Positions 1-64,000 of a DNA stretch of 64,000 bases are shown here, in pieces. Position numbers and translations under genes: made by a program. The DNA comes from a virus (lineage: Duplodnaviria > Caudoviricetes). Positions within the stretch are counted from its first letter, which is position 1; each line of letters starts with the position of its first letter. The notes under the pieces were generated by a model. It had not been told where the DNA came from. It saw only the letters and a program-made list of their open reading frames with translations, and did not search any database. Location: the IMG/VR virus record IMGVR_UViG_2974613666_000001, positions 81,401-145,400 of that record. One strand, 5' to 3'.

Positions 1-169
1 TTGATGTCTAGCGCTGTGATGTTTTGAAACTTTTGTATAATGTCCTCCTGTTGTTTTGTTGATTACGTGGTTTAAATTCATTAATTCATTTTATTACAGC
101 ACCGCTACTATAATATATTTTAAATTATGCGTGTAGGAAAGAAGCCCTAGTCTGAGAGCTTCCTTATGC

Positions 170-1210
170 CTAACCAGCAGCGCTCCCATAATAAGCACTG
201 TGCCAACCCTGCTTACGCCGACGCGCAACATACTCCTTCCATCTATCACTATGGTGGAACGATCGTTTGTGCTTGACTTTAGGTTTCACTTCCTCTTGCA
301 GTCTGTCAATCTCCAAATCAACACCTACACCATTGTCATACTCTGAACAAGTATTCAGCACAATCTGAAAAGCGTTAGCATTCCTAGCCATACATACATC
401 AGGGTGGACAGCCTGCGATAGCTTGCGTCTGCCAGATTTCCCAAACTTTTTGATAAATTTTAGGCAAACTAACCGCATTCTGTTTTCATCAACGCCATAA
501 CTGTGCAAATCTTTCTTGATACGGGTGATCGCCCTTCGGCATTTCTCATCATCACTCATCTGGTTGTCTACAATTGGGACTACTTTTAGCTGACATTCCG
601 ACTGTTGCAGTAGCTCAATTACAGTCTTAAGTGTGATCGCTCTTTCGACCAATGACTTTGATAGTGAAGTCAAACCCCAGGTAAGTTTGTGAACTTTATA
701 GTATTCACGCTCTAGTACCCCATTAATTACAGCACCTGATAAGCAGTTGCAGTCATACACCTGTCTCACACCGTCGTTTGTTTCGCGTAAATACTCACCT
801 ACTTTTTTCTTCAAAGAGTAGTCTGATAAACGTTTTAGTCCACAACCAACCATTGCATCTGATAAAAACTTCAAATCCTTGGTTACTGTTTCAGGTAATC
901 TGATTGATCGTAATTTCTCAATGCTAGTCAGGAGTTGGGAAGTAAATTTGATGTAATCTCCAATCTCGCCACTATTTAATCTAGCTGCTATTTTTTCAAC
1001 TGCTTGTTGAGGATAAAGTTGCAGAGCGATCGTCCTTAATAGCATTTGGGTTACAGCTTCCTTGGAGAATGTTGGCTGTCCTATTTTTTCACGGTATTGG
1101 CGGTAAATAACTTGCATTTGGTGGTCGCTGTAGTGTTTACCCCTAATTGCCCACAGTAAATGCTCGATCTCCTTGCGGCTGTAGTGGTCTTTTATTTGTA
1201 GTTGTTTCAC
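170..1210 (-). CDS. Hypothetical protein with C-terminal J-domain-like (HPD) motif
   Basis: 346 aa ORF; RRKLSQAVHPDVC...AFQIVLN resembles J-domain helix II-HPD-helix III; GTG start follows an AAGGTAAAACA RBS. Confidence 0.45.
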   Translation of the reverse strand: MKQLQIKDHYSRKEIEHLLWAIRGKHYSDHQMQVIYRQYREKIGQPTFSKEAVTQMLLRTIALQLYPQQAVEKIAARLNSGEIGDYIKFTSQLLTSIEKLRSIRLPETVTKDLKFLSDAMVGCGLKRLSDYSLKKKVGEYLRETNDGVRQVYDCNCLSGAVINGVLEREYYKVHKLTWGLTSLSKSLVERAITLKTVIELLQQSECQLKVVPIVDNQMSDDEKCRRAITRIKKDLHSYGVDENRMRLVCLKFIKKFGKSGRRKLSQAVHPDVCMARNANAFQIVLNTCSEYDNGVGVDLEIDRLQEEVKPKVKHKRSFHHSDRWKEYVARRRKQGWHSAYYGSAAG

Positions 1211-1250
1211 TTTGTTTTACCTTATAGCAGTAACGCTATTATATATGATA

Positions 1251-1278
1251 AACCACCAAGCTGTATCAGTTGGTGGTT
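1251..1278. terminator. Hairpin, probable terminator
   Basis: aaccacca...tggtggtt inverted repeat between co-directional minus-strand genes. Confidence 0.5.
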
Positions 1279-1287
1279 ATGTTTGGT

Positions 1288-1713
1288 TTAACGTGTTAGC
1301 ACTTCCAACTGTTCAGTGCTTATAGCCTCAGAAAATGCTTGAAACAGGGTTATCTCCGTTCCGAATTTAAACACCCTATAAGGATCACTAAGCACGGACT
1401 TATGCCATTCTTCTATGAAAGCCTTAACTTTTGGGTATCTCTTCCATAAGTAGTAAATACCTGTAGCTGTTGGGTTTGTGATAGCAGCTTCAGTTTTGAG
1501 CCTGTGAAGCTCAGAAAGTATATCTCTTTTCCAGCCATGATACACAGCCAGATCGTTGCCGTTTAGATATTCATCACCGTCTCTAACTGATATAAACCAG
1601 TAACGGTCTAGCCCGTTAGCAGCTAAACAACCCGTGAATCCCATCAAATCATCTGGATTATCCAGTAGCTCATCACAGCAAAGCAGTTCCCGCCCTCTCA
1701 CTCGGATTATCAT
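1288..1713 (-). CDS. Hypothetical phage protein
   Basis: 141 aa ORF with GGAG RBS, in a tight operon. Confidence 0.6.
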   Translation of the reverse strand: MIIRVRGRELLCCDELLDNPDDLMGFTGCLAANGLDRYWFISVRDGDEYLNGNDLAVYHGWKRDILSELHRLKTEAAITNPTATGIYYLWKRYPKVKAFIEEWHKSVLSDPYRVFKFGTEITLFQAFSEAISTEQLEVLTR

Positions 1714-1724
1714 TGCTTGTCTCC

Positions 1725-1985
1725 TTAAAAACTAAAACTATCTTGCGCTGATTCCCGGCCACTATTACTCGCACTTGCAGCTACCCAAGCTAGTAAATGT
1801 GGACATCCTAGCTCTATACATTCTTGAGCCAGTGCCACACCGAAAGTGAACTTATGATACGTGTGGCTCGTCCTATGTGGTGGGTTGTAGGGCTGGGAAC
1901 AATTCTTAATCAACTGCCTAGCCGCTTCAGGTAATTGTAGGAAGTCGTGGTCTGATGTGGTGTAAATTATTGTAGTTTCCATCAA
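1725..1985 (-). CDS. Hypothetical protein
   Basis: Start overlaps the upstream stop codon. Confidence 0.55.
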   Translation of the reverse strand: MMETTIIYTTSDHDFLQLPEAARQLIKNCSQPYNPPHRTSHTYHKFTFGVALAQECIELGCPHLLAWVAASASNSGRESAQDSFSF

Positions 1986-2170
1986 CTTATGTCTACCTCG
2001 TCTAAAATTGATACTACTCGCTCTAATATCTCGGTTGGAACCTTCTTAAAATTCCGTCGCTGCTCAACATACTCCATAATTGATCGCTGCAAGCCTATCC
2101 TGTAGGCTTTTTCTTTATCTGTGATGAAGTGGTTGGTTTCAATGAAACCTTTTAGCTGTAATGGATTCAT
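1982..2170 (-). CDS. Hypothetical protein
   Basis: ATGA-coupled to the upstream gene. Confidence 0.55.
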   Translation of the reverse strand: MNPLQLKGFIETNHFITDKEKAYRIGLQRSIMEYVEQRRNFKKVPTEILERVVSILDEVDIS

Positions 2171-2547
2171 ACTGTTACTTTACTCCGGATAGATTTGAAA
2201 CCTGCTTTAACTTTCTTGACTGATTTAACTGGTGCTGGTTGCGGATCTTCAGTAATAACTGCTTCCTGCGTGACTTCCTCAGAAACGATCACATCCGCTT
2301 GATTTTCTACTTGCAGTGCTGTTTCTACGACTGCTTCAGGTTCTACGCTTTCCCTCACTTGTTCAGTTGCTTCAGGTTTAGCAGTTGGTTTTATTTCACT
2401 CATAAAACCAATGTACTGCTGCTTTCCGTAAGTTGTCCAGGGTTTTGCTAGAGTGTGAATTGCTTGGAAAACTACGATTACAGCAACAATCAAAATGACT
2501 GCGGGCGCAATTGGGCTTTGTGTGTTGAAGTTGTTTGTGGTTGTCAT
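2167..2547 (-). CDS. Hypothetical membrane-anchored protein
   Basis: N-terminal hydrophobic helix, acidic linker, basic tail; AAGGTAAG RBS. Confidence 0.6.
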   Translation of the reverse strand: MTTTNNFNTQSPIAPAVILIVAVIVVFQAIHTLAKPWTTYGKQQYIGFMSEIKPTAKPEATEQVRESVEPEAVVETALQVENQADVIVSEEVTQEAVITEDPQPAPVKSVKKVKAGFKSIRSKVTV

Positions 2548-2615
2548 CAGTCTTACCTTTTGTTGTGGTTGGCTTATTTTGGTGGCTACCTGTTTTAGTT
2601 GAGGTAGCCTTGCGA

Positions 2616-3056
2616 TTAAAATTTGGTGAGGAGTTCTGCTATTAGTTCTTGGTCATTTGTGGGGTCAAGCCGGGTTACTTTCTCTAGTAACTCCTGATGA
2701 AGCTTTTTCAGCTTATGTGCTGCATCTCGTTTTATTGCATTATCCACTGCTTTTTCAACTTCTTCAGCCAGGAACAAAGATCGGTAAGATGCACCACCGA
2801 CAGCATCAGTAACTTTTTGGGTACTCGTACAGTCTCTAGAAGATGTAGAAAAGTTGATACCGTGGGAAGTCTTCACTATTCCCCTAGCATCTACCTTAAT
2901 TACTGACACTTCAATAAGCTCTTGGTGGAGTTGGTACACATCACCTATAAAAACTCTTGTACCTGGTTGTAGCTGCTTGCCCTCTTCTGAGGACATTGCA
3001 TAAAGTTTAGGGTGTGTTTTTGTTAATGCTTGGTTGATTTCTGCGATTGTCATCAT
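2616..3056 (-). CDS. Hypothetical phage protein
   Basis: 146 aa ORF with GAGG RBS, downstream of the conserved promoter box. Confidence 0.6.
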   Translation of the reverse strand: MMTIAEINQALTKTHPKLYAMSSEEGKQLQPGTRVFIGDVYQLHQELIEVSVIKVDARGIVKTSHGINFSTSSRDCTSTQKVTDAVGGASYRSLFLAEEVEKAVDNAIKRDAAHKLKKLHQELLEKVTRLDPTNDQELIAELLTKF

Positions 3057-3108
3057 GTTCCGCTACCTCGTTTACTTCCTCTATCTTGCCCTACTTCCTC
3101 AATTAAAT

Positions 3109-3138
3109 CAACCGTAATTATACTGAATTTAATTATAC
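3109..3138 (-). promoter_or_regulatory. Conserved upstream box (CAACCGTAATTATACTGAATT), copy 1 of 4
   Basis: Near-identical to 32227-32255, 33697-33726 and 36328-36357. Confidence 0.8.
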
Positions 3139-3174
3139 TTAAGACAGGAGTACACCTAAATCTGATATATTTGG

Positions 3175-3203
3175 TTGACAAGATAAGATAGTATAGCTAC
3201 TAT
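3175..3203 (+). promoter_or_regulatory. Sigma70-type promoter with overlapping palindromic operator
   Basis: TTGACA-17 bp-TACTAT; TAGTA-TAGC-TACTA at 3189-3202. Confidence 0.7.
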
Positions 3204-3272
3204 AACTATAAGCTGACGAACTGACAAGCTCGTAGGCTGAAATACTTGAAACAACTAACAAAGGTAAAACAA

Positions 3273-3914
3273 ATGTCGGATTTAGCAATTTTCAGCGAGA
3301 ATAATGATACGGAAAAGAAGCCTACTTCTAATGGAGCTACCACAGGCTCAATGACCAAGAAGGGTAAAGGTGGCGGGTTATCAAAACGGAATGCCAATAA
3401 AAACGCACTCGCCAACGCTGTACCCCCTGAAGCAATTCAAAACATTGAAATAATTAACAGGAAGTTCGGGGCTGAGTTTACCCCGGCATTACTTGCTAAA
3501 CTAACTGAGGTAGCAGATAGCTGGGAAGCTAACTACACTCAGGAAAGAATGCTAGAGGAAGCATTAGTAATCGCTGCTGATAAGAGATCGCGTGATGCGG
3601 CTGTAGAGGGTCGTCAACGGGCGCAACTGCAAATCAAAAGACGCGAGTTACTAGCGCTCAAATCAGAAGCCGAAGAATGGATGGAAAATACCTTTGATAC
3701 TTTCATCTCGAAACAGTTGGGCGCTGGTTTACCTGTAGCTTACGTTCAGCAACTTGCAACTTCGCAAGCAGCTAATTTCCACGTTGACTTGAACGACTTT
3801 AAACTGAAGGAAGATGGTAGCTGGGGAGAGTTCGCACCTGTGTTTATTCACGAGGATGAGATTGAACTTACTACGCAACGCCTGATTGAAATGGGCGTTG
3901 AGGTAGAGAACTAA
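3273..3914 (+). CDS. Hypothetical coiled-coil protein
   Basis: ORF 3246..3914; start moved to ATG 3273, which follows an AGGTAAAACA RBS. Confidence 0.65.
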   Translation: MSDLAIFSENNDTEKKPTSNGATTGSMTKKGKGGGLSKRNANKNALANAVPPEAIQNIEIINRKFGAEFTPALLAKLTEVADSWEANYTQERMLEEALVIAADKRSRDAAVEGRQRAQLQIKRRELLALKSEAEEWMENTFDTFISKQLGAGLPVAYVQQLATSQAANFHVDLNDFKLKEDGSWGEFAPVFIHEDEIELTTQRLIEMGVEVEN

Positions 3915-4052
3915 TGTACTACCTCATAAGAGCGATAGCGTGTCTCATTATCGTGGTTGCTATGTGTCAGCTTTTTACCAGCAAAGATAGATTAGCCGCT
4001 TATGCTGGGCTTGCAATTCTTTTCTCAATACGATTGCTACTAATCTAAAACA

Positions 4053-4277
4053 ATGGAAACCACAGCACGACAAAACAACAACAGATCACTAACACTAGCA
4101 GGTGTAAATAAGCTTTTCTCCTGCTTAGAACCCGCACCAGTAGTGAAACAAGACCCGAAGCTAGGTTACTACAGTGTAGCCTACAGAGGTGAGATATTGA
4201 TGGATAAAACCCTGACAAATGTCAGCCAGGAGTTGTTAAAGCTGGTCGCAAACCAAAGAACTGAGGTGACTGAATAA
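4053..4277 (+). CDS. Hypothetical protein
   Basis: 74 aa ORF, coupled to the next gene. Confidence 0.5.
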   Translation: METTARQNNNRSLTLAGVNKLFSCLEPAPVVKQDPKLGYYSVAYRGEILMDKTLTNVSQELLKLVANQRTEVTE

Positions 4278-4624
4278 TGAAGAAAAGAAGTGGGGGATCT
4301 TTTGAACTTCCCCCACAATCTGAAACCAACCAACGAGAACTACAGTTAACCGACTGCGAGATCGAAGCTTTACGTTCTGAAAGAGAGAAAAGCTATCTAT
4401 ACAGGATGGCACTGATAGACAACGCACTAGATTTACTTCCATTACTGCTTTTAGCAAAGGACAAGAAAATGATTGATTTCATCAACTCTGCTTTAGAGGG
4501 TGCTTTAGGCTCTGGTTCAGCACTATTTCTTGGTGCAGCCGCATTGGGAATTACAGTGAATGCCCCAGTTATTTTGTCCGCTTTATTTGGTGGCGCTTTG
4601 ATCAACTATGCTGTGAGGGAATAG
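4277..4624 (+). CDS. Small membrane protein; hydrophobic Gly/Ala-rich C-terminal half, possibly two fused genes
   Basis: Internal AAGGAC...ATG (MIDFINSAL) near 4469; Gly-rich TM segments. Confidence 0.5.
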   Translation: MKKRSGGSFELPPQSETNQRELQLTDCEIEALRSEREKSYLYRMALIDNALDLLPLLLLAKDKKMIDFINSALEGALGSGSALFLGAAALGITVNAPVILSALFGGALINYAVRE

Positions 4625-4626
4625 TT

Positions 4627-4813
4627 ATGGAACCTGGTTATTGTTGATTACTACCATCACGATCAGTATTTAGTAATTGAGAAAATCGACAATGGTTACT
4701 ATTTCACAATTGAAGGTAGTAGATGTAAGGAACCCTTCAAATCAGCATCAGAAGCTGAGATAGCAGCACAAATGACAATTGAGCATGATTTAGAAAATGA
4801 GGACATTGAGTAA
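4627..4813 (+). pseudogene. Frameshifted small acidic protein
   Basis: RBS and ATG at 4627 stop after 6 codons; the +1 frame continues as LVIVDYYHHDQY...EDIE*. Confidence 0.4.
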
Positions 4814-4982
4814 TGCTACAACTATACCGAGTAATTTACACACCACACAACACTGACACAAGGATAAAGGTAACTAAGCCTATGACCTTACAAAAAGCAA
4901 TCAATACTGCATCAGAGCTAACAAAAGAAAACACTACTGACAACTTATGCTATTCACTTGAATTAGTAATGGAGAATGCTGA

Positions 4983-5438
4983 ATGCTAACCTTACCAGCA
5001 GGTTCTGTAGAACGGAAACCACAAGGTAAACTTAAACCTAAAGTATTCTGGTTAGGTTCTGCAATGGTAGCAAGTCTGTTACTTTACAGTAAAACTACAC
5101 AGCAGCCTAAATTAGTGCAACTCGAAACCAGTAACCAACCAGCACAATACACAGCAGTAGTAGATCGCTTGGCTGATAATTACCTAGTAGTGGCTCAACA
5201 GTTAACAAGTACACCAGGAAACAACTGCTACAAGCGATCACTCAATGACTGCCTAACTTTGATGAAGCCTGAAGAGGTGCGATCGTTTGAGTCTTTACCA
5301 CCACAGCAAGCCATCAACTCTGAGTTAAAGTTTCTAGTTTTTCAAGTGAGGGTAGAAGCTTTGGAACTGGCAAAAGAACGTGTAAGCAGTAGTAGCAGAA
5401 AACTGAGATTAGTTCAGGAGAAGAGCCATGCCGGGTAA
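4983..5438 (+). CDS. Membrane-anchored hypothetical protein
   Basis: N-terminal TM helix (VFWLGSAMVASLLLY); GGAG RBS. Confidence 0.6.
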   Translation: MLTLPAGSVERKPQGKLKPKVFWLGSAMVASLLLYSKTTQQPKLVQLETSNQPAQYTAVVDRLADNYLVVAQQLTSTPGNNCYKRSLNDCLTLMKPEEVRSFESLPPQQAINSELKFLVFQVRVEALELAKERVSSSSRKLRLVQEKSHAG

Positions 5439-6069
5439 ATTGAATTTAAGCTTGAATGCACCAGCTACTTACACAGCATTAGGACAGTGGACTGGTGTTT
5501 CTCAAGCAACAGTAAACGCAGCTTTAAACGGTGATCAAGGTGCAGCAGCCCAAATATTAGATTTTTCTGAGCAAGCTAAGGCTAGAGCGTCTAATGCAGA
5601 AACTATACTTAATGCGGCTACTGAGGGTGTGGAGGCTCTAGGTGAAGTGATAGCCTTAGAGGCACAATTCTTAGGTACTGCTTCTCAGACTTTTACTACA
5701 GCAGCGAAGGCTGTGAACTCTACTTTCCAAAAAGATAAAAAGTTTCAGCACTCACTAATTGAAGGGCAAGTGCAACATAGGTTAGCCGTTGATGAGGAGA
5801 ACGTCAGACATAAACGAGCATTGAACTTGTTACCTATGGAATCTAAAACACGAGAAACCATTGCTGGGATAAACTACGAAACCAAGCGTTACCAGTTAAA
5901 TCAGCAGGTAAACGAAGCTAGAGAAAACCGCAAAGAAGCCTTAAATCAACTATCTACACGTCAAAAACAACTGCAAAGTCTACAGCGTGTCGGTGGCGGT
6001 GGCAAGGGCTTAGGTAGTCCTATCGCCAACGGTGTTAAAGGCTTTTTCAATTTCCTGTTTGGTCATTAA
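5428..6069 (+). CDS. Helical/coiled-coil protein with amphipathic C-terminus
   Basis: Ala/Gln-rich helices; ends GGGGKGLGSPIANGVKGFFNFLFGH; AGGAG RBS. Confidence 0.65.
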   Translation: MPGKLNLSLNAPATYTALGQWTGVSQATVNAALNGDQGAAAQILDFSEQAKARASNAETILNAATEGVEALGEVIALEAQFLGTASQTFTTAAKAVNSTFQKDKKFQHSLIEGQVQHRLAVDEENVRHKRALNLLPMESKTRETIAGINYETKRYQLNQQVNEARENRKEALNQLSTRQKQLQSLQRVGGGGKGLGSPIANGVKGFFNFLFGH

Positions 6070-6087
6070 ATTTAAGGAGGATTGCAA

Positions 6088-6267
6088 TGTTCGATGATTT
6101 TCTATCTAGCGCACTGATCACAGGTTCTGCTGTAGGTATATTAAGTTTCACCTCTTACATAGTAGCTGGCGTGATCGTCTCTGTGGGTAGTGGGTTAATT
6201 GTTCCTGCTGGTTTATTAGCTGGAATTGTGTTTGCTGTTGGCGGTTTAGTTAGAGGTAGGGTGTAAT
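6088..6267 (+). CDS. 59-aa Gly-rich two-TM membrane peptide, absent from the ORF track
   Basis: AAGGAGG RBS; MFDDFLSSALITGSAVGILSFTSYIVAGVIVSVGSGLIVPAGLLAGIVFAVGGLVRGRV*. Confidence 0.65.
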
Positions 6268-6464
6268 GCAAACCACAAAGTTACTCTTAACTAAATACGA
6301 ATTACAAGAGGCTAGAGATTAAATGCAAAGACTGCTTACCGTGGCAGGATCTGATAACTGATGAGGATGTCGATGCTTTAACTGATAAGCAGGTTGAGGA
6401 CGGCATTGCTATGAACTACGACGGCGGTTTAAGTGGGTTCAAAATGGCTTGTGTAGGTAATTAA
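6267..6464 (+). pseudogene. Disrupted small acidic phage protein
   Basis: MQTTK...EARD* then continues in another frame as CKDCLPWQDL...YDGGLSGFK...*. Confidence 0.5.
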
Positions 6465-6465
6465 A

Positions 6466-6738
6466 ATGTGTTTAACAGATATCTCAATCGGTCAAAGTTG
6501 CGTAGTCAGATATGGAAACAGTCACTGCATCCCCACAAATGTAAGCAAGGTTAGCAAACTAGATGGTACTTTCCAGGTACATTCCCATCCCAACTTTCCA
6601 GGACTGGAGAAAGAAAAATTTACCCTCAAACTCGTGACTGCGGTATCTGATCCAAGTAAAAAGCAGAGACATTACAATCACGTCGGCGGATCAAAAGTAA
6701 TAGATGTTAATTGCTGGGTCGAGTTCATAGTTTACTAA
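6466..6738 (+). CDS. Hypothetical protein
   Basis: 90 aa ORF followed by a hairpin at 6762-6790. Confidence 0.55.
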   Translation: MCLTDISIGQSCVVRYGNSHCIPTNVSKVSKLDGTFQVHSHPNFPGLEKEKFTLKLVTAVSDPSKKQRHYNHVGGSKVIDVNCWVEFIVY

Positions 6739-6795
6739 TTTTGCCAATATGTACAGTATGGAACACCTTAGTTATTTCTAGGGTGTTTTTCGCTC

Positions 6796-6824
6796 TTGAT
6801 ATAAGATAGCAGCAGTGCTATATT
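6796..6824 (+). promoter_or_regulatory. Promoter with operator palindrome
   Basis: TTGATA-17 bp-TATATT with extended TG; TAGCA-GCAG-TGCTA at 6807-6820. Confidence 0.7.
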
Positions 6825-6853
6825 ATTGAAATAACTTAAACAAGTGGAACAGC

Positions 6854-7168
6854 ATGAAACGACGATCGCTCACACAAACACTCAACTACTATGGACAATC
6901 ATGCTTATTGATGTGTGGGGCTGAGGCAATGTGCCAGGATCTACCCCGTCAGCTAGGGATTGATATGTTCATGCTTTTAAGCGAAATCAACCCTGATAAT
7001 TCAACAGCCGAGGATTTTACTTTGCTTTTACTGAGACTAATGAAGGCTTATCCCAACGTAACTCAGACACAACTACTAGACTTACACGCTGAGATAGTCA
7101 AGATTATTGGCGACTATGGTGATCGCATTTTGCAAGAAATAGCAGGAGGTCAACGAGATGTTAGCTAG
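6854..7168 (+). CDS. Hypothetical protein
   Basis: 104 aa ORF directly after the promoter. Confidence 0.6.
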   Translation: MKRRSLTQTLNYYGQSCLLMCGAEAMCQDLPRQLGIDMFMLLSEINPDNSTAEDFTLLLLRLMKAYPNVTQTQLLDLHAEIVKIIGDYGDRILQEIAGGQRDVS

Positions 7169-7700
7169 AAATAATGGCTATTATCAGCAGGAGCAGCAAG
7201 AACCAGACTACTTATATGAGCAGTATGACTCACAGCAAGTGCAGCGACGTATTGAGGATAGTGATGCGTGGGTTGATACTGGTATTGGTGTCGGACAAGG
7301 GGTGGTATTAGCAGGTATTCAGATGGTAACAGTCGAAACCTTGTATATGTTTGGTGCTGTGGGATTTTTCCCGATGGTAGTTGCAGCAATACCTGTAACC
7401 CTAGCCTTTGGCACTGTGCTGAACACCATCACCATAGATAACGGTTTCTCAGTAAGTGATTTGGGTAAATTTGGTGGAGGTTTGTCGAGGTGTGCTTTGC
7501 TGTCGCTGAGTTCTTGGAAACTTTACAGTGATAACAAGAGATCACACGAGATAGCCAAAGAAGGTATCTCCACTATTCAGTACCAACTGGATAAATATGA
7601 AGGTAGGCAGCAGCCGGCTAACTATGATAATTTGGGGTTGATTGCGATCGTCCTTGGGCTGTTTCTTGTGGGAGTGGTTATGGGTGGTAGAAGGAAATGA
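7158..7700 (+). CDS. Polytopic membrane protein
   Basis: 3-4 hydrophobic segments; AGGAGG RBS. Confidence 0.7.
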   Translation: MLARNNGYYQQEQQEPDYLYEQYDSQQVQRRIEDSDAWVDTGIGVGQGVVLAGIQMVTVETLYMFGAVGFFPMVVAAIPVTLAFGTVLNTITIDNGFSVSDLGKFGGGLSRCALLSLSSWKLYSDNKRSHEIAKEGISTIQYQLDKYEGRQQPANYDNLGLIAIVLGLFLVGVVMGGRRK

Positions 7701-7731
7701 GTTATTGAGTTAAAAAATATAGGTGCAAAAT

Positions 7732-7763
7732 AAAACCCCTAACTATTACAGCTAGGGGTTTTT
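7732..7763 (+). terminator. Intrinsic terminator
   Basis: aaaacccct...aggggttttt. Confidence 0.65.
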
Positions 7764-7931
7764 GGTTATCTAATAAACAATTGTCTCTACTGCCACTAAA
7801 ACCCCGACATTAAGAATGTTATGGGATACGAGAAAGTTAAAACTCTGTTCACGGAGAACAACGGTACTAGATGCCATTCCTTAGTGGAAGATGCCTTTTC
7901 AAGAGCAGTATTGCAAAGATTAGGCTAAGTA

Positions 7932-8216
7932 ATGACCAGACCTAAAATACATTATATAGGCGATCCATGCTGTAACAGTAAAGGACGATCACCTTTATTA
8001 GCAGACAGTATTTATGATGTGACCTGCCAAGGATGTATTGCTGCTTTTCACGGTAAAAAATTGGGTGGTCGTCCTCCTAAGAATGAAACCAAAGGTGTGA
8101 CTGTAGCTGTGAATTTATCACCCAAGGCTTACGACAAACTACAAAGTATTCCAAGCGGTGATCGTTCTGGTTGGGTGAGTGAGTTGATTGAGAAAAGTAA
8201 TGAAAAGGTAAGATAA
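7932..8216 (+). CDS. Putative ribbon-helix-helix DNA-binding protein with Cys-rich N-terminus
   Basis: GGRPPK...VTVAVNLSPKAYDKL...RSGWVSELIE pattern; CC and CxxC residues. Confidence 0.55.
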   Translation: MTRPKIHYIGDPCCNSKGRSPLLADSIYDVTCQGCIAAFHGKKLGGRPPKNETKGVTVAVNLSPKAYDKLQSIPSGDRSGWVSELIEKSNEKVR

Positions 8217-8324
8217 TGCTACTGAAAATCACGATACCAAGTAATGAAAATAGTATAAGCCAGGAAATTGTGGCAGAAATTGCAACTTACTCTAAAACTG
8301 GACTCCATAAACAATCTTGGTATC

Positions 8325-8672
8325 TCAAAGAACCTTATGGGTTGTATCATTCACTACTGCTAGCTGCTGTTCCAGTAACTTATTATTGTTTTCTGCTAAC
8401 TTCCTAATTACTTGCTTTTGACCCAGTAACTTAGTGTATTCATATTGTCTTTTGGATGATTCCCTACTCCTCACCTTTGCTTCTTTTATGGTTTCGTTAG
8501 GCATATTTGCGCCTGGGGTTAAATAAACTTCGCTAAAGACTTTCTCAGGTTGATCAGGATAATACTTGTTAAACCTTCTGTAAAAAGCCGCTCTAGAAAT
8601 GCCTAGATGCTCAATCCATCGTGATTTGGTCAGTGTTAAACCATTGTAGGTTAAGAATACTTTTTTTGGCAT
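8325..8672 (-). CDS. Small DNA-binding protein, resembling the HTH of HNH homing endonucleases
   Basis: LTYNGLTLTKSRWIEHLGISRAAFYRR; likely start MPKKVF at 8672. Confidence 0.5.
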   Translation of the reverse strand: MPKKVFLTYNGLTLTKSRWIEHLGISRAAFYRRFNKYYPDQPEKVFSEVYLTPGANMPNETIKEAKVRSRESSKRQYEYTKLLGQKQVIRKLAENNNKLLEQQLAVVNDTTHKVL

Positions 8673-8676
8673 ATTG

Positions 8677-9027
8677 CTAAATCTCGATAACCCAGTAATC
8701 AGATAATTCAGCTTTAACTCTGTTGGCAACATTAAGCCAGTTAACAGATTTCCAAGCTGATTCACACGCTATAGATATCAAAGTATGCGGCAACCAATCA
8801 ACGTTGTCTGCGCCGCAAACAGAATCAACCATTTTATCTCTATTACTAAAGTCAAAGTGAGGGTAGTTATCTTGCGAACTTTTCTTACACTTTTCAGGTG
8901 TTATAGCATCTACATTTCCCTTATAGTCATAGAAAACACCTTCAACTAGATCACCAAATATTTCCTCTTCAAAAGCTGTTAACTCATTACTGCTCATCTG
9001 TCTTACTTCCTTATAGTTCACAAACAT
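8677..9027 (-). CDS. Hypothetical protein, paralog of 9062..9352
   Basis: Shares AFE.E...DL and W...NW motifs with its neighbour. Confidence 0.55.
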   Translation of the reverse strand: MFVNYKEVRQMSSNELTAFEEEIFGDLVEGVFYDYKGNVDAITPEKCKKSSQDNYPHFDFSNRDKMVDSVCGADNVDWLPHTLISIACESAWKSVNWLNVANRVKAELSDYWVIEI

Positions 9028-9061
9028 CTTACTGATTTAACCCCGTAGCACCTATTACGAT

Positions 9062-9352
9062 TTATTCAGGGTCATCAACTTCACCAGACCTGTACCTTAT
9101 AAATTCCGCAATAATAGCTTCCCAGTTTGCTTGTCGCCAGAGTACACCCATAGCGGCTAATGCTAAAGGGCTACAAGCCCTATAGTGCGGATCCCGTTCT
9201 GGTTTTCCTTCTAAGTAATCTACAGTTTTAGCAATCTGACTATTGCTGCTACCTAGTATTGCTTTACAGTTATCTGCTGTTAGAGGCAGATCATTGGGAA
9301 TATAAGCCTCAAATAAATCCTGTAGTAATTCCTTTTCAAATGCGTTCATCAC
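9062..9352 (-). CDS. Hypothetical protein, paralog of 8677..9027
   Basis: GAGGTAAA RBS; shared motifs. Confidence 0.6.
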   Translation of the reverse strand: MMNAFEKELLQDLFEAYIPNDLPLTADNCKAILGSSNSQIAKTVDYLEGKPERDPHYRACSPLALAAMGVLWRQANWEAIIAEFIRYRSGEVDDPE

Positions 9353-9371
9353 TTTACCTCTGCGTTACTAC

Positions 9372-9400
9372 TTGTTTTATCATAGCACCCCTACTATAAT
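9372..9400 (+). promoter_or_regulatory. Promoter with operator palindrome
   Basis: TTGTTT-17 bp-TATAAT; TAGCA-CCCC-TACTA at 9383-9396. Confidence 0.7.
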
Positions 9401-9434
9401 ATATTGCATAAAGGTAAAACAAAAGGTAAAACAG

Positions 9435-11573
9435 ATGTCACGCTTAGATTTAGATAAGTACAGCTACACCACGCCGAAAATAGCCATGCTCTCGTGGTCA
9501 CTACTAGCAGCAGCACTCGGAAGCGCGATCGCTTCTCACTACGGTAGTTACCCACATTCCTTAGATATGTGTTTCTATCCGGTAGCCGCACAGAAAAGAG
9601 ATGCAAAAATAGAGCAATTAAGGATAGACAACTTAATTACAGAAATTTCAGACAAATCACCACAGCCGTCGCTAGGTACAAAACACTGTAATCCCGGACG
9701 TGGTGATATCGGGACTATACCAGCGTCTTATATAAAGAAAGCCCACAATGGTAGCTTGAATGATCGTGCATCAGAACTAGCGCCAATTACTCAAGGTTTA
9801 CGGGGTGGTTGGTTAAAACAGGTTTCAGAAGTGCCAGCCGAAAACCCATTTAAAATTCCTTTTGGTGCTGGTGCTATCGTTCTTGGTACAGGTGCGATAT
9901 TTGCACTTAAGAAACAGCAGGATCAAGCTGGACAATTACGCCCGATGTACAGGGCTACTCAAAGGGGTGCAAGTCTACAGGCAGGTTATGCTTTAGCTCT
10001 GCATGAAGGAGATTTAAAGTTGTCGGCTGAGTTGATGCTTAATAAACTGCGTGGTTTACGTGAGAGTGATGCTCGTATTATGTTCGCTCGGTCTGTAACT
10101 GATGAACAAGCCCACTTCATGCTGCAAGCTATGGACGAGGACGATTATCACTCGTTCGGTTACTTATTAGATAACGGGGCTAGTTTTAATAAGTTTCTAG
10201 CTCCTGCAACTACCCAAGAAGTTCAACTAGAAGCACAACCGGATTTTGTAGCCGAGCCTGTAGCTAACCAACCACCAGACGGTGAACCTGTCGATAAAGT
10301 AGAGTACACAAAAACTGCTGATATGCCAAGGGCTGATAAATATGAACCTTATCGCCAAATAGGTTTACAGATCCTCCAGCAAGCAGGTACACCCGGAAAA
10401 TGTAAGGCTATTGTTGCACCATCGCGTACAGGAAAAACCACAGTTCTTTACTTCATGCTTGAGGAATCCTACAGAGTTCTAGGTGACAACCTAACTTGTT
10501 ATGTGTGGCAAGGAAAGGGCATTGAGCCTATACACCCAAACATCCCACGTAAAAATCATAGTGGGTTCACACTCAAGGAGTTTAACCTTGATGCACTTGA
10601 TGCTGTCTGGGAGGAATACGAGTTACGTCAAGAATTACTAGAACAAGGACATCGTAACTTTGCTCCTACATTACTAATCATTACGGACTGGCAATCAATC
10701 AAGGATCAAATCTCCAGCTTCTCACCAAAAGAATTTAAGGAGATTCAGGCGAAACTGATGACCTTAATCAATAATGGTGCAGCTTTGGGTACAACAATTT
10801 GGTTAGATAGTCAGTCCCCTTCAATTGATGAGTGGGGTTTAGGGTCAAGCTCAATTCGTGACAACTTCGATATCTTTGCCATTGCCAGGATAGGTAAAGA
10901 TAAAAGCGGAGTACCAATGGGTGACACTAAATGTATTACCAAAATGGTAAACAATCCTTATTTAGTACCTGGTGAAAAAGATAGGGTACGATCGCTTGAG
11001 CAGTTCGGTGTACTGGTTGATGGTATGGAATCGGGACAAATCAAAACCTCTGTTATTCTCTCTACTGCTGGTATCGTGCGGTTGGGGATTACACCTGAGT
11101 TTGAGCGTAAGGTTTTACAGTTTCAAACTAAGCAGCCCGCAAGCGACTCCCAACCCACAGACACACCAAAAGAGGTAGAACGTAAGCCTAAAGAGCCTTT
11201 AGAGTTTCCGAAACCTAACCCTAGTCCAGAACCACTACCCAAACCAGAAGATAAGGTGAGGTCTTTATTAGCTGAGGGGAAAAATTACCGTCAGATTTGC
11301 GAAATTCTAGGAGGTAAACACCCTATAAAGCACACAGCAGCAATACTAGGTTCTATGTGTCGTATCGATAAAATTGATATTTTATCAGTTAATGCCAAGA
11401 GTCTGCTAGATGTTCTACGTGGTGAAGGCTGGATAGAAATTGACAGCAGTAGATTTACAGAGCTAGTGTCCCCTCTGGGGTTTAGTGGTTATGATCTAGC
11501 CACTTACTTAGAGGAATTGGAACTGCTTACTTTTACTCAGGTTAAGGACGGTTGTGTAAGAGCCTTGTATTAA
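9435..11573 (+). CDS. Membrane-anchored P-loop ATPase, FtsK/HerA/TraB-like
   Basis: Two N-terminal TM segments, Walker A APSRTGKT, Walker B-like LLIITD, IWLDSQS motif, Pro-rich linker and small C-terminal domain; start after AGGTAAAACAG. Confidence 0.6.
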   Translation: MSRLDLDKYSYTTPKIAMLSWSLLAAALGSAIASHYGSYPHSLDMCFYPVAAQKRDAKIEQLRIDNLITEISDKSPQPSLGTKHCNPGRGDIGTIPASYIKKAHNGSLNDRASELAPITQGLRGGWLKQVSEVPAENPFKIPFGAGAIVLGTGAIFALKKQQDQAGQLRPMYRATQRGASLQAGYALALHEGDLKLSAELMLNKLRGLRESDARIMFARSVTDEQAHFMLQAMDEDDYHSFGYLLDNGASFNKFLAPATTQEVQLEAQPDFVAEPVANQPPDGEPVDKVEYTKTADMPRADKYEPYRQIGLQILQQAGTPGKCKAIVAPSRTGKTTVLYFMLEESYRVLGDNLTCYVWQGKGIEPIHPNIPRKNHSGFTLKEFNLDALDAVWEEYELRQELLEQGHRNFAPTLLIITDWQSIKDQISSFSPKEFKEIQAKLMTLINNGAALGTTIWLDSQSPSIDEWGLGSSSIRDNFDIFAIARIGKDKSGVPMGDTKCITKMVNNPYLVPGEKDRVRSLEQFGVLVDGMESGQIKTSVILSTAGIVRLGITPEFERKVLQFQTKQPASDSQPTDTPKEVERKPKEPLEFPKPNPSPEPLPKPEDKVRSLLAEGKNYRQICEILGGKHPIKHTAAILGSMCRIDKIDILSVNAKSLLDVLRGEGWIEIDSSRFTELVSPLGFSGYDLATYLEELELLTFTQVKDGCVRALY

Positions 11574-11590
11574 TCCGACGATTGGGTATA

Positions 11591-11632
11591 AAAACAAACC
11601 TCCTTAGACCCGTATCTAAGGAGGTTTGTTTT
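11591..11632. terminator. Bidirectional terminator
   Basis: aaaacaaacctccttaga...tctaaggaggtttgtttt between convergent genes. Confidence 0.8.
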
Positions 11633-11649
11633 GCACTAATAAAGTATAA

Positions 11650-13056
11650 TTAAGCGCTTTTAGCCTCACCTGATTCCAAGCTACCCAACAACATGGGAAA
11701 GCATAAAGAACCGATTGCCACCAAGTCGCAGGGTTCAAACTTAGCACCGGGGTGTTTTGCATAAAGTAATAGTCTCCAAGGTTCTACTACAGATACAACG
11801 TACATTCCAAACACTTGGTTAAAATCACTTTGGGATATGGTAGCTGAAAAGTAGCCATCATCCGCCTGCTTAACTTTTTGCTTGTAACCGGATCTACTTT
11901 TTATCTTTCTAATATTCCCGGATAATGCTTTATTATCCCTGTCGTCTGTAAGTAGTTGTCTCAGTAATTCATCTAAAGCCCATAGATAAGTAGCCTGCAC
12001 CTTCTCAAAGTCCACTTCTAAAGCGAACACATCAAAATTAGCACCCTCAGCTATTTCAGAAGGTGTTACTTTTATACAGGTAGTTTCAAGAAATTTAGAA
12101 TAACCGGACACTATTGCGTCAACATCTATAGGTCGTTTAGCATCGGGATCTTCTGCCAGTTCTACACCTAAAGCAACCATAACAGTTCTGAGACTTATTG
12201 CAGCATCATTACCTCTGAGGAAATTACCACTCTGGAGTCTATTAGGCTCAAGTATGGGGAACTTACTAGCTAATGCTTTTGTCAGCAGTTCAGGATTTAG
12301 CTCATCTTCATTGTCTAGCAACTCCAACCCGTAGCATACCATATTATGAAACTTATTAGCCCGTTTGACCCACTTGGCTATCATCTGCTTTGATATCTTT
12401 AATTTACTGGACATGGTGACGTTACTTTCACCACTCAACTTACCCGTAAGGATTTGCTTAAACATTTTCGGATATCGATCCAATAACTCAGGTGTTAGTT
12501 TATCAGCATTAGATAACTGGGCTTGTGACTGGGGTAGTTTACCAGCGTCATACAGTTCACCATATTTATAGTTTAAATAGTCAAGGATGATATCAAACCC
12601 TTGATTACCTGTATTTTCTAAGATTTCAGGTGTCACTTTGTTGGAAAAACCACCATGAGCATGGTAGTGGAGAATTAAACCAACCAGCATCAAAAAGTAG
12701 TTAGGTTGTGTCGTGCCTTTTGTTGATTTCCCTGGGATTGAATAAAAATCGGATTTACTGATTCCTAATAAATCACATAAAGTATCAATGCGAATACCTT
12801 TAGTTTGGCTAGGGAACGGTACGCCTAAATAACCAAGTAAATGATCACAGAAGTGAGAGCATTCCCATTTCTGGATTAATTTACCTTCTTGCAGTTTGTC
12901 ATCAAGATGAAAAAGGTCATACCTTACTTCTTTTGAATATCGAAAGGTTTCTTGAAGAATTATGATCTTATCTTCTGGTGGGTGTTCAGCCATCCATTCT
13001 CGAAGCTTGCTGATAGTGTACTGGACTTCTAGCGGTTGTATAATTGTAGCGGTCAT
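11650..13056 (-). CDS. Hypothetical protein, possibly DNA-binding
   Basis: 468 aa; IDTLCDLLGISKSDF and MSSKLKISKQMIAKWVKR are HTH-like. Confidence 0.5.
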   Translation of the reverse strand: MTATIIQPLEVQYTISKLREWMAEHPPEDKIIILQETFRYSKEVRYDLFHLDDKLQEGKLIQKWECSHFCDHLLGYLGVPFPSQTKGIRIDTLCDLLGISKSDFYSIPGKSTKGTTQPNYFLMLVGLILHYHAHGGFSNKVTPEILENTGNQGFDIILDYLNYKYGELYDAGKLPQSQAQLSNADKLTPELLDRYPKMFKQILTGKLSGESNVTMSSKLKISKQMIAKWVKRANKFHNMVCYGLELLDNEDELNPELLTKALASKFPILEPNRLQSGNFLRGNDAAISLRTVMVALGVELAEDPDAKRPIDVDAIVSGYSKFLETTCIKVTPSEIAEGANFDVFALEVDFEKVQATYLWALDELLRQLLTDDRDNKALSGNIRKIKSRSGYKQKVKQADDGYFSATISQSDFNQVFGMYVVSVVEPWRLLLYAKHPGAKFEPCDLVAIGSLCFPMLLGSLESGEAKSA

Positions 13057-13102
13057 TGTTTTTTTTCTCTTGTTGTAGTGATTACTTATTTTAGCGGTAG
13101 TG

Positions 13103-13633
13103 TTATGTTTTGATCAAGTATGGCTTCTGCAATATTGGCAGGTATGCTTGGTAAACATAATGAGCAAGTAGAAAGCTTTCTGCCAAATTACTAGACTCGG
13201 CGATCGCTCCTCCTCTTTTTTTGCTTAATCCGTGGGGAGGGTAAACTAGCCCCATATTTTTAGCGAGAGCAATTGACAGGTTCTTGTTGGAAGTTAACCC
13301 CCATTTAGCTTTCCAGTCTTGCGGTTTAGCTGTAGCCAGATCGACGTGAGGCTCATTATCAATTTGAGCAATTAAATTTACAGCAGATCCAAAAGTCATC
13401 GCTCCTTTAGTCCCCTGGTTAAAGCTATAAATAGCCTCAGCCATAAATTTAATCTGCGGGTAGGTTCTAAGCCAATCAATAGTAGCCACAATGTTTACTG
13501 CTATCGCATTCTTGTACTTAACTGGAATTAGTGGCAATAGTTTTAGCTCCACTGTCCTACCTTGTTCATCCAAAATAACAATCCAACCGTCATTCACCTG
13601 GCTATCCATACCAGCAAAGTATATTTCGCTCAT
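13103..13633 (-). CDS. RuvC-like Holliday junction resolvase
   Basis: N-terminal AGMDS, MAEA, MTFG, PQDWK and AESFLLA pattern. Confidence 0.65.
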   Translation of the reverse strand: MSEIYFAGMDSQVNDGWIVILDEQGRTVELKLLPLIPVKYKNAIAVNIVATIDWLRTYPQIKFMAEAIYSFNQGTKGAMTFGSAVNLIAQIDNEPHVDLATAKPQDWKAKWGLTSNKNLSIALAKNMGLVYPPHGLSKKRGGAIAESSNLAESFLLAHYVYQAYLPILQKPYLIKT

Positions 13634-13753
13634 TTATCTCGCCTGTTTCAACTATCTCAATACCATATCATAGCATTGTTGCTAGAATATACTAAATAAA
13701 AAAGACCGCAGCTAACAACTGCGGTCATTCCTTGCTGTTATTTAGAGGCAAAT

Positions 13754-14974
13754 TTAGAAAGGTACGTCGTTGGGGTCAGGTTCAGCAGTTCCAACACCAA
13801 CACCTACAGGTACTTTTTCCTCAGCTACAGGTACAGCGTCAACAGGTAAAGTTTGTTGTGCTGTCACTGGTGTAGCTTGCACATTCAAAGTAGCCGCAAG
13901 GGGTGAAGCTGATTTACTTGGGTTAATAGCTGGTGCTTGCATTGCGGCTGGTTGTGCAGATTTTAATTGCGCTGCTAGGGCAATTTGAGGCAGCCTTACA
14001 TTCAAGTAAGCTTTACCAGCCTCCAGGTTGGCGAATACACGACCAATGGGGCGAACACCACCATTGGACATTACATCATCTGACTCATGAGTGAGAATAA
14101 TGCTTCCGGGTTTACCCTTAGCCGCTAATGCAAGAATACTGGAATCTTGATCACCATTGTTTGTAATGGCTTTGCCAAAAAAGGAACCCTTGGAAGCATT
14201 GACAATGTAAGATTCCTTGGTTTCCACATTGACAGCCTTAAACCGCCAGTTTTGGATTTTAATTTGCTGTCCAGCGCGATCACCTTTCTTAGCCGTGATA
14301 GTTCTATCTTCCCATTCAATTTGACTAACCTCATACCCACCGTAAGGTAACTCCTTTAACTGAGTAAAGTTAGCACCCTCACCTATAGCACCTACAGCAG
14401 GTGAGCTAATCAGGCGAGAGTAAAGCTCGCTCATATCTGCTGAGGTTGCAAAAATCTTGACAATTTCCTCAGAAGCTTTTTCTACATCACGGTTAGTAGC
14501 AATCGAGAAGGATAGTTTATTGCCATCTTTCTTAACTTGTCCTGCTACGTTGAAATCAAACGAGAAGCAAGCATACTCTCGTTTGTCTTCTCCAACCTTA
14601 ACTTCAAGAATTTCGGGAATGATTTTATCACCTGCTACTTGGAACACGTCAAGTAAAGGGAGTTTCCAATCACCTGTGGTAAAGTAAAGGTGCATTTGTT
14701 CGTTCTCGTCTTTACCGTTGCGGAAAGCTGGACTAATTACATACTTGACTTGAAACTGATCATCAATGGAATATTTAAGCAATTCCACATCTTCAGCAAT
14801 GCCGAACATTCCAGCAAGCTTAACAATTGCAGAAGCCCCAGCCCCTTTGATGTTGCGAATTTGGGCTAAGGATAAACCAAAAATACCAGGCTTGAAGTTA
14901 CCATAATCAATACCATCAAGCACTACAACATCATAAGAACGGAAAGATTCAGAATTAAACAATGCCATAATCAA
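13754..14974 (-). CDS. Putative single-stranded DNA-binding protein
   Basis: Beta-rich body, low-complexity linker, C-terminal DPNDVPF tip; lies among recombination genes. Confidence 0.45.
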   Translation of the reverse strand: MIMALFNSESFRSYDVVVLDGIDYGNFKPGIFGLSLAQIRNIKGAGASAIVKLAGMFGIAEDVELLKYSIDDQFQVKYVISPAFRNGKDENEQMHLYFTTGDWKLPLLDVFQVAGDKIIPEILEVKVGEDKREYACFSFDFNVAGQVKKDGNKLSFSIATNRDVEKASEEIVKIFATSADMSELYSRLISSPAVGAIGEGANFTQLKELPYGGYEVSQIEWEDRTITAKKGDRAGQQIKIQNWRFKAVNVETKESYIVNASKGSFFGKAITNNGDQDSSILALAAKGKPGSIILTHESDDVMSNGGVRPIGRVFANLEAGKAYLNVRLPQIALAAQLKSAQPAAMQAPAINPSKSASPLAATLNVQATPVTAQQTLPVDAVPVAEEKVPVGVGVGTAEPDPNDVPF

Positions 14975-15027
14975 AAATCCAAAAAGAGGTGTAAAAAAGT
15001 TAGTTAGGTTTTCACCCGACTTATAAT

Positions 15028-15056
15028 ATAGTAGCTCTGCTATATTATATTGTCAA
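15028..15056 (-). promoter_or_regulatory. Promoter with operator palindrome
   Basis: Minus strand TTGACA-17 bp-TACTAT; palindrome at 15029-15042. Confidence 0.75.
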
Positions 15057-15104
15057 GTGATCGAGTGAAACATTTTGAAAAGTAATGTGAGACAGTTGAT
15101 ACAA

Positions 15105-17342
15105 CTACGCTGCTAAAGGTTCAGGCTTTTTAGTTTCGGCTTGATAGCGCTCATTAAACTCGATTGTGAACATCCCGAACTCAGCACTTAAAGCCCCGTA
15201 AACCTTTTTGTTACTTGCATTCCCGTCATGTCCATATTTTGATCGCAAGTAAGCATGATAAAACAGGTAATTACCGTAGGTAGGTGACTCCCCAAATATG
15301 GCGTGTTTTTTCCATACGTGTGAAGGTTCCACGTCAGGGTACAGCTTTTTAAACTGGAAGTAAGACCATCCAGGACTATAACCGTACATTAGAATAGCTA
15401 ACTTGAGATAAATCCGATATACTGCTTCTGGTGATTGCCCTGCTGTAGATAATCGTTCTACAAATTTCACTACATTAGAAGTACCAAGTTGTTTTTTCAA
15501 ATCCTCCAGGAATTTATCAGCTACTTTCTTGCGGTTATCCCCCTCTTTCAAGAACGCAATACTTAACTCTTGGAACTTTTGAACCTTTTCGTACAATTCC
15601 GGTTTGTCGCTAAATAGTGCATCACTATACTGTACTAGCTCAAAGGTTTGAGTCTGCAACCTTTCATTAGGTAAGCGTTCATCATTCCTAAAAATGAAGC
15701 CATTAACAGCCTTACGCAGTAGTTCCAAGGATTTATACAGACCTTTCTGCATTTCTCTATCGTCTAGAGGTAAGGCGTTAGCTTCCTGGGTTATAGCCAA
15801 CAGGGTTAAATTAAGCTGCTTAAGTACCCGGTCATCAATATAAAACTCACCCACACTATCCTTAGAGTAAGCATCCACCAAGGCTTGAAGCTCGTTAAAC
15901 TCCTCTTCTTCAGTTTTATCCTCTGGTTTTGGCAGTTCCTCACCGCACTTATAGCACTGTTTCATCCCACGACCACAGACAGTACCACAATACTTACAGG
16001 TTTTACCCTTCTTAGGTATAGGAACCTGAGATAACTTTTCATCTTCTGGTATAGTCCAATCAAAAACCTCATCTGGCAGGGGGAAGTAAGGGTTAGCACA
16101 CATATCGAACATCCTGCACTCAGTTTTACCCGTGGACTTAGACATTCTTAATCCACGTCCAAGTATTTGGGTAAATAGCGCAAAACCAGACTGCCCGAAG
16201 GTACGAAGTAAAACAATATTTTCCACACTTGGCTCATCAAAGCCGATCGCTAGGCAAGTTACGGTGAATAGTAAAGCCTTTTTTTCTCTAAACTTTTGAA
16301 AAGCCGCAACACGATCGCTCGACTTTGTGCTGTCACAGACTAGAATCAGTTCCTTATCAATGCCAAGTTCTTTCAACTTTTCGCCAAAGTAAGCCATATA
16401 CTTACGAGCGATCGCTTGTCGTCCAAAAAAGAATATGGTCTGTTGATTGAAGACTGATTCTAAATCACCGCCGTTATGCAGATGATCACTTGGATTAGCT
16501 AGCATTTCCCACGAACTTTCAGGGCTTGCCACTTTCTCAAGTACAGCTAATTCTTCAGCTTCTGTGAAATCACCCCTTATGGCTTGTTTGCGTTCCATAG
16601 TCGCCATAGGGAAATAGCGATACGGTGAGTTAAATCCAGTTTGGATCATTTCATGAGTAGTTGTAACTTGGTGGTGGGTTACTCCCTCTGGGTATTCTGC
16701 GCCATCACCACGCCAGGGGGTAGCTGTAAGCAATAGCTCCTTAGACTTTTTGAAGTATTTGTACTTGTCTAACTGCTGGTGAAGTTCGCGTCTGAAATAT
16801 CCCTGATGTGACTCATCAATACATATTACAGATATAGGTACATCTGGGACACCCCTTGATTCAATAGTTTGACCCATAGCCACTATCACTTTTACCTTGG
16901 AAAAATCCTTACAGACAGGTTTACTGCCTGCTTGGAATCCTATTTCTGACTGCCATAGCCTACCTGCTGGCTTAGATTGTTTTAGTAGTCGGTTGTAAAC
17001 CTGTTCTACTTGAGACGTAAACGGGTTCTTGCGCTCTGGATCTTGCGCCAAAACCATCTCGTACATTTGCTTAGTCCCAATAAAGCCTTTATAAATCAGG
17101 GTTGTTACGAATTGGTCAAGTAAAGATTGGTAAGGGACAATTACCATACTTGTGTTGCCCCTAGCTCTGGCTAACCAAGCTATTTGAGCAAATATAACTG
17201 TTTTACCAGCGCCACAGGGAGCGACAAGTGAAACTATTTTAGCCCCATTAGTATACGTTTCACGAGCATAATCGATAGCCTGTTGCTGATATTCTCGTGG
17301 CTCTAGTGTGATTACTGTTGGTTTAGTTAGTGTTGTAGCCAT
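15105..17342 (-). CDS. SF2 DEAD/DEAH-like helicase (ResIII/RadD/UvsW-like) with zinc ribbon
   Basis: PREYQ Q-motif, APCGAGKT, DESH, TATP, QILGRGLR, two CxxC; likely start MATTL at 17342. Confidence 0.85.
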   Translation of the reverse strand: MATTLTKPTVITLEPREYQQQAIDYARETYTNGAKIVSLVAPCGAGKTVIFAQIAWLARARGNTSMVIVPYQSLLDQFVTTLIYKGFIGTKQMYEMVLAQDPERKNPFTSQVEQVYNRLLKQSKPAGRLWQSEIGFQAGSKPVCKDFSKVKVIVAMGQTIESRGVPDVPISVICIDESHQGYFRRELHQQLDKYKYFKKSKELLLTATPWRGDGAEYPEGVTHHQVTTTHEMIQTGFNSPYRYFPMATMERKQAIRGDFTEAEELAVLEKVASPESSWEMLANPSDHLHNGGDLESVFNQQTIFFFGRQAIARKYMAYFGEKLKELGIDKELILVCDSTKSSDRVAAFQKFREKKALLFTVTCLAIGFDEPSVENIVLLRTFGQSGFALFTQILGRGLRMSKSTGKTECRMFDMCANPYFPLPDEVFDWTIPEDEKLSQVPIPKKGKTCKYCGTVCGRGMKQCYKCGEELPKPEDKTEEEEFNELQALVDAYSKDSVGEFYIDDRVLKQLNLTLLAITQEANALPLDDREMQKGLYKSLELLRKAVNGFIFRNDERLPNERLQTQTFELVQYSDALFSDKPELYEKVQKFQELSIAFLKEGDNRKKVADKFLEDLKKQLGTSNVVKFVERLSTAGQSPEAVYRIYLKLAILMYGYSPGWSYFQFKKLYPDVEPSHVWKKHAIFGESPTYGNYLFYHAYLRSKYGHDGNASNKKVYGALSAEFGMFTIEFNERYQAETKKPEPLAA

Positions 17343-17361
17343 TGTTTTATTCTCGTGTAAT

Positions 17362-18345
17362 TTAATCTGTGCAAGAGCAAGCTTCGTTAAAATCATAAGA
17401 GTCTGTCTGAGGTGTGTCTGATGCAAATCTATCTTTCAACCGCTTGTCACCGAATGTTCTACGCATCTCACGCTCTTTGTCATTCCACCAAAAGTATCTG
17501 ATAGGGTTAGCCTTAAACTGCTTTTCCATTTCTTCTGTGCGATGGAAAAAACAGTAATCACAATTACTTACCTCTGGAAAAATGAATGGCGGGTGTTTGT
17601 CCCAAAAAGCCCTCACGTCTGACTGAGTAACACGATCTGTATAAAGAGGAAACTGTTTAAACCTCCAATCAGCAGATTTTATCCACCTGTGCTTACCTTT
17701 AAATGTTCCGGCTATATCACACTTATGAGAAAAATCTAGAGGCTCACAACCACCAGAGGTAGACCAATCTAGTGATTTTGTTTCACTACTGTACGAGGCT
17801 CCAAGATTTCTAAAAACTCTTTGTGCTTCATCCCATCTAAAGCCTATATTCATCTCTACCACATTATTTATGGTTAAAGAAGTATCACCTAGAGTTGGGT
17901 TGAGTAAGTTTAAATAACACCACTCAAAAATAGGCTTTAGCTTCATCTCTATAGTGCAAAAACGAGTACGTCTATTAGGTAAGGCGTTCTTAGCTCTTAT
18001 AACATCATCAAAAGTTCTATCAGACGCTAGAAACTTTATCTCTTTACCTAATTTTTGCTCTAAGGCAAGTACAACTTTAAGAGTCTCATCTAACTCTCTA
18101 CTAGCTTTGAAGTGCGGTATGCGTCTAATCATCTCTCTCTCTAAACCTTTATCTCTGGGAACTGACAGATGATCATCTGTCAGCACAACAGCAAAAAGGT
18201 TAACATCCGTAGGGTAATGAATAGCCATATAAGATGAAGTTCTACCACCACTTAAGCTTGATACTGTTGTGTTTGCTATTCCCCTAGTGTTCTGCAAGAT
18301 TAGATCAGCCTGATCAACATCAGATAGTAACGTGTTGGACAACAT
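17362..18345 (-). CDS. PAPS-reductase-like PP-loop protein
   Basis: SLSGGRTS PP-loop, RFCTIEMK, GFRWDE, SNCDYCF. Confidence 0.75.
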   Translation of the reverse strand: MLSNTLLSDVDQADLILQNTRGIANTTVSSLSGGRTSSYMAIHYPTDVNLFAVVLTDDHLSVPRDKGLEREMIRRIPHFKASRELDETLKVVLALEQKLGKEIKFLASDRTFDDVIRAKNALPNRRTRFCTIEMKLKPIFEWCYLNLLNPTLGDTSLTINNVVEMNIGFRWDEAQRVFRNLGASYSSETKSLDWSTSGGCEPLDFSHKCDIAGTFKGKHRWIKSADWRFKQFPLYTDRVTQSDVRAFWDKHPPFIFPEVSNCDYCFFHRTEEMEKQFKANPIRYFWWNDKEREMRRTFGDKRLKDRFASDTPQTDSYDFNEACSCTD

Positions 18346-18596
18346 TATTCAATTCCAAGTGTAGATTTTCCAAGGTCTGTTAGCTCTACTTTTCTCTGTA
18401 GTTTGCTGTCTTTTGGCATTAAGTAGATAAGCTGGTGATGCTGCAAAATTTCTACCGTTCTAACCGATGACGGGTGTACTTTTACATCAGCTATAAATAC
18501 TTCGGTGACTTCGTGGTATATAGAACCAGATACACGTACTATTTCGCCAGAAGCTAACACTTTTAAAAAGTTCAGTTGTGATTTGGTTAATTTCAT
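18345..18596 (-). CDS. Small putative winged-helix protein
   Basis: LTKSQLNFL...LTDLG pattern; translationally coupled. Confidence 0.5.
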   Translation of the reverse strand: MKLTKSQLNFLKVLASGEIVRVSGSIYHEVTEVFIADVKVHPSSVRTVEILQHHQLIYLMPKDSKLQRKVELTDLGKSTLGIE

Positions 18597-18919
18597 GATG
18601 ATTTTTTGTCAAACACTTGTTGATTAATTGAGATTTTTCTTAGACCATCTTTAGACGGCTTACCAATATTCAAGTAGTGCTTATTTATCAGACCCGCCAA
18701 AGGAATTAAAGCTGCATTCATTAGGATCTGATTATCAATACAAAGCATGGAGCCTTTTGAAAACTTTAATTCTGGTTCAGTTGTAAAAGCACCCCTAACC
18801 TCTACAGACTTTGCTTTGTAAATACGCTGTAGTGTATACATTTGAGATGTTGTTAAGTCTTTCAAATGGTGTACGTCTGGGTATAGTTTCTTAGGACTAC
18901 CAGCTTTCGTAAATGCCAT
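18593..18919 (-). CDS. Hypothetical protein, possible paralog of 18345..18596
   Basis: LTTSQMYTL...VEVRG; GGAG RBS. Confidence 0.55.
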   Translation of the reverse strand: MAFTKAGSPKKLYPDVHHLKDLTTSQMYTLQRIYKAKSVEVRGAFTTEPELKFSKGSMLCIDNQILMNAALIPLAGLINKHYLNIGKPSKDGLRKISINQQVFDKKSS

Positions 18920-18932
18920 AATTTTTATCTCC

Positions 18933-19232
18933 TTAATTCGTGTAATGGTTGATCATTTCTCTGTGCAAGTCATAAACCATGAAGGCTTCTGATGCAGTTA
19001 GCTCTCTATCTATGTTTTCACAACAATCTTCTAGAAAAGTTTGTAGACTGAAAGACTGTAAAAAAGGTGTAAACATTATTCCTGTATTAGACAAGTTTTC
19101 CTTTTTATGGAGCGCTACAGCAATAATAGCTACAAAGCTTAGTTCTGTGTCTGGTGAAAATACACCAGCAGATATGCCCTTATCTAGATGACTTTTTAGC
19201 TCAGGGTTGTAGATTATTGCTTTAGGATTCAT
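18933..19232 (-). CDS. Hypothetical protein
   Basis: ATGA coupling. Confidence 0.55.
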   Translation of the reverse strand: MNPKAIIYNPELKSHLDKGISAGVFSPDTELSFVAIIAVALHKKENLSNTGIMFTPFLQSFSLQTFLEDCCENIDRELTASEAFMVYDLHREMINHYTN

Positions 19233-19564
19233 GGTTTAACACCTTTAATTAAAAATGAATATTCTGTATTTGCTCTTGTGACTTCCTGCCCACAACTAGA
19301 GCAAATCTCAGGTAAAAGTGGAAAACCCTGACCTATTTTATTTCTCGCAACTTCTGACAAAATACCTGATTCACATTTGTGATATGCAACGAAATCTACC
19401 TGACATTTACCCGCCACTTCTAAAGTAACTGCAAGAGCGATCGCGTAACTCTTCTCTATCTCAAGTGTACCAGCTAGCTGTTCTAAATCTTGAAAGTCAA
19501 ATGTGATATATCCCTGAAATTCGATTAAATCTTGATCAGCAATTCCGGTTTCTGGTTGTATCAT
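19229..19564 (-). CDS. Hypothetical protein, possible zinc finger
   Basis: HKC and CSSC residues. Confidence 0.55.
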   Translation of the reverse strand: MIQPETGIADQDLIEFQGYITFDFQDLEQLAGTLEIEKSYAIALAVTLEVAGKCQVDFVAYHKCESGILSEVARNKIGQGFPLLPEICSSCGQEVTRANTEYSFLIKGVKP

Positions 19565-19577
19565 GTCGCTACCATAA

Positions 19578-21020
19578 TTAAAAAATATTTAGTTGTTTCA
19601 TTGCCCGACTCGCGCCTACAAATACTGTGCGATTTCTGCGATCAGGGTCACGTCTATCGAATCTAATATCATGCCAGTAGTTGACGTACATCACTTTGTA
19701 AGATTTACCCTGAGCGTTATATCCTGTGACAGCATAACTTGGTCTGATTGGGTCAACTAAGGACATAAAGGCTTCTTTATGGTTGTAGACTTTCCACCAG
19801 TTGAACGACTTGTAGCCAAATTCTTTAGCAGCAACGGTAATACTGTTTCCCAAATTATTTAACTTAGCTTCAAACCTTTCACGATCATATTGATCCAATA
19901 TGGTGACGTTGTGGTGAACAGGCTTGTTAAATATATCATCGTCTGGATCATATACAACAGCGTCCCAGATAATCCACTCATCTCCATCATTATCAGCTAT
20001 TTTACGTGGGTTAGCTTGCTCAATTACTAGCTGCGTTGCTGTCTGGTAAAGAGTAGTTTCTAAACCTTTGGCGGAACGTTTAACTACTCCAGTAGTAATA
20101 AATAATTCACCAGGAGTAGCAGAACGCTGATCGCCATAAGGGACGATCGCTTGGCGGACTGCAAAGTTTACTCTATCTACTATTTTGTTTCTCCAACATA
20201 CGCATCTGGTGTAATCCCAAGATTGTGCTGCTAACATCAGTTTTACCTGACGAGCGAAAGACATCACGCCTAAGTTTTCATTACCGTGAACAAAATAACC
20301 CGCACCCTTATCACCATCTGGGAAAGAGTTGGGAAATGCTGACATTATATTGAAGTTAAAGTTTTTATGCTCAACCGCTTGTTGTGCTGCTGTGATTACC
20401 TTATATATGTTGCTTCCTTCAGCGTAGCGCTCAGTTTTGGTTAATTGGTAGAAGTTGTTACCTACCATTTCTTGAGCGTAAATTGAGTTCTCGTTGGGCG
20501 GGAACAACTGGTAGATGTCCATCATCACCAGCACTTTGGCTCGATAGCTGAGATTATCGTTAATCTTTTGCATATCATATTTGCTGGACATAGATAACTC
20601 ATCCCCAAGTAGCAGTTCTACTTTCTCTAGTGGGTTGTACCTATCGCAGAAAGGGTCATTTATTGATGGTTCATCCTCAATCACAAAATCTTGACCACCA
20701 CTCTCTGTAATCACCCTCTTTTTACGAAGTGCAGATGCGATCGTGATTACGTCAGGTCTTATAGTCCCACCCTTGAAAGATTTGTTAAGGGTTTTACAGG
20801 CTGAGTTGGTTGGTGTAATTGCCAAAAACCTATCCTTATCCATGCGACTGGCAAGGGCTTCGAGTATGTATCTTGCTGTAACTGTTTTACCTGTTCCGGC
20901 TGTACCATATAACCCAATGTACTTATTTGGGCTGTTAAGAACCTGGTCAACAACAAACTCTAAAGCTTGTTGCTGCTGCCAGTTCAGCTTTATATCTGGT
21001 TTCACTTGGGTTGACTGCAT
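19578..21020 (-). CDS. Dda/RecD-like SF1B DNA helicase
   Basis: LNWQQ, GTAGTGKT, TPTN, DELSM, QLFPP, LTKTERY, YAVTGYNAQG, VGASRA. Confidence 0.85.
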   Translation of the reverse strand: MQSTQVKPDIKLNWQQQQALEFVVDQVLNSPNKYIGLYGTAGTGKTVTARYILEALASRMDKDRFLAITPTNSACKTLNKSFKGGTIRPDVITIASALRKKRVITESGGQDFVIEDEPSINDPFCDRYNPLEKVELLLGDELSMSSKYDMQKINDNLSYRAKVLVMMDIYQLFPPNENSIYAQEMVGNNFYQLTKTERYAEGSNIYKVITAAQQAVEHKNFNFNIMSAFPNSFPDGDKGAGYFVHGNENLGVMSFARQVKLMLAAQSWDYTRCVCWRNKIVDRVNFAVRQAIVPYGDQRSATPGELFITTGVVKRSAKGLETTLYQTATQLVIEQANPRKIADNDGDEWIIWDAVVYDPDDDIFNKPVHHNVTILDQYDRERFEAKLNNLGNSITVAAKEFGYKSFNWWKVYNHKEAFMSLVDPIRPSYAVTGYNAQGKSYKVMYVNYWHDIRFDRRDPDRRNRTVFVGASRAMKQLNIF

Positions 21021-21065
21021 CTCAATTATTTTATTGCCTTGGTGAAATATTTTACTTGACTTAAA

Positions 21066-21098
21066 ATATCATAGCGCTTATGCTATATTATAGTCAAG
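21066..21098. promoter_or_regulatory. Overlapping divergent promoters with operator palindrome
   Basis: Minus strand TTGACT-18 bp-TATGAT; plus strand TG-C-TATATT; TAGCG-CTTA-TGCTA at 21072-21085. Confidence 0.65.
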
Positions 21099-21121
21099 AT
21101 AAACAAACGCAACACAAGTAT

Positions 21122-23902
21122 ATGAATAGTTTTCAGGATTTACTAGCTCAACGTAAGGCACAAGTTAAGGCTATGGAAGCGATCGCTCCTAGCATGGAAG
21201 TAATACAGAATGAGATGCTATCGATTGAGGACGTTATTGACCCGATTATTTTGAAGGATGTTAAGGATTGTCTGATTGAAGATATCCGGTTCTTAGGGTC
21301 GCAGTCAGGTAAAGGTCAAGCCGTCGAGACTTTAATAAGTAATGAGATATTGCCTACAGCTTTTAGTTATGGCTTGGATGTTCCTACAGAGGGCGGTGCT
21401 GATGTTGAAGAAGAAGATAACTTACCTACACACACGCAGTACGAACCTGATGGCAATATACCCCACATCTATAATGATGGTAAGTATGAACTTACTGATA
21501 AGGATAATAACTTACTAGCTGTTGGTGACGCAACAAACTTCCCCGAAGTACCTACAGAACAGGAAGTAACTCTAGAAACTACGGAAATCACACCTGAAAC
21601 AGTCGTAGGCACTAACCCGCAAATAGATGCGGCAAACAACACACGCAATGCTGGCTTATTAGATGTCGTCACTACTGGTTTAGTACCTACAAATAGACCT
21701 CGGACTGTCTTTGATACACAACCAAAAGATATAACAATTGGTTGTCATGTGTATGATAAAAATACTTACGAAACAGGGATAGTAGTTGAATGCCCACACG
21801 AGGATGCTAAAGACGAAACAGATAAAAATGGACATTACCTAGTTAACACTGGTCAGCCTTACGTTTGGGTTTCTTTAGATGGGACTGACAATATCGTGGC
21901 TGTGTTTGTGAATGCTTTACAACTGCTAGTAGACCAGACCATAGTTGAAGCTAGTACAGTGCAAGTTGAAAGCAGTAACACACCAACTATTACAAGCACA
22001 AACCTAACAACTGAGGAAGATAAACCAACCAAGCGCAATAAGCGCCGTACTCAAAAGCAGTTTGATTGCCTTGTAAACAAGTTGTCCGAGGAGTTGCCTA
22101 GAGTTCAAACTATCTGGGAATTTGAAGAATTAAAGACTCAAATCGAAGAGTTTACAGGGGATGGTAAGTACACGTTACCTGATGATTTACTAGAAGATTT
22201 CAACAAGGAAGTTGAATACTGGTCTAATAAGGCTGATCAAAACATAGAAGATACTGAAGAGGTGCAGATAGAAATCTCACCAAGTATTGCAGCAGAACCT
22301 GAGCAGGAAATCACAGAAGCCCTTCAAAATACACAGGTGGATGAGTCCCAACCTGAACTTAATGTTGAACAAGCATTCATCAGTAGATTAACCAGCAACT
22401 TGTCTGAAACAGGTAGTGGTGATTTGTGGGAGGAAATACGCCAACATTATGGTAGTGTATCCGCAATTCCTGAGATGATAGCTGAGGCTTTCTCCAAGTT
22501 CTATGATGAACTACAAGCCCGATTAAGCGATGATGATGACGGGGAGGAGTTAGAAATCTATGAGGGTTATATCCCTGAAGAAGAGGAACTAGCAACTGAA
22601 GAACCTCAAGCACCTGAAGTAGCAGCCACTGTAGAACAAACTTCAGAGAGAACGGTTGAAGATAAGAACCTGGAATGGCAAGAGGCGATCGCGTCAGCAA
22701 AGGAAACAGATTTAGCAGCGTGGGATGTATGGGTTACAAATCAGTTAAATGACCGTAACCCCGAAATACTACCAGCAACTTACCAAGCACTACAATCAGC
22801 TAAAGCTAAGTTTACACCTGTTATAGAGAAGCCGGAATCAGTAGCGGTTACTGCACCAGCCACCAAATATTCGGCTGATGAAGCGGCAAACTTAAACAAA
22901 ATTTGGTTAGAATCTGCTGAAAAAGTAGCGAGCAGTGAAAGCTATACTAAAGAAGACGTGGACTACATCTGGGCAGCAATCAGAGTTTCCGATATTGATC
23001 GCACATTGCTTTCCATGCAGTTAATCAATAAGCTGACTTTCTTGCAGAATAACGTACCAGCACCTAAAGCTGTTGAAACCGTAGCACCGGTAAAAGAGGC
23101 TCAAGCGGCTGTGGTTGAACAAGTAGAAGTTACACCTCAACCAGTGGCAACCGTAGCTGAAACACCTGTACAGGAAACTCAGCCAGAACCAACTAAACCT
23201 GCATTTAGCTTATTTGGTGGTATCAAAATTCAGAAGTCTATAGCTGAAGTTGCCAGTGATGAAACCAGTAATGAACCTGAACAAGTAACTGAGGAAGTAG
23301 CGAGAGAATCAATAACGCCTAATTTCGTGGCAACAGTAAACCCACAACCGCAGCAACAGCCAACTGCTACAAATGAGACAGCTAAAACAGCAGTTAACTT
23401 CAATATGGCTAACTTTGGTGGAGGTGGGATAAAGCGATCGTCTGCAACTGTAGCTACTGAGTTATCAGAAACCGAAGGGAATACAGCACCTGTTTTTGAA
23501 GGGATTCGAGTGACCCAAAATGTGAAATTCCAAGCGTACCCAGCAGGAAGCGGTACTGAGCCGATAGCGCGTGACAGTAGGGAATATATTATCCCAGTCG
23601 GTACTCTTGGTCTGCACCCTAAGACAGATAGCCTCTTTGTAGTTGTTACCTGGGAGGAAGCATTAGACAACAATGCAGCTATCAAGGAAACACTAGATAT
23701 AGAGTCAACAAAAGATAACTTCACAGTTATACCTGTGAAGTTTACAGAACCAACACCACAATGCTACCTACCTTTACCTCCTGAAGAATGCTGCGTGATA
23801 GATGCTGCTGAGTTTGAAAGGATTAGAAGCATTCAACAGAAATGGATAGATGCCCTATCAAATGGTAAAGCCCCATTCGATGACGACGACGTTCCCTTCT
23901 AA
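21122..23902 (+). CDS. Large acidic, low-complexity protein with SSB-like C-terminal tip
   Basis: E/T/P/A-rich; ends PFDDDDVPF; start probably MNSFQ at 21122, because the longer start overlaps the promoter. Confidence 0.65.
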   Translation: MNSFQDLLAQRKAQVKAMEAIAPSMEVIQNEMLSIEDVIDPIILKDVKDCLIEDIRFLGSQSGKGQAVETLISNEILPTAFSYGLDVPTEGGADVEEEDNLPTHTQYEPDGNIPHIYNDGKYELTDKDNNLLAVGDATNFPEVPTEQEVTLETTEITPETVVGTNPQIDAANNTRNAGLLDVVTTGLVPTNRPRTVFDTQPKDITIGCHVYDKNTYETGIVVECPHEDAKDETDKNGHYLVNTGQPYVWVSLDGTDNIVAVFVNALQLLVDQTIVEASTVQVESSNTPTITSTNLTTEEDKPTKRNKRRTQKQFDCLVNKLSEELPRVQTIWEFEELKTQIEEFTGDGKYTLPDDLLEDFNKEVEYWSNKADQNIEDTEEVQIEISPSIAAEPEQEITEALQNTQVDESQPELNVEQAFISRLTSNLSETGSGDLWEEIRQHYGSVSAIPEMIAEAFSKFYDELQARLSDDDDGEELEIYEGYIPEEEELATEEPQAPEVAATVEQTSERTVEDKNLEWQEAIASAKETDLAAWDVWVTNQLNDRNPEILPATYQALQSAKAKFTPVIEKPESVAVTAPATKYSADEAANLNKIWLESAEKVASSESYTKEDVDYIWAAIRVSDIDRTLLSMQLINKLTFLQNNVPAPKAVETVAPVKEAQAAVVEQVEVTPQPVATVAETPVQETQPEPTKPAFSLFGGIKIQKSIAEVASDETSNEPEQVTEEVARESITPNFVATVNPQPQQQPTATNETAKTAVNFNMANFGGGGIKRSSATVATELSETEGNTAPVFEGIRVTQNVKFQAYPAGSGTEPIARDSREYIIPVGTLGLHPKTDSLFVVVTWEEALDNNAAIKETLDIESTKDNFTVIPVKFTEPTPQCYLPLPPEECCVIDAAEFERIRSIQQKWIDALSNGKAPFDDDDVPF

Positions 23903-23961
23903 ATAACTTGGGGAGTGTAAAACTCCCCCTGTACTTTGCACACTTAACCCACATAAGAACA

Positions 23962-24138
23962 ATGTCAGATAAACAACTTGAAGACCATAGCCTGAGTGTT
24001 GCTTTTTTTAAATTACGAGTGGCGGAAATGCCAGATAATGAAGTGCGAGAAAGTCTAATTAATTTGTACCGGGAAATGTTGATCAAAGAAAATCAGCACA
24101 AGATAAATTTAGCTAAAGCTTGGGGAATTGGAAGTTAA
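23962..24138 (+). CDS. nblA: NblA-like phycobilisome degradation adaptor
   Basis: 58 aa; F...V..M...EV.E.LI.LY.EM...EN.....L...WGI matches the NblA helix-loop-helix pattern. Confidence 0.7.
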   Translation: MSDKQLEDHSLSVAFFKLRVAEMPDNEVRESLINLYREMLIKENQHKINLAKAWGIGS

Positions 24139-24143
24139 AAGCA

Positions 24144-24174
24144 AAAGCGCTCTAATTACTAAACTAGAGCGCTT
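24144..24174. terminator. Bidirectional terminator
   Basis: aagcgctcta...tagagcgctt between convergent genes. Confidence 0.65.
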
Positions 24175-24202
24175 CTTAAACTATTAAATTCAATCCAAAA
24201 AC

Positions 24203-24391
24203 CTATTTACCTGCATGACGACGGACGATCGCTTGCACAGTATTCTGAGCTATGCGTGGTAATCCTTGCGTTAAAATTGATAATTCATAATATTCTTGAT
24301 TTTCAATTGCTTCCCCAATATATCTGGCGTTATCAAAACCGCCGAATAGTCCAACGTGTTGCATACATTCTTGAACTGGTGATAATCTCAT
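24203..24391 (-). CDS. Hypothetical protein
   Basis: AGGTAAAACAG RBS; upstream TTGACA-16 bp-TAATAT promoter. Confidence 0.6.
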   Translation of the reverse strand: MRLSPVQECMQHVGLFGGFDNARYIGEAIENQEYYELSILTQGLPRIAQNTVQAIVRRHAGK

Positions 24392-24465
24392 CTGTTTTAC
24401 CTTTAATGTGCTGCCTGTTCTTTTATATTACCAAGGCAGTTTTGTTTGTCAACACTTAAATTGAT

Positions 24466-24620
24466 TTGACACTCCCCTGCCTAAAGGCGAGGGGATTCTG
24501 TAATCTACCTCGTCACTTGCTCTAATAGGCTTTCGCCTAAAAGAGTAGCGGCCACGAGTCCTACAGCGTTACTTTGGGAATGCCCTTCCCTAGCTTGTCT
24601 TGCAAGATTCAAAATGTTAA
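24466..24620 (-). ncRNA. Predicted omega/reRNA scaffold of TnpB; 5' boundary approximate
   Basis: Known TnpB architecture: the scaffold overlaps the tnpB 3' end and the right end; predicted guide begins ATCAATTTAAGTGTTGAC. Confidence 0.55.
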
Positions 24621-25689
24621 TTGCTGCATTTTCATCCCTATGCAAACTACATCCACAATTACAAACATGGGTGCGCGTTGATAGGGATTTTTTAACGATA
24701 GCATCACAGTTTGAACATTTTTGTGATGTGTAATGTGGTGCTACAGCAATGGCTAATTTACCAAATTTACCAGCAAAATACTCAATCCATTGCCGAAACA
24801 AATACCAGCTAGCGTCAGCAATTGACTTAGCTAAACAATGATTTTTGAGTAAATTACGCACTCGTAAGTCTTCATAGGCTACTAAGTCGTTAGACTTGCA
24901 CACGTTACGCGCTATTCTCTTAGCGTGTTCATTCCGTTGCCTACTTATTCTCAAATGCTTTCTGGCAAATATAGCTCTAGCTTTTTTACGTCCTGACGAA
25001 CCTTTTTTCTTTTTGTAAATGCGTCTTTGAGCGTGTTTGATTTTTGACTCAGCCTTTCTCAAAAACTTGGGATTAGCCTCTTGATGTCCGTTTGAGTCTG
25101 TGTAAAAGCTCTGAATTCCAACGTCTAAACCAATTTCATTACCTGCCAATGGTTGAATGTCTAAAACCTCAACATCAATACAAAATTGACAGTAATAGCC
25201 ATCAGCACGGCGTACCAATCTAACACGCTTAATTGATTTAACCGGGTAAGTTTCAATATCCCACTTACCCAGCAATTTCAACTCACCAATACCTTTTTTG
25301 TCAGTAATGGTAATACGGCGTTGAGTTTGGTTTAGCTTCCAACCTGATGTTTTATACTCAACCGAGCGATTATCATGCTGAAATCTTGGATACCCTTTTT
25401 TACCTGATACTTTCTTTTTACAATTTTCGTAAAACCTTGATATTGCTAACCATGCTCTTTCGGCTGATGATTGCACTGCCATTGAATTTAAGTTAGCCAC
25501 AAATTTAAATTCGTTGCGTAGTTCCGTTGAATACTTATTGAGCGCAAATCTATCAATTTTCAACTCTCTTGGTGCATCCATCCAATACCTCAAACACTTA
25601 TTTCTAATGAATTGAGTTGTTTTGATGGCTTCCTCAATAGCTAAGTATTGTAGTTTTTTGGCTTTGACTTTATACTCTAGAACTAGCAA
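24505..25689 (-). CDS. tnpB: RNA-guided endonuclease TnpB
   Basis: RuvC motifs GLDVG, AYEDL and HRDENAA are intact; zinc ribbon CSNC...CNC. Confidence 0.95.
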   Translation of the reverse strand: MLVLEYKVKAKKLQYLAIEEAIKTTQFIRNKCLRYWMDAPRELKIDRFALNKYSTELRNEFKFVANLNSMAVQSSAERAWLAISRFYENCKKKVSGKKGYPRFQHDNRSVEYKTSGWKLNQTQRRITITDKKGIGELKLLGKWDIETYPVKSIKRVRLVRRADGYYCQFCIDVEVLDIQPLAGNEIGLDVGIQSFYTDSNGHQEANPKFLRKAESKIKHAQRRIYKKKKGSSGRKKARAIFARKHLRISRQRNEHAKRIARNVCKSNDLVAYEDLRVRNLLKNHCLAKSIADASWYLFRQWIEYFAGKFGKLAIAVAPHYTSQKCSNCDAIVKKSLSTRTHVCNCGCSLHRDENAAINILNLARQAREGHSQSNAVGLVAATLLGESLLEQVTR

Positions 25690-25732
25690 CTTGACTCACC
25701 CCCTTGCTTTGCTTATATTATATTTAGTATAA

Positions 25733-25939
25733 GTGAATGTTCTGATTATGTCAACAGGAAAAGGTAAGAAAAGGGTAAAAAATACACCTGTTTTATACAA
25801 TGAAATAAAGAAGAAAAGAGGCGTTATGCTCACAGATACCGCTTGGTATTCTGTGCAAGAATTAGCCGCAAAAAATGACGTAAGCGCTAGTGAATATTTA
25901 GAGGCGATGATTAGAAAATATTGCACCACAGAGGCGTAA
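25733..25939 (+). CDS. Ribbon-helix-helix (CopG-like) protein inside the IS, divergent from tnpB
   Basis: KKRGVMLTDTAWYSVQELA...SASEYLEAMIR. Confidence 0.65.
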   Translation: MNVLIMSTGKGKKRVKNTPVLYNEIKKKRGVMLTDTAWYSVQELAAKNDVSASEYLEAMIRKYCTTEA

Positions 25940-26677
25940 ACGCCTCCAGGCAGCTTTCATCCCTTGCCTAAAGTACGGAATACGGTGCTACGCACCTGTT
26001 CCTCAAGGGTTTTCAGCCTGCCTTCCTTATAAATAGGAAAAGACCAATGTACTGCAAAATTCAAAATGAACCTTTATCAGAAATAATACCTTATTGGCAA
26101 GTAACCCCGAGGCACAGCGAGCGCGGGAAAGAAGGTAGTACGTGGGACATCTCACGGTAATCGATTAAGAGCTAGACCGAATCAGATTGGTGTGGAGTAT
26201 GAGTCTTTTACAGAGCGGTAAATTAGTAACGACCAAATAGTATATTTAGAAATAGTATAAGCACATTTATAATAATTTGGGCTTAAGTAGCTTTATTAAT
26301 CAGGTTTACTTATACCTATAAAACACACGAAACAGGTGAAATATTGATGAATACCCCAACCTTACAGCTTGTTAATCAGTGCATCGGTTAAGCAGTATAC
26401 TGAAAAAGTTTGATTAATCGGCTAAGGCAATCTCAGAAAAATAGGGTTAGAGTAGAAATATGTCACCAGTCGTAGGTGATACGTTTCACAATCTTTTAGT
26501 AAATCCTGGGTGTTGCTATGTCTATTTATACTTATATCAAGCCGTTCTATACTGAACTTTCCATAAATATGCAAAAAAATATCACCTGTTTGTCTGCTAC
26601 CGTAGCCACTACAACAAAACAGGTGATATACTAAAGGAAGTAATAATTTAAATATGAGTCTATGAGTCGAGTATATC

Positions 26678-27379
26678 ATGTTTATTGACGATATCGCAAC
26701 AATAGTCGAATTAATCTATCAGGAACCAGTACAACAACTGATAGACACCTCCATAAACTTCTTCCGCGTCTCTGAGATAGGTTGGGATAAGAAAACCCAT
26801 AAAGAGAAAGAAGTTCATAGAAATATTTACATAGTAGGTAAGTTTGCAAACCCAAACCTACAAACCAAATTTACAGATATTGCCAATGGTGGTAAATCTT
26901 CGCCTAAAACTGGCAAGTTCAAGAACCTGCTTACATCTTGGGAGGAAGTTCAAGATTGGTTATACGAACAGCGAGAAGTTGGTGGTATACCGTTTGCAAT
27001 CTTCAATGGACATAACCAAGGAACAAGGGCTGAAGATATAACTCACGGACGACTATTTCACGTTGAGAATGATGATGGGGCAGATATTGAGACTAAAAAG
27101 GATGAGTGGAAAGTTTTTGGACTACCTGCCCCATCATTACAAATAAGTACAGGTAATAAGTCAGTTCACCACTACTACATTTTCAACACGGATTACAAAG
27201 GCATAACGATGGAACGGATATATGAGATAAAAGCTCAGATAGTTCGTAGGTGTGGTTTTGATGGTTATGCAGATGGACACGTAGAAGGTTTTAAAAAGTT
27301 CAAAGTCCAGTCATATAGACTTCCTGGGTTTGCTCACAGAAAATCAGATAAAGCGGGGGAATTGATTCATGTTGTATAA
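26678..27379 (+). CDS. RepB-type DNA primase domain
   Basis: FHVENDD, GLPAPSLQISTGNKSVHHYY, RLPGF.H motifs. Confidence 0.7.
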   Translation: MFIDDIATIVELIYQEPVQQLIDTSINFFRVSEIGWDKKTHKEKEVHRNIYIVGKFANPNLQTKFTDIANGGKSSPKTGKFKNLLTSWEEVQDWLYEQREVGGIPFAIFNGHNQGTRAEDITHGRLFHVENDDGADIETKKDEWKVFGLPAPSLQISTGNKSVHHYYIFNTDYKGITMERIYEIKAQIVRRCGFDGYADGHVEGFKKFKVQSYRLPGFAHRKSDKAGELIHVV

Positions 27380-30300
27380 TATCTCGGACTTTTCCCAACA
27401 GCTTTTTAATAACCCTGAAGTGACTCCCCTCGGATCTTACAAGAGTTCAATTAATGAATCAAAGCAAGCTAACTATAATCCAGGCTTTGTTCCCGGTAAG
27501 GACTTAATATTTGATGCCCCAAACGTTCAACCACGGGAACTACTTGGTACAGCAGAATGGTTAGAGCGCTTCTACCCTTATGAATCATTAGAGGCTCTGC
27601 AAGCTAAGTCAAAAGCAAAAGTTGAGAGAACAGCAGCAGAAGCTCTAGAACGTAAACTAGAACGGGAACGCCGCACTAAGGAACTTTCAGCCCAGCAGCT
27701 AGAAAGAAAGAAGCAAATCCTAGACAGCACTGAGCTATCAGTTAAAAATCTAGTTTACAAATCAACCCTAGCTGAAATAGAAAATGGTACTCCTGACGGT
27801 GGGGGACGATCGCACTTAAGAGCATTTGCAATAGCAGCTAACGTAGTTGAAGCAGAGAAGTGTGCTGCTGCTGCGGGTATTGCACTCGTTGACACTGCTG
27901 AACAAGTATTTGAGGAATGGATTAACAATACTTTCACGGCTACAGAAAAAGACAAAATTGATAAAGTTTGGGGCTTTTTCCGTGATAGACAAGAAGACAC
28001 AACATTTAAACCAAAACAAACAGAATACTTAGAAGATTTACTCGCTAGACGTGCGGATAAACAACTAGGTGCTGATGTAGTTGAGCATTTATTACACGGT
28101 CGCAACTTTGAGCATTTATTAGAAGCTTCTAGTCGTGGTCTGGTTCTCCCGGTTAACAAAGAAATTGACATCAGTAAGTTACCCGTTCTTTTTGATACCA
28201 ATAAGCAGGGGTGGGGTAATGTAGTTAGCTACACGACTGAAACGAGTCTAATATATGTCACAAGTTCCCCTACTTACGCTCAAAAGCTTTTAAAGAGGGG
28301 TACGATATATGGTGTTGTTTTATTTGATGATAGCACCCCCAGTGTATTAGTACACCAGTTCCTTGAGTCAGTACACTTAAATAAAATTCAACTCGTAGTT
28401 GATATGGAAGCTCCCAACTGCGATCGCTTGTTGGCTGCTAAATTACGTTCTGGACATTACAGTGAGTTGTGTGAAAACGCACGTAATAAGAAAGAGGGTA
28501 GTAAAAAGTTAAACATCTACAAACCTGAAGTAGTTGTAGTTGATCGGGAGATGATTGTCTGGGGCGCACAATATTACTGGCAACGTCAAACAGCAGCAGT
28601 TACAGCCGAGTTGGTTGGTAGCCGTAAAGATAAAGACGCTGTTATCTACGGTTTTACTGGTAACGAAAGGTATTTCTCAGATATAGTCGCTAAATGTGAA
28701 ACAACAGCTAAGAACCGTAAGCTGCTTGGATTCGTATCTGAAATGGGTACAGGTAAAACCGAAGTATTAGCCCGTGTAACAAGCAACTGGGATTCCAGAT
28801 TGACACTGGCGATCGCTCACCGTGAGTTACTTACCAAGCAAGCCGCACATCGTTTAGGTCTGGTTTACTACAAGGATAAAGACCAGAACGCCAAAGATAA
28901 ATATCAAAGCGCACTAGTAAGAGGGCTGGCAATTACAGCTAACACCTTAGTACAAGGCGGACGTGACCAAGCTGGTTACTTACCAGATTTCAAGATTGAT
29001 GATTGGGCTAAGGCACGCGTAGTAATTGATGAAGCTGAATCCTTCATGAAATATCTTATGGAGTCGGGGACTTTAGTTGAAAACCGTCAAGGTGCGATCG
29101 AGTATTTCATCAAACTAATCAAGACTGTAATTGCTGGTGGTGGTCAAGTGATTTTATCTGATGCCAACCTCAGAACATCAACAATCCAGTTCTTTGAAAA
29201 GATTGCTTGTGAAGCTTTAGGGCGTGATTGGGATAGTGAAACAAAGTCGGCTGATTTTAACTGCTACATAATCCATAACAGTTACAAAAAATTTACCCAA
29301 CGTAAGCTGACGGTTATTGACTCTCCTGAAGCAGCAGTTTCTGAAATGATGCGACGTGTTGAGGCTTCTGAGAAAATCCTGTACTTCACAGACGTTAAAG
29401 CACCCTCCAAAAAGAATTACTTCAGCACCCAATCATTAGGGATGTTTTGCCGAGAAGTTCAAAAGTTAGGACACCTAATTGACGCTGACACTAGAGGGTT
29501 TACAGATGATGTTGATCATAAAATCCTAGAATCTCTACACACCCTAATTAAACACTCACCTAAAATTATCATTGCCGTGTCACCTGTAATCGACTCAGGA
29601 ACAGACTGGAATAACTTAGGTATGAACAGCGTCTGGGCATCTTACACGGGCATCATGGGACTGGACAGCACACTACAGCAGCTAGAACGTGTACGCGACG
29701 ATATCCCACGTTTCCTGAGTGCTGCTAAACGCACAGGAATGGGAATGTCCCACGGCGATATCACAAACCTTCAAGCTAAGTTAGACGCGATCGCCGAGGG
29801 TTACTCTAAAGTTATTCCTAAACTGGTTGATACTTGGGCTGAGTACAGCACCCTGAATAAACAAGAATGTGATGAGCGTTTGGCTGAGTTGTTCCCCAAA
29901 CTGAATCAACACATCCTTGATTGGTGGCAAGAGTCATTACTTGAAAGCTACTATGCCGGGCAAGAGTTCCGCATCAACTTGGTGGCCAGACTACAGGAGA
30001 AAGGCTACTCGGTTGAGTATAAAACCTACAAAGTTGATCAAGAGGTAATTGACAACCTCAAAGATTATGGTGACAAACAACGAGAACTCAAATATAAGGA
30101 AGTTGCCGAGGCTGATCTAAGCTTGCTAGATAATCTTGAGCCAAACCAAGACACCATGCTAAAAACCCAAGCAAGAGCTAAGGATCTAAAATCCTGCTTA
30201 TATGCTATGGGTATTGATGCTGAACAATGGAAATCACAATTTGATGGTGAGGGAAGAATTGAACTGGTAAGGCGATCGCTTGGTAGAAAGTCTAAGTTCC

Positions 30301-31040
30301 GCCGCAGCTTGATTTATGGATTCTCAGCTAGATGTTTGTTAAGCGGTGAAGATGTTCAAGTTTCTGAAATCGTCGCTACGGCTGAAGACTTCCGGTCTGC
30401 TTGGGCTTCTAGAGGTCGTTCAATCAAGGATACCCAAATCGCCTTATCCCCAGGTATTGAGTTTCTAGATCAGGTTCTGAATATTAGAGTATTAGTGAAT
30501 GCTCTTGGTGTGGAAGCAATGAAGAGGGGACATTGTGAAGGAGGTAGTGAAAAAGTAGCGCTGTTCATGCACAACGAAATGCCAGTAGTTATTACAGCAC
30601 ACCGGAAAATGGTTGAGAACCGCCAACTAATCAAACACCAATTCAATATTGATATTGACATTAGACCCGAACGTGCAGCCAGTGGACTTGCTGCTTTATT
30701 CAGAGCGATCGGCTTTGTGTCTACTAAGTCTAAAGGTCGTGAGTCTGAATTAGGTAAGGACAAATCAGGTAAAGGGAATGCGATTAAGAATTCCTTCTTG
30801 ATTACCGAAGATGCCCTACACTACAAAATCTGGCAGTGCTGGATCACCAACTATAAAGATAAACGCCCGGACTTCTTTAAGTGGTTCTACAACCCATCGC
30901 AGGATGAAACAGGCGATTTAATATGGAAGAACCGCTTGGGGATTGTTGACGACGCGCCAGAGGCTGTTATTCAGACTAAAAAAGCCCAAGGAGTAAGCAC
31001 CAAAAAAGATAAGCAACTTGAACTCCAACTAGCTTACTAA
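27369..31040 (+). CDS. CyRepA1-like replication initiator with origin-binding SF2 helicase domain
   Basis: SEMGTGKT, IAHRELL, VVIDEAES, LSDA, SPVIDSG, QQLERVR..IPR; may be frameshifted from the upstream primase. Confidence 0.7.
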   Translation: MLYNISDFSQQLFNNPEVTPLGSYKSSINESKQANYNPGFVPGKDLIFDAPNVQPRELLGTAEWLERFYPYESLEALQAKSKAKVERTAAEALERKLERERRTKELSAQQLERKKQILDSTELSVKNLVYKSTLAEIENGTPDGGGRSHLRAFAIAANVVEAEKCAAAAGIALVDTAEQVFEEWINNTFTATEKDKIDKVWGFFRDRQEDTTFKPKQTEYLEDLLARRADKQLGADVVEHLLHGRNFEHLLEASSRGLVLPVNKEIDISKLPVLFDTNKQGWGNVVSYTTETSLIYVTSSPTYAQKLLKRGTIYGVVLFDDSTPSVLVHQFLESVHLNKIQLVVDMEAPNCDRLLAAKLRSGHYSELCENARNKKEGSKKLNIYKPEVVVVDREMIVWGAQYYWQRQTAAVTAELVGSRKDKDAVIYGFTGNERYFSDIVAKCETTAKNRKLLGFVSEMGTGKTEVLARVTSNWDSRLTLAIAHRELLTKQAAHRLGLVYYKDKDQNAKDKYQSALVRGLAITANTLVQGGRDQAGYLPDFKIDDWAKARVVIDEAESFMKYLMESGTLVENRQGAIEYFIKLIKTVIAGGGQVILSDANLRTSTIQFFEKIACEALGRDWDSETKSADFNCYIIHNSYKKFTQRKLTVIDSPEAAVSEMMRRVEASEKILYFTDVKAPSKKNYFSTQSLGMFCREVQKLGHLIDADTRGFTDDVDHKILESLHTLIKHSPKIIIAVSPVIDSGTDWNNLGMNSVWASYTGIMGLDSTLQQLERVRDDIPRFLSAAKRTGMGMSHGDITNLQAKLDAIAEGYSKVIPKLVDTWAEYSTLNKQECDERLAELFPKLNQHILDWWQESLLESYYAGQEFRINLVARLQEKGYSVEYKTYKVDQEVIDNLKDYGDKQRELKYKEVAEADLSLLDNLEPNQDTMLKTQARAKDLKSCLYAMGIDAEQWKSQFDGEGRIELVRRSLGRKSKFRRSLIYGFSARCLLSGEDVQVSEIVATAEDFRSAWASRGRSIKDTQIALSPGIEFLDQVLNIRVLVNALGVEAMKRGHCEGGSEKVALFMHNEMPVVITAHRKMVENRQLIKHQFNIDIDIRPERAASGLAALFRAIGFVSTKSKGRESELGKDKSGKGNAIKNSFLITEDALHYKIWQCWITNYKDKRPDFFKWFYNPSQDETGDLIWKNRLGIVDDAPEAVIQTKKAQGVSTKKDKQLELQLAY

Positions 31041-31450
31041 AACCAAATTAAAACTCAATCAAAAAGCTTCCCCTAAAAAGGAAGCTAAAACCGTTTGCGG
31101 GCGATCCCTTATGGCATAGTCAAAACTCTATCTATTATAGGTTTATCATAGATTTTTACTTAAGTTGAGCGATCGTTTGTGGAGGAAATAACAGATCACC
31201 ATTAATTCCACTTATTTAGATCCTTATTGGATCTATTTTTATAGTTCTTTTTGACTATTTAAATAGCTTTAAAAAATATAGTAAAGGCTAGAACGTATAT
31301 ATAGTAAGGATTATAGATGTGTGTCAACGTTGGTATCAGTCTCCTCTTACCTCGAATGTTGGCACACCCTGGATCGAGTCGTGGTAAGCGATCACACCTT
31401 TGGGTTGGTTTATTGTGGGGTGAGAAGCAGGAAAGTAATCAGTCGCTAAT

Positions 31451-31483
31451 AAAAAACCCCAAGCGGTTAACTTGAGGTTTTTT
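31451..31483. terminator. Bidirectional terminator
   Basis: aaaaaacccc aag...cttg aggtttttt. Confidence 0.65.
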
Positions 31484-31569
31484 GTATATTATTCGTGGGT
31501 TAGGCTATGCCTTATATTTGATCCTCACCCTCAGCGTGTCCAATCTCGTAACCATATTCATAGGCTTGT

Positions 31570-31791
31570 TTACTCTTTATCCAACCATTCAGGCGATCGC
31601 CCCAACTCCCCAAATATTTCGTGAACTGATGCCAACCTGATCTCTAGTTCTAACTCGGCTTGTTTTGCATATCTCCACCCCATAGCTTTAATTCTGTTCT
31701 CAGGTAGTGGTTCTCCTGCTTTGTATAGTTCGCAGCCAGCCATGAATATTGCTGTGAGTTTGTTTTTGGTTGCTTCATTAAGGTTTTGCAT
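31570..31791 (-). CDS. Hypothetical protein
   Basis: 73 aa ORF in a cassette. Confidence 0.55.
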   Translation of the reverse strand: MQNLNEATKNKLTAIFMAGCELYKAGEPLPENRIKAMGWRYAKQAELELEIRLASVHEIFGELGRSPEWLDKE

Positions 31792-31840
31792 TACTTCGCT
31801 CTCTTAACATTTTTTTACGTGGTCGGTAAAAAACAGTAAC

Positions 31841-32165
31841 TTATTTGATCAAGTCTCTAACTTCCTTTGGTACAGAATCATAACCCCATTCAAGTTCTGA
31901 GTTTTCGATAGCTTCCTGCAAGAGTTCAACCGAATAATCTTCCTCAACCTCTGTTTCCTTAACTCCCGTAACTATTCCATTACCACAAGGCTCAATATTG
32001 TCCCTGGAATCAAAGAACCAGTCACAGGTACTTACACCTGGAACCAGTATCACACCATTCTCAAATTCCCATGCTGGCGGTATAACCTTCATCAGATTTT
32101 GGTTCTTCAGTGAACCCAGCTACATCATTTTCAATTACAGATACAATTATTTTTGTTGCCTTCAT
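31841..32165 (-). pseudogene. Acidic small protein with apparent +1 frameshift near 32078
   Basis: GAGGTAAAAACA-ATG at 32165 (MKATKII...DEGYT) joins PAWEFENG... of ORF 31841..32092 if one base is removed. Confidence 0.45.
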
Positions 32166-32200
32166 TGTTTTTACCTCTTTATTTTTTTGCTGATGTAACT

Positions 32201-32255
32201 ACTATCTCAAACCACTAACCTAAAGACAACCGTAATTATACTGAATTAAATAAAC
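32201..32255 (-). promoter_or_regulatory. Conserved-box promoter, copy 2
   Basis: TTAATTCAGTATAATTACGG + TTGTCT-17 bp-GATAGT with extended TG. Confidence 0.75.
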
Positions 32256-32363
32256 TCAGTAACCATGTGAAGTATTACACTGTATTCACCCAAACGATCG
32301 CTCTGAACAATCCTAAGCCTCAACCTCGTGATAAACTATCTGAAACATTTCAGGTATATCACT

Positions 32364-32615
32364 ATGGGCAAAATGGCATGGCTACCTACATCATCCAGCA
32401 ACGGTACGAAAATCCTGCATTTACAGTCTGACACCTCAAGACCTTTCAGACCTTACTCAACATTCCCGCACCTTGCAGTACCAGACCATACTATTCCCGG
32501 TGGATCTAAAGGTTGGGCTACTTATCAAAAGCTACTTAAGTGCGGTTGGGAAATCGTGGCAAGCGATCGCGTGTCAGATGTCGGTGGTTTAGCTGGTGTG
32601 GTTGATGAGATTTAG
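32364..32615 (+). CDS. Small protein resembling a cyanobacterial host hypothetical family
   Basis: AVPD..IPGGSKGWATYQKLLK.GW motif, recalled from cyanobacterial chromosomes (unverified); opposite orientation to neighbours. Confidence 0.55.
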   Translation: MGKMAWLPTSSSNGTKILHLQSDTSRPFRPYSTFPHLAVPDHTIPGGSKGWATYQKLLKCGWEIVASDRVSDVGGLAGVVDEI

Positions 32616-32621
32616 GCGTGG

Positions 32622-32654
32622 AAAAACCCTGTAACTTATTGGCTACAGGGTTTT
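32622..32654. terminator. Bidirectional terminator; inverted copy of 33740-33763
   Basis: aaaaaccctgta...tacagggtttt. Confidence 0.75.
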
Positions 32655-32672
32655 GTGTCGCGGTTTGTATTT

Positions 32673-33008
32673 TTACTTTAACGGGTAAAGTTTATAATAT
32701 TTGGTTAGATTGTTTGACATTCTTTGTTTTTCTGTTCTCTTGAGTCTTAACCTGCTCTTTACTTTTATCTCCTTAAACGCCTTTTTTGTCAGGTCTATGT
32801 AAGGATCTCCACTCTCACCTGAGCAAACCTCGCCTACTTGATAATCATCTGAGTAGACAATGACCTCACCTATTGGGTAGGTTTTACCTCTAATCACAAC
32901 ATCTACAGTAAATACTGGTTTCATAATTATTTCTCTTAGTAATCCATATTCTTCAAGAACTTCTCCCAGAGTCCTGGGAGATTTTATTGCTGCATCACAC
33001 ATGGACAA
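32673..33008 (-). CDS. Hypothetical basic protein
   Basis: 111 aa ORF overlapping the upstream gene. Confidence 0.5.
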   Translation of the reverse strand: MSMCDAAIKSPRTLGEVLEEYGLLREIIMKPVFTVDVVIRGKTYPIGEVIVYSDDYQVGEVCSGESGDPYIDLTKKAFKEIKVKSRLRLKRTEKQRMSNNLTKYYKLYPLK

Positions 33009-33390
33009 TTAACTCAACTTCTGCATTTTCATGACCTTCGCAATTGCTAATACTAAAAGCAGGGTATTGCATAACGTGGTCTTTAGTGAAGATGAAGCAA
33101 GAGTCAAACTTCTTAGCTTCATGTACTAGCAACTTTTCTTTTGGCTTGTGCATTCTGGGTTTGCGACCTGATATATCCCATATAGCTGAGATAATACCAA
33201 CTAGGCTTGCACCTTCTTGTGCATTACCTCTACCATTCTTACTCATGATTAATTTAGTTTCTGTGTAAGAAATGCCGAAGTAATCGGCTAAAGCTACTAC
33301 TGAACAGTCATTAGCATCCTGAATACCATACTTACAATGTAGAATGTTTTGCTTTCCATTTTCCCTTTCTCTCCTCAGTGATTGTGCCAC
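32995..33390 (-). CDS. Hypothetical phage protein, possible C39-like Cys peptidase fold
   Basis: NDCSVVALA...GISY and a downstream His. Confidence 0.45.
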   Translation of the reverse strand: MAQSLRRERENGKQNILHCKYGIQDANDCSVVALADYFGISYTETKLIMSKNGRGNAQEGASLVGIISAIWDISGRKPRMHKPKEKLLVHEAKKFDSCFIFTKDHVMQYPAFSISNCEGHENAEVELIVHV

Positions 33391-33399
33391 GTCCTTGTC

Positions 33400-33624
33400 C
33401 TAACAGTCAGCAGCAAGAGCATCTACTAGGTAGCATTCTTCATCTCCAGTCATTTTGTCTGTTGTGCTATGCCCTACTAGAATAGACAAACTCTTATTGA
33501 CTTTCATACTGATCCATGCTCCTTTGTTATGTTGTTCCGGGGTTATGAACAACTGTCCAATTTTCAACCCACTGAAAGTGAAGGATACACGGTCGTTTAT
33601 GCGAAATTCTTTAGTAATAATCAT
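33400..33624 (-). CDS. Hypothetical protein
   Basis: First gene after promoter copy 3. Confidence 0.55.
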   Translation of the reverse strand: MIITKEFRINDRVSFTFSGLKIGQLFITPEQHNKGAWISMKVNKSLSILVGHSTTDKMTGDEECYLVDALAADC

Positions 33625-33654
33625 TTGCCTGTCTACCTGCTTGTTTATACAACT

Positions 33655-33726
33655 ACTATCTCAAGTATCAAATATCTCAAGTATCAAAGGTAAAAACAAC
33701 CGTAATTATACTGAATTTAATTATAC
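33655..33726 (-). promoter_or_regulatory. Conserved-box promoter, copy 3, with a 16-bp tandem duplication of the -10 region
   Basis: Box + TTGTTT-17 bp-GATATT; tatctcaagtatcaaa occurs twice at 33657-33688. Confidence 0.75.
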
Positions 33727-33734
33727 ATGAAAGA

Positions 33735-33763
33735 AAAAACCCTGTAGCTAATAAGTTACAGGG
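33735..33763 (-). terminator. Intrinsic terminator
   Basis: ccctgta...tacaggg with a U-tract on the minus strand. Confidence 0.7.
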
Positions 33764-33786
33764 CTAAACATTCCCCAATCATTTCC

Positions 33787-34287
33787 TCAGTTATAACCAA
33801 GAAACATATCTTTTAATCCTCCCCATAGTAGCGGGTGTTCATTTTCCGGTTTGGTCGTGTCAGACAGTAGTGCTGTGAATCTTGGTAACTCGTGTCTATA
33901 CATCTTGTACAGTTTTTCGTTATTTTGTCTACTAGCTTCCATATTGGCAATTCTATCAGCCAGTTTCACAGGTAACGCCGCAGGGCAGGCTTTGATTTTA
34001 CTCGCAATATTCTCTAGCTTTTCCTTTCTATTATTGCCAACACCTGTTACAGCATTCACAATATTGGCTACTTCTGACCCGAACACGTCTACCAGTTCTT
34101 CATCAGTAGTATCTGTATCCTCAAGTACATCATGTAACCAAGCAGCCGCAAGTAGAGTATCATCATCGCACCCTGACTGTTTTAGAATGTTTACAACATT
34201 ATTTAAATGTCTGTGGTATGGGAGTTCACCATACATTTGTCCTCTATGTTTGGTGATTGCAAAACAAAGGGCGGTAATTTCAAGCAT
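33787..34287 (-). CDS. HD-domain protein, (p)ppGpp hydrolase-like (SpoT/Mesh1/SAH type)
   Basis: HRGQ...PY..H, AAWLHDVLEDT, VKLADRIAN. Confidence 0.8.
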   Translation of the reverse strand: MLEITALCFAITKHRGQMYGELPYHRHLNNVVNILKQSGCDDDTLLAAAWLHDVLEDTDTTDEELVDVFGSEVANIVNAVTGVGNNRKEKLENIASKIKACPAALPVKLADRIANMEASRQNNEKLYKMYRHELPRFTALLSDTTKPENEHPLLWGGLKDMFLGYN

Positions 34288-34765
34288 TTTCTCTATCCTT
34301 TTTAGTCAGATCAAGCTCTCCGTTAACCAGCACTCTAACGACAGTACCAACACCTTCTAACACAATCCCAGATACATGGTCTTTGATGTATGCTTTCTGA
34401 GTTGGGTTAATCCTATAAGTCCTTACTTTTTGAAAGCTAAGTGCTGTATGGTTTCCCATTAATGGCTGATGTCTGTCCCTATTCCAGTTAAGTTCGGGTA
34501 TACCTATTTTTGGTGGTTTATCTAGAATAACTTGACACTTGCAAGCTAATATGAAATCCCATCTTCGTGTGCATCCATTTTCCTTCGGTAATCTGACTTT
34601 AAAGTAAATGGGATTGCGCCACGCTAATTTGTCCTTAAACCATTTTTCGGAGTAGCTGTTTGTTATTTCAGCGTTAAACCGCTTCACAGCATCATGGAAA
34701 AGTTTTAACCTTCCCTTGGATTGGGTTTTTAAGTAAGCATCCCAGTATTCCACTATTTCGCTCAT
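34280..34765 (-). CDS. Hypothetical protein
   Basis: 161 aa ORF in the dam-HD operon. Confidence 0.6.
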   Translation of the reverse strand: MSEIVEYWDAYLKTQSKGRLKLFHDAVKRFNAEITNSYSEKWFKDKLAWRNPIYFKVRLPKENGCTRRWDFILACKCQVILDKPPKIGIPELNWNRDRHQPLMGNHTALSFQKVRTYRINPTQKAYIKDHVSGIVLEGVGTVVRVLVNGELDLTKKDRENA

Positions 34766-34774
34766 TGTATTTAC

Positions 34775-35686
34775 TCAATAATTATTCAAAATCAATTCCT
34801 TCACACCTTCACGCCCCTCAACCTTACAAGATATTGCTCTTTTAGCCTTTACCTCAACCCTTTTAAAGTTCAAACTATCCCAGCAATCAACATCACTACT
34901 GGATAGTACAACCTTACCCTGCCTAACCTCGCTCAACTCCTTAATCCAGTTCAGTAATCTTGCGTTCTCACCATCATTCCAACCATCCTTACTATATCCC
35001 ACAAAATTGGCTGTATCGCTCATAGGTGTGTATGGTGGATCGAGATAAATCAGAGTATTACTATCCACGAACTCAGTTACCTGCTGATAATCACCACACA
35101 GTATGTAGACACCCTGCAAACGATAGCTCACCGCAAGTAAATTATCACGGTCACAAATAGCCGGATTATCATAGTCACCAAAGGAAGTATTAAAACCACC
35201 ATCACGTTTACGAACTCGCCACAGACCATTAAAACAAGTCTTATTTAAGAAAATAACCTGTGCTGCGCGAGTAACCCAAGTTTCATTGTATTGGCTGTAG
35301 TTAAACTCTGCTGCTTGTTGGTTGAATTCATCGCGTACTCTCTCGAAGTATCTGCGGCGATCGCTCCAACCGTCCCGCATAATCCCACACGTTCTAATAT
35401 AATCAGCTTGCAGCTTCTCCAGTTCATTGATTAACTGATGCACTGACTGTTGAATTACCACATAAGCCACCATCAAGTCCCTATTTGTATCATTAATCAG
35501 AACCTCACCTAGCTTATGGTAATTCAACAGGTGAAATAGTAATGCACCGCCACCAACGAAAGGCTCGCAGTATTTGGTGAAATGTTTGGGAAGCATGGGT
35601 GCAATCCTCTTTAGTAGTTGGCGTTTCCCTCCTGGCCACTTTAAGAAAGGTTTCGCTCCTTGTTTCTTCTCTGTATTCATAGTCAT
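34775..35686 (-). CDS. dam: Dam-like (D12 class) N6-adenine DNA methyltransferase
   Basis: PFLKWPGGK, EPFVGGG, FLNKTCFNGLWR, YLDPPY. Confidence 0.9.
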   Translation of the reverse strand: MTMNTEKKQGAKPFLKWPGGKRQLLKRIAPMLPKHFTKYCEPFVGGGALLFHLLNYHKLGEVLINDTNRDLMVAYVVIQQSVHQLINELEKLQADYIRTCGIMRDGWSDRRRYFERVRDEFNQQAAEFNYSQYNETWVTRAAQVIFLNKTCFNGLWRVRKRDGGFNTSFGDYDNPAICDRDNLLAVSYRLQGVYILCGDYQQVTEFVDSNTLIYLDPPYTPMSDTANFVGYSKDGWNDGENARLLNWIKELSEVRQGKVVLSSSDVDCWDSLNFKRVEVKAKRAISCKVEGREGVKELILNNY

Positions 35687-35722
35687 TATGGTTTATTTGT
35701 AGTCCTTATGTTTACTTATGCT

Positions 35723-35754
35723 AAAAACCAGGATGTCTCGCAGCAATCCTGGTT
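35723..35754 (-). terminator. Intrinsic terminator
   Basis: aaccaggat...atcctggtt with a U-tract on the minus strand. Confidence 0.6.
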
Positions 35755-35775
35755 ATTTTCTTTATGATCCTTGTT

Positions 35776-36264
35776 TTAATAGTTAACACCCCAAGCAAAT
35801 ATCCCATTAATTGTTAAATAAATCCTGTCACACGTTTTTACCTTTTTACCATCTAAGGTTACAAAGTGAGCATCAACACCATTAGGAGAACGATCTATCA
35901 TTGGTCTTAATTTCATAGATCCTGTTGTATCCAGTTCTTCGTTAAAACTTTTTACCTCTCCACATACAAATAAGAATGGTGTCTTACGGGTGTCTAGGGT
36001 TTTGGCATTACCTGTTTTTGCTCTCTTAAGTAGTGTTCCTGCTGATGGTGTACCGTCTAATTTAAAACCTCTTGACCTAGCTTGCCCTGCTTTATCTAGT
36101 TTGAAGGTAACGTTTGACAATTCAACTGTGTCAGCGTGTCCTTGGGCTTTACCTTTAGCCCATACAGTGAACCATAATGGTTTCTTGCTTTGCGCTGTAG
36201 AGAAGCCAAAACAGTTTACTTTCGTGCTTAGTAGTTGTGTTGGTGTAGCTTTTTGTGTAGGCAT
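35776..36264 (-). CDS. Basic phage hypothetical protein
   Basis: Start moved to MPTQK at 36264 (GGAG RBS); the tracked 5' extension lies inside the promoter. Confidence 0.65.
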   Translation of the reverse strand: MPTQKATPTQLLSTKVNCFGFSTAQSKKPLWFTVWAKGKAQGHADTVELSNVTFKLDKAGQARSRGFKLDGTPSAGTLLKRAKTGNAKTLDTRKTPFLFVCGEVKSFNEELDTTGSMKLRPMIDRSPNGVDAHFVTLDGKKVKTCDRIYLTINGIFAWGVNY

Positions 36265-36301
36265 CTTCTTGTCTCCTTTGTTCCAGTTGCTTTGTATCAC
36301 T

Positions 36302-36357
36302 ACTATCTCAAAACTACTAAGGTAAAACAACCGTAATTCTACTGAATTAAATAAAAC
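36302..36357 (-). promoter_or_regulatory. Conserved-box promoter, copy 4
   Basis: TTAATTCAGTAGAATTACGG + TTGTTT-17 bp-GATAGT. Confidence 0.75.
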
Positions 36358-36421
36358 ACTAAAATATACAGCCCACCCCTTTATAAGCTATATATTTTTA
36401 GAACCTTATCAAGTTTAAGTC

Positions 36422-37258
36422 CTAACTCATCAAATAGTTGATATATTTCCAGCACACTGCTGACTGTTGAGGGGTACAACCATCTCCTAGTATAGATACA
36501 CGATGCTTCCTATCTTTTTGTGATCTTGCTAAGACTTCCATTTCTCCTTTATAGGGATTAGTTCCCCACCAACCCAATCCTCTAATTTGGTTGAGTTCTG
36601 TTGAGTACCCATGATCCACTCCCGTAAATTTATATTGCTCACACAGCCTGGAGTTATTAGTCCTAATACTCTCAAGCGCATCTCCAATCTGTCCTGACCA
36701 GGTCGATTGTACCGCGCGTCTGCTGATTTGCTCATCGTCATTGGCGTGGGCAATAAGGAACACTCTTTCTCGCTTGTGCGGTGCGCCAACTTCTGATGCT
36801 GAGATAGTTGACCATTGTGTAGAGTACCCGATTTCATTAAGTGACCAGAGAACATAGCCGAGGGGCGAGATTGAGTCATCTTTAGTGGGATGTCTACACC
36901 CATCGGGATTTTCCCAAAGCACGACTCTGGGCTTAACTTCGTTGATGAGTCGGTGCATCTCCCACCATAATCCACTTCTTTCTCCGTGTAGTCCGTTTCG
37001 TTTTGGGTTAGCCAAACTGTTTTGCTGGCATGGACTTCCGCCGCAGATAACGTCGAATGTTCCTGGTTTTGCTGTGTAGCTCCTGATATCATCCCAGATG
37101 GCAATTCCTGGAAAGTTTTGTCTGAGTAAGTGCTGTCTGTAAGGGGCATATTCTATAAACTGTTTAACTTGGAACTGTTGCTGCAACCCTGCTATTTCTA
37201 TTCCTCGCTCACATAATCCAGCTAGACCACCGGAAAAGAGGCTTAAAACTTTGTGCAT
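36422..37258 (-). CDS. C5-cytosine DNA methyltransferase, alpha polypeptide (lacks motif IX)
   Basis: FSGG (I), GSPCQ (IV), WENPDG (VI), PHKRERVF (VIII), LGDGCTPQ (X). Confidence 0.9.
   Translation of the reverse strand: MHKVLSLFSGGLAGLCERGIEIAGLQQQFQVKQFIEYAPYRQHLLRQNFPGIAIWDDIRSYTAKPGTFDVICGGSPCQQNSLANPKRNGLHGERSGLWWEMHRLINEVKPRVVLWENPDGCRHPTKDDSISPLGYVLWSLNEIGYSTQWSTISASEVGAPHKRERVFLIAHANDDEQISRRAVQSTWSGQIGDALESIRTNNSRLCEQYKFTGVDHGYSTELNQIRGLGWWGTNPYKGEMEVLARSQKDRKHRVSILGDGCTPQQSAVCWKYINYLMS
36529..37149 (-). CDS. Overlapping-frame beta polypeptide of the C5 MTase (EcoHK31I-beta-like); true start probably an internal Met
   Basis: Nested long ORF with SGTLHNG, SLLPTP and motif IX-like NINLREWIMG. 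Confidence 0.65.
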   Translation of the reverse strand: MPLTDSTYSDKTFQELPSGMISGATQQNQEHSTLSAAEVHASKTVWLTQNETDYTEKEVDYGGRCTDSSTKLSPESCFGKIPMGVDIPLKMTQSRPSAMFSGHLMKSGTLHNGQLSQHQKLAHRTSEKECSLLPTPMTMSKSADARYNRPGQDRLEMRLRVLGLITPGCVSNINLREWIMGTQQNSTKLEDWVGGELIPIKEKWKS

Positions 37259-37373
37259 CTTTAATATATTCTAGCGCTGTTACTATAATATATGATATAT
37301 TTAACCTGTTGTCAAAATATATCACCCAATTATTGAAACAGGTGGTATATTAACTAAAGTATTCAACAAAACT

Positions 37374-37838
37374 ATGCAGATAAAACGCCTACATCCCGAC
37401 GCTGTTATCCCCAACTATGCTAAACCGGAATCGTCTGGTTTAGATTTAGTATCTGTGGAGGGTATTCTCATTCCGGTCAATTCTCATAAATTAGTTCCTA
37501 CGGGAATAGCTGTGGCAGTCCCTGAACCAGAAATAGTCAGAACAGCTTCACACGGTTATCTAACAATAGCTTTTGAAATCCAAATACGATCACGTTCCGG
37601 ACTAGCACTAAAGCACTGTGTAACAGTGCTTAACTCTCCTGGCACTATTGATGAAGGCTACAGGGGGGAAATTAAAGTAATACTTGTAAATAACGGCACA
37701 GAACCATTCCAAGTTAATAAAGGTGATCGTATTGCCCAGATGGTAGTGTGTCCTATTGTGCGGGTAGCTTTAGAGGAAGTACAGGAACTTTCTGAAACAG
37801 AGCGTGGTTCCAATGGTTTTGGAAGTACAGGTGTTTAA
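37374..37838 (+). CDS. dut: dUTP diphosphatase
   Basis: SGLDL, RSRSGLA, GTIDEGYRGE, RIAQMV, RGSNGFGSTG. Confidence 0.97.
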   Translation: MQIKRLHPDAVIPNYAKPESSGLDLVSVEGILIPVNSHKLVPTGIAVAVPEPEIVRTASHGYLTIAFEIQIRSRSGLALKHCVTVLNSPGTIDEGYRGEIKVILVNNGTEPFQVNKGDRIAQMVVCPIVRVALEEVQELSETERGSNGFGSTGV

Positions 37839-37840
37839 TT

Positions 37841-38638
37841 ATGGTTCAAACAAATAACAGCGTCCAGCTACTTGGTTACTATGGTGGGGATAAACGGGTA
37901 TGTTTATCGGCTTGGCAGTCCACAACGGAAGAACTAGGACTAGAACTGCCTGACAATATACATGACCGTGTGGATGTTATTTTCCAGCACATAGCGGTGC
38001 AAAAAAAGAAATCACCTTTTGAGTTATTACAGTTTTTAGCCGCTAATAATCATTCAACACCGTTCGAGAAGGCTATTCTAGATTTTCAGATTACTGCTGA
38101 CCTTGCAAGCCATATACACGCGCTTAAGCACAGGATTTCATCTGTGAATAGTGAATCGGCACGATACAAAGAATTTCAGCAAGATAAGTATTGTATACCG
38201 GATGATTGGAAAAATACCTTAGCATCGTCTGAAATTTTTGATCACAATGGTGAAGAATTTGTAAGCGTGGGTGATAAATGGGAGGTTATTTTAGATTACT
38301 ACACTCAATTAGGTTTTAACTTATATCACCAAGCTTTAGCCGACCTAGAACCCGTATTAGGACGGAAAAGGGCAAAAGAGTCGGCAAGATACTTTTTAGG
38401 CTACAACACACAGCTTAACTTTGATTGGCAAATGAATTTTCGATCATTTGTTAATATTCAACAGTTGAGGAATGATTCACACGCCCAAAGGGAGATACAC
38501 CAAATAGCAAACACAATGCTTTATCTGGTTGAAACACTACCTGGAAACCCTTTTGAGTATTGCCTTAAAGCCTTCAATCTGAAATCTGATCCTGAGTTCT
38601 GTCTAATCAGAGGTTCCAAAAATGCGATTAATGAATGA
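37841..38638 (+). CDS. thyX: Flavin-dependent thymidylate synthase
   Basis: HSTPFE, KHR...ESARY, NFRS...R..HAQ.EI. Confidence 0.92.
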   Translation: MVQTNNSVQLLGYYGGDKRVCLSAWQSTTEELGLELPDNIHDRVDVIFQHIAVQKKKSPFELLQFLAANNHSTPFEKAILDFQITADLASHIHALKHRISSVNSESARYKEFQQDKYCIPDDWKNTLASSEIFDHNGEEFVSVGDKWEVILDYYTQLGFNLYHQALADLEPVLGRKRAKESARYFLGYNTQLNFDWQMNFRSFVNIQQLRNDSHAQREIHQIANTMLYLVETLPGNPFEYCLKAFNLKSDPEFCLIRGSKNAINE

Positions 38639-38822
38639 CCCCACACCCTCAAACGACGATCGCCTTGCAGTCCTTGGTCTGGCTTTAGCCGTGATCGCTA
38701 TTGTTGCAGTGTTTGATTTGACTAACAGAAACACTCAACTCAGACAAATGCTAGATAACCAATGCCAGCCACAGCGACCGGGACAGATTCTAAACCGTGA
38801 TGTGGTTAAAAAGACAATATGA
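38622..38822 (+). CDS. Small membrane protein
   Basis: Single TM helix; coupled to neighbours. Confidence 0.5.
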   Translation: MRLMNDPTPSNDDRLAVLGLALAVIAIVAVFDLTNRNTQLRQMLDNQCQPQRPGQILNRDVVKKTI

Positions 38823-39124
38823 AGCACTCCGCAGACCTTAAACCCGCATTATTTCAAATCTCACCTGACCAGATCACTAACTATTTAATAGCTAACGGTT
38901 GGGTGATTGATCGGGTGGTTGACGGTCACTCTGTTTTCTCACTAGAACATGGTGACACGGGTTGTAAGCTACTCCTTCCTCAGCAAGATAACGATCCAGA
39001 TTACGCGCATAGGCTGCTAGATATTCTACTTGTACTACAACTAACGCGATCACCTTCCATTGGTGATATTGCTAATGAAATAAAGCGGCTTCAGGTAAAA
39101 CATAAAGCTTGCACCATTAATTGA
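38819..39124 (+). CDS. Hypothetical protein
   Basis: ATGA coupling; YL..NGW...LLP...DY pattern. Confidence 0.55.
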   Translation: MKHSADLKPALFQISPDQITNYLIANGWVIDRVVDGHSVFSLEHGDTGCKLLLPQQDNDPDYAHRLLDILLVLQLTRSPSIGDIANEIKRLQVKHKACTIN

Positions 39125-39325
39125 TTTCTTGTACCTACTAGCAGAACTAATTACTAAGAGCCACGATAACTACTGGTACTTTTTGTTTGGACATTACTTG
39201 CATGATTCAGTACCTGTAGCCTTCTTTATAGCTTCAGTAGATATTTTCCTTGTCTTAACCATTCTAGTAATGGCTCTGTTGATTATTAATTGTTTTCTCG
39301 AAATATTGTTTCTCCACGACTCACA

Positions 39326-39991
39326 ATGAAAAAAGGTAAGTTTATTGTATTCGATGGTGGTGATGGTTCCGGTAAAACCACACAACTAGAGCTAGCTGCT
39401 AAGTGGTTGTATGCTCACCAAATTCCCACATGGTCAACTAGAGAGCCTGGTGGTACTAAGTTGGGTCAACAGTTGCGGGAGATTTTGCTACACGATCAAG
39501 AAGTTTCCCCTATAGCTGAATTACTACTATATCAGGCTGATAGGGCGCAACACGTATTAGAGATAAAGAAACGTTTGCATTATGGTATATGGGTTCTGTG
39601 TGATCGCTTTACACTGTCCACGCTTGCTTATCAGGGTGCTGGACGGTATCAGCCCACAAAAATGATTGAGCAGTTGAACGAAATCTCAGCACAAGGACTT
39701 GAACCAGACTGGACATTTTTACTGGATATCGACCCTGCTATTGGATTAACTCGCAAAGGACACCAGCAAGCCTTGGATAAGTTTGAGCAAGAAGCCATCA
39801 GCTTTCATCAACGTGTGCGAGAATGTTATCTGGAAATTGCACACCATACTTTACTGGATTGTACAATTATTTACGCTCAACAGACCATAGAGAGTGTGTC
39901 TGCCCCAATTCATTATGTTTTGTCTAATTTAGCTGGTGTACCTATCACACCAGCTACAAAACCTAGCGATGCTCATCTTCTTTGTATCTAG
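39326..39991 (+). CDS. tmk: Thymidylate kinase
   Basis: FDGGDGSGKTT, TREPGGT, DRAQH, CDRF..ST.AYQG. Confidence 0.95.
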   Translation: MKKGKFIVFDGGDGSGKTTQLELAAKWLYAHQIPTWSTREPGGTKLGQQLREILLHDQEVSPIAELLLYQADRAQHVLEIKKRLHYGIWVLCDRFTLSTLAYQGAGRYQPTKMIEQLNEISAQGLEPDWTFLLDIDPAIGLTRKGHQQALDKFEQEAISFHQRVRECYLEIAHHTLLDCTIIYAQQTIESVSAPIHYVLSNLAGVPITPATKPSDAHLLCI

Positions 39992-40023
39992 TCGATACGC
40001 TTCGCCTAAAGTGGTGTAAAATG

Positions 40024-40059
40024 GTGGGACATTTTAGTTCATAACTAAAATGTCCCCAC
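40024..40059. repeat. Long inverted repeat between tmk and the recombinase remnant
   Basis: gggacattttagtt-cat-aactaaaatgtccc: 14-bp perfect arms, no U-tract. Confidence 0.7.
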
Positions 40060-40089
40060 AATCTTTAAAAATACTGGCAGAAATGGTCG

Positions 40090-40984
40090 TTAGATTTTCA
40101 GAATCACATTTATCTCTCCACAGTCACACTCCACCTTTTCCACAAGATCCTGAAACAGCACGTACATTTCATCAACCGTCGCGCACTGCCAAAATTCCGG
40201 CTTAGAACCGTATTCAAGCAATTTCTCGTAAATACCTTCAGAACCTGCTGATTCTTTTTTTAAAGCGTTCAGCAGGTTATTTAATTTTGTCTGTTTTATT
40301 TGAATTATTTCGTTTAGATCATTATCGCCTAAACCTACCAATTTGCTTATTTGTTGCCTTAATTCCTTTATTTCAGCAGTTTCTTCTACTGTTCTGTCTA
40401 TTTGGATCGATCCAAGATCCGCTATTGTCTCAGCCGTTACATAAAACTTACTCAAACTTACCTATTTAGACTTTTCTATAATAGATAACTTGTACTAGAT
40501 GGGTAAAGCAAGCCACGTGAGCTTTCTCATTTAATCGTCTGAATTTGTGACCCTGGGAGGAGTTGAATTTGTTTTTATCCCTTACGGCTGCTGACATTGC
40601 TGCCAGTATTCGCATTTTAAACAAATCATCAGGTGTGGTTAGGTCTGTAGATCCTCCATCAAGGAACATTACGGTTACATTATGTTTCTGGAGTTCAAGG
40701 CTAGCTTGCTCCCATTGCAATGTGCTTCTGGTAAATCTGTCGAAACACGGGATAATTAGTTTTTTAATGGCTCCAGATTTGATTAGATCGAGAACCTTGT
40801 TATACCCCTTACGCTTATCGCTCGCTCCGCTTTCTATGTCCCAAAATATTTGATTATCATTAAGTCCCCAGCTTTTAAGTTGAGCTATATAGCGTTCAAG
40901 TCCATGACCTTCCTCAAACTGTTTTTGAGTAGAAACCCGACAATACCCCACGCAGTCACTATAATCTTTTAATCCAGTAACCAT
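40090..40984 (-). pseudogene. XisF-like large serine recombinase with central domains deleted
   Basis: 40466..40984 is the catalytic domain (GYCRVST, ESG, DRFTRS); 40090..40455 is the coiled-coil and C-terminal tail; recombinase and Zn-ribbon domains are absent. Confidence 0.7.
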
Positions 40985-41139
40985 AGATAACGCAGCCTGA
41001 TTAGTTTATTTTTGCCCATAGTATTATACATAACTGTATACAAACTGATAGACAAAAATTAAATAGAGTGCTTATATAGGTTTAAAGGCGTTGTCTCATG
41101 AATCCCGCGTTAAAAGTAGAATATAAAGAGGTAAAATAG

Positions 41140-42057
41140 ATGATTCAGCAAACAGCTAAACCAACAAGTTTAGCCATTGAGGCACTAAAAAAGATGCTGT
41201 CTAAAGATAAGGAGACTCCTTTCAGTAATGCTCTGTGGGATATAATACACGATCCTCAGATCCCTAATGAACAGCCACAGGAGAGTGAGATATCAGCAAG
41301 GGAATACAGAGAAGCTAAATATATTTGGGATTTGGTGCGCGATCCAAGCGTGACAGAGTTGGATCAGTTTACCGCTCTAACCCTTGAAAAATATGAGAGA
41401 GCTAATTCTATTTGGGAGAGGAATAAAGGACAGTCTCGTAAAAATCGCAAACCTAGGATAAGGTTATCTCTTGACGACTTTCAAGCCATGCTGATCAATT
41501 TATACGGCTTTGAAATTATTAATCGTAGTGCCACTCACAGGTTGATACATACTGCCAATGTTAGCGGTATCGCTAAATCAGCTAAAAGTATTAATAGAGA
41601 AGGTTTAGCTGTTCTATCTAATTTTGCTAATAGAGAAAATTACCCTGATGCCGAGTTTCCGCCAGAGGATTACCCTACTAGCTTTGATGTTCTTTTAGCA
41701 ATTGGTGAACAGACCATCCAAGATGTCTATGGTGAAGGTAATAATGAGGAAGAGGATGATAGCTATAATAATATTGCTGATGTCCGTTCCAATCTTCTAC
41801 TAGGTCACGATGGTGAGCTAACTGAAGACAGACCTAACAACCTAAGAACTTTAATCCACCACTTTCTAGCTAAAAACGGTGATAGGGATTTACATCTAGA
41901 TGGTCAATTAGCGATCACTCTTATAGACCTATTGTTTAAAACCAATCCCAAGGTTGATTTAACAGCTTTGTTAAAAATTCAAGCAATGCTTGGTATCCCT
42001 GCCGAGGCTTTCTTAGAAATGCTTCGCAGGGATATGGAGGATATGCAGCAGGGCTGA
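41140..42057 (+). CDS. Hypothetical protein, candidate regulator
   Basis: 305 aa, divergent from the recombinase; GAGGTAAAA RBS. Confidence 0.55.
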   Translation: MIQQTAKPTSLAIEALKKMLSKDKETPFSNALWDIIHDPQIPNEQPQESEISAREYREAKYIWDLVRDPSVTELDQFTALTLEKYERANSIWERNKGQSRKNRKPRIRLSLDDFQAMLINLYGFEIINRSATHRLIHTANVSGIAKSAKSINREGLAVLSNFANRENYPDAEFPPEDYPTSFDVLLAIGEQTIQDVYGEGNNEEEDDSYNNIADVRSNLLLGHDGELTEDRPNNLRTLIHHFLAKNGDRDLHLDGQLAITLIDLLFKTNPKVDLTALLKIQAMLGIPAEAFLEMLRRDMEDMQQG

Positions 42058-42481
42058 CTATTTCCTCACCCAAGGGTGGTCAAGTTCCTTAATAGCCTCA
42101 GCTAAGGTTGTTAGTGTTTTCTCCTCCAACATTGATGATTTATCTGAGGTATTTTGTGTATATGATTTTTGCTTTATGGTCTTTGTAGTCATTTTCTTAC
42201 TGGATTTATATTTGATAGCCCATAGACATTACTCTATGGTTTGGGAATGAATCGAGATATATCACATAAGTTCTTAACACAAATTAGCATATTTATAAGC
42301 TTAGGTGTGAGGTGTATCACCCCTTTTTGCCTTTGTGATTCTAGTCACAAGTATTAGAGCTTATAATCACTGCTAAATTGCTGTAAGCCTAATTTTTTCG
42401 TTACTGTATCAAGTCGTTAGCTGCTATATGTGAGGTCACTAAAAATTACTTCTCTTATCTTGTAAATTAAATATACCACTA

Positions 42482-42538
42482 ATCTCAAATCTGTGTTTTA
42501 ATATTTAAAGTGAAACAAACGAAACACAGATTTAAGAT
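42482..42538 (+). promoter_or_regulatory. 17-bp inverted repeat abutting the nrdJ start codon
   Basis: atctcaaatctgtgttt (42482-98) / aaacacagatttaagat (42522-38), 16 of 17 positions complementary. Confidence 0.6.
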
Positions 42539-45500
42539 ATGTCAACTAGCACAATAACCAATACACATGAGTATTTCGACTTAGTAAATCCCAGCTATAT
42601 CAGTTGGGAATTTTACTCGCAATATATTGACAAGGAACCTCCGTTTGGTGACTTGGGGTTAATTGTTTACTTAAGAACCTATAGCCGCTTTGTAGAGGAG
42701 TTAAGTAGACGTGAGAAGTGGTGTGAGTGCTGCTTGCGTACAGTTGAGTATTCTGTCAGCTTAGATAATAAAAGCCCCGTAGAGTGGAAAAAAGCTGAAG
42801 CTGAGAAGCTGTTTGACATGATGTTCAATATGCGTGGTTTCCCCGCAGGTCGTACATTATGGATGGGTGATAAGAACAAAGCGATCGCGCAAACAGCCAA
42901 TTTTAACTGCTCCTTTAGGGTTATAGACAGCATTTCAGCCTATTCTGAGATTATATATCTGCTGATGGTTGGTGCTGGCGCTGGCTTCTCTGTTCAAAAC
43001 GAGTATGTCTCTAAGCTGCCAACGTTTAACACTGATTTCAAAGTTGACCATATTCCATTTGTGAAACAGTCCAAGGTGGCTAATCAGGATGATACAGTGC
43101 TGGAACTTGCTGATGATCATGATTGGGGTTACGTATGTAAGAAGACCTTCACTGAGCAAGACCTAATTAAGCCCGAAGGCTACTTTATTCCAACCATTTC
43201 TGACATCTCTTTATATACTGAAGCCAAAATCACAGTAGGTGATAGCCGTGTTGGTTGGAGCAACGCATTACGTCTATTTTTAGAACTACTGACTCATACT
43301 AATATTAAAAACATTTCAATCAATTACAACCTAATCCGTCCTAAAGGTGCGAGATTAAAAACTTTTGGTGGACGTGCCTCTGGTTATGCTCCTCTTAAGA
43401 CGTTCTTCAGAAAAGCTGAATGGCTAATTAAGAACTGTGGTGGTAAATTTACCTCAGTAGTCGCTATGGATTTGGCTAACATAATCGCTGAAGTGGTTGT
43501 TGTAGCGGGTGTAAGAAGGTCGAGTGAGATAGGTATAGGTGATGCCTGGGATGTAGCTTTTAAGACAGCTAAGTATGACCTGTTTAGATACGATCCTGGG
43601 TTCACATCATCTGGTTTAGAACTCGTCTCAGACGACGGAAATATGAGTGCTGTTGAAGCCATAGCCGAAACGTATGAAGCTTTTAAATACCAGGTAACAA
43701 TTGCTGATATCATTGCAGACGATGCTGAACATGGTGGTCTACTTCCAACACTCGCCAAAAGATTTGACTTATGGGATACGCAAGATCCTAAAAACGTTGA
43801 GGTTCAAAAGCTTGTAGATTCAGTTGACCCTAAATTCCGCTACCGTGAAAGCCGTGTAATGTCTAATAACTCCATTGGGCTGCAAACTAAGCCCAGTCGA
43901 GAAGAGTTGGAAACTTTAGTCACTTTCATTAAGAATAACGGTGAACCTGGGCTATTTAACTATGAAGCGGGACGCAAACGCAGGGCTGATTTCCAGGGAT
44001 CGAACCCTTGTTTCACTGGCGATATGCGGTTGCTAACCTCAGATGGTTACAAGACTTTTTCTGATCTATCGGTGTCTGATGATATTGCTCTTGTAGATTA
44101 TGTCGGACGCGTACGCAGGGGTAAGGTATGGAGCAACGGTATCAAACCATGTGTTGAGTTAAGGCTCTCTAATGATGTCAAGCTTAGATGCACAGCAGAC
44201 CATAGATGGATGACTTCTCAGCAATCTAGTGTTCAAGCCTCGGAATTAAAAAATCAACAACTAATGCCTTTTATTTCCAAACCCTACCACGATAGTTCTT
44301 GGGTTAGGTATGGTTTCATTCAGGGTGATGGTAACACCAGCAGATTATTGAGCGAGACACATAAAGGGATTGAAGTTAATATCGGAGATAATGACACTGA
44401 TATATACGGCTTGTTTTCTAGCGTTAGCTTCACTAAGAATAAATCAGGCAGAGTGATATATCTCAACGACTCTAAAGATATGGCTGTTATCAGCCGTATT
44501 GGTTATTCTACCAGCACTCTACCTGAGAGGGTTTTACCTCTTTGCTACTCTAGTCTAAATAAAGCGGAAAAAGCTGCTTTTCTATCTGGTTGCTATTCTG
44601 CTAATGGGTCTGTACTTGTGTCTGCTAGGCATGTTACCTACAAATCTACTTGTAGAGAATTATTAGAGCAGATTCAGGATAGCTTACTAGAAGACTTTAA
44701 CATCAACAGCTACATCACCACTAATAAACCCAAGGATGTAGAGTTTGTCAATGGTTCTTATAAATGCAAGGAGAGTCACGACTTAAATATTGCCTCTTAT
44801 GAGGATAGGCTAGCGTTCTACAATCAGATAGGTTTTGCTCAAACCTATAAGACAGAGCGACTGCTGCATGATCTTATCAACTCTTCTCCATTTGTAACAT
44901 CTATCAAGAAAATACAACCTCAAGAAGTGTTTGATTTTAGTCTTGATTATGTACACCCTATAGATGGTGAGCTTGACACCCACTGGGGAGTAGTCGAGGG
45001 TCGTATAGCTCACAACTGCGGAGAAATCCTATTACGCAATAAGGCTGTGTGCAACCTCACAGAAGGAAATTTGAGAGCATACGTCAGACCGGATAAATCT
45101 TTTGACTTCCTCACATTTGAATCTGACCTACGCTTACTCACTCGTATCGGTAGCCGTGTGACACTAGTTAAAATGTGGCATCCAGATTGGGACACAGTTC
45201 AAAGTGAAGACCGCTTACTTGGTGTTTCATTGACTGGACAGTGTGACGCTTGGCTTGCAATGGGTAATCCTTCTGACACAGTTAAAAATGAGATTCTAGC
45301 TTTTGCCAAGAGAATAGTTAGAGATGAGGAAGAAAAGTACCACAGCTTCTTAGGTATCCCGCGCTCAAAACTCACCACTACTGGCAAACCAAGCGGAACG
45401 ATCGCCCAGTTGCCAACAGTATCAAGTGGTTGTCATCAGCCTTACGCACCTTACTACTTTCGTAACGTCAGAATTAGCAGCACTGACCCGTTGGCTAGAG

Positions 45501-45988
45501 TTTTACGTGAGGCTGGTGTACCAGTAGCGCCTAATGGTAATAAAGGCACTTTGGAAGAGGCAGATACTTGGGTGTTTACATTCCCAATCAAGACTAATGC
45601 TCAGATTAAGTCAGTTGACGAGCCTGTACTTGAGCAATTAGAGCGCTACAAGAACCTGATGCAGCATTACGTTGAACATAACCAATCAGTTACTATCAGT
45701 GTCGCGCCAGATGAATGGGATTTAGTGGTTAACTGGCTTGATGAGAACTGGGATAACTTTGTTGGTATCAGTTTCTTACCTAAGTTTGATTCAACTATTG
45801 GTGAAGACGGTAGCTTCCCTCAAATGCCCTACGTCACAGCTAATGAGGAAAGATACAACGAGATGCTCCCTAAATTCCCACGACTACAGGAAGACCAACT
45901 GATTGAGATGATTGCACAGTATGAGAAATCCCAAGAAGAATATACTCTTGAAGATAGCTGCTCTACGGGTGCTTGTCCTGTTCGGTAA
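42539..45988 (+). CDS. nrdJ: Class II (AdoCbl-dependent) ribonucleotide reductase, monomeric RTPR type, with intein
   Basis: YLRTYSR, PAGRTLW, FNCS, KTFGGRASG, VRRSSEI, NP|CGEI, KPSGT, C-terminal CSTGACPVR. Confidence 0.95.
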   Translation: MSTSTITNTHEYFDLVNPSYISWEFYSQYIDKEPPFGDLGLIVYLRTYSRFVEELSRREKWCECCLRTVEYSVSLDNKSPVEWKKAEAEKLFDMMFNMRGFPAGRTLWMGDKNKAIAQTANFNCSFRVIDSISAYSEIIYLLMVGAGAGFSVQNEYVSKLPTFNTDFKVDHIPFVKQSKVANQDDTVLELADDHDWGYVCKKTFTEQDLIKPEGYFIPTISDISLYTEAKITVGDSRVGWSNALRLFLELLTHTNIKNISINYNLIRPKGARLKTFGGRASGYAPLKTFFRKAEWLIKNCGGKFTSVVAMDLANIIAEVVVVAGVRRSSEIGIGDAWDVAFKTAKYDLFRYDPGFTSSGLELVSDDGNMSAVEAIAETYEAFKYQVTIADIIADDAEHGGLLPTLAKRFDLWDTQDPKNVEVQKLVDSVDPKFRYRESRVMSNNSIGLQTKPSREELETLVTFIKNNGEPGLFNYEAGRKRRADFQGSNPCFTGDMRLLTSDGYKTFSDLSVSDDIALVDYVGRVRRGKVWSNGIKPCVELRLSNDVKLRCTADHRWMTSQQSSVQASELKNQQLMPFISKPYHDSSWVRYGFIQGDGNTSRLLSETHKGIEVNIGDNDTDIYGLFSSVSFTKNKSGRVIYLNDSKDMAVISRIGYSTSTLPERVLPLCYSSLNKAEKAAFLSGCYSANGSVLVSARHVTYKSTCRELLEQIQDSLLEDFNINSYITTNKPKDVEFVNGSYKCKESHDLNIASYEDRLAFYNQIGFAQTYKTERLLHDLINSSPFVTSIKKIQPQEVFDFSLDYVHPIDGELDTHWGVVEGRIAHNCGEILLRNKAVCNLTEGNLRAYVRPDKSFDFLTFESDLRLLTRIGSRVTLVKMWHPDWDTVQSEDRLLGVSLTGQCDAWLAMGNPSDTVKNEILAFAKRIVRDEEEKYHSFLGIPRSKLTTTGKPSGTIAQLPTVSSGCHQPYAPYYFRNVRISSTDPLARVLREAGVPVAPNGNKGTLEEADTWVFTFPIKTNAQIKSVDEPVLEQLERYKNLMQHYVEHNQSVTISVAPDEWDLVVNWLDENWDNFVGISFLPKFDSTIGEDGSFPQMPYVTANEERYNEMLPKFPRLQEDQLIEMIAQYEKSQEEYTLEDSCSTGACPVR
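44009..45016 (+). mobile_element. 336-aa intein with LAGLIDADG homing endonuclease
   Basis: Starts CFTGD, block B TADH, motifs GFIQGDG and FLSGCYSANG, ends AHN before the +1 Cys. Confidence 0.93.
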
Positions 45989-46207
45989 TTAATTTATGGG
46001 GAGACTTTAAAACCTCCCCAACTGACTCCACAGGTACGATCGCTTCTCACCACGTCCGCAATTGAGGGAATAAAATGTTTCAGTCCTTCTCGCTCGAACA
46101 TTTGGTAGAACTAGCCACATTTTACCAACTCGCGCTACCTCTTATTTACCTAAAAAACAGATCGCAGCTAATACGTGAAATAGAGAATTATTATAAGGTG
46201 TTTGATT

Positions 46208-46579
46208 ATGCCAAAAGATAAATTTAAAACGGGTTCCCATTACTCCCACAGGTAATTACCTCCAGAAATTACGCCGCCGAAAAAGTTTAAAGGCTTTGTG
46301 ATCACAGCAGACTTTGCTAGTAAATTGGCTGAAAATAAGCAACTGATTACGCATTGTCAACCCGTAGCAGATAAGCCATTCACCGGAGTGGTTGCTGAGT
46401 TTGTGTTTGGCTCTGATGTCGTGATATTACCTAATACCGAGTTCAAACCAGATCCAGTAAATGAACTTTACCAACTAACTAATTCAGCTAATACTGATCC
46501 AGAACCCAACACTAGTGTGCTATCCGAAGTTGATCTTAGATTTATCAATAGTGGTTGCTTTTCTGAATATTTAGACTAA
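46208..46579 (+). pseudogene. Hypothetical gene with in-frame TAA at 46253
   Basis: ATG 46208 (AAGGTG RBS) is in frame with ORF 46298..46579, interrupted by one stop. Confidence 0.5.
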
Positions 46580-46612
46580 GTAACAATCTCCAATTACTAG
46601 AGGATTATAATC

Positions 46613-47308
46613 ATGACAGTAGAAAGAATCAGTCAGAAACGCGCATTTGGTCACGGTGACTCAGGTAAATCCAACTTACTCAATAACGAGCGCATTTACA
46701 AGGATGACGACGCTTGTAAAATCAATAGTGCTATAGAACATCTGAATAATCATATTCGCCTATTTTACAGCCGCTACAGTGTGAAATGTGTAGAGTTAAA
46801 TGCTGTATTAAGTTGGCTCAAAGATAATATCTATCAAATAGGGGGTTTTGCCTTCTATAAGGGCAATACACATGAGAACCAATCACTTCCTGTTACGGTT
46901 TTGGAGTATTTAGAGCGCGCAACTGAGAAGTTTCACGAAGATCCCCAGATTGGTATAGCGTCTGATTTTGTTGGACATACTTTAGAGAAATATATTTTAC
47001 TCGATACCATAAGAGTAGCCATCCGTGACTTAGAAATTACATGGGTAAGCTGGAAAGGTCACAGAATGGTTAATGAATATATCATTGACGAGGTGTTGGT
47101 AGAAGACCCAGTTAAAGCTCAACAAATAGCGATCGCTCGTCGCAACTATTCCCAATACTTGAATCGTCTTAGTTTATTTCTCTGGTTAGCTACCCGTCAG
47201 GAGTGCTACTTGTGCGGTGATTATGCTACTCAGGAATATTGGGATCGTGAGAGTAACGGCGAGAGTAAACCCCACGCTGCTTTGAATACTTTTATGGCTG
47301 CTGAGTAA
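46613..47308 (+). CDS. PduO-type ATP:cob(I)alamin adenosyltransferase-like protein
   Basis: GDSGKSNL...RIYKDD, IEHLN, R...R..E, YLNRLS.FLW.A.R. Confidence 0.7.
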   Translation: MTVERISQKRAFGHGDSGKSNLLNNERIYKDDDACKINSAIEHLNNHIRLFYSRYSVKCVELNAVLSWLKDNIYQIGGFAFYKGNTHENQSLPVTVLEYLERATEKFHEDPQIGIASDFVGHTLEKYILLDTIRVAIRDLEITWVSWKGHRMVNEYIIDEVLVEDPVKAQQIAIARRNYSQYLNRLSLFLWLATRQECYLCGDYATQEYWDRESNGESKPHAALNTFMAAE

Positions 47309-47328
47309 GTAGTAATTACATCCAATTA

Positions 47329-47360
47329 AAAACCACCTGATTTGATCAAATCAGGTGGTT
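47329..47360. terminator. Bidirectional terminator
   Basis: aaccacctgatttgatcaaatcaggtggtt perfect palindrome between convergent genes. Confidence 0.7.
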
Positions 47361-47386
47361 CATTTGTTTTATACCTTATCTACACT

Positions 47387-48346
47387 TTAAGCAGTAACTC
47401 TAATTAAACCAGACTTATCTACCCACCAGCCTGGGACTTGGTAATCAATTGGTGCGCCTGGTTTATAGGTATTCTTAATTTTAGTGGGCGCTGACTTCCC
47501 TGCTGATATTTCTGGATGTAGTTTTCTAAATAGCTTGTCTGTCTCACAGAAAGTATTTTGAATATCCGCCACATTCAGAGGAATATTTAAACCATCTGCT
47601 TTAGCATAAGGATATTCCGACAAGTTAACCCATTCTAAAGCTGTTTTCGGTGCATATTCAGCATAGTCGAAGCTTACTTTACCCCCTGCGCGATGTATTA
47701 GCCCTAGCTTGAATGCTCCACGAACAGCACCAACACCTAAAGCATATAAGGGTTGAGTATCTTTAAAGCTTTCATGCCACAGCAGATCAAACACTACCTG
47801 ACTGGCTAGAAAATCCCCAATTCCCTGTATTTTGGTTAGCTGCTCAAATAGCTGTGATCCTGACCTAATATTGAGTAGTTCACCATCTATATCAAGATTT
47901 AGAGATTTAGTTAAAGCTACAGTTCTTTCAGCTATAGCCTTGGCTTTTGGCTCTCCTGGATTACCCGGAGGAACCATGTAGGCTGTAGTGTATAGCTTAC
48001 CTTCACCGGAATATTCACTAATCAACTGTGTAAATTGCTCAGGATTGAAAGTCTTTGTTTCAGGAAAATAATCTCTACTTTTAAGATATTCCCAGAAATG
48101 TATTGTTTTAAAGTGGTCAAATATAAACACTCTAAACAGTAGTTCTTCAGGTAATTGAGATCCTTTGTACATCACCTCTTTAAGCTGATACTGTGATGTA
48201 CGATCATAAATTCTCTGAATATTCGTGTATTTTGCAGTTCCTAGTTTTGGCTCTCTGTATAGAGTATCGCTCAATTTCTTGAGGAAAGCTGATTGCCGTA
48301 AACTCACAAAGTCTGTGTAATCCTTTGTTAATTCTGTTTTAGTCAT
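47387..48346 (-). CDS. 5-hmdU DNA kinase-like protein (aGPT-Pplase1 family, HhH fold)
   Basis: KYTNIQR.YDRTSQY, LFRVFIF..F, LYTTAY, IQGIGDFLA.Q...DL, G.GA.RG, DIQNTFCETDK. Confidence 0.75.
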   Translation of the reverse strand: MTKTELTKDYTDFVSLRQSAFLKKLSDTLYREPKLGTAKYTNIQRIYDRTSQYQLKEVMYKGSQLPEELLFRVFIFDHFKTIHFWEYLKSRDYFPETKTFNPEQFTQLISEYSGEGKLYTTAYMVPPGNPGEPKAKAIAERTVALTKSLNLDIDGELLNIRSGSQLFEQLTKIQGIGDFLASQVVFDLLWHESFKDTQPLYALGVGAVRGAFKLGLIHRAGGKVSFDYAEYAPKTALEWVNLSEYPYAKADGLNIPLNVADIQNTFCETDKLFRKLHPEISAGKSAPTKIKNTYKPGAPIDYQVPGWWVDKSGLIRVTA

Positions 48347-48762
48347 ATCCCTAATTTTAATGAGATTAAGAAACCTCTAGATACTCTAATCTGGAGATTG
48401 CCGTTTCTTATTCACTTGCTACCTACCCGATGCCCTACCTTTGCTTTTATCGTCATCCTCTTCATCGTCGCCAATATTGTTCACAAAGTCTAAACTTAGC
48501 ATATACCTAACCTCATCAAAAATATCAATCTTGCAGAAACGAAACAAGTAAAAGCTACTAGACACAGCAGAATCAGCATTAAATCTCTAATGCTACCTAT
48601 GTTATTGGTTTGTTGCATAATCTTGTCTACCTTGTTTCATCTATATTACTTTTACTGATGTGAAATGTCAAATATTTTAGTAATACTGCTATAGCAGTGT
48701 GCATAACTGCATGGTTATATATCTATCAAATAATGTATGATGAAAAAGGTATACATTATTTT

Positions 48763-49371
48763 ATGAAGATGACTACAAAAGTAACATTACGTGGGCGTGA
48801 GTATCAGGCAGAACACCTAACAGACATTAACATTCTGCCTATTTTAAATTTGTTCGTTGGCTCCAATGGTCGAGAACTACCTTATGTCGGTCTTGACATC
48901 TCTAAGTTAAGTCAGGAAATGAAAGCTGCTATCTCCAAACCAATCATGGATAAGCTGAGTAAGGCATCAGTGTTGGATGACCTAGCACGATCACTTACCG
49001 CGATTTTCCCTACACTCCCCCCCGATCTAGTAGCGTACAGCCGGGATAGTTTTACTTTTAATCTTGAGATTAGTGAACTTCGTGATATTGCTTTAGCAGT
49101 TGGTGCAGCAATTAACGAGAAAAACAAAGACACCACAGTTACACCAGTATCAGAAACGGTGACGGCTGAAACACTTACTCAAACCTCGACCGCAACCTAT
49201 ACTCAGCAAGATATTGATGAAAAGCAGGTTAGATTGGTTGATATAGAACAAGAGTTGACTATATTGCGAGGATTACCAGATTTCCCTGGACGTAATAGCA
49301 GAATTGATAACCTGTCTGAGGAAGAGTTATCCCTGTCAGCATGGCTTGGCAACGCTCAGAAAGTAGTGTAA
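48763..49371 (+). CDS. Hypothetical protein, candidate tail assembly chaperone
   Basis: Lies immediately upstream of the tape-measure-like gene; start uncertain; function inferred from position only. Confidence 0.4.
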   Translation: MKMTTKVTLRGREYQAEHLTDINILPILNLFVGSNGRELPYVGLDISKLSQEMKAAISKPIMDKLSKASVLDDLARSLTAIFPTLPPDLVAYSRDSFTFNLEISELRDIALAVGAAINEKNKDTTVTPVSETVTAETLTQTSTATYTQQDIDEKQVRLVDIEQELTILRGLPDFPGRNSRIDNLSEEELSLSAWLGNAQKVV

Positions 49372-49381
49372 CTACAGACAC

Positions 49382-49411
49382 AAAAAACCCACCAGACAGC
49401 TAGGTGGGTTT
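49382..49411. terminator. Hairpin terminator
   Basis: aaacccacc...ggtgggttt. Confidence 0.55.
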
Positions 49412-49559
49412 AAGTATAAATTGATAGCGGAGTAAGTAAAAGCTAACATATATATATATAGACGCTCTATTGGACTAATTACCATTGCGGTTAAAACCTC
49501 TTGCGTCGCTTCCCTCTCAATATTAGAGTGATTGAGTTTACTACTTATCAGGTGTTCTT

Positions 49560-52500
49560 ATGACTATCTCCACTATTGATAACGCGCTCCGTATAATTAG
49601 CAATAAAACGGCTGCTGCAGCATTAGAAGTTAATAAAGCTTTTAATCAATTTCCTGAAAATTTACAATTATCTTTAGATTATAGTAATAATTCTGATACA
49701 GAATCGGCTGAGACATTAGAGCAATCGGCGGGTACACAGCAACCTATTGAAAATAGTCTATTAACTTCTAATCCTTTAGCGCAAATTGATTCTACTGAAA
49801 CCCTACAACCTGACCAGATACAGTCTGAAACTGTTATCTCCCCTGAAACGCATCTGTTAAAAGATGCTAATAAGGTGCTGGTAGATTATTCTAGAAGCTC
49901 AGACAACGCTAAGCCTGACAAACCAGAACAGCTAGTCCAATCTAAGCAAGGTGAGGCAGTTAATGTATCACTATTCAGTCAGCCGGAACAGTACGAGCTA
50001 GCTGCAGAAAAATTGCAACCAACAGCAAATCCTTTACAAGTAGATATAACTGTTAACCCCATCAAGTCTGAACAGAAGTTGGATTCTGTAGCTCTAAGTA
50101 ATGGCTCATTTACCGTTGAACAACTAAGAAATTCTAACCCAACTGAGCGATCACTAGAAAATAAAGAAAATTCTCCAAAAGTTGATCAAAACCTATATCA
50201 GACTGCTAGTAACCCATCTGATGACGAGGCTCTAACTTTACCTGAAAATCTGGATGTAATTATCACTAATGGTGCTGATTTAGATACTAAATCTGACGAC
50301 GTAATAAAAGCAGATAATCAGAAGGGCTATACACCAAATATTTCTCAACCTGGGGACAGTGCTTTACCAATAGTAACCAGCACTAATAGTGTCACAGTAA
50401 ATCAGGACGCTATAGATATCACTACAGTGGGGAAAGCAGGAGGTCTAGAGCCGCATCAACTTACTGCTAATACCTTTACAGACTCATTATTACTATCCGA
50501 ACCCGCAGATTTGAGCAGCAGCACTATTATAGCCGCAACTGATAAAGTACCCAACCAAAACATAGCTTTAACCGCAACTAACCCGGCAAACGAACAGGCG
50601 GAAACCATCAGTGTATTAGGTGATGCAACTAAGGTAAACCCTGCAAACCTATCTGAAAATGTAGCCCAGATAACGACCATAGATAATTCAGGAAACATAT
50701 CAAATCAGATTACTAACCAGGCTGCAAGCGATCGTACCACTAAGAATGATGCATCTGACATTAGCACTATAGGTATAGATGTAGACGAAACAGTCAAAAG
50801 CAACCTTAATGGTACTGATATAATATCCCTGACTCCTAATAGCCGTGGCGGTGGTGTTACTGGCGGCGATCAACCTATATCTGAAGTACAATCTGGTACT
50901 CTTATTAAGTCCGATAATTCAGAGGAATCAGTTGAGAAAGTACAGGGGGTGTCAACTCCTGGTGCGCTTGCTGCTAACTTAGATGTAACACAGGAGAATC
51001 TAAACCTTTCACAGGATCTCAATAAACAAGTTGATACCACAAGCAGCCGTGAGAAGTCTACAAATTTAGACGTTGGGCTAGTGACATCAGCTTCGCCACA
51101 GTTAGTTACAAGTGCAGATGTTACGCAGTTAGTCGCCACAACCCAAGAGGCTACAGACAAGGGGGGCGCACAGCCTGATCAGTTAAATTACTATTGGACT
51201 ACTACCAATGTTGATGTAAAACAGCAGGGTAGTCAACCATCTCCAATCAGAAGCTCTCCTTTACCTACGGATAGTTCATCTCTAAGTCCCAACCCATATC
51301 TAGCGCCTGGATTCGCAATTGATGGTATAGATTACACTACTACTACTGACCAGTTGGGTGCGGTAGAGCAGCCTGATCAAACCTATGTAGGTAGTCCTAC
51401 TATATACAACCAGACTGAGCGTGCCATTAATGAAGACAGCACAGCACTCAATAATCGAGAGATATCTACTTATGAAGATAACAAATCTGTAGAAAGGCAA
51501 AAACTTGATACAGGGTTGGGTGCTGAGTCATTTAGTGCTGAAAATAGCAGCAACACACAGTCATTCACAGATGACGCAGTGCTAGTTAGGGGTACAGTTA
51601 TTATTCCCGGTAGTGACCTAAACGCTGCAGCTAATACGTATTTTGGTGCATCACAAACATCTGAATCTACATCACAATCTCTGACCACAGACGCTACTAT
51701 CAAACAGTCAAAAACCGCAGATGACCTCACACCTGCAAGTAACTTAGGCAGCTTTAACACAGCAGCAGGTGATAGCACTGAAGGTTTAGTAAATACTCTA
51801 CTTACAACCAGCCAGTCTGAGAATTATACTACATCTCAGAAATTAACAAGTGACTCAGGTATAAGTAGTAGTTCTGACGATCAGATGTTAACCAGCACAG
51901 ATACTAATAGCTCAAGCACAGTTTCAACATCACTTGCGACCAGCCAAATAGTTACTGACGGTGCTGGTACTGATTACTTCCCTAATCTCTCACCAAGCGA
52001 TCAAGCTGGTGTTAGTAATGTTGAGCAGGTTAACCTCTCTCAAATAGTGGCTGAAGTAGCTAGTGTCTCTCTTCCTAATACCACACCTAATATTGGTGAA
52101 AGTAATAGCCCAGATTATAAAACAACTTTACCTGGGCTGACTAAGATATCTAATCAGTTCGGTCAAGAGGTTTATAACACTACGCCCTTATTTAGTGACC
52201 TAAGCACATCAGATTTTCTACAGACCAGAGGGTATGCTTTTGGTGGTAAAGTTCTACCACCAATTTCTAACTCTGGGAGTAAACCTGTTGCTCCCAGTGA
52301 TACTGTTCCAGCAATGCTTACCCCTGGTGAGTTTGTGGTTAATGCTAAGGATGCACAGAAAAACTTACCACTGCTGCAACTACTCAATGAAGGTAAAAGC
52401 GTTGAAGAAGTCGTAGGTGCTGAAGAAAGGACTAAGGTAAGTCAGTCTAAGCCTGATACATCTCGCGTTCTCAAACCTACAGATTCAGCGTTCTCAGCCG

Positions 52501-55500
52501 AGTCTGTAAAAGTCCCTGTAATGTTGACTCCTGGTGAGTTCGTAATTAACTCAGAAGCAACACAGGAAAACTTAAACCTTTTACAGAATCTTAATAAAGG
52601 TAGTGATGTCACAAACAACAGTGAACAACTTACCAATTTAGAAGTCGGAAAAGCGATCGCTCCACCGCAACCCACAGTAAGTAGAGAAACTGTACAGCAA
52701 CCAACTACAGGTGAGAAAACATTACAACTTGACTCAGCAAAGACTAAGGAAACCGTTAGTACATCTAAACCACAAGAAAACCAACCCAAGTCAGTTGACA
52801 TCGCCACACTGCCTGTAGACAACGCAGCTTTAAATTCTGACCCCAACCAAGTACAGGGCTATGCTTCTGGTGGTTTAGTTACTCCCTCGTCTGGTGGTAC
52901 AGGTTCACCACCTCCTCCCCCACCTCCCACTACTGGTGGAACCCCTAGTCAACCTGGAGGCTTTGATCCACAGCAGATTCTTAGATTAGCTCAATTTACA
53001 AAACAGGCTTACGCTGAAGCAGAAGCTTTAACTAGAGCATTGGGTGTACAGGCTAATACTGTGCAAAAAGCTCTTATAGCTATGAAAGCCTTGACTGCTG
53101 CTGGGGCTGATTACACTACTCAAGTAGATTTTTTGCGTAAGGCTCTAGGTATTACGCAATCACAGTTTGATACACTAACAGCTAAACAGGAAGAGTACGC
53201 AGAAGCGCAGAAACAGGTTGAACTAAACTCTCCACAAAGAGCCAGTAAAGTAGCATCATTGGCAAAGTCCACTGGTCAGACTTTTCAAGAGGCAGATGAT
53301 CTTAGTGTTGATTTACAACTACCACCAGAAGTAATTGAAAAAGCAGTCCAATCTGTCGATAAACTGAAAAAGTCAGGGGCTGACGTTAACGAACAATTCC
53401 AGCTTCTCAATGATACTCTTGGGATTAATTTATCTCAGTTCGAGGAGATAGATAGAGTTCAGACTGAGGCTGAATTTAGGAGAATACAATCTGCTGAGGC
53501 TATAAAAAGAGCTAAAGAAGCTGCCCTAGCCATTGCCAAGGAAGAACAGGAACTTGCCAGAAGACCAGCACAAACGCTTAAACTTGCACAGGCGACCAAG
53601 CAGCCGTTCCAAGAAGCTGAACGATTTTCTCAGTCAGTCGGGTTGAATCCAGCTACTATCCTTGAAGCCTTAAATGCAATAAAGCAGTTACAACAGGCTG
53701 GGGCTAGTTTAATTGAGCAACAATCATTCTTAAATACTACTCTTGGGATAACAGACACACAATTCCAAGAGTTAATTGCTACCCAAGGCAGTTACACCGA
53801 AGATCAGAGAGCATTAGCAGAACAGACAGCTAGTGACGCACAAGCGATCGCCCAACAGCAGCAAGCCGAAAAAGAACGAATAAATGCTGCTAAAGCAGCA
53901 CAACAAAAGAATAGCGCAACTATATCACTAGCATCTTCCACAGGTTTAACTTTTGATGAAGCTGCACAGAAATCGCAGTCTATTGGACTAGATCCAGCAG
54001 CAATACAGCAAGGTTTGGCAGTTATAGATCAGTTGAATGCTGTGAATGCTGACGCTGCTACCCAATATCAGGTATTAAGCTCTAGTATTGACCTAACAGA
54101 AGACCAGTTTGCAGAATTGCAACAGCTTCAACAGGAATTAGCATCTCAGTCATCTGGTGATGGTGGTGGGTTCCTTGGTAGCCTAAGAGATAATGCTAAG
54201 GGTGTCTTTGATGGCGTATCTAAAATAGGGTTTGCTTTTCAGGGTGTTCAAGCAATAGTTGCAACGTTCAGAGCGCAATTATCCGGTGCTTATGATAAGT
54301 TAGTTCAGCAAAATGTCACTTTACAAGAGCAGTTACTAGGTACACAAGCGAGTTTAGCCGCTACTAACAAAGTAATTGCTAACGGTCTAGAAATTAAAGA
54401 TCCAACCAAAGCAATCCAAGCATTAGAAAAGCCGCTTGCAGATGCGATCGCTCGTCTTCGAGAATCTTCACTCGACCTTGTAGGCGTTACTAGTGCGGAT
54501 TTAATACCTATATTTCAGTTCATCGCTCAAGAATCAGCAAATATAGGGGCTAGTCTAAGTGATAGTTCTGACTTAACAGTGTCCTTTGCTGCTGCGATGG
54601 GTACTCTTAAAATACCACTTTTTCAGGCACAGCAGGAGATTTTAAGTATTCTCCAGGGTCAGATCAGCATGGACTCTCAGTTAGCCAAGAATATTGGCTT
54701 GAACAATGAGATGGTGAACAAGTGGAAAGCTCAGGGTGTGCTGGTTGAGAGGTTAAATGAGCGGTTAGCAGCGTTCGCATCTGGTAATAAATTAGCAGCG
54801 CAAACTATTGATGGTATTGGCTCCAACATTCAGGAAATTCTAGATGAGGTTACAAGATTAGCGGGTGAACCGTTACTAGACCCAATAGTTAAGCAGTTGG
54901 GTTTACTCTATGATTTCCTCAAAGATAATAAGGAGGAACTGGCGGCTGTAATCAGTGACGCTATTAACTTTTTCCTTACAGTTGGAGATAGTCTAGCCTT
55001 AGTAATCGAAGGATTAAAACCTGTATTTGAGTCATTAGCGTCAATTGGGTTAGATACTTTTTCTGCTGCTGGTCAGTTGGCAGCATCTGTAATCAACTCA
55101 CTAATAGCTGTTTTAGTAGCTATGACACCTGTGCTTGCTTCACTGCTGGGGATCATTTTGCCAGTAATAGAAGCACTTGCAGAATTCGCAGCTACGGATG
55201 TAGGTCAGATACTTTTGCAGGTTGTTCTTTCAGTCACATTACTCAGTAACTCCCTAGTCGTCCTTAAAGTTACCTTAGTTGCTGCAAACGTAGTCCTTAC
55301 ACTCTTCACTACTGCTCTAGCAGCAAGTGGTGGTGGTTTGGTTGGCTTTCTTGTTGCTTTAACTAAAGTTTATCCTGGGTTAGTACTATTTACGGCTATG
55401 GTCGCTAAGGCGGGTGGTGGTATCGTTGGATTCACAGCAGCTTTAGGGGCATCCTTACTGCCGATAGTTGTTGCTGCTGCTCCGTTTGTCGGGCTTGCTA

Positions 55501-58500
55501 TCGCCGTGGGTTCAGTTCTTGCCTTGATATCTGCTGGTATGGCGGAGGATAAGCAGAGAGCAATAAATGAGTATGGTAAACAGTTCAACACTGTAGCTGA
55601 TAACGCGCTCAAGACTTCACAAGCACTTAAGAACCTCAACGATACAGAAAAGATAACTGGTAAACTGACTGAGGAAGAGACTAAGAAACGCGATCAACTA
55701 AGGAAAGTTGCTGGTAATCAAGTTGAGTTGATCAAGGCTCAGGTAGCTGAACTTAAAAAATTCAACCAAGCCAACCCCAATGATCAGACTAAGGTTCAGA
55801 TATCTTTAGCCGAGCGTTATATAAAAATGCTCGAAAATCAGTCAGGTGCTACCAAAACCGCAGCTAGAGATGTTGAGGACTTGGGCAACACTTATGAGCA
55901 AATGGGTAACTTAGCACGAGATGCTCAAGCCAAACTTAATTACGACGGATTATCAAAAGCCCAGGCTGCAACCACGGCTGACTACCAAAAAGCGGCTGAT
56001 GATCTACTTAAAATTACAACTAAAGCCTACGAATTGGGGCAGTTATCTGCTACAAACTCGGCTGAAATCGGCAAGCGATCATCGGAAATAGTGATCACCC
56101 GTCTAGAACAAATCCGAGATGATACAAAGCTGACATATGAGACACAACTCGCAGCACAGCAAGAGATTACCAAAGTCAGACAGATTGAGGTTGATAAGCA
56201 GGTAGCTGGTGTTGAGATACAACAGTCTAAAATTCAGTCTTTAATATCAGGTGAAGTTGTTTCTCAGCAAGAAGGTCAACGTAGAATTTCGCTTGAGAAG
56301 GAGAAGCAGCTAAATATCCAAACCGAAGCATTACGGAAGCAACTAACTGAGGAAATAGAATTGCGCCGTAGATTGGTAGAAGGTAACTCTCAGGAAACTA
56401 AAGAGAGTATTACACGTATTCAGTCTGAAATTGCAACCATAGAAGCCAAAGGGACTGACGATAAATTATCTGAGCAAGACAGGGCAAACAAACTGAGGTT
56501 ACAGTCTGAACTTAACTATTTGCAAGAAGTAGCCAAGCAAAAGAGCTTAGTTGAGAATGTTGATAAAGAACTCATTGACAATGAGAAAAAACGTGCTGAA
56601 ATCACCAAAAAAATACGGGATGATGAAGCCGCAGGTAAGAAAGCTAACCCGGATGACGTTTCTGAAGCTAGACGTTTACGGGCTGTAACCGATCAGTTAA
56701 ATGCTAAAAAAGAATCAGCACAAGCCAGTCTGAAAGAGGAGACAAAATCACAGACTGACATTAAAAATAATATCTCCAAAAACGAAGCGGCTATTGCATC
56801 CGAACAGAAAGCGAGGCTAGATGCTAGTAGACAAGAACGCTTAAAAGACTATGATGAGCAGTTGCAAGAAACTGACTCACTTTACAGTCGTTATCTAATT
56901 ACTCAGGAAGAATTTAATTTAAAATCCCGTGATTTAGCCGTTGCCAAAGCTAAGGATGAACTTAATCAACTGAGTGAACTAGCTAAAACCACCACAGACA
57001 AGGAAGGACTAGAAGTGATTGGTGCTAAACAGTCTGTTCTGTTCAAGGAGATAGAAGACATTGAGGAGAAATATTTAGCTGACAGGGCAAAAAACAAGCA
57101 AACGTTCCTTGATGTCGAACTTAAACAACTAGAGGCGAACTATGCTGAGGGTAATGTTTCTACAGCAGAGTATAATGATCAGTCTTTTGAGCTTGCCCGG
57201 GAAAGGACTACTAATGAAATAGCCGAGATTAATCGTATTCGGGCTTATACTAGGTCAGATGATGCAGTTAGGCTCGCTGAACTTGATGCAAGAGAAGCAG
57301 AGGTGCGATCACGGTTCCAGGCTAGTCAAGAAAAGCTTCGCCAAGAGCAAGTATCACAGCTAGAACTGGCTCAGAAGGAATCCTTGCAAGTAGTCAAAGA
57401 ATCTGAGATCGAGCGCTTAACCACTATAAGTCAGTTGGAGTCAGACTTAGCCATTAAACGTGAGGAAGCTGACGTACTAAAAGGTGAGGCTGCAAGAGAG
57501 ACGGCTGAGGCTGAAATCGAACTTGAGAAAGAGAAATTAGACCAGCTTGAGGCGCTACAACCTCTAGATAATGAGCAGATGGAGCGTGAGCGTTTACTCA
57601 ACCTCGCTGGATTACGTTTATCTATTGCACAGCGTACTAAGTCATTAATTGATGATGAGGTGCAGCAGCGTGAACGTTTATATAACGTCATTGCTGACAG
57701 GCTAAGTAAAGAACAGAAGCAACTTCAGAATATTGCTACTGAAAAACAGCAAGCAATTCAAAAGGAGACACAGTTACAAAGCTTCCTTAAAACCTCGCTA
57801 GACCAGCAAAACCAGTTACTCAACGCTAGAAAGGACTTAGTTAGTAGTACCCAAAACTTCCTTACTGGTCAATTAAGTATCTTAAGTCAGACTACTAAGA
57901 ATAGCCGTGAACAAAAAGCCATAGCGGAGGCTGAGGCTCAAATCAGATTAAACTCAGTTCAGTCCCAGTTTGAGACAGAAAGATTATTACTTGATCTTAA
58001 GATCCAGCAGCGCGATTTGGCTTTAGAACAGCAGAAGATACAACTAGAATCTCAAGCCATAGCCGCTCAAGCTGAGGGGAAACAAGCTGAGATAGAGTTG
58101 AGAAAACTGGAGGCTAGAAGGAAGCAAGGGCTGAGGGTAAGCGACGATGAGTTTGAAATTGCGAGATTAAATATTGAAGGTAATCAAATAAAACAATCGG
58201 GTATTGCACAACAACAAGTCGGACTGGAAAGACAGGGGCAAATTAACCAAGTTCTAGATCAACAAGAATTACTCAAGTTAAACCGTGAGGAGGTGCTGGC
58301 AAGTGACAAAGCTAGGTTAGATTTAGCTAATAACAGAGTTAGGCGATCTGATAGGCGGAGGGATATCCGTGAGTTGAGAGAGGATATTGGCGAAAGGTTG
58401 GATGTAGAGAACTTATCTGGTGAGGGTATCTCTAGAAAGAAAATTGTGGCATTAGGGAGGAATTTTGACCCCGGCAGATTGCAGTTGCCGAGGCTACTAG

Positions 58501-59492
58501 ATGGTAATGGGACTAATCAGCAAGATACCGGGAGGAGGCAAGAGGTCAACAGGAGCTTAAGCTCTTTCGATTTACAAGAAAATAAGCCTCTAGAAGCTAC
58601 CAGAGTTGTGGAGGTTGTTGTAGAGAAGTTAAATGTAGTTAGTGATAAGTCTCTAGAGTCTTCTAACAGACTAGAAGAAGCTAGCGACAACATAAAACAA
58701 GTAATTGAATCTTCATCATCTCTAAGTAGTGAGCAGCCTAAAATTAAATCGCAGTTAGTTAGTGAAGAAGATCCATTAGGTATTACACAGGCTCTGGGTA
58801 AGTTTGGTGACAGGGTAAAAAATTCCATAGAATCTATAGACTTAGGAGATGGACGTGGTGATATTGCTGAAATAAGTAGGGAAAGAGAATCACGGTTTAT
58901 TACTTCTAGCGCTTACACAGAAGGTGACGAGAAGTTTAGAGACAGGTTGCAAGCTATGGTTAACTCCGGTGGCTATAGTGGTGAATCTCTACAGGAGTTA
59001 CAGGCAACTTTGGATGAGGTGAATAAAAACATACAAGGTGGTATGCAAGGATCTAGTAAAGTAAAACCAAGGCTTAAACCAGTTATAACTAATACTTCTG
59101 ACAGAACAATAGTTGACACTTCTGACAGAGGTAACAGTGACATCCCACCTTCTCAAAGCAGTAGACCTAGAAAGAGAGGTATTAATCAACTTCAACCTGA
59201 CTCTACAGATCCTACAGTTACCAGAAGGAACAAGCCTAGAGAAATCTTCAACCCCGACAAAATACAACCAGTACCCAAGGATAAAGTACCAACAATAATC
59301 ACGCCTAGCCAACGTGGAGATAGAATTACAACAAGGAATCCCGATGGTAGTGCGACACCTGCAACAATAACCCAAACTTACAATGTGTATTTCAGCAAGG
59401 ATGACGCAGCTAGTGGTAAAGCTGCTGAAAACTTTACACAACAAGTTCGTAAGGAGTTGAAAGAAACTTTATTAATGGTAGGTAGAAAGTAG
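49560..59492 (+). CDS. Giant tape-measure-like protein with ~1100-aa low-complexity N-terminal extension
   Basis: Helical core, central hydrophobic Ala/Gly-rich segments, long coiled-coil, DTVPAMLTPGEFV motifs. Confidence 0.75.
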   Translation: MTISTIDNALRIISNKTAAAALEVNKAFNQFPENLQLSLDYSNNSDTESAETLEQSAGTQQPIENSLLTSNPLAQIDSTETLQPDQIQSETVISPETHLLKDANKVLVDYSRSSDNAKPDKPEQLVQSKQGEAVNVSLFSQPEQYELAAEKLQPTANPLQVDITVNPIKSEQKLDSVALSNGSFTVEQLRNSNPTERSLENKENSPKVDQNLYQTASNPSDDEALTLPENLDVIITNGADLDTKSDDVIKADNQKGYTPNISQPGDSALPIVTSTNSVTVNQDAIDITTVGKAGGLEPHQLTANTFTDSLLLSEPADLSSSTIIAATDKVPNQNIALTATNPANEQAETISVLGDATKVNPANLSENVAQITTIDNSGNISNQITNQAASDRTTKNDASDISTIGIDVDETVKSNLNGTDIISLTPNSRGGGVTGGDQPISEVQSGTLIKSDNSEESVEKVQGVSTPGALAANLDVTQENLNLSQDLNKQVDTTSSREKSTNLDVGLVTSASPQLVTSADVTQLVATTQEATDKGGAQPDQLNYYWTTTNVDVKQQGSQPSPIRSSPLPTDSSSLSPNPYLAPGFAIDGIDYTTTTDQLGAVEQPDQTYVGSPTIYNQTERAINEDSTALNNREISTYEDNKSVERQKLDTGLGAESFSAENSSNTQSFTDDAVLVRGTVIIPGSDLNAAANTYFGASQTSESTSQSLTTDATIKQSKTADDLTPASNLGSFNTAAGDSTEGLVNTLLTTSQSENYTTSQKLTSDSGISSSSDDQMLTSTDTNSSSTVSTSLATSQIVTDGAGTDYFPNLSPSDQAGVSNVEQVNLSQIVAEVASVSLPNTTPNIGESNSPDYKTTLPGLTKISNQFGQEVYNTTPLFSDLSTSDFLQTRGYAFGGKVLPPISNSGSKPVAPSDTVPAMLTPGEFVVNAKDAQKNLPLLQLLNEGKSVEEVVGAEERTKVSQSKPDTSRVLKPTDSAFSAESVKVPVMLTPGEFVINSEATQENLNLLQNLNKGSDVTNNSEQLTNLEVGKAIAPPQPTVSRETVQQPTTGEKTLQLDSAKTKETVSTSKPQENQPKSVDIATLPVDNAALNSDPNQVQGYASGGLVTPSSGGTGSPPPPPPPTTGGTPSQPGGFDPQQILRLAQFTKQAYAEAEALTRALGVQANTVQKALIAMKALTAAGADYTTQVDFLRKALGITQSQFDTLTAKQEEYAEAQKQVELNSPQRASKVASLAKSTGQTFQEADDLSVDLQLPPEVIEKAVQSVDKLKKSGADVNEQFQLLNDTLGINLSQFEEIDRVQTEAEFRRIQSAEAIKRAKEAALAIAKEEQELARRPAQTLKLAQATKQPFQEAERFSQSVGLNPATILEALNAIKQLQQAGASLIEQQSFLNTTLGITDTQFQELIATQGSYTEDQRALAEQTASDAQAIAQQQQAEKERINAAKAAQQKNSATISLASSTGLTFDEAAQKSQSIGLDPAAIQQGLAVIDQLNAVNADAATQYQVLSSSIDLTEDQFAELQQLQQELASQSSGDGGGFLGSLRDNAKGVFDGVSKIGFAFQGVQAIVATFRAQLSGAYDKLVQQNVTLQEQLLGTQASLAATNKVIANGLEIKDPTKAIQALEKPLADAIARLRESSLDLVGVTSADLIPIFQFIAQESANIGASLSDSSDLTVSFAAAMGTLKIPLFQAQQEILSILQGQISMDSQLAKNIGLNNEMVNKWKAQGVLVERLNERLAAFASGNKLAAQTIDGIGSNIQEILDEVTRLAGEPLLDPIVKQLGLLYDFLKDNKEELAAVISDAINFFLTVGDSLALVIEGLKPVFESLASIGLDTFSAAGQLAASVINSLIAVLVAMTPVLASLLGIILPVIEALAEFAATDVGQILLQVVLSVTLLSNSLVVLKVTLVAANVVLTLFTTALAASGGGLVGFLVALTKVYPGLVLFTAMVAKAGGGIVGFTAALGASLLPIVVAAAPFVGLAIAVGSVLALISAGMAEDKQRAINEYGKQFNTVADNALKTSQALKNLNDTEKITGKLTEEETKKRDQLRKVAGNQVELIKAQVAELKKFNQANPNDQTKVQISLAERYIKMLENQSGATKTAARDVEDLGNTYEQMGNLARDAQAKLNYDGLSKAQAATTADYQKAADDLLKITTKAYELGQLSATNSAEIGKRSSEIVITRLEQIRDDTKLTYETQLAAQQEITKVRQIEVDKQVAGVEIQQSKIQSLISGEVVSQQEGQRRISLEKEKQLNIQTEALRKQLTEEIELRRRLVEGNSQETKESITRIQSEIATIEAKGTDDKLSEQDRANKLRLQSELNYLQEVAKQKSLVENVDKELIDNEKKRAEITKKIRDDEAAGKKANPDDVSEARRLRAVTDQLNAKKESAQASLKEETKSQTDIKNNISKNEAAIASEQKARLDASRQERLKDYDEQLQETDSLYSRYLITQEEFNLKSRDLAVAKAKDELNQLSELAKTTTDKEGLEVIGAKQSVLFKEIEDIEEKYLADRAKNKQTFLDVELKQLEANYAEGNVSTAEYNDQSFELARERTTNEIAEINRIRAYTRSDDAVRLAELDAREAEVRSRFQASQEKLRQEQVSQLELAQKESLQVVKESEIERLTTISQLESDLAIKREEADVLKGEAARETAEAEIELEKEKLDQLEALQPLDNEQMERERLLNLAGLRLSIAQRTKSLIDDEVQQRERLYNVIADRLSKEQKQLQNIATEKQQAIQKETQLQSFLKTSLDQQNQLLNARKDLVSSTQNFLTGQLSILSQTTKNSREQKAIAEAEAQIRLNSVQSQFETERLLLDLKIQQRDLALEQQKIQLESQAIAAQAEGKQAEIELRKLEARRKQGLRVSDDEFEIARLNIEGNQIKQSGIAQQQVGLERQGQINQVLDQQELLKLNREEVLASDKARLDLANNRVRRSDRRRDIRELREDIGERLDVENLSGEGISRKKIVALGRNFDPGRLQLPRLLDGNGTNQQDTGRRQEVNRSLSSFDLQENKPLEATRVVEVVVEKLNVVSDKSLESSNRLEEASDNIKQVIESSSSLSSEQPKIKSQLVSEEDPLGITQALGKFGDRVKNSIESIDLGDGRGDIAEISRERESRFITSSAYTEGDEKFRDRLQAMVNSGGYSGESLQELQATLDEVNKNIQGGMQGSSKVKPRLKPVITNTSDRTIVDTSDRGNSDIPPSQSSRPRKRGINQLQPDSTDPTVTRRNKPREIFNPDKIQPVPKDKVPTIITPSQRGDRITTRNPDGSATPATITQTYNVYFSKDDAASGKAAENFTQQVRKELKETLLMVGRK

Positions 59493-59502
59493 TTTTAAAG
59501 CT

Positions 59503-59537
59503 AATCTCGGTTATTATTAGTTAATAACCGAGATTAT
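59503..59537. repeat. 15-bp-arm perfect inverted repeat after the tape measure gene
   Basis: taatctcggttatta-ttagt-taataaccgagatta. Confidence 0.7.
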
Positions 59538-59542
59538 AATTT

Positions 59543-59776
59543 ATGAAGCACCTTAACCCATCTCAAGACAGTATCATTCCTTATGGCTCTACCGGCAGTG
59601 ATGAGATAGTAGAGATACAACAGCAACCCGTAGCGTCCGAGATTAGATACTATAGTGACTTTCTAGACTCTATTTGTCCCACTCCTGAACAGTTGGCAGA
59701 TTACCTCACAGAACCTAACGAGCCAACATTCTTGGATAGGCTGGCGAATGCTTTGCGGTTAAGGCAGCAAGGTTAG
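59543..59776 (+). CDS. Hypothetical protein
   Basis: 77 aa ORF. Confidence 0.5.
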   Translation: MKHLNPSQDSIIPYGSTGSDEIVEIQQQPVASEIRYYSDFLDSICPTPEQLADYLTEPNEPTFLDRLANALRLRQQG

Positions 59777-59782
59777 AAACTT

Positions 59783-60373
59783 ATGACACTTTTAGCTGAT
59801 ATTCAAGCTGCACAGGTTTGCTGGCAGTTCCCGCTAACCAGAAAAAGAATATTAATCAGAACACCTATTTCACTTGTTTCTCAGTTCAATCCGCAGTTGA
59901 AGGATCTACATCTATTCGATCCTAACAACTATGATGTAGATGACACCGACGCTTATGTTTACTTAGTCTTGATGCCCGGTTACAGCCCTTCCAATAACTT
60001 CCAAGCTGAACGTGGTTTTCAAACGCAATTCTCTAATAGGGCTGCTGTATATTCAACCCGTGAGCGTACCTTCGAGGCTACTGTAGCCCAACCGCAAGCA
60101 TTTCTCTATTATATAGTGAACCGGCTAGTTGCTATAAGTGAAACGAGTGCTTTAGCTACCCACGCACCAATTAAAATTATTGATACTTGCCTACCTGAAG
60201 GTGCTGGTCTTGCGTCCAGTGTCACGATTCAGGGCGGTGATTTGGGGACTATCAGATATGGGCGAATAGATATCACTAAGGAGCCTGCTGCTGGTTTGAT
60301 TTCCTTTGAAGGGTCTGATTACTGTGTGGGTTCTTGGTCATTTAAGTTTACAGAACTTGCTTTGAGGGTTTAG
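59783..60373 (+). CDS. Putative tail (distal-tail-like) protein
   Basis: Beta-rich, follows the tape measure gene, ends WSFKFTEL; positional inference. Confidence 0.4.
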   Translation: MTLLADIQAAQVCWQFPLTRKRILIRTPISLVSQFNPQLKDLHLFDPNNYDVDDTDAYVYLVLMPGYSPSNNFQAERGFQTQFSNRAAVYSTRERTFEATVAQPQAFLYYIVNRLVAISETSALATHAPIKIIDTCLPEGAGLASSVTIQGGDLGTIRYGRIDITKEPAAGLISFEGSDYCVGSWSFKFTELALRV

Positions 60374-60454
60374 ACATGGATGAATTAGAACCGATGTACG
60401 AGCTTCATTGGTTGTTTGTGTGCAGTGTTTTGGGTGTGTGAGGAGTGGTAGCTT

Positions 60455-61603
60455 TTAGCCGTGTACCTTAACTTCCTTTGGGAATATAAGATAAGTCATT
60501 TTCAACCCACTTAGAGGAGTTATGGCAACAGCAGTTCTTGAATAGTTGTAATGTATCTGGGCTTCAGTAGAGTTCATAGCTTTCAGACCTTCTATGAGGT
60601 GATCCAGGTCAAAAGTTAAAGTAACATCAGTACCACTAACCTGAGACTGTACTCTCTCACCATAAACTCTGCCATACTGTGCTGAGTCTTTGATTTTCAA
60701 GTCTAGCTCTTGATAAGTGTAGACTGTTCGTAGTTCTACTAGCTTACTACCCTTACCTGAAGTTTGAGATTTTAGCAGGTTGAGTTTATCTAGGAGCGGC
60801 TTACGATCAACAGCTAAGAAAATCTCAGTTCGCTTGGGCAATAATTTCCAGTATTGTGGGTATTCTTCTCTAATCGCACGACTGATGAGTTGGTTATCTC
60901 CCCAATCAAACGAGATGTTAAAACCATCGCACTTCACAATCACATCAACACCAGAGTTGATAGCTTTATCAGCTAAAAGTTTTCTCAACTCTTCTAAGGC
61001 TGTGGCAGGTACTAAGGCTTTAAATGGCGTGTTAGTACCGTAAAGGTTAAGGAAGCTTACAACGGATAACCTAGCCCCATCTGTAGCAGCTAATTCTAAG
61101 CTTTCTTCGGAGATAGTCAGCATAACACCAAGTAAAACTGTTTTGGTTTTGTCCTTACTCGCTGCAAAGGTTGTACACTGTAAGCCTTCCAATAGCTGCT
61201 GCTTGCTAAAAATAGCTGTTGAAGTATCACCAGTTGGTAAGGGTATCTCTGGGAAATCTTCAGAAGTTAGGCAATCAGTAATGCTGTAGCTACCTGATTC
61301 AGACTTTAAGACAACGCCATCTGGTTCTACGCTTTCAACTGTTATATCGCCTTTTAGTAAGGTAACAGCATCTAGTAATGGCTTTGCAGGGATTGTTATA
61401 GATCCCCCACGTAGCGCTTCAACTTTTAACTTAGTCGTAATGCTGGTGCTAAGGTCAAAACCAACCAGTGTTATTTCATTTGTAGTCTCATCTGCTTTAA
61501 TGAGTATATGAGATAGGACTGGGAAGTGTGATCGTTTGTCAGTAGCTCTTTTTGCTATGGTTACTGCTTTTTTGAGTTCGGACTGTGTACAAGTGAATTT
61601 CAT
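60455..61603 (-). CDS. dnaN: DNA polymerase III beta sliding clamp
   Basis: MKFTC.Q.EL, PVLSHIL, GFDL, G.ITIPAK, DFPEIP, AATDG.RL, YP.Y..L.P; 382 aa. Confidence 0.92.
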   Translation of the reverse strand: MKFTCTQSELKKAVTIAKRATDKRSHFPVLSHILIKADETTNEITLVGFDLSTSITTKLKVEALRGGSITIPAKPLLDAVTLLKGDITVESVEPDGVVLKSESGSYSITDCLTSEDFPEIPLPTGDTSTAIFSKQQLLEGLQCTTFAASKDKTKTVLLGVMLTISEESLELAATDGARLSVVSFLNLYGTNTPFKALVPATALEELRKLLADKAINSGVDVIVKCDGFNISFDWGDNQLISRAIREEYPQYWKLLPKRTEIFLAVDRKPLLDKLNLLKSQTSGKGSKLVELRTVYTYQELDLKIKDSAQYGRVYGERVQSQVSGTDVTLTFDLDHLIEGLKAMNSTEAQIHYNYSRTAVAITPLSGLKMTYLIFPKEVKVHG

Positions 61604-61685
61604 GGCGTTAAGATTAGTAGTGAATCGTTTCTAATGTAGCTGCTGAGTGGTGGAATAATTCAGCAGCTTTTTTTAAGTATTGGTG

Positions 61686-62000
61686 TTAGTACCAACCAGG
61701 AGTTAGCTGTGATTCTGGGCAAGAAGCTTCACCAGGAACTGTGTCAAAAAGTGTTGGCACGTAACCATCAGGTCTGACCAGTTTGTAGAAGATTTTGTCA
61801 TATGTGATCAGCTTAGATTCAACTACAAATTTATTACCTTTGTGTGTTACTTTATCTCCTGGTTGGTACAGAGCAGAATCAAAATACTCAGAAGCTAGTC
61901 TAAAGTGCCTTATTGTTACTTCCTGATCAAGCTTTTGTTTACCTATCTTATAGTCGGACAAAATACGATCAAGTTCGGCTTGGTATTCTTCTTGTGTCAT
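61686..62000 (-). CDS. Hypothetical protein
   Basis: 104 aa ORF. Confidence 0.55.
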   Translation of the reverse strand: MTQEEYQAELDRILSDYKIGKQKLDQEVTIRHFRLASEYFDSALYQPGDKVTHKGNKFVVESKLITYDKIFYKLVRPDGYVPTLFDTVPGEASCPESQLTPGWY

Positions 62001-62079
62001 GGTGCTATTGTGGATATATAACTAATAAATTTGTGAGAGCTAATAGGTTTGTGCTTACACCTATTAGCTTTTTGATTGG

Positions 62080-63012
62080 TTATTTCCTGAGACCATCTCG
62101 GAAAGCCTGCCTTTCCTGCTTAATTTCCTTGCTAAATTGGTGCATTTCTTTCTGCATACGTGCCACCTCATCAGCCCCATAAAGGTCAATTAGCACATCT
62201 TTAAGTGGTCTTTCGACTCTCTTAAAGTACGGCTTCGGTAAACCTTCCTCTTTACCAATCCAGTCATCGCTATCACTTACAGGAACCCTTACAGGTTGAG
62301 ACTTTTTATTTTTAACGTGTCTAGGCTTGCGTGTGGTCTGTTTAACCTGTTCTAAAGTTTCTAACGCTTGTGAGTCTAAGGCATACTCGTCCGAGGATTG
62401 TTTTAGGACTAGCCTCTCAGTCTTACTATCAGATACGCTACCGCCAAGACTTGCAACAATAGCGGCAATAGAGTCATTTATGCTGGGAGCTTCATCAAAG
62501 TTTGTAACCTCATCAGGTAGCTCTCTGTATTTGAGAATATTAGCGTCGCCTGCAAGGTCTCCTACAACATCCTGAACTAAGGTTTTGAAGTCAATGTCAA
62601 AGTGCGAGTATCTGGTGGCGATGGTAATGTTTTGCAGGTATGTTCTCTTAGCAATAGTGTAGAAAATCTTCCTGTAATCAGGGTCATCTGTGTGCCATAC
62701 AAAAGCGTCTTTGTTACCAAAGCTTAAGTGAAGTAGGAGCATAGGAGCGCCGAAGGTTATCTTAACCTGTGACAGCGTTGCTATTGCATATTTAATTTCT
62801 TCCTCACCACCAGCATTGTCAACTACTTCTAGAATATTCTTTATTAGAGGTTCATCACGGATATAGATGGCTTCATTTTCACTTGGCGACCCCCACTTGT
62901 AGCCTGAATAACCAGGAAAAAGAGACATAACAGGTTTAGGGTTCCTGGTCGGTATCATTCTCTGCAATAGATATTTTTCAGCGTCGTTTACTTCTTTTGG
63001 TTTTCTACCCAT
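62080..63012 (-). CDS. Hypothetical protein
   Basis: 310 aa ORF with GGAG RBS, coupled to the upstream gene. Confidence 0.65.
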   Translation of the reverse strand: MGRKPKEVNDAEKYLLQRMIPTRNPKPVMSLFPGYSGYKWGSPSENEAIYIRDEPLIKNILEVVDNAGGEEEIKYAIATLSQVKITFGAPMLLLHLSFGNKDAFVWHTDDPDYRKIFYTIAKRTYLQNITIATRYSHFDIDFKTLVQDVVGDLAGDANILKYRELPDEVTNFDEAPSINDSIAAIVASLGGSVSDSKTERLVLKQSSDEYALDSQALETLEQVKQTTRKPRHVKNKKSQPVRVPVSDSDDWIGKEEGLPKPYFKRVERPLKDVLIDLYGADEVARMQKEMHQFSKEIKQERQAFRDGLRK

Positions 63013-63316
63013 TGTTTTTATCTCCTTGTTGTTCTGCTATCTTCTGATCCATGAAAGTAGTAATAGCCTCAATAGCTGCGGCTTGCCACACTGTGTAGCC
63101 TGTAACTTGGCATAATCTACGTTTTAACTGTTCTGGAAGCTGTAGAGCGTGTATCTGGTCAAACTCACCTGCTTTTATAGTCTCTATATCGTACTTACAG
63201 AGAATAGATAAAGCAGCGTGGACTGTTTTAGATTTGGTGTTTTCCTTAAGCAAGGGCTGCAAGTAGTCAACCATATCAATATCAACGTCTACACAAACTT
63301 TAGTTGCTTTTCGCAT
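63005..63316 (-). CDS. Putative ribbon-helix-helix regulator
   Basis: KVCVDVDIDMVDYL...KSKTVHAAL, plus a second RHH-like unit. Confidence 0.45.
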   Translation of the reverse strand: MRKATKVCVDVDIDMVDYLQPLLKENTKSKTVHAALSILCKYDIETIKAGEFDQIHALQLPEQLKRRLCQVTGYTVWQAAAIEAITTFMDQKIAEQQGDKNNG

Positions 63317-64000
63317 CTCACATCTGTATCAACTGTTTTAACTATATCCTAATTTTAGGGGAATAACAAGTTTTTTCAGGATAAATATTCCACTTGTTTT
63401 ACTATGTAACCTAGACTACCTTTAAGTACAACTGTATAAACTGCTCTAAGCACCCTGAAAAAAAATAGATTCAGGGTAATTTTTTAAGAAAACAACCCTT
63501 TTTCCCAATCTGTACTGACGGTTTTCAGGGTACTAAAATTATACTGTAGTCTAATAAGTAAATAGCTGAAACAGTTACTATATAAAAATTATAGCGATTT
63601 TGATCAGAGCTAAAAATGATCATAGTGTTCCATATTCTTGAAGATCCTTATTTTTATCTAAAAATATGACACACCAAACATTGATGGTTAAGGCTTTCAT
63701 CTATTTCAAACCATTGCTAAATAAGGGATAGTAATAATTTTGGTGGTTTAATCAAAATACTTAGATAATTTAAGTATGGTTGTATTTGGATTAACTAAGT
63801 AGTAATTTAACGAGGGTAAACCAGTTTATTCCACACCAGCGTCGAAAATGGCAGGGACGATCGCTCTAAACCCTAAAAATTTGCATAACAAATGTCTGAA
63901 CATTTAAGGCTAAAAATAAATTAGACCTTCTTAATGTCCTGTTTTTAATATTCTATTAGCTGAATCGTTCCCTGTGATTGTCAGATAGCCCAATCACTAG

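Follow-up and report, generated by a model that had tools for sequence, protein, structure and literature searches.

A repeated palindrome over promoters of a lytic siphophage of Nodularia and its probable reader, a phage-encoded regulator

Palindromic sites and their neighbouring genes

The DNA analysed here is a stretch of 64 kb, called the window throughout, from the genome (~145 kb, 12% of it non-coding) of a lytic Nodularia siphophage (Ravarandavirus) that is 97.7% identical to vB_NspS-kac65v162, its sister phage. The initial annotation compared the element with the phage-plasmid P1. It is not a phage-plasmid, and no sign of a plasmid lifestyle is seen in this phage. A short palindrome, TAGYR-N4-YRCTA, recurs between its genes. 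The sites in the window and the features around them are given below in window positions, the palindromes without strand.

97..110: variant site CAGCACCGCTACTA, matrix score 30.5 (7th in the genome), right flank a perfect TATAAT; between the next leftward gene and a hairpin that follows gene 170-1210(-)
1225..1238: site TAGCAGTAACGCTA, with gene 170-1210(-) starting 14 nt downstream
1249-1276: 9-bp hairpin on the opposite side of site 1225 from gene 170-1210(-)
3175-3203, plus strand: promoter-like TTGACA-17-TACTAT, overlapping site 3189
3189..3202: site TAGTATAGCTACTA, divergent region 2616-3056(-) / 3246-3914(+)
3227-3199, minus strand: promoter-like TTGTCA-17-TATAGT, overlapping site 3189
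6796-6824, plus strand: promoter-like TTGATA-17-TATATT with TG, at site 6807
6807..6820: site TAGCAGCAGTGCTA, ahead of 6854-7168(+), 7158-7700(+) and perhaps 7932-8216(+)
9383..9396: site TAGCACCCCTACTA, divergent region 9062-9352(-) / large ATPase gene (frame 9372-11573)
13092..13105: weak variant TAGCGGTAGTGTTA, matrix score 11.9, at the promoter of 11650-13056(-)
13117-13088, minus strand: promoter-like TTGATC-18-TAAAAT, at weak variant 13092
13671..13684: site TAGCATTGTTGCTA, in the sole 60 bp from a strong terminator to the next gene, the Holliday-junction resolvase gene 13103-13633(-) (phrog_1770, E 6e-25)
13704..13726, minus strand: intrinsic terminator (10-bp stem, T run), ending the unit upstream of site 13671
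15029..15042: site TAGTAGCTCTGCTA, the most symmetric, flanks 14/14; upstream of 13754-14974(-)
15056-15028, minus strand: promoter-like TTGACA-17-TACTAT, at site 15029
21072..21085: site TAGCGCTTATGCTA, divergent region of helicase 19578-21020(-) / 940-aa gene (+)
at site 21072, minus strand: promoter-like TTGACT-18-TATGAT
37272..37285: site TAGCGCTGTTACTA, divergent region of cytosine MTase 36422-37258(-) / dUTPase 37374-37838(+) and ThyX
48678..48691: site TAGTAATACTGCTA, divergent region 48419-48565(-) / 48697-49371(+), with the 5-hmdU DNA kinase gene 47387-48346(-) beyond it on one side and the tape measure gene on the other

The units covered are those named in the initial annotation, namely the ATPase/membrane, recombination/helicase, MTase/dut and tape-measure-proximal units. 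The repetition itself is real: the window holds ten exact matches, compared to 1.47 expected (sd 1.2), and none of 100 shuffles gave ten. The exact matches start at 1225, 3189, 6807, 9383, 13671, 15029, 21072, 37272, 41562 and 48678, and nine of the ten sites of the initial annotation are among them. The tenth, at 97-110, was correctly described as a CAGCA variant and ranks high by the matrix, but it carries one mismatch (CAGCA...TACTA) and is not an exact match. The match at 41562..41575, absent from the initial annotation, lies inside ORF 41140-42057, with flanks of 5/14 and a matrix score of 8, and was excluded as a chance match.

In the genome as a whole, non-coding DNA holds 10 of the 11 exact matches (binomial P 7e-9), which bears out the earlier claim that the copies are intergenic. 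The one exact site outside the window is in the divergent region between PolA and PadR (genome 52205), and the position matrix finds a doubtful variant at genome 48024. By rough gene calls, six sites are in divergent and six in co-directional junctions, and none of the 25 convergent junctions holds one. A symmetric word is thus present far above chance at many promoters and not in coding DNA, as in a set of operators.

Shape and specificity of the palindrome

The 14-mer is the core of a palindrome of 26-28 bp, TATAWTA-TAGCA-N4-TGCTA-TAWTATA. The flanks lay outside the search pattern, and when scored against TATAWTA over 14 positions they agree at a mean of 11/14 at the sites, compared to 5.1/14 at random intergenic positions. 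The spacing is fixed as well. When inverted TAGYR/YRCTA pairs are counted at each spacer length from 0 to 20 bp, N4 gives 11 and any other spacing 0-5; among the intergenic pairs, nine are at N4 and at most three at each other spacing. Everted or direct arrangements of these half-sites are flat, with no enriched spacing. The spacers and outer flanks differ from copy to copy, so recent duplication does not account for the fixed geometry.

A palindrome can also act through the structure of the nucleic acid, as an RNA 5' or intercistronic hairpin (in stability or processing), as a bidirectional terminator, or as a cruciform for the phage resolvase, whose gene adjoins site 13671. Some copies do fold into stems of ~10-12 pairs (~ -10 kcal/mol for the plus strand of 15029). 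In addition, start codons lie 5-14 nt from sites 1225, 37272 and 48678. Transcription from some promoters must therefore pass through the site, and some copies are probably transcribed. However, a comparison of the arms across copies shows that one arm alone deviates at 41 positions, while both have changed and are still complementary at 2. Because the arms vary independently, without compensatory changes, the pattern is that of protein half-sites rather than of a hairpin or cruciform. Several copies with A-C or C-A mismatches beside the 3-bp core fold weakly (-0.9 to -4.8 kcal/mol), and the stems are AT-rich and lack the T run and the gene-end placement of an intrinsic terminator, convergent junctions being empty. 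A structural role is therefore extremely improbable, and the combination of fixed N4 spacing and independently varying half-sites is again that of an operator set.

The motif is phage-specific. The extended word ATAGYR-N4-YRCTAT occurs 6 times in the 145 kb of the phage, compared to 0 for the control, and is not enriched in a 5.7-Mb Nodularia genome (10 versus 9 for the control), where the strict-core matches all lack the flanks and fall mostly in long open frames. In the sister phage 13 sites are retained, one with a different left-hand context. The changes seen there include C/T and A/G swaps that are still inside the pattern, and the counterpart of site 37272 has decayed to ...TAATA. At 2.5-5%, the sites diverge from the sister phage no less than intergenic DNA elsewhere does (2.9%), in what is a tiny sample. 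The one distant relative recovered, the syntenic contig JACCEC011849428 (~50% protein identity), has neither this palindrome nor another repeated one in 19 kb.

The host counts bear on the idea that the sites are bound by a host factor (LexA, TrcR or some other regulator of Nodularia), which would couple phage expression to a stress signal of the host. In its favour, the half-site TAGTA is similar to the LexA box of Anabaena. Yet the LexA spacing is 2 bp off, a difference already pointed out in the initial annotation, and LexA boxes (RGTACNNNDGTWCB, 14 bp, a sequence of damage-response genes in the host) are not enriched in the phage (3 versus 2.0 expected, one intergenic), nor does TAGTA-N6-TNCTA have any match there; LexA is thus unlikely. 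TAGTA is also like TGTAGTAT, the box of TrcR, which in Anabaena overlaps -10 boxes (PMC10272220). The TrcR operator, ATACTACA-CT-TGTATTAC (PMC10272220), contains TAGTA/TACTA, but its boxes are everted relative to the phage palindrome, and the TrcR 8-mers (TGTAGTAT) are found only 4 times in the phage (7.8 expected, 0 intergenic). NtcA boxes are not enriched in the phage. Given the lack of enrichment and of flanks in the Nodularia genome, a host factor is a quite improbable reader.

Promoters beneath the palindrome

It had been claimed that at least five sites overlap sigma70-type promoters, and this holds, with promoter-like matches of 10/12 at 3189, 6807, 15029, 21072 and 37272. The top three sigma70-like matches within positions 1-20000 of the window all overlap sites, and at genome 52205 a TTGACA-17-TAGCAT with the PadR-like gene downstream is covered by the palindrome. 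Relative to the palindrome, the -10 occupies positions 1-6, 10-15 or 13-18, or their mirror images, and faces a gene in every case. No phage-encoded sigma factor was found in this phage, so the units at the sites are probably transcribed by the host polymerase.

The polymerase could, in principle, account for the palindrome unaided. An extended -10 promoter has TG at -15/-14 ahead of a TATAAT-like hexamer that faces a gene. Half-site and flank read TGCTATAWT; 85% of half-sites have T at position 10 and 70% have G at position 11, and the TATAAT-like hexamer behind them is equally good on the gene-less side. Each copy might then be a promoter cassette only, a back-to-back pair of extended -10 promoters, with TGnTATAAT on either strand, from which host RNA polymerase fires both ways with no dedicated regulator. 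Several sites are without a -35, as extended -10 promoters may be, six are in divergent junctions, and conservation may partly stem from RNA polymerase alone. The initial annotation had raised this explanation together with the question of whether the motif is as frequent in coding DNA. Coding DNA is free of it, yet each half is extended -10-like (TGCTATAAT type), and the promoters-only explanation is weakened on the first count while keeping its ground on the second. Against it, polymerase recognition does not fix divergent -10s exactly 10 bp apart, the only spacing enriched, and spacers and outer flanks too diverse for recent duplication leave that geometry to be explained otherwise. At the six co-directional sites a second promoter would yield only antisense RNA, the TG motif has A for its key G in 30% of half-sites, and good -35 boxes imply a -10 in three registers. 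A cassette without a regulator is unlikely, if still worth serious thought.

On the DNA evidence, we consider it fairly probable that the palindrome is an operator at replication, nucleotide and recombination promoters, bound by a symmetric regulator that the phage encodes and that is probably a repressor. With its 26-28 bp, the two-fold symmetric operator would span -10, spacer and start region at 12 or more promoters of the sigma70 type used by host RNA polymerase, which would drive DNA-replication, nucleotide-metabolism and recombination genes (genome 52-130 kb, with 10 sites in the window). Its two half-sites would be read by a dimer or an RHH tetramer. Since the regulator would sit on the core promoter, it most likely represses, and its position suggests joint repression, which would time the shut-off of the early/middle module or control its dosage. 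Of the single element-encoded repressor proposed at the outset, the dispersed, promoter-overlapping, symmetric and phage-specific element stands and fits one regulator of the units listed above, while the repressor role is inferred from position. Weighing against an operator are the read-through at some promoters, a divergence of the sites from the sister phage that is no lower than elsewhere between genes, and the lack of the palindrome in the distant relative.

The palindrome bears on gene timing in the large siphophages of bloom-forming filamentous cyanobacteria. It marks out about a dozen transcription units of the Nodularia phage as a regulon, with the polymerase, clamp loader, helicases, resolvase, methylase, dUTPase/ThyX and the thymidine-hypermodification kinase, and these would most likely answer to a single virus-encoded regulator. 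Together with a short list of candidate proteins, it opens the early/middle switch of Baltic Sea Nodularia phages to direct testing.

Related operators and candidate readers

A phage repressor with dispersed operators is a textbook principle, and a switch of this familiar type has, to our knowledge, not been described for this virus group. The half-sites of the P22 Arc operator are TAGA-N5-TCTA. The Arc/Mnt operators of Salmonella phage P22 (immI), read by RHH tetramers, are like the palindrome in being short and symmetric, with TAG...CTA half-sites, over back-to-back promoters, with a small phage repressor as reader. The Nodularia phage likewise encodes several RHH-type proteins, none of them linked to the sites. 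However, the spacing is one bp longer in the Nodularia phage, and in P22 one locus holds the one or two operators, whereas the Nodularia phage has at least 12 copies over 80 kb. The C1 operators of P1, to which the initial annotation pointed, are likewise many copies spread across a large genome, so that one phage repressor controls separate units. They are asymmetric 17-mers, read by a monomer, that maintain the lysogeny of a plasmid prophage, unlike the symmetric palindrome of this lytic phage. The PeSL promoter/stem-loop cassettes of T4-like phages, reportedly described by Arbiol and colleagues in 2010, are also repeated palindromes that are tied to host-type promoters and punctuate gene modules. 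They differ in sequence and phage lineage, and the Nodularia palindrome overlaps the -10 instead of lying upstream.

The phage has at least ten small DNA-binding candidates besides a PadR/Pex-like protein (genome 52593-52928), which is the best single candidate reader. Those with a family match are all outside the window, i.e., the PadR/Pex-like and TrcR-like proteins, an RHH_1 protein and several HTH_3 proteins. The TrcR homologue (genome 78491-78919, ~36% identity, E 1e-13) has a beta-strand, AIYIAL, without the polar residues of the host strand VTSIRL. Two of the candidates in the window are the following:

7932..8216, plus strand: candidate reader P0001 (94 aa), with an N-terminal Cys motif and, by eye, a C-terminal RHH-like stretch
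11650..13056, minus strand: candidate reader P0004 (468 aa), with faint HTH hints and weak site 13092 at its promoter

Neither of these, nor the other two repressor candidates of the initial annotation, gained ground. The protein at 7932 (phrog_29712, function unknown) is conserved in the sister phage and has no Pfam family match; like the candidate at 63005, which also lacks a family match, it is RHH-like by eye only. The HTH hints at 11650 are a lead only (Phage_CI_repr, E 0.07; Atlas feature hits of 0.83-0.86 to HTH_3 clusters). The candidate at 41140 was rejected, as it has no homologue in the sister phage, which retains the whole site set.

The PadR/Pex-like protein matches Pfam PadR at 30.1 bits (cut-off 27), and its closest solved structures are of Pex, the cyanobacterial clock repressor (E 6e-11). 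The operon with its gene in second place begins 27 nt downstream of site 52205, so the protein would repress itself. PadR and Pex are winged-helix dimers with a palindrome in or near the promoter, and the gene here adjoins a site. The PadR operator of B. subtilis padC is an 18-bp palindrome, CATGTA-N6-TACATG, with two 6-bp repeats 6 bp apart, and the family consensus is CNTGNA-N6-TNCANG (PMC5728393). The distance from the key G to the key C is 9 bp in the phage palindrome versus 11 bp in the B. subtilis operator. This lowers the claim to a canonical PadR site, which the palindrome is not, but a divergent PadR protein may still be the reader. The phage clade does differ in the presumed recognition helix, having no tyrosine where cellular Pex proteins have one. 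That tyrosine is presumably among the two that PMC5728393 names as DNA-binding. The distant contig that lacks the palindrome encodes a PadR-like homologue (52% identity).

One could go further and consider a divergent PadR/Pex-family protein the master timing switch of this lytic cyanophage, repressing itself and at least 12 promoters of the replication, nucleotide and recombination module, with operators that double as back-to-back extended -10 promoters and as homologous joints for module exchange between related phages; this wider picture is speculative and rather doubtful. One module junction between the two Nodularia phages coincides exactly with a palindrome; homology to the sister phage stops at the centre of site 9383..9396. 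Of 17 indel blocks relative to the sister phage, one ends at a site. The sister phage also has an extra site, ahead of its RNA ligase operon.

Sequence and anatomy of the palindrome

The window contains ten exact copies of the 14-bp palindrome TAGYR-N4-YRCTA, where 1.47 would be expected. The comparison of intergenic with coding frequency that the initial annotation suggested comes out strongly on the intergenic side, with 10 of the 11 exact matches genome-wide lying in non-coding DNA (binomial P 7e-9), which by a rough gene call makes up 12% of the sequence. The site list of that annotation stands as well; nine of its entries are exact matches, and the copy at 97-110 has a single mismatch but still comes 7th genome-wide when scored by position matrix. 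The remaining exact match, at 41562, is a chance occurrence within an ORF, and its flanks are not conserved. With the position matrix, 12 strong sites stand clear of the noise, all of them intergenic and ten of them in the window, and no site is seen in the structural left arm (genome 1-48 kb). The observation is therefore real and highly non-random.

Further sites found with the position matrix
genome 52205: strong site between the PolA gene and the GNAT-PadR operon
genome 48024: doubtful variant flanked by RHH_1 and tnpB genes, not counted as a secure member since it sits within a longer AT-rich inverted repeat
window 13092: weak 13th site

An identical 14-mer, TAGCATTGTTGCTA, is found at genome 52205-52218 and window 13671-13684, with different flanks.

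Conservation extends beyond the core. The flanks, which lay outside the search pattern, match TATAWTA on both sides at a mean of 11 of 14 positions compared to 5.1 at random intergenic positions, so the full element is a 26-28-bp palindrome, TATAWTA-TAGCA-N4-TGCTA-TAWTATA. Symmetry is highest in the copy at 15029. When inverted half-site pairs are counted at each spacer length from 0 to 20 bp, enrichment is confined to 4 bp (11 matches vs 0-5 at any other length), and everted and direct arrangements are flat. When the arms are compared to the consensus, a single arm deviates at 41 positions, and both deviate yet remain complementary at 2. This combination of fixed spacing and independently varying arms is the signature of two half-sites read by a protein, rather than of a hairpin or cruciform; several copies also fold poorly as RNA.

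Promoters and the genes behind them

The window is the final 64 kb (81401-145400) of one 145.4-kb contig. The first 25 kb show 97.7% identity over 87% to Nodularia phage vB_NspS-kac65v162 (the sister phage), a Baltic Sea siphophage of the genus Ravarandavirus. The element is a lytic cyanophage and not a phage-plasmid. Since the genome yielded no sigma factor, the site-bearing genes are probably transcribed by the host RNA polymerase; in a search of the genome for a T7-type RNA polymerase, the control gave no signal anywhere.

The strong sites occupy six divergent and six co-directional junctions and none of the approximately 25 convergent ones. Each of the best three sigma70-type matches in window 1-20000 overlaps a site, a targeted scan adds three more, and all six face genes.

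Promoter-like matches overlapping sites
window 3175-3203, plus strand: TTGACA-17-TACTAT
window 15056-15028, minus strand: TTGACA-17-TACTAT
window 6796-6824, plus strand: TTGATA-17-TATATT with TG
site 21072, minus strand: TTGACT-18-TATGAT (targeted scan)
site 37272, plus strand: TTAATA-17-TATAAT (targeted scan)
genome 52205, plus strand: TTGACA-17-TAGCAT (targeted scan)

The main alternative reads the symmetry as back-to-back extended -10 promoters and nothing more. This is unlikely, because the half-site spacing is fixed, some sites lie between co-directional genes, and the implied -10 shifts its register from site to site, covering palindrome positions 1-6, 10-15 or 13-18, or their mirror images. 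The shifting register also means that the palindrome is superimposed on the core promoter as an element of its own rather than being a rigid part of polymerase recognition. A strong terminator (13726-13704, minus strand) and a resolvase gene are separated by just 60 bp, and site 13671 fills them; a transcription unit must therefore begin here. At three other sites (1225, 37272 and 48678), start codons are only 5-14 nt away; transcription from some promoters must therefore cross the palindrome, placing it near +1. The resolvase (product of window 13103-13633, minus strand) matches the Holliday-junction resolvase family phrog_1770 (E 6e-25), and GenBank lists its sister-phage counterpart as hypothetical.

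Putatively regulated genes
outside the window: PolA, GNAT, PadR-like gene, clamp loader
window: conserved 346-aa gene and small genes
window: large ATPase
window: SF2 helicase neighbourhood, 406-aa gene, Holliday-junction resolvase
window: SF1-type helicase and 940-aa gene
window: cytosine MTase / dUTPase-ThyX
window: 5-hmdU DNA kinase / 224-aa gene, then tape measure gene

The explanation we favor, with reasonable rather than high confidence, is an operator set through which one phage-encoded symmetric regulator controls the replication, nucleotide and recombination module at its core promoters. The regulator would repress the units that carry sites. The initial proposal of a single element-encoded regulator over dispersed promoters is partly supported: the motif is phage-specific and lies on core promoters, and the repressive action of the regulator is read from position. 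Operator systems of this type are well known, such as those of P22 Arc/Mnt and P1 C1; no description of this instance was found in the literature searched.

The phage probably hypermodifies its thymidines, judging from gene content. The product of window 47387-48346 (minus strand) is a match to PF18723, the helical domain of 5-hmdU DNA kinase (E 3.6e-61), and genes for dUTPase, ThyX and dTMP kinase lie nearby. Modified thymidine could influence any protein that reads the T-rich operator of this phage.

Candidate reader proteins

The flank-extended 16-mer ATAGYR-N4-YRCTAT occurs 6 times in the phage (control 0) and 10 times in Nodularia sp. UHCC 0506 (5.7-Mb genome, control 9), where the ten strict-core matches lack the flanks and mostly fall within long open frames. 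In the phage, Anabaena-type LexA boxes, TrcR 8-mers and NtcA boxes show no enrichment. This makes a host regulon unlikely, as judged from one Nodularia genome that is not the isolation host.

If a phage protein reads the site, the PadR-like protein (genome 52593-52928, homologous to gp071 of kac65v162) is the tentative first choice. It belongs to the PadR family (30.1 bits, cut-off 27), and its nearest solved structures are those of Pex (E 6e-11). The operon containing its gene begins directly at a secure site, 27 nt away, and has no other DNA-binding gene, suggesting that the protein is autoregulated. However, the B. subtilis PadR operator is 2 bp wider than the phage site; a literature search for the Pex operator sequence did not find it. 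An RHH-type protein, taking all of them together, is almost as likely. These include the RHH_1 protein (genome 47872-48039) and a 58-aa protein (genome 49521-49697), RHH-like by eye, with a Q-x-N-x-R strand and a match to a phrog "transcriptional repressor" (E 0.007). Slightly less likely, taken together, are P0004 (window 11650-13056, minus strand, 468 aa) and the five or six HTH_3 proteins, and an unrecognised protein is improbable. Another candidate is P0001 (window 7932-8216, plus strand, 94 aa). All are kept in the sister phage save 41140 (ORF at window 41140-42057), a repressor candidate of the initial annotation that was dropped for this reason.

In cyanobacteria, TrcR is a translation-stress repressor, and 111 cyanobacterial TrcR genes were recovered via their conserved operator. 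The Anabaena repressor has homologues in Nodularia phages (PMC10272220), and the one in this phage lies at genome 78491-78919 (minus strand), about 2.5 kb before the window (~36% identity, E 1e-13). It is a weak candidate; the host operator is arranged differently from the phage palindrome, and polar residues present in the host beta-strand (VTSIRL) are missing from that of the phage protein (AIYIAL). One speculation is that it poisons host TrcR via mixed dimers rather than binding DNA. A homologue search with it returned nothing beyond the query itself.

Adjacent HTH_3 (XRE-type) genes of 83 aa (38 bits) and 507 aa, at genome 71472-73228 (minus strand), sit at a palindrome-free divergent junction and may be a regulatory module of their own. 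Two tnpB genes are each accompanied by a small RHH-type gene. At genome 47872-49697, the RHH_1 gene is divergent from tnpB (48037-49320), downstream of which lies the 58-aa ORF. In the window, tnpB 24505-25689 has a weak RHH match beside it at 25853-25921. The sister-phage copy of this weak-RHH gene (114582-114785) also adjoins a tnpB.

Related phages

The sister phage keeps 13 strong intergenic sites. The differences include C/T and A/G swaps in degenerate positions and symmetric flank changes at 21072; the copy at 37272 is degraded, and an additional copy precedes an RNA ligase operon. Divergence at the sites is not below that of other intergenic DNA, in a sample of only ~160 bp. On the left side of site 9383, the modules of the two phages are unrelated (window 8347-9391, with minus-strand genes, vs MK605244 ~86.7-88.06 kb, with plus-strand genes). 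The homology break falls at the palindrome centre, which suggests, from this comparison, that modules may be exchanged through recombination at shared operators; it is one of 34 block ends, with ~0.06 expected there by chance.

By tblastn among isolated phages, kac65v162 is the sole close relative. Pseudanabaena phage PA-SR01 lacks the motif, with no site above score 9.4, though ThyX is common to both. A metagenome scan yielded one distant syntenic phage on two overlapping contigs (~50% protein identity). This relative (42-kb contig JACCEC011849428) lacks the palindrome; it retains the PadR-like gene, whose product is 52% identical and differs in the recognition helix. A 13-mer common to two of its junctions is no more than chance predicts. 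Searches with the helicase, PolA, P0006 (a PadR homologue) and a PadR alignment found no related loci among viral or genome contigs. Scanning IMG/VR with TAGCANNNNTGCTATAWTAT gave at least 116 contigs with one match each, none with several strong sites among the matches listed, and these single matches are chance. No relative intermediate between the sister and distant phages was found among viral and genome contigs, isolated phages or the IMG/VR motif scan.

The distant relative carries two copies (10552-10837 and 11402-11573) of a ~100-120-nt stretch with TTGACA-N17-TATATT followed by ACATGAGAGGCAAACAA, possibly representing the promoter and beginning of small RNA genes in repeated copies. 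Window 40436-42364, including ORF 41140-42057, has no sister-phage counterpart, and at the corresponding ~114.1-116.0 kb the sister phage carries a serine recombinase fragment and tnpB.
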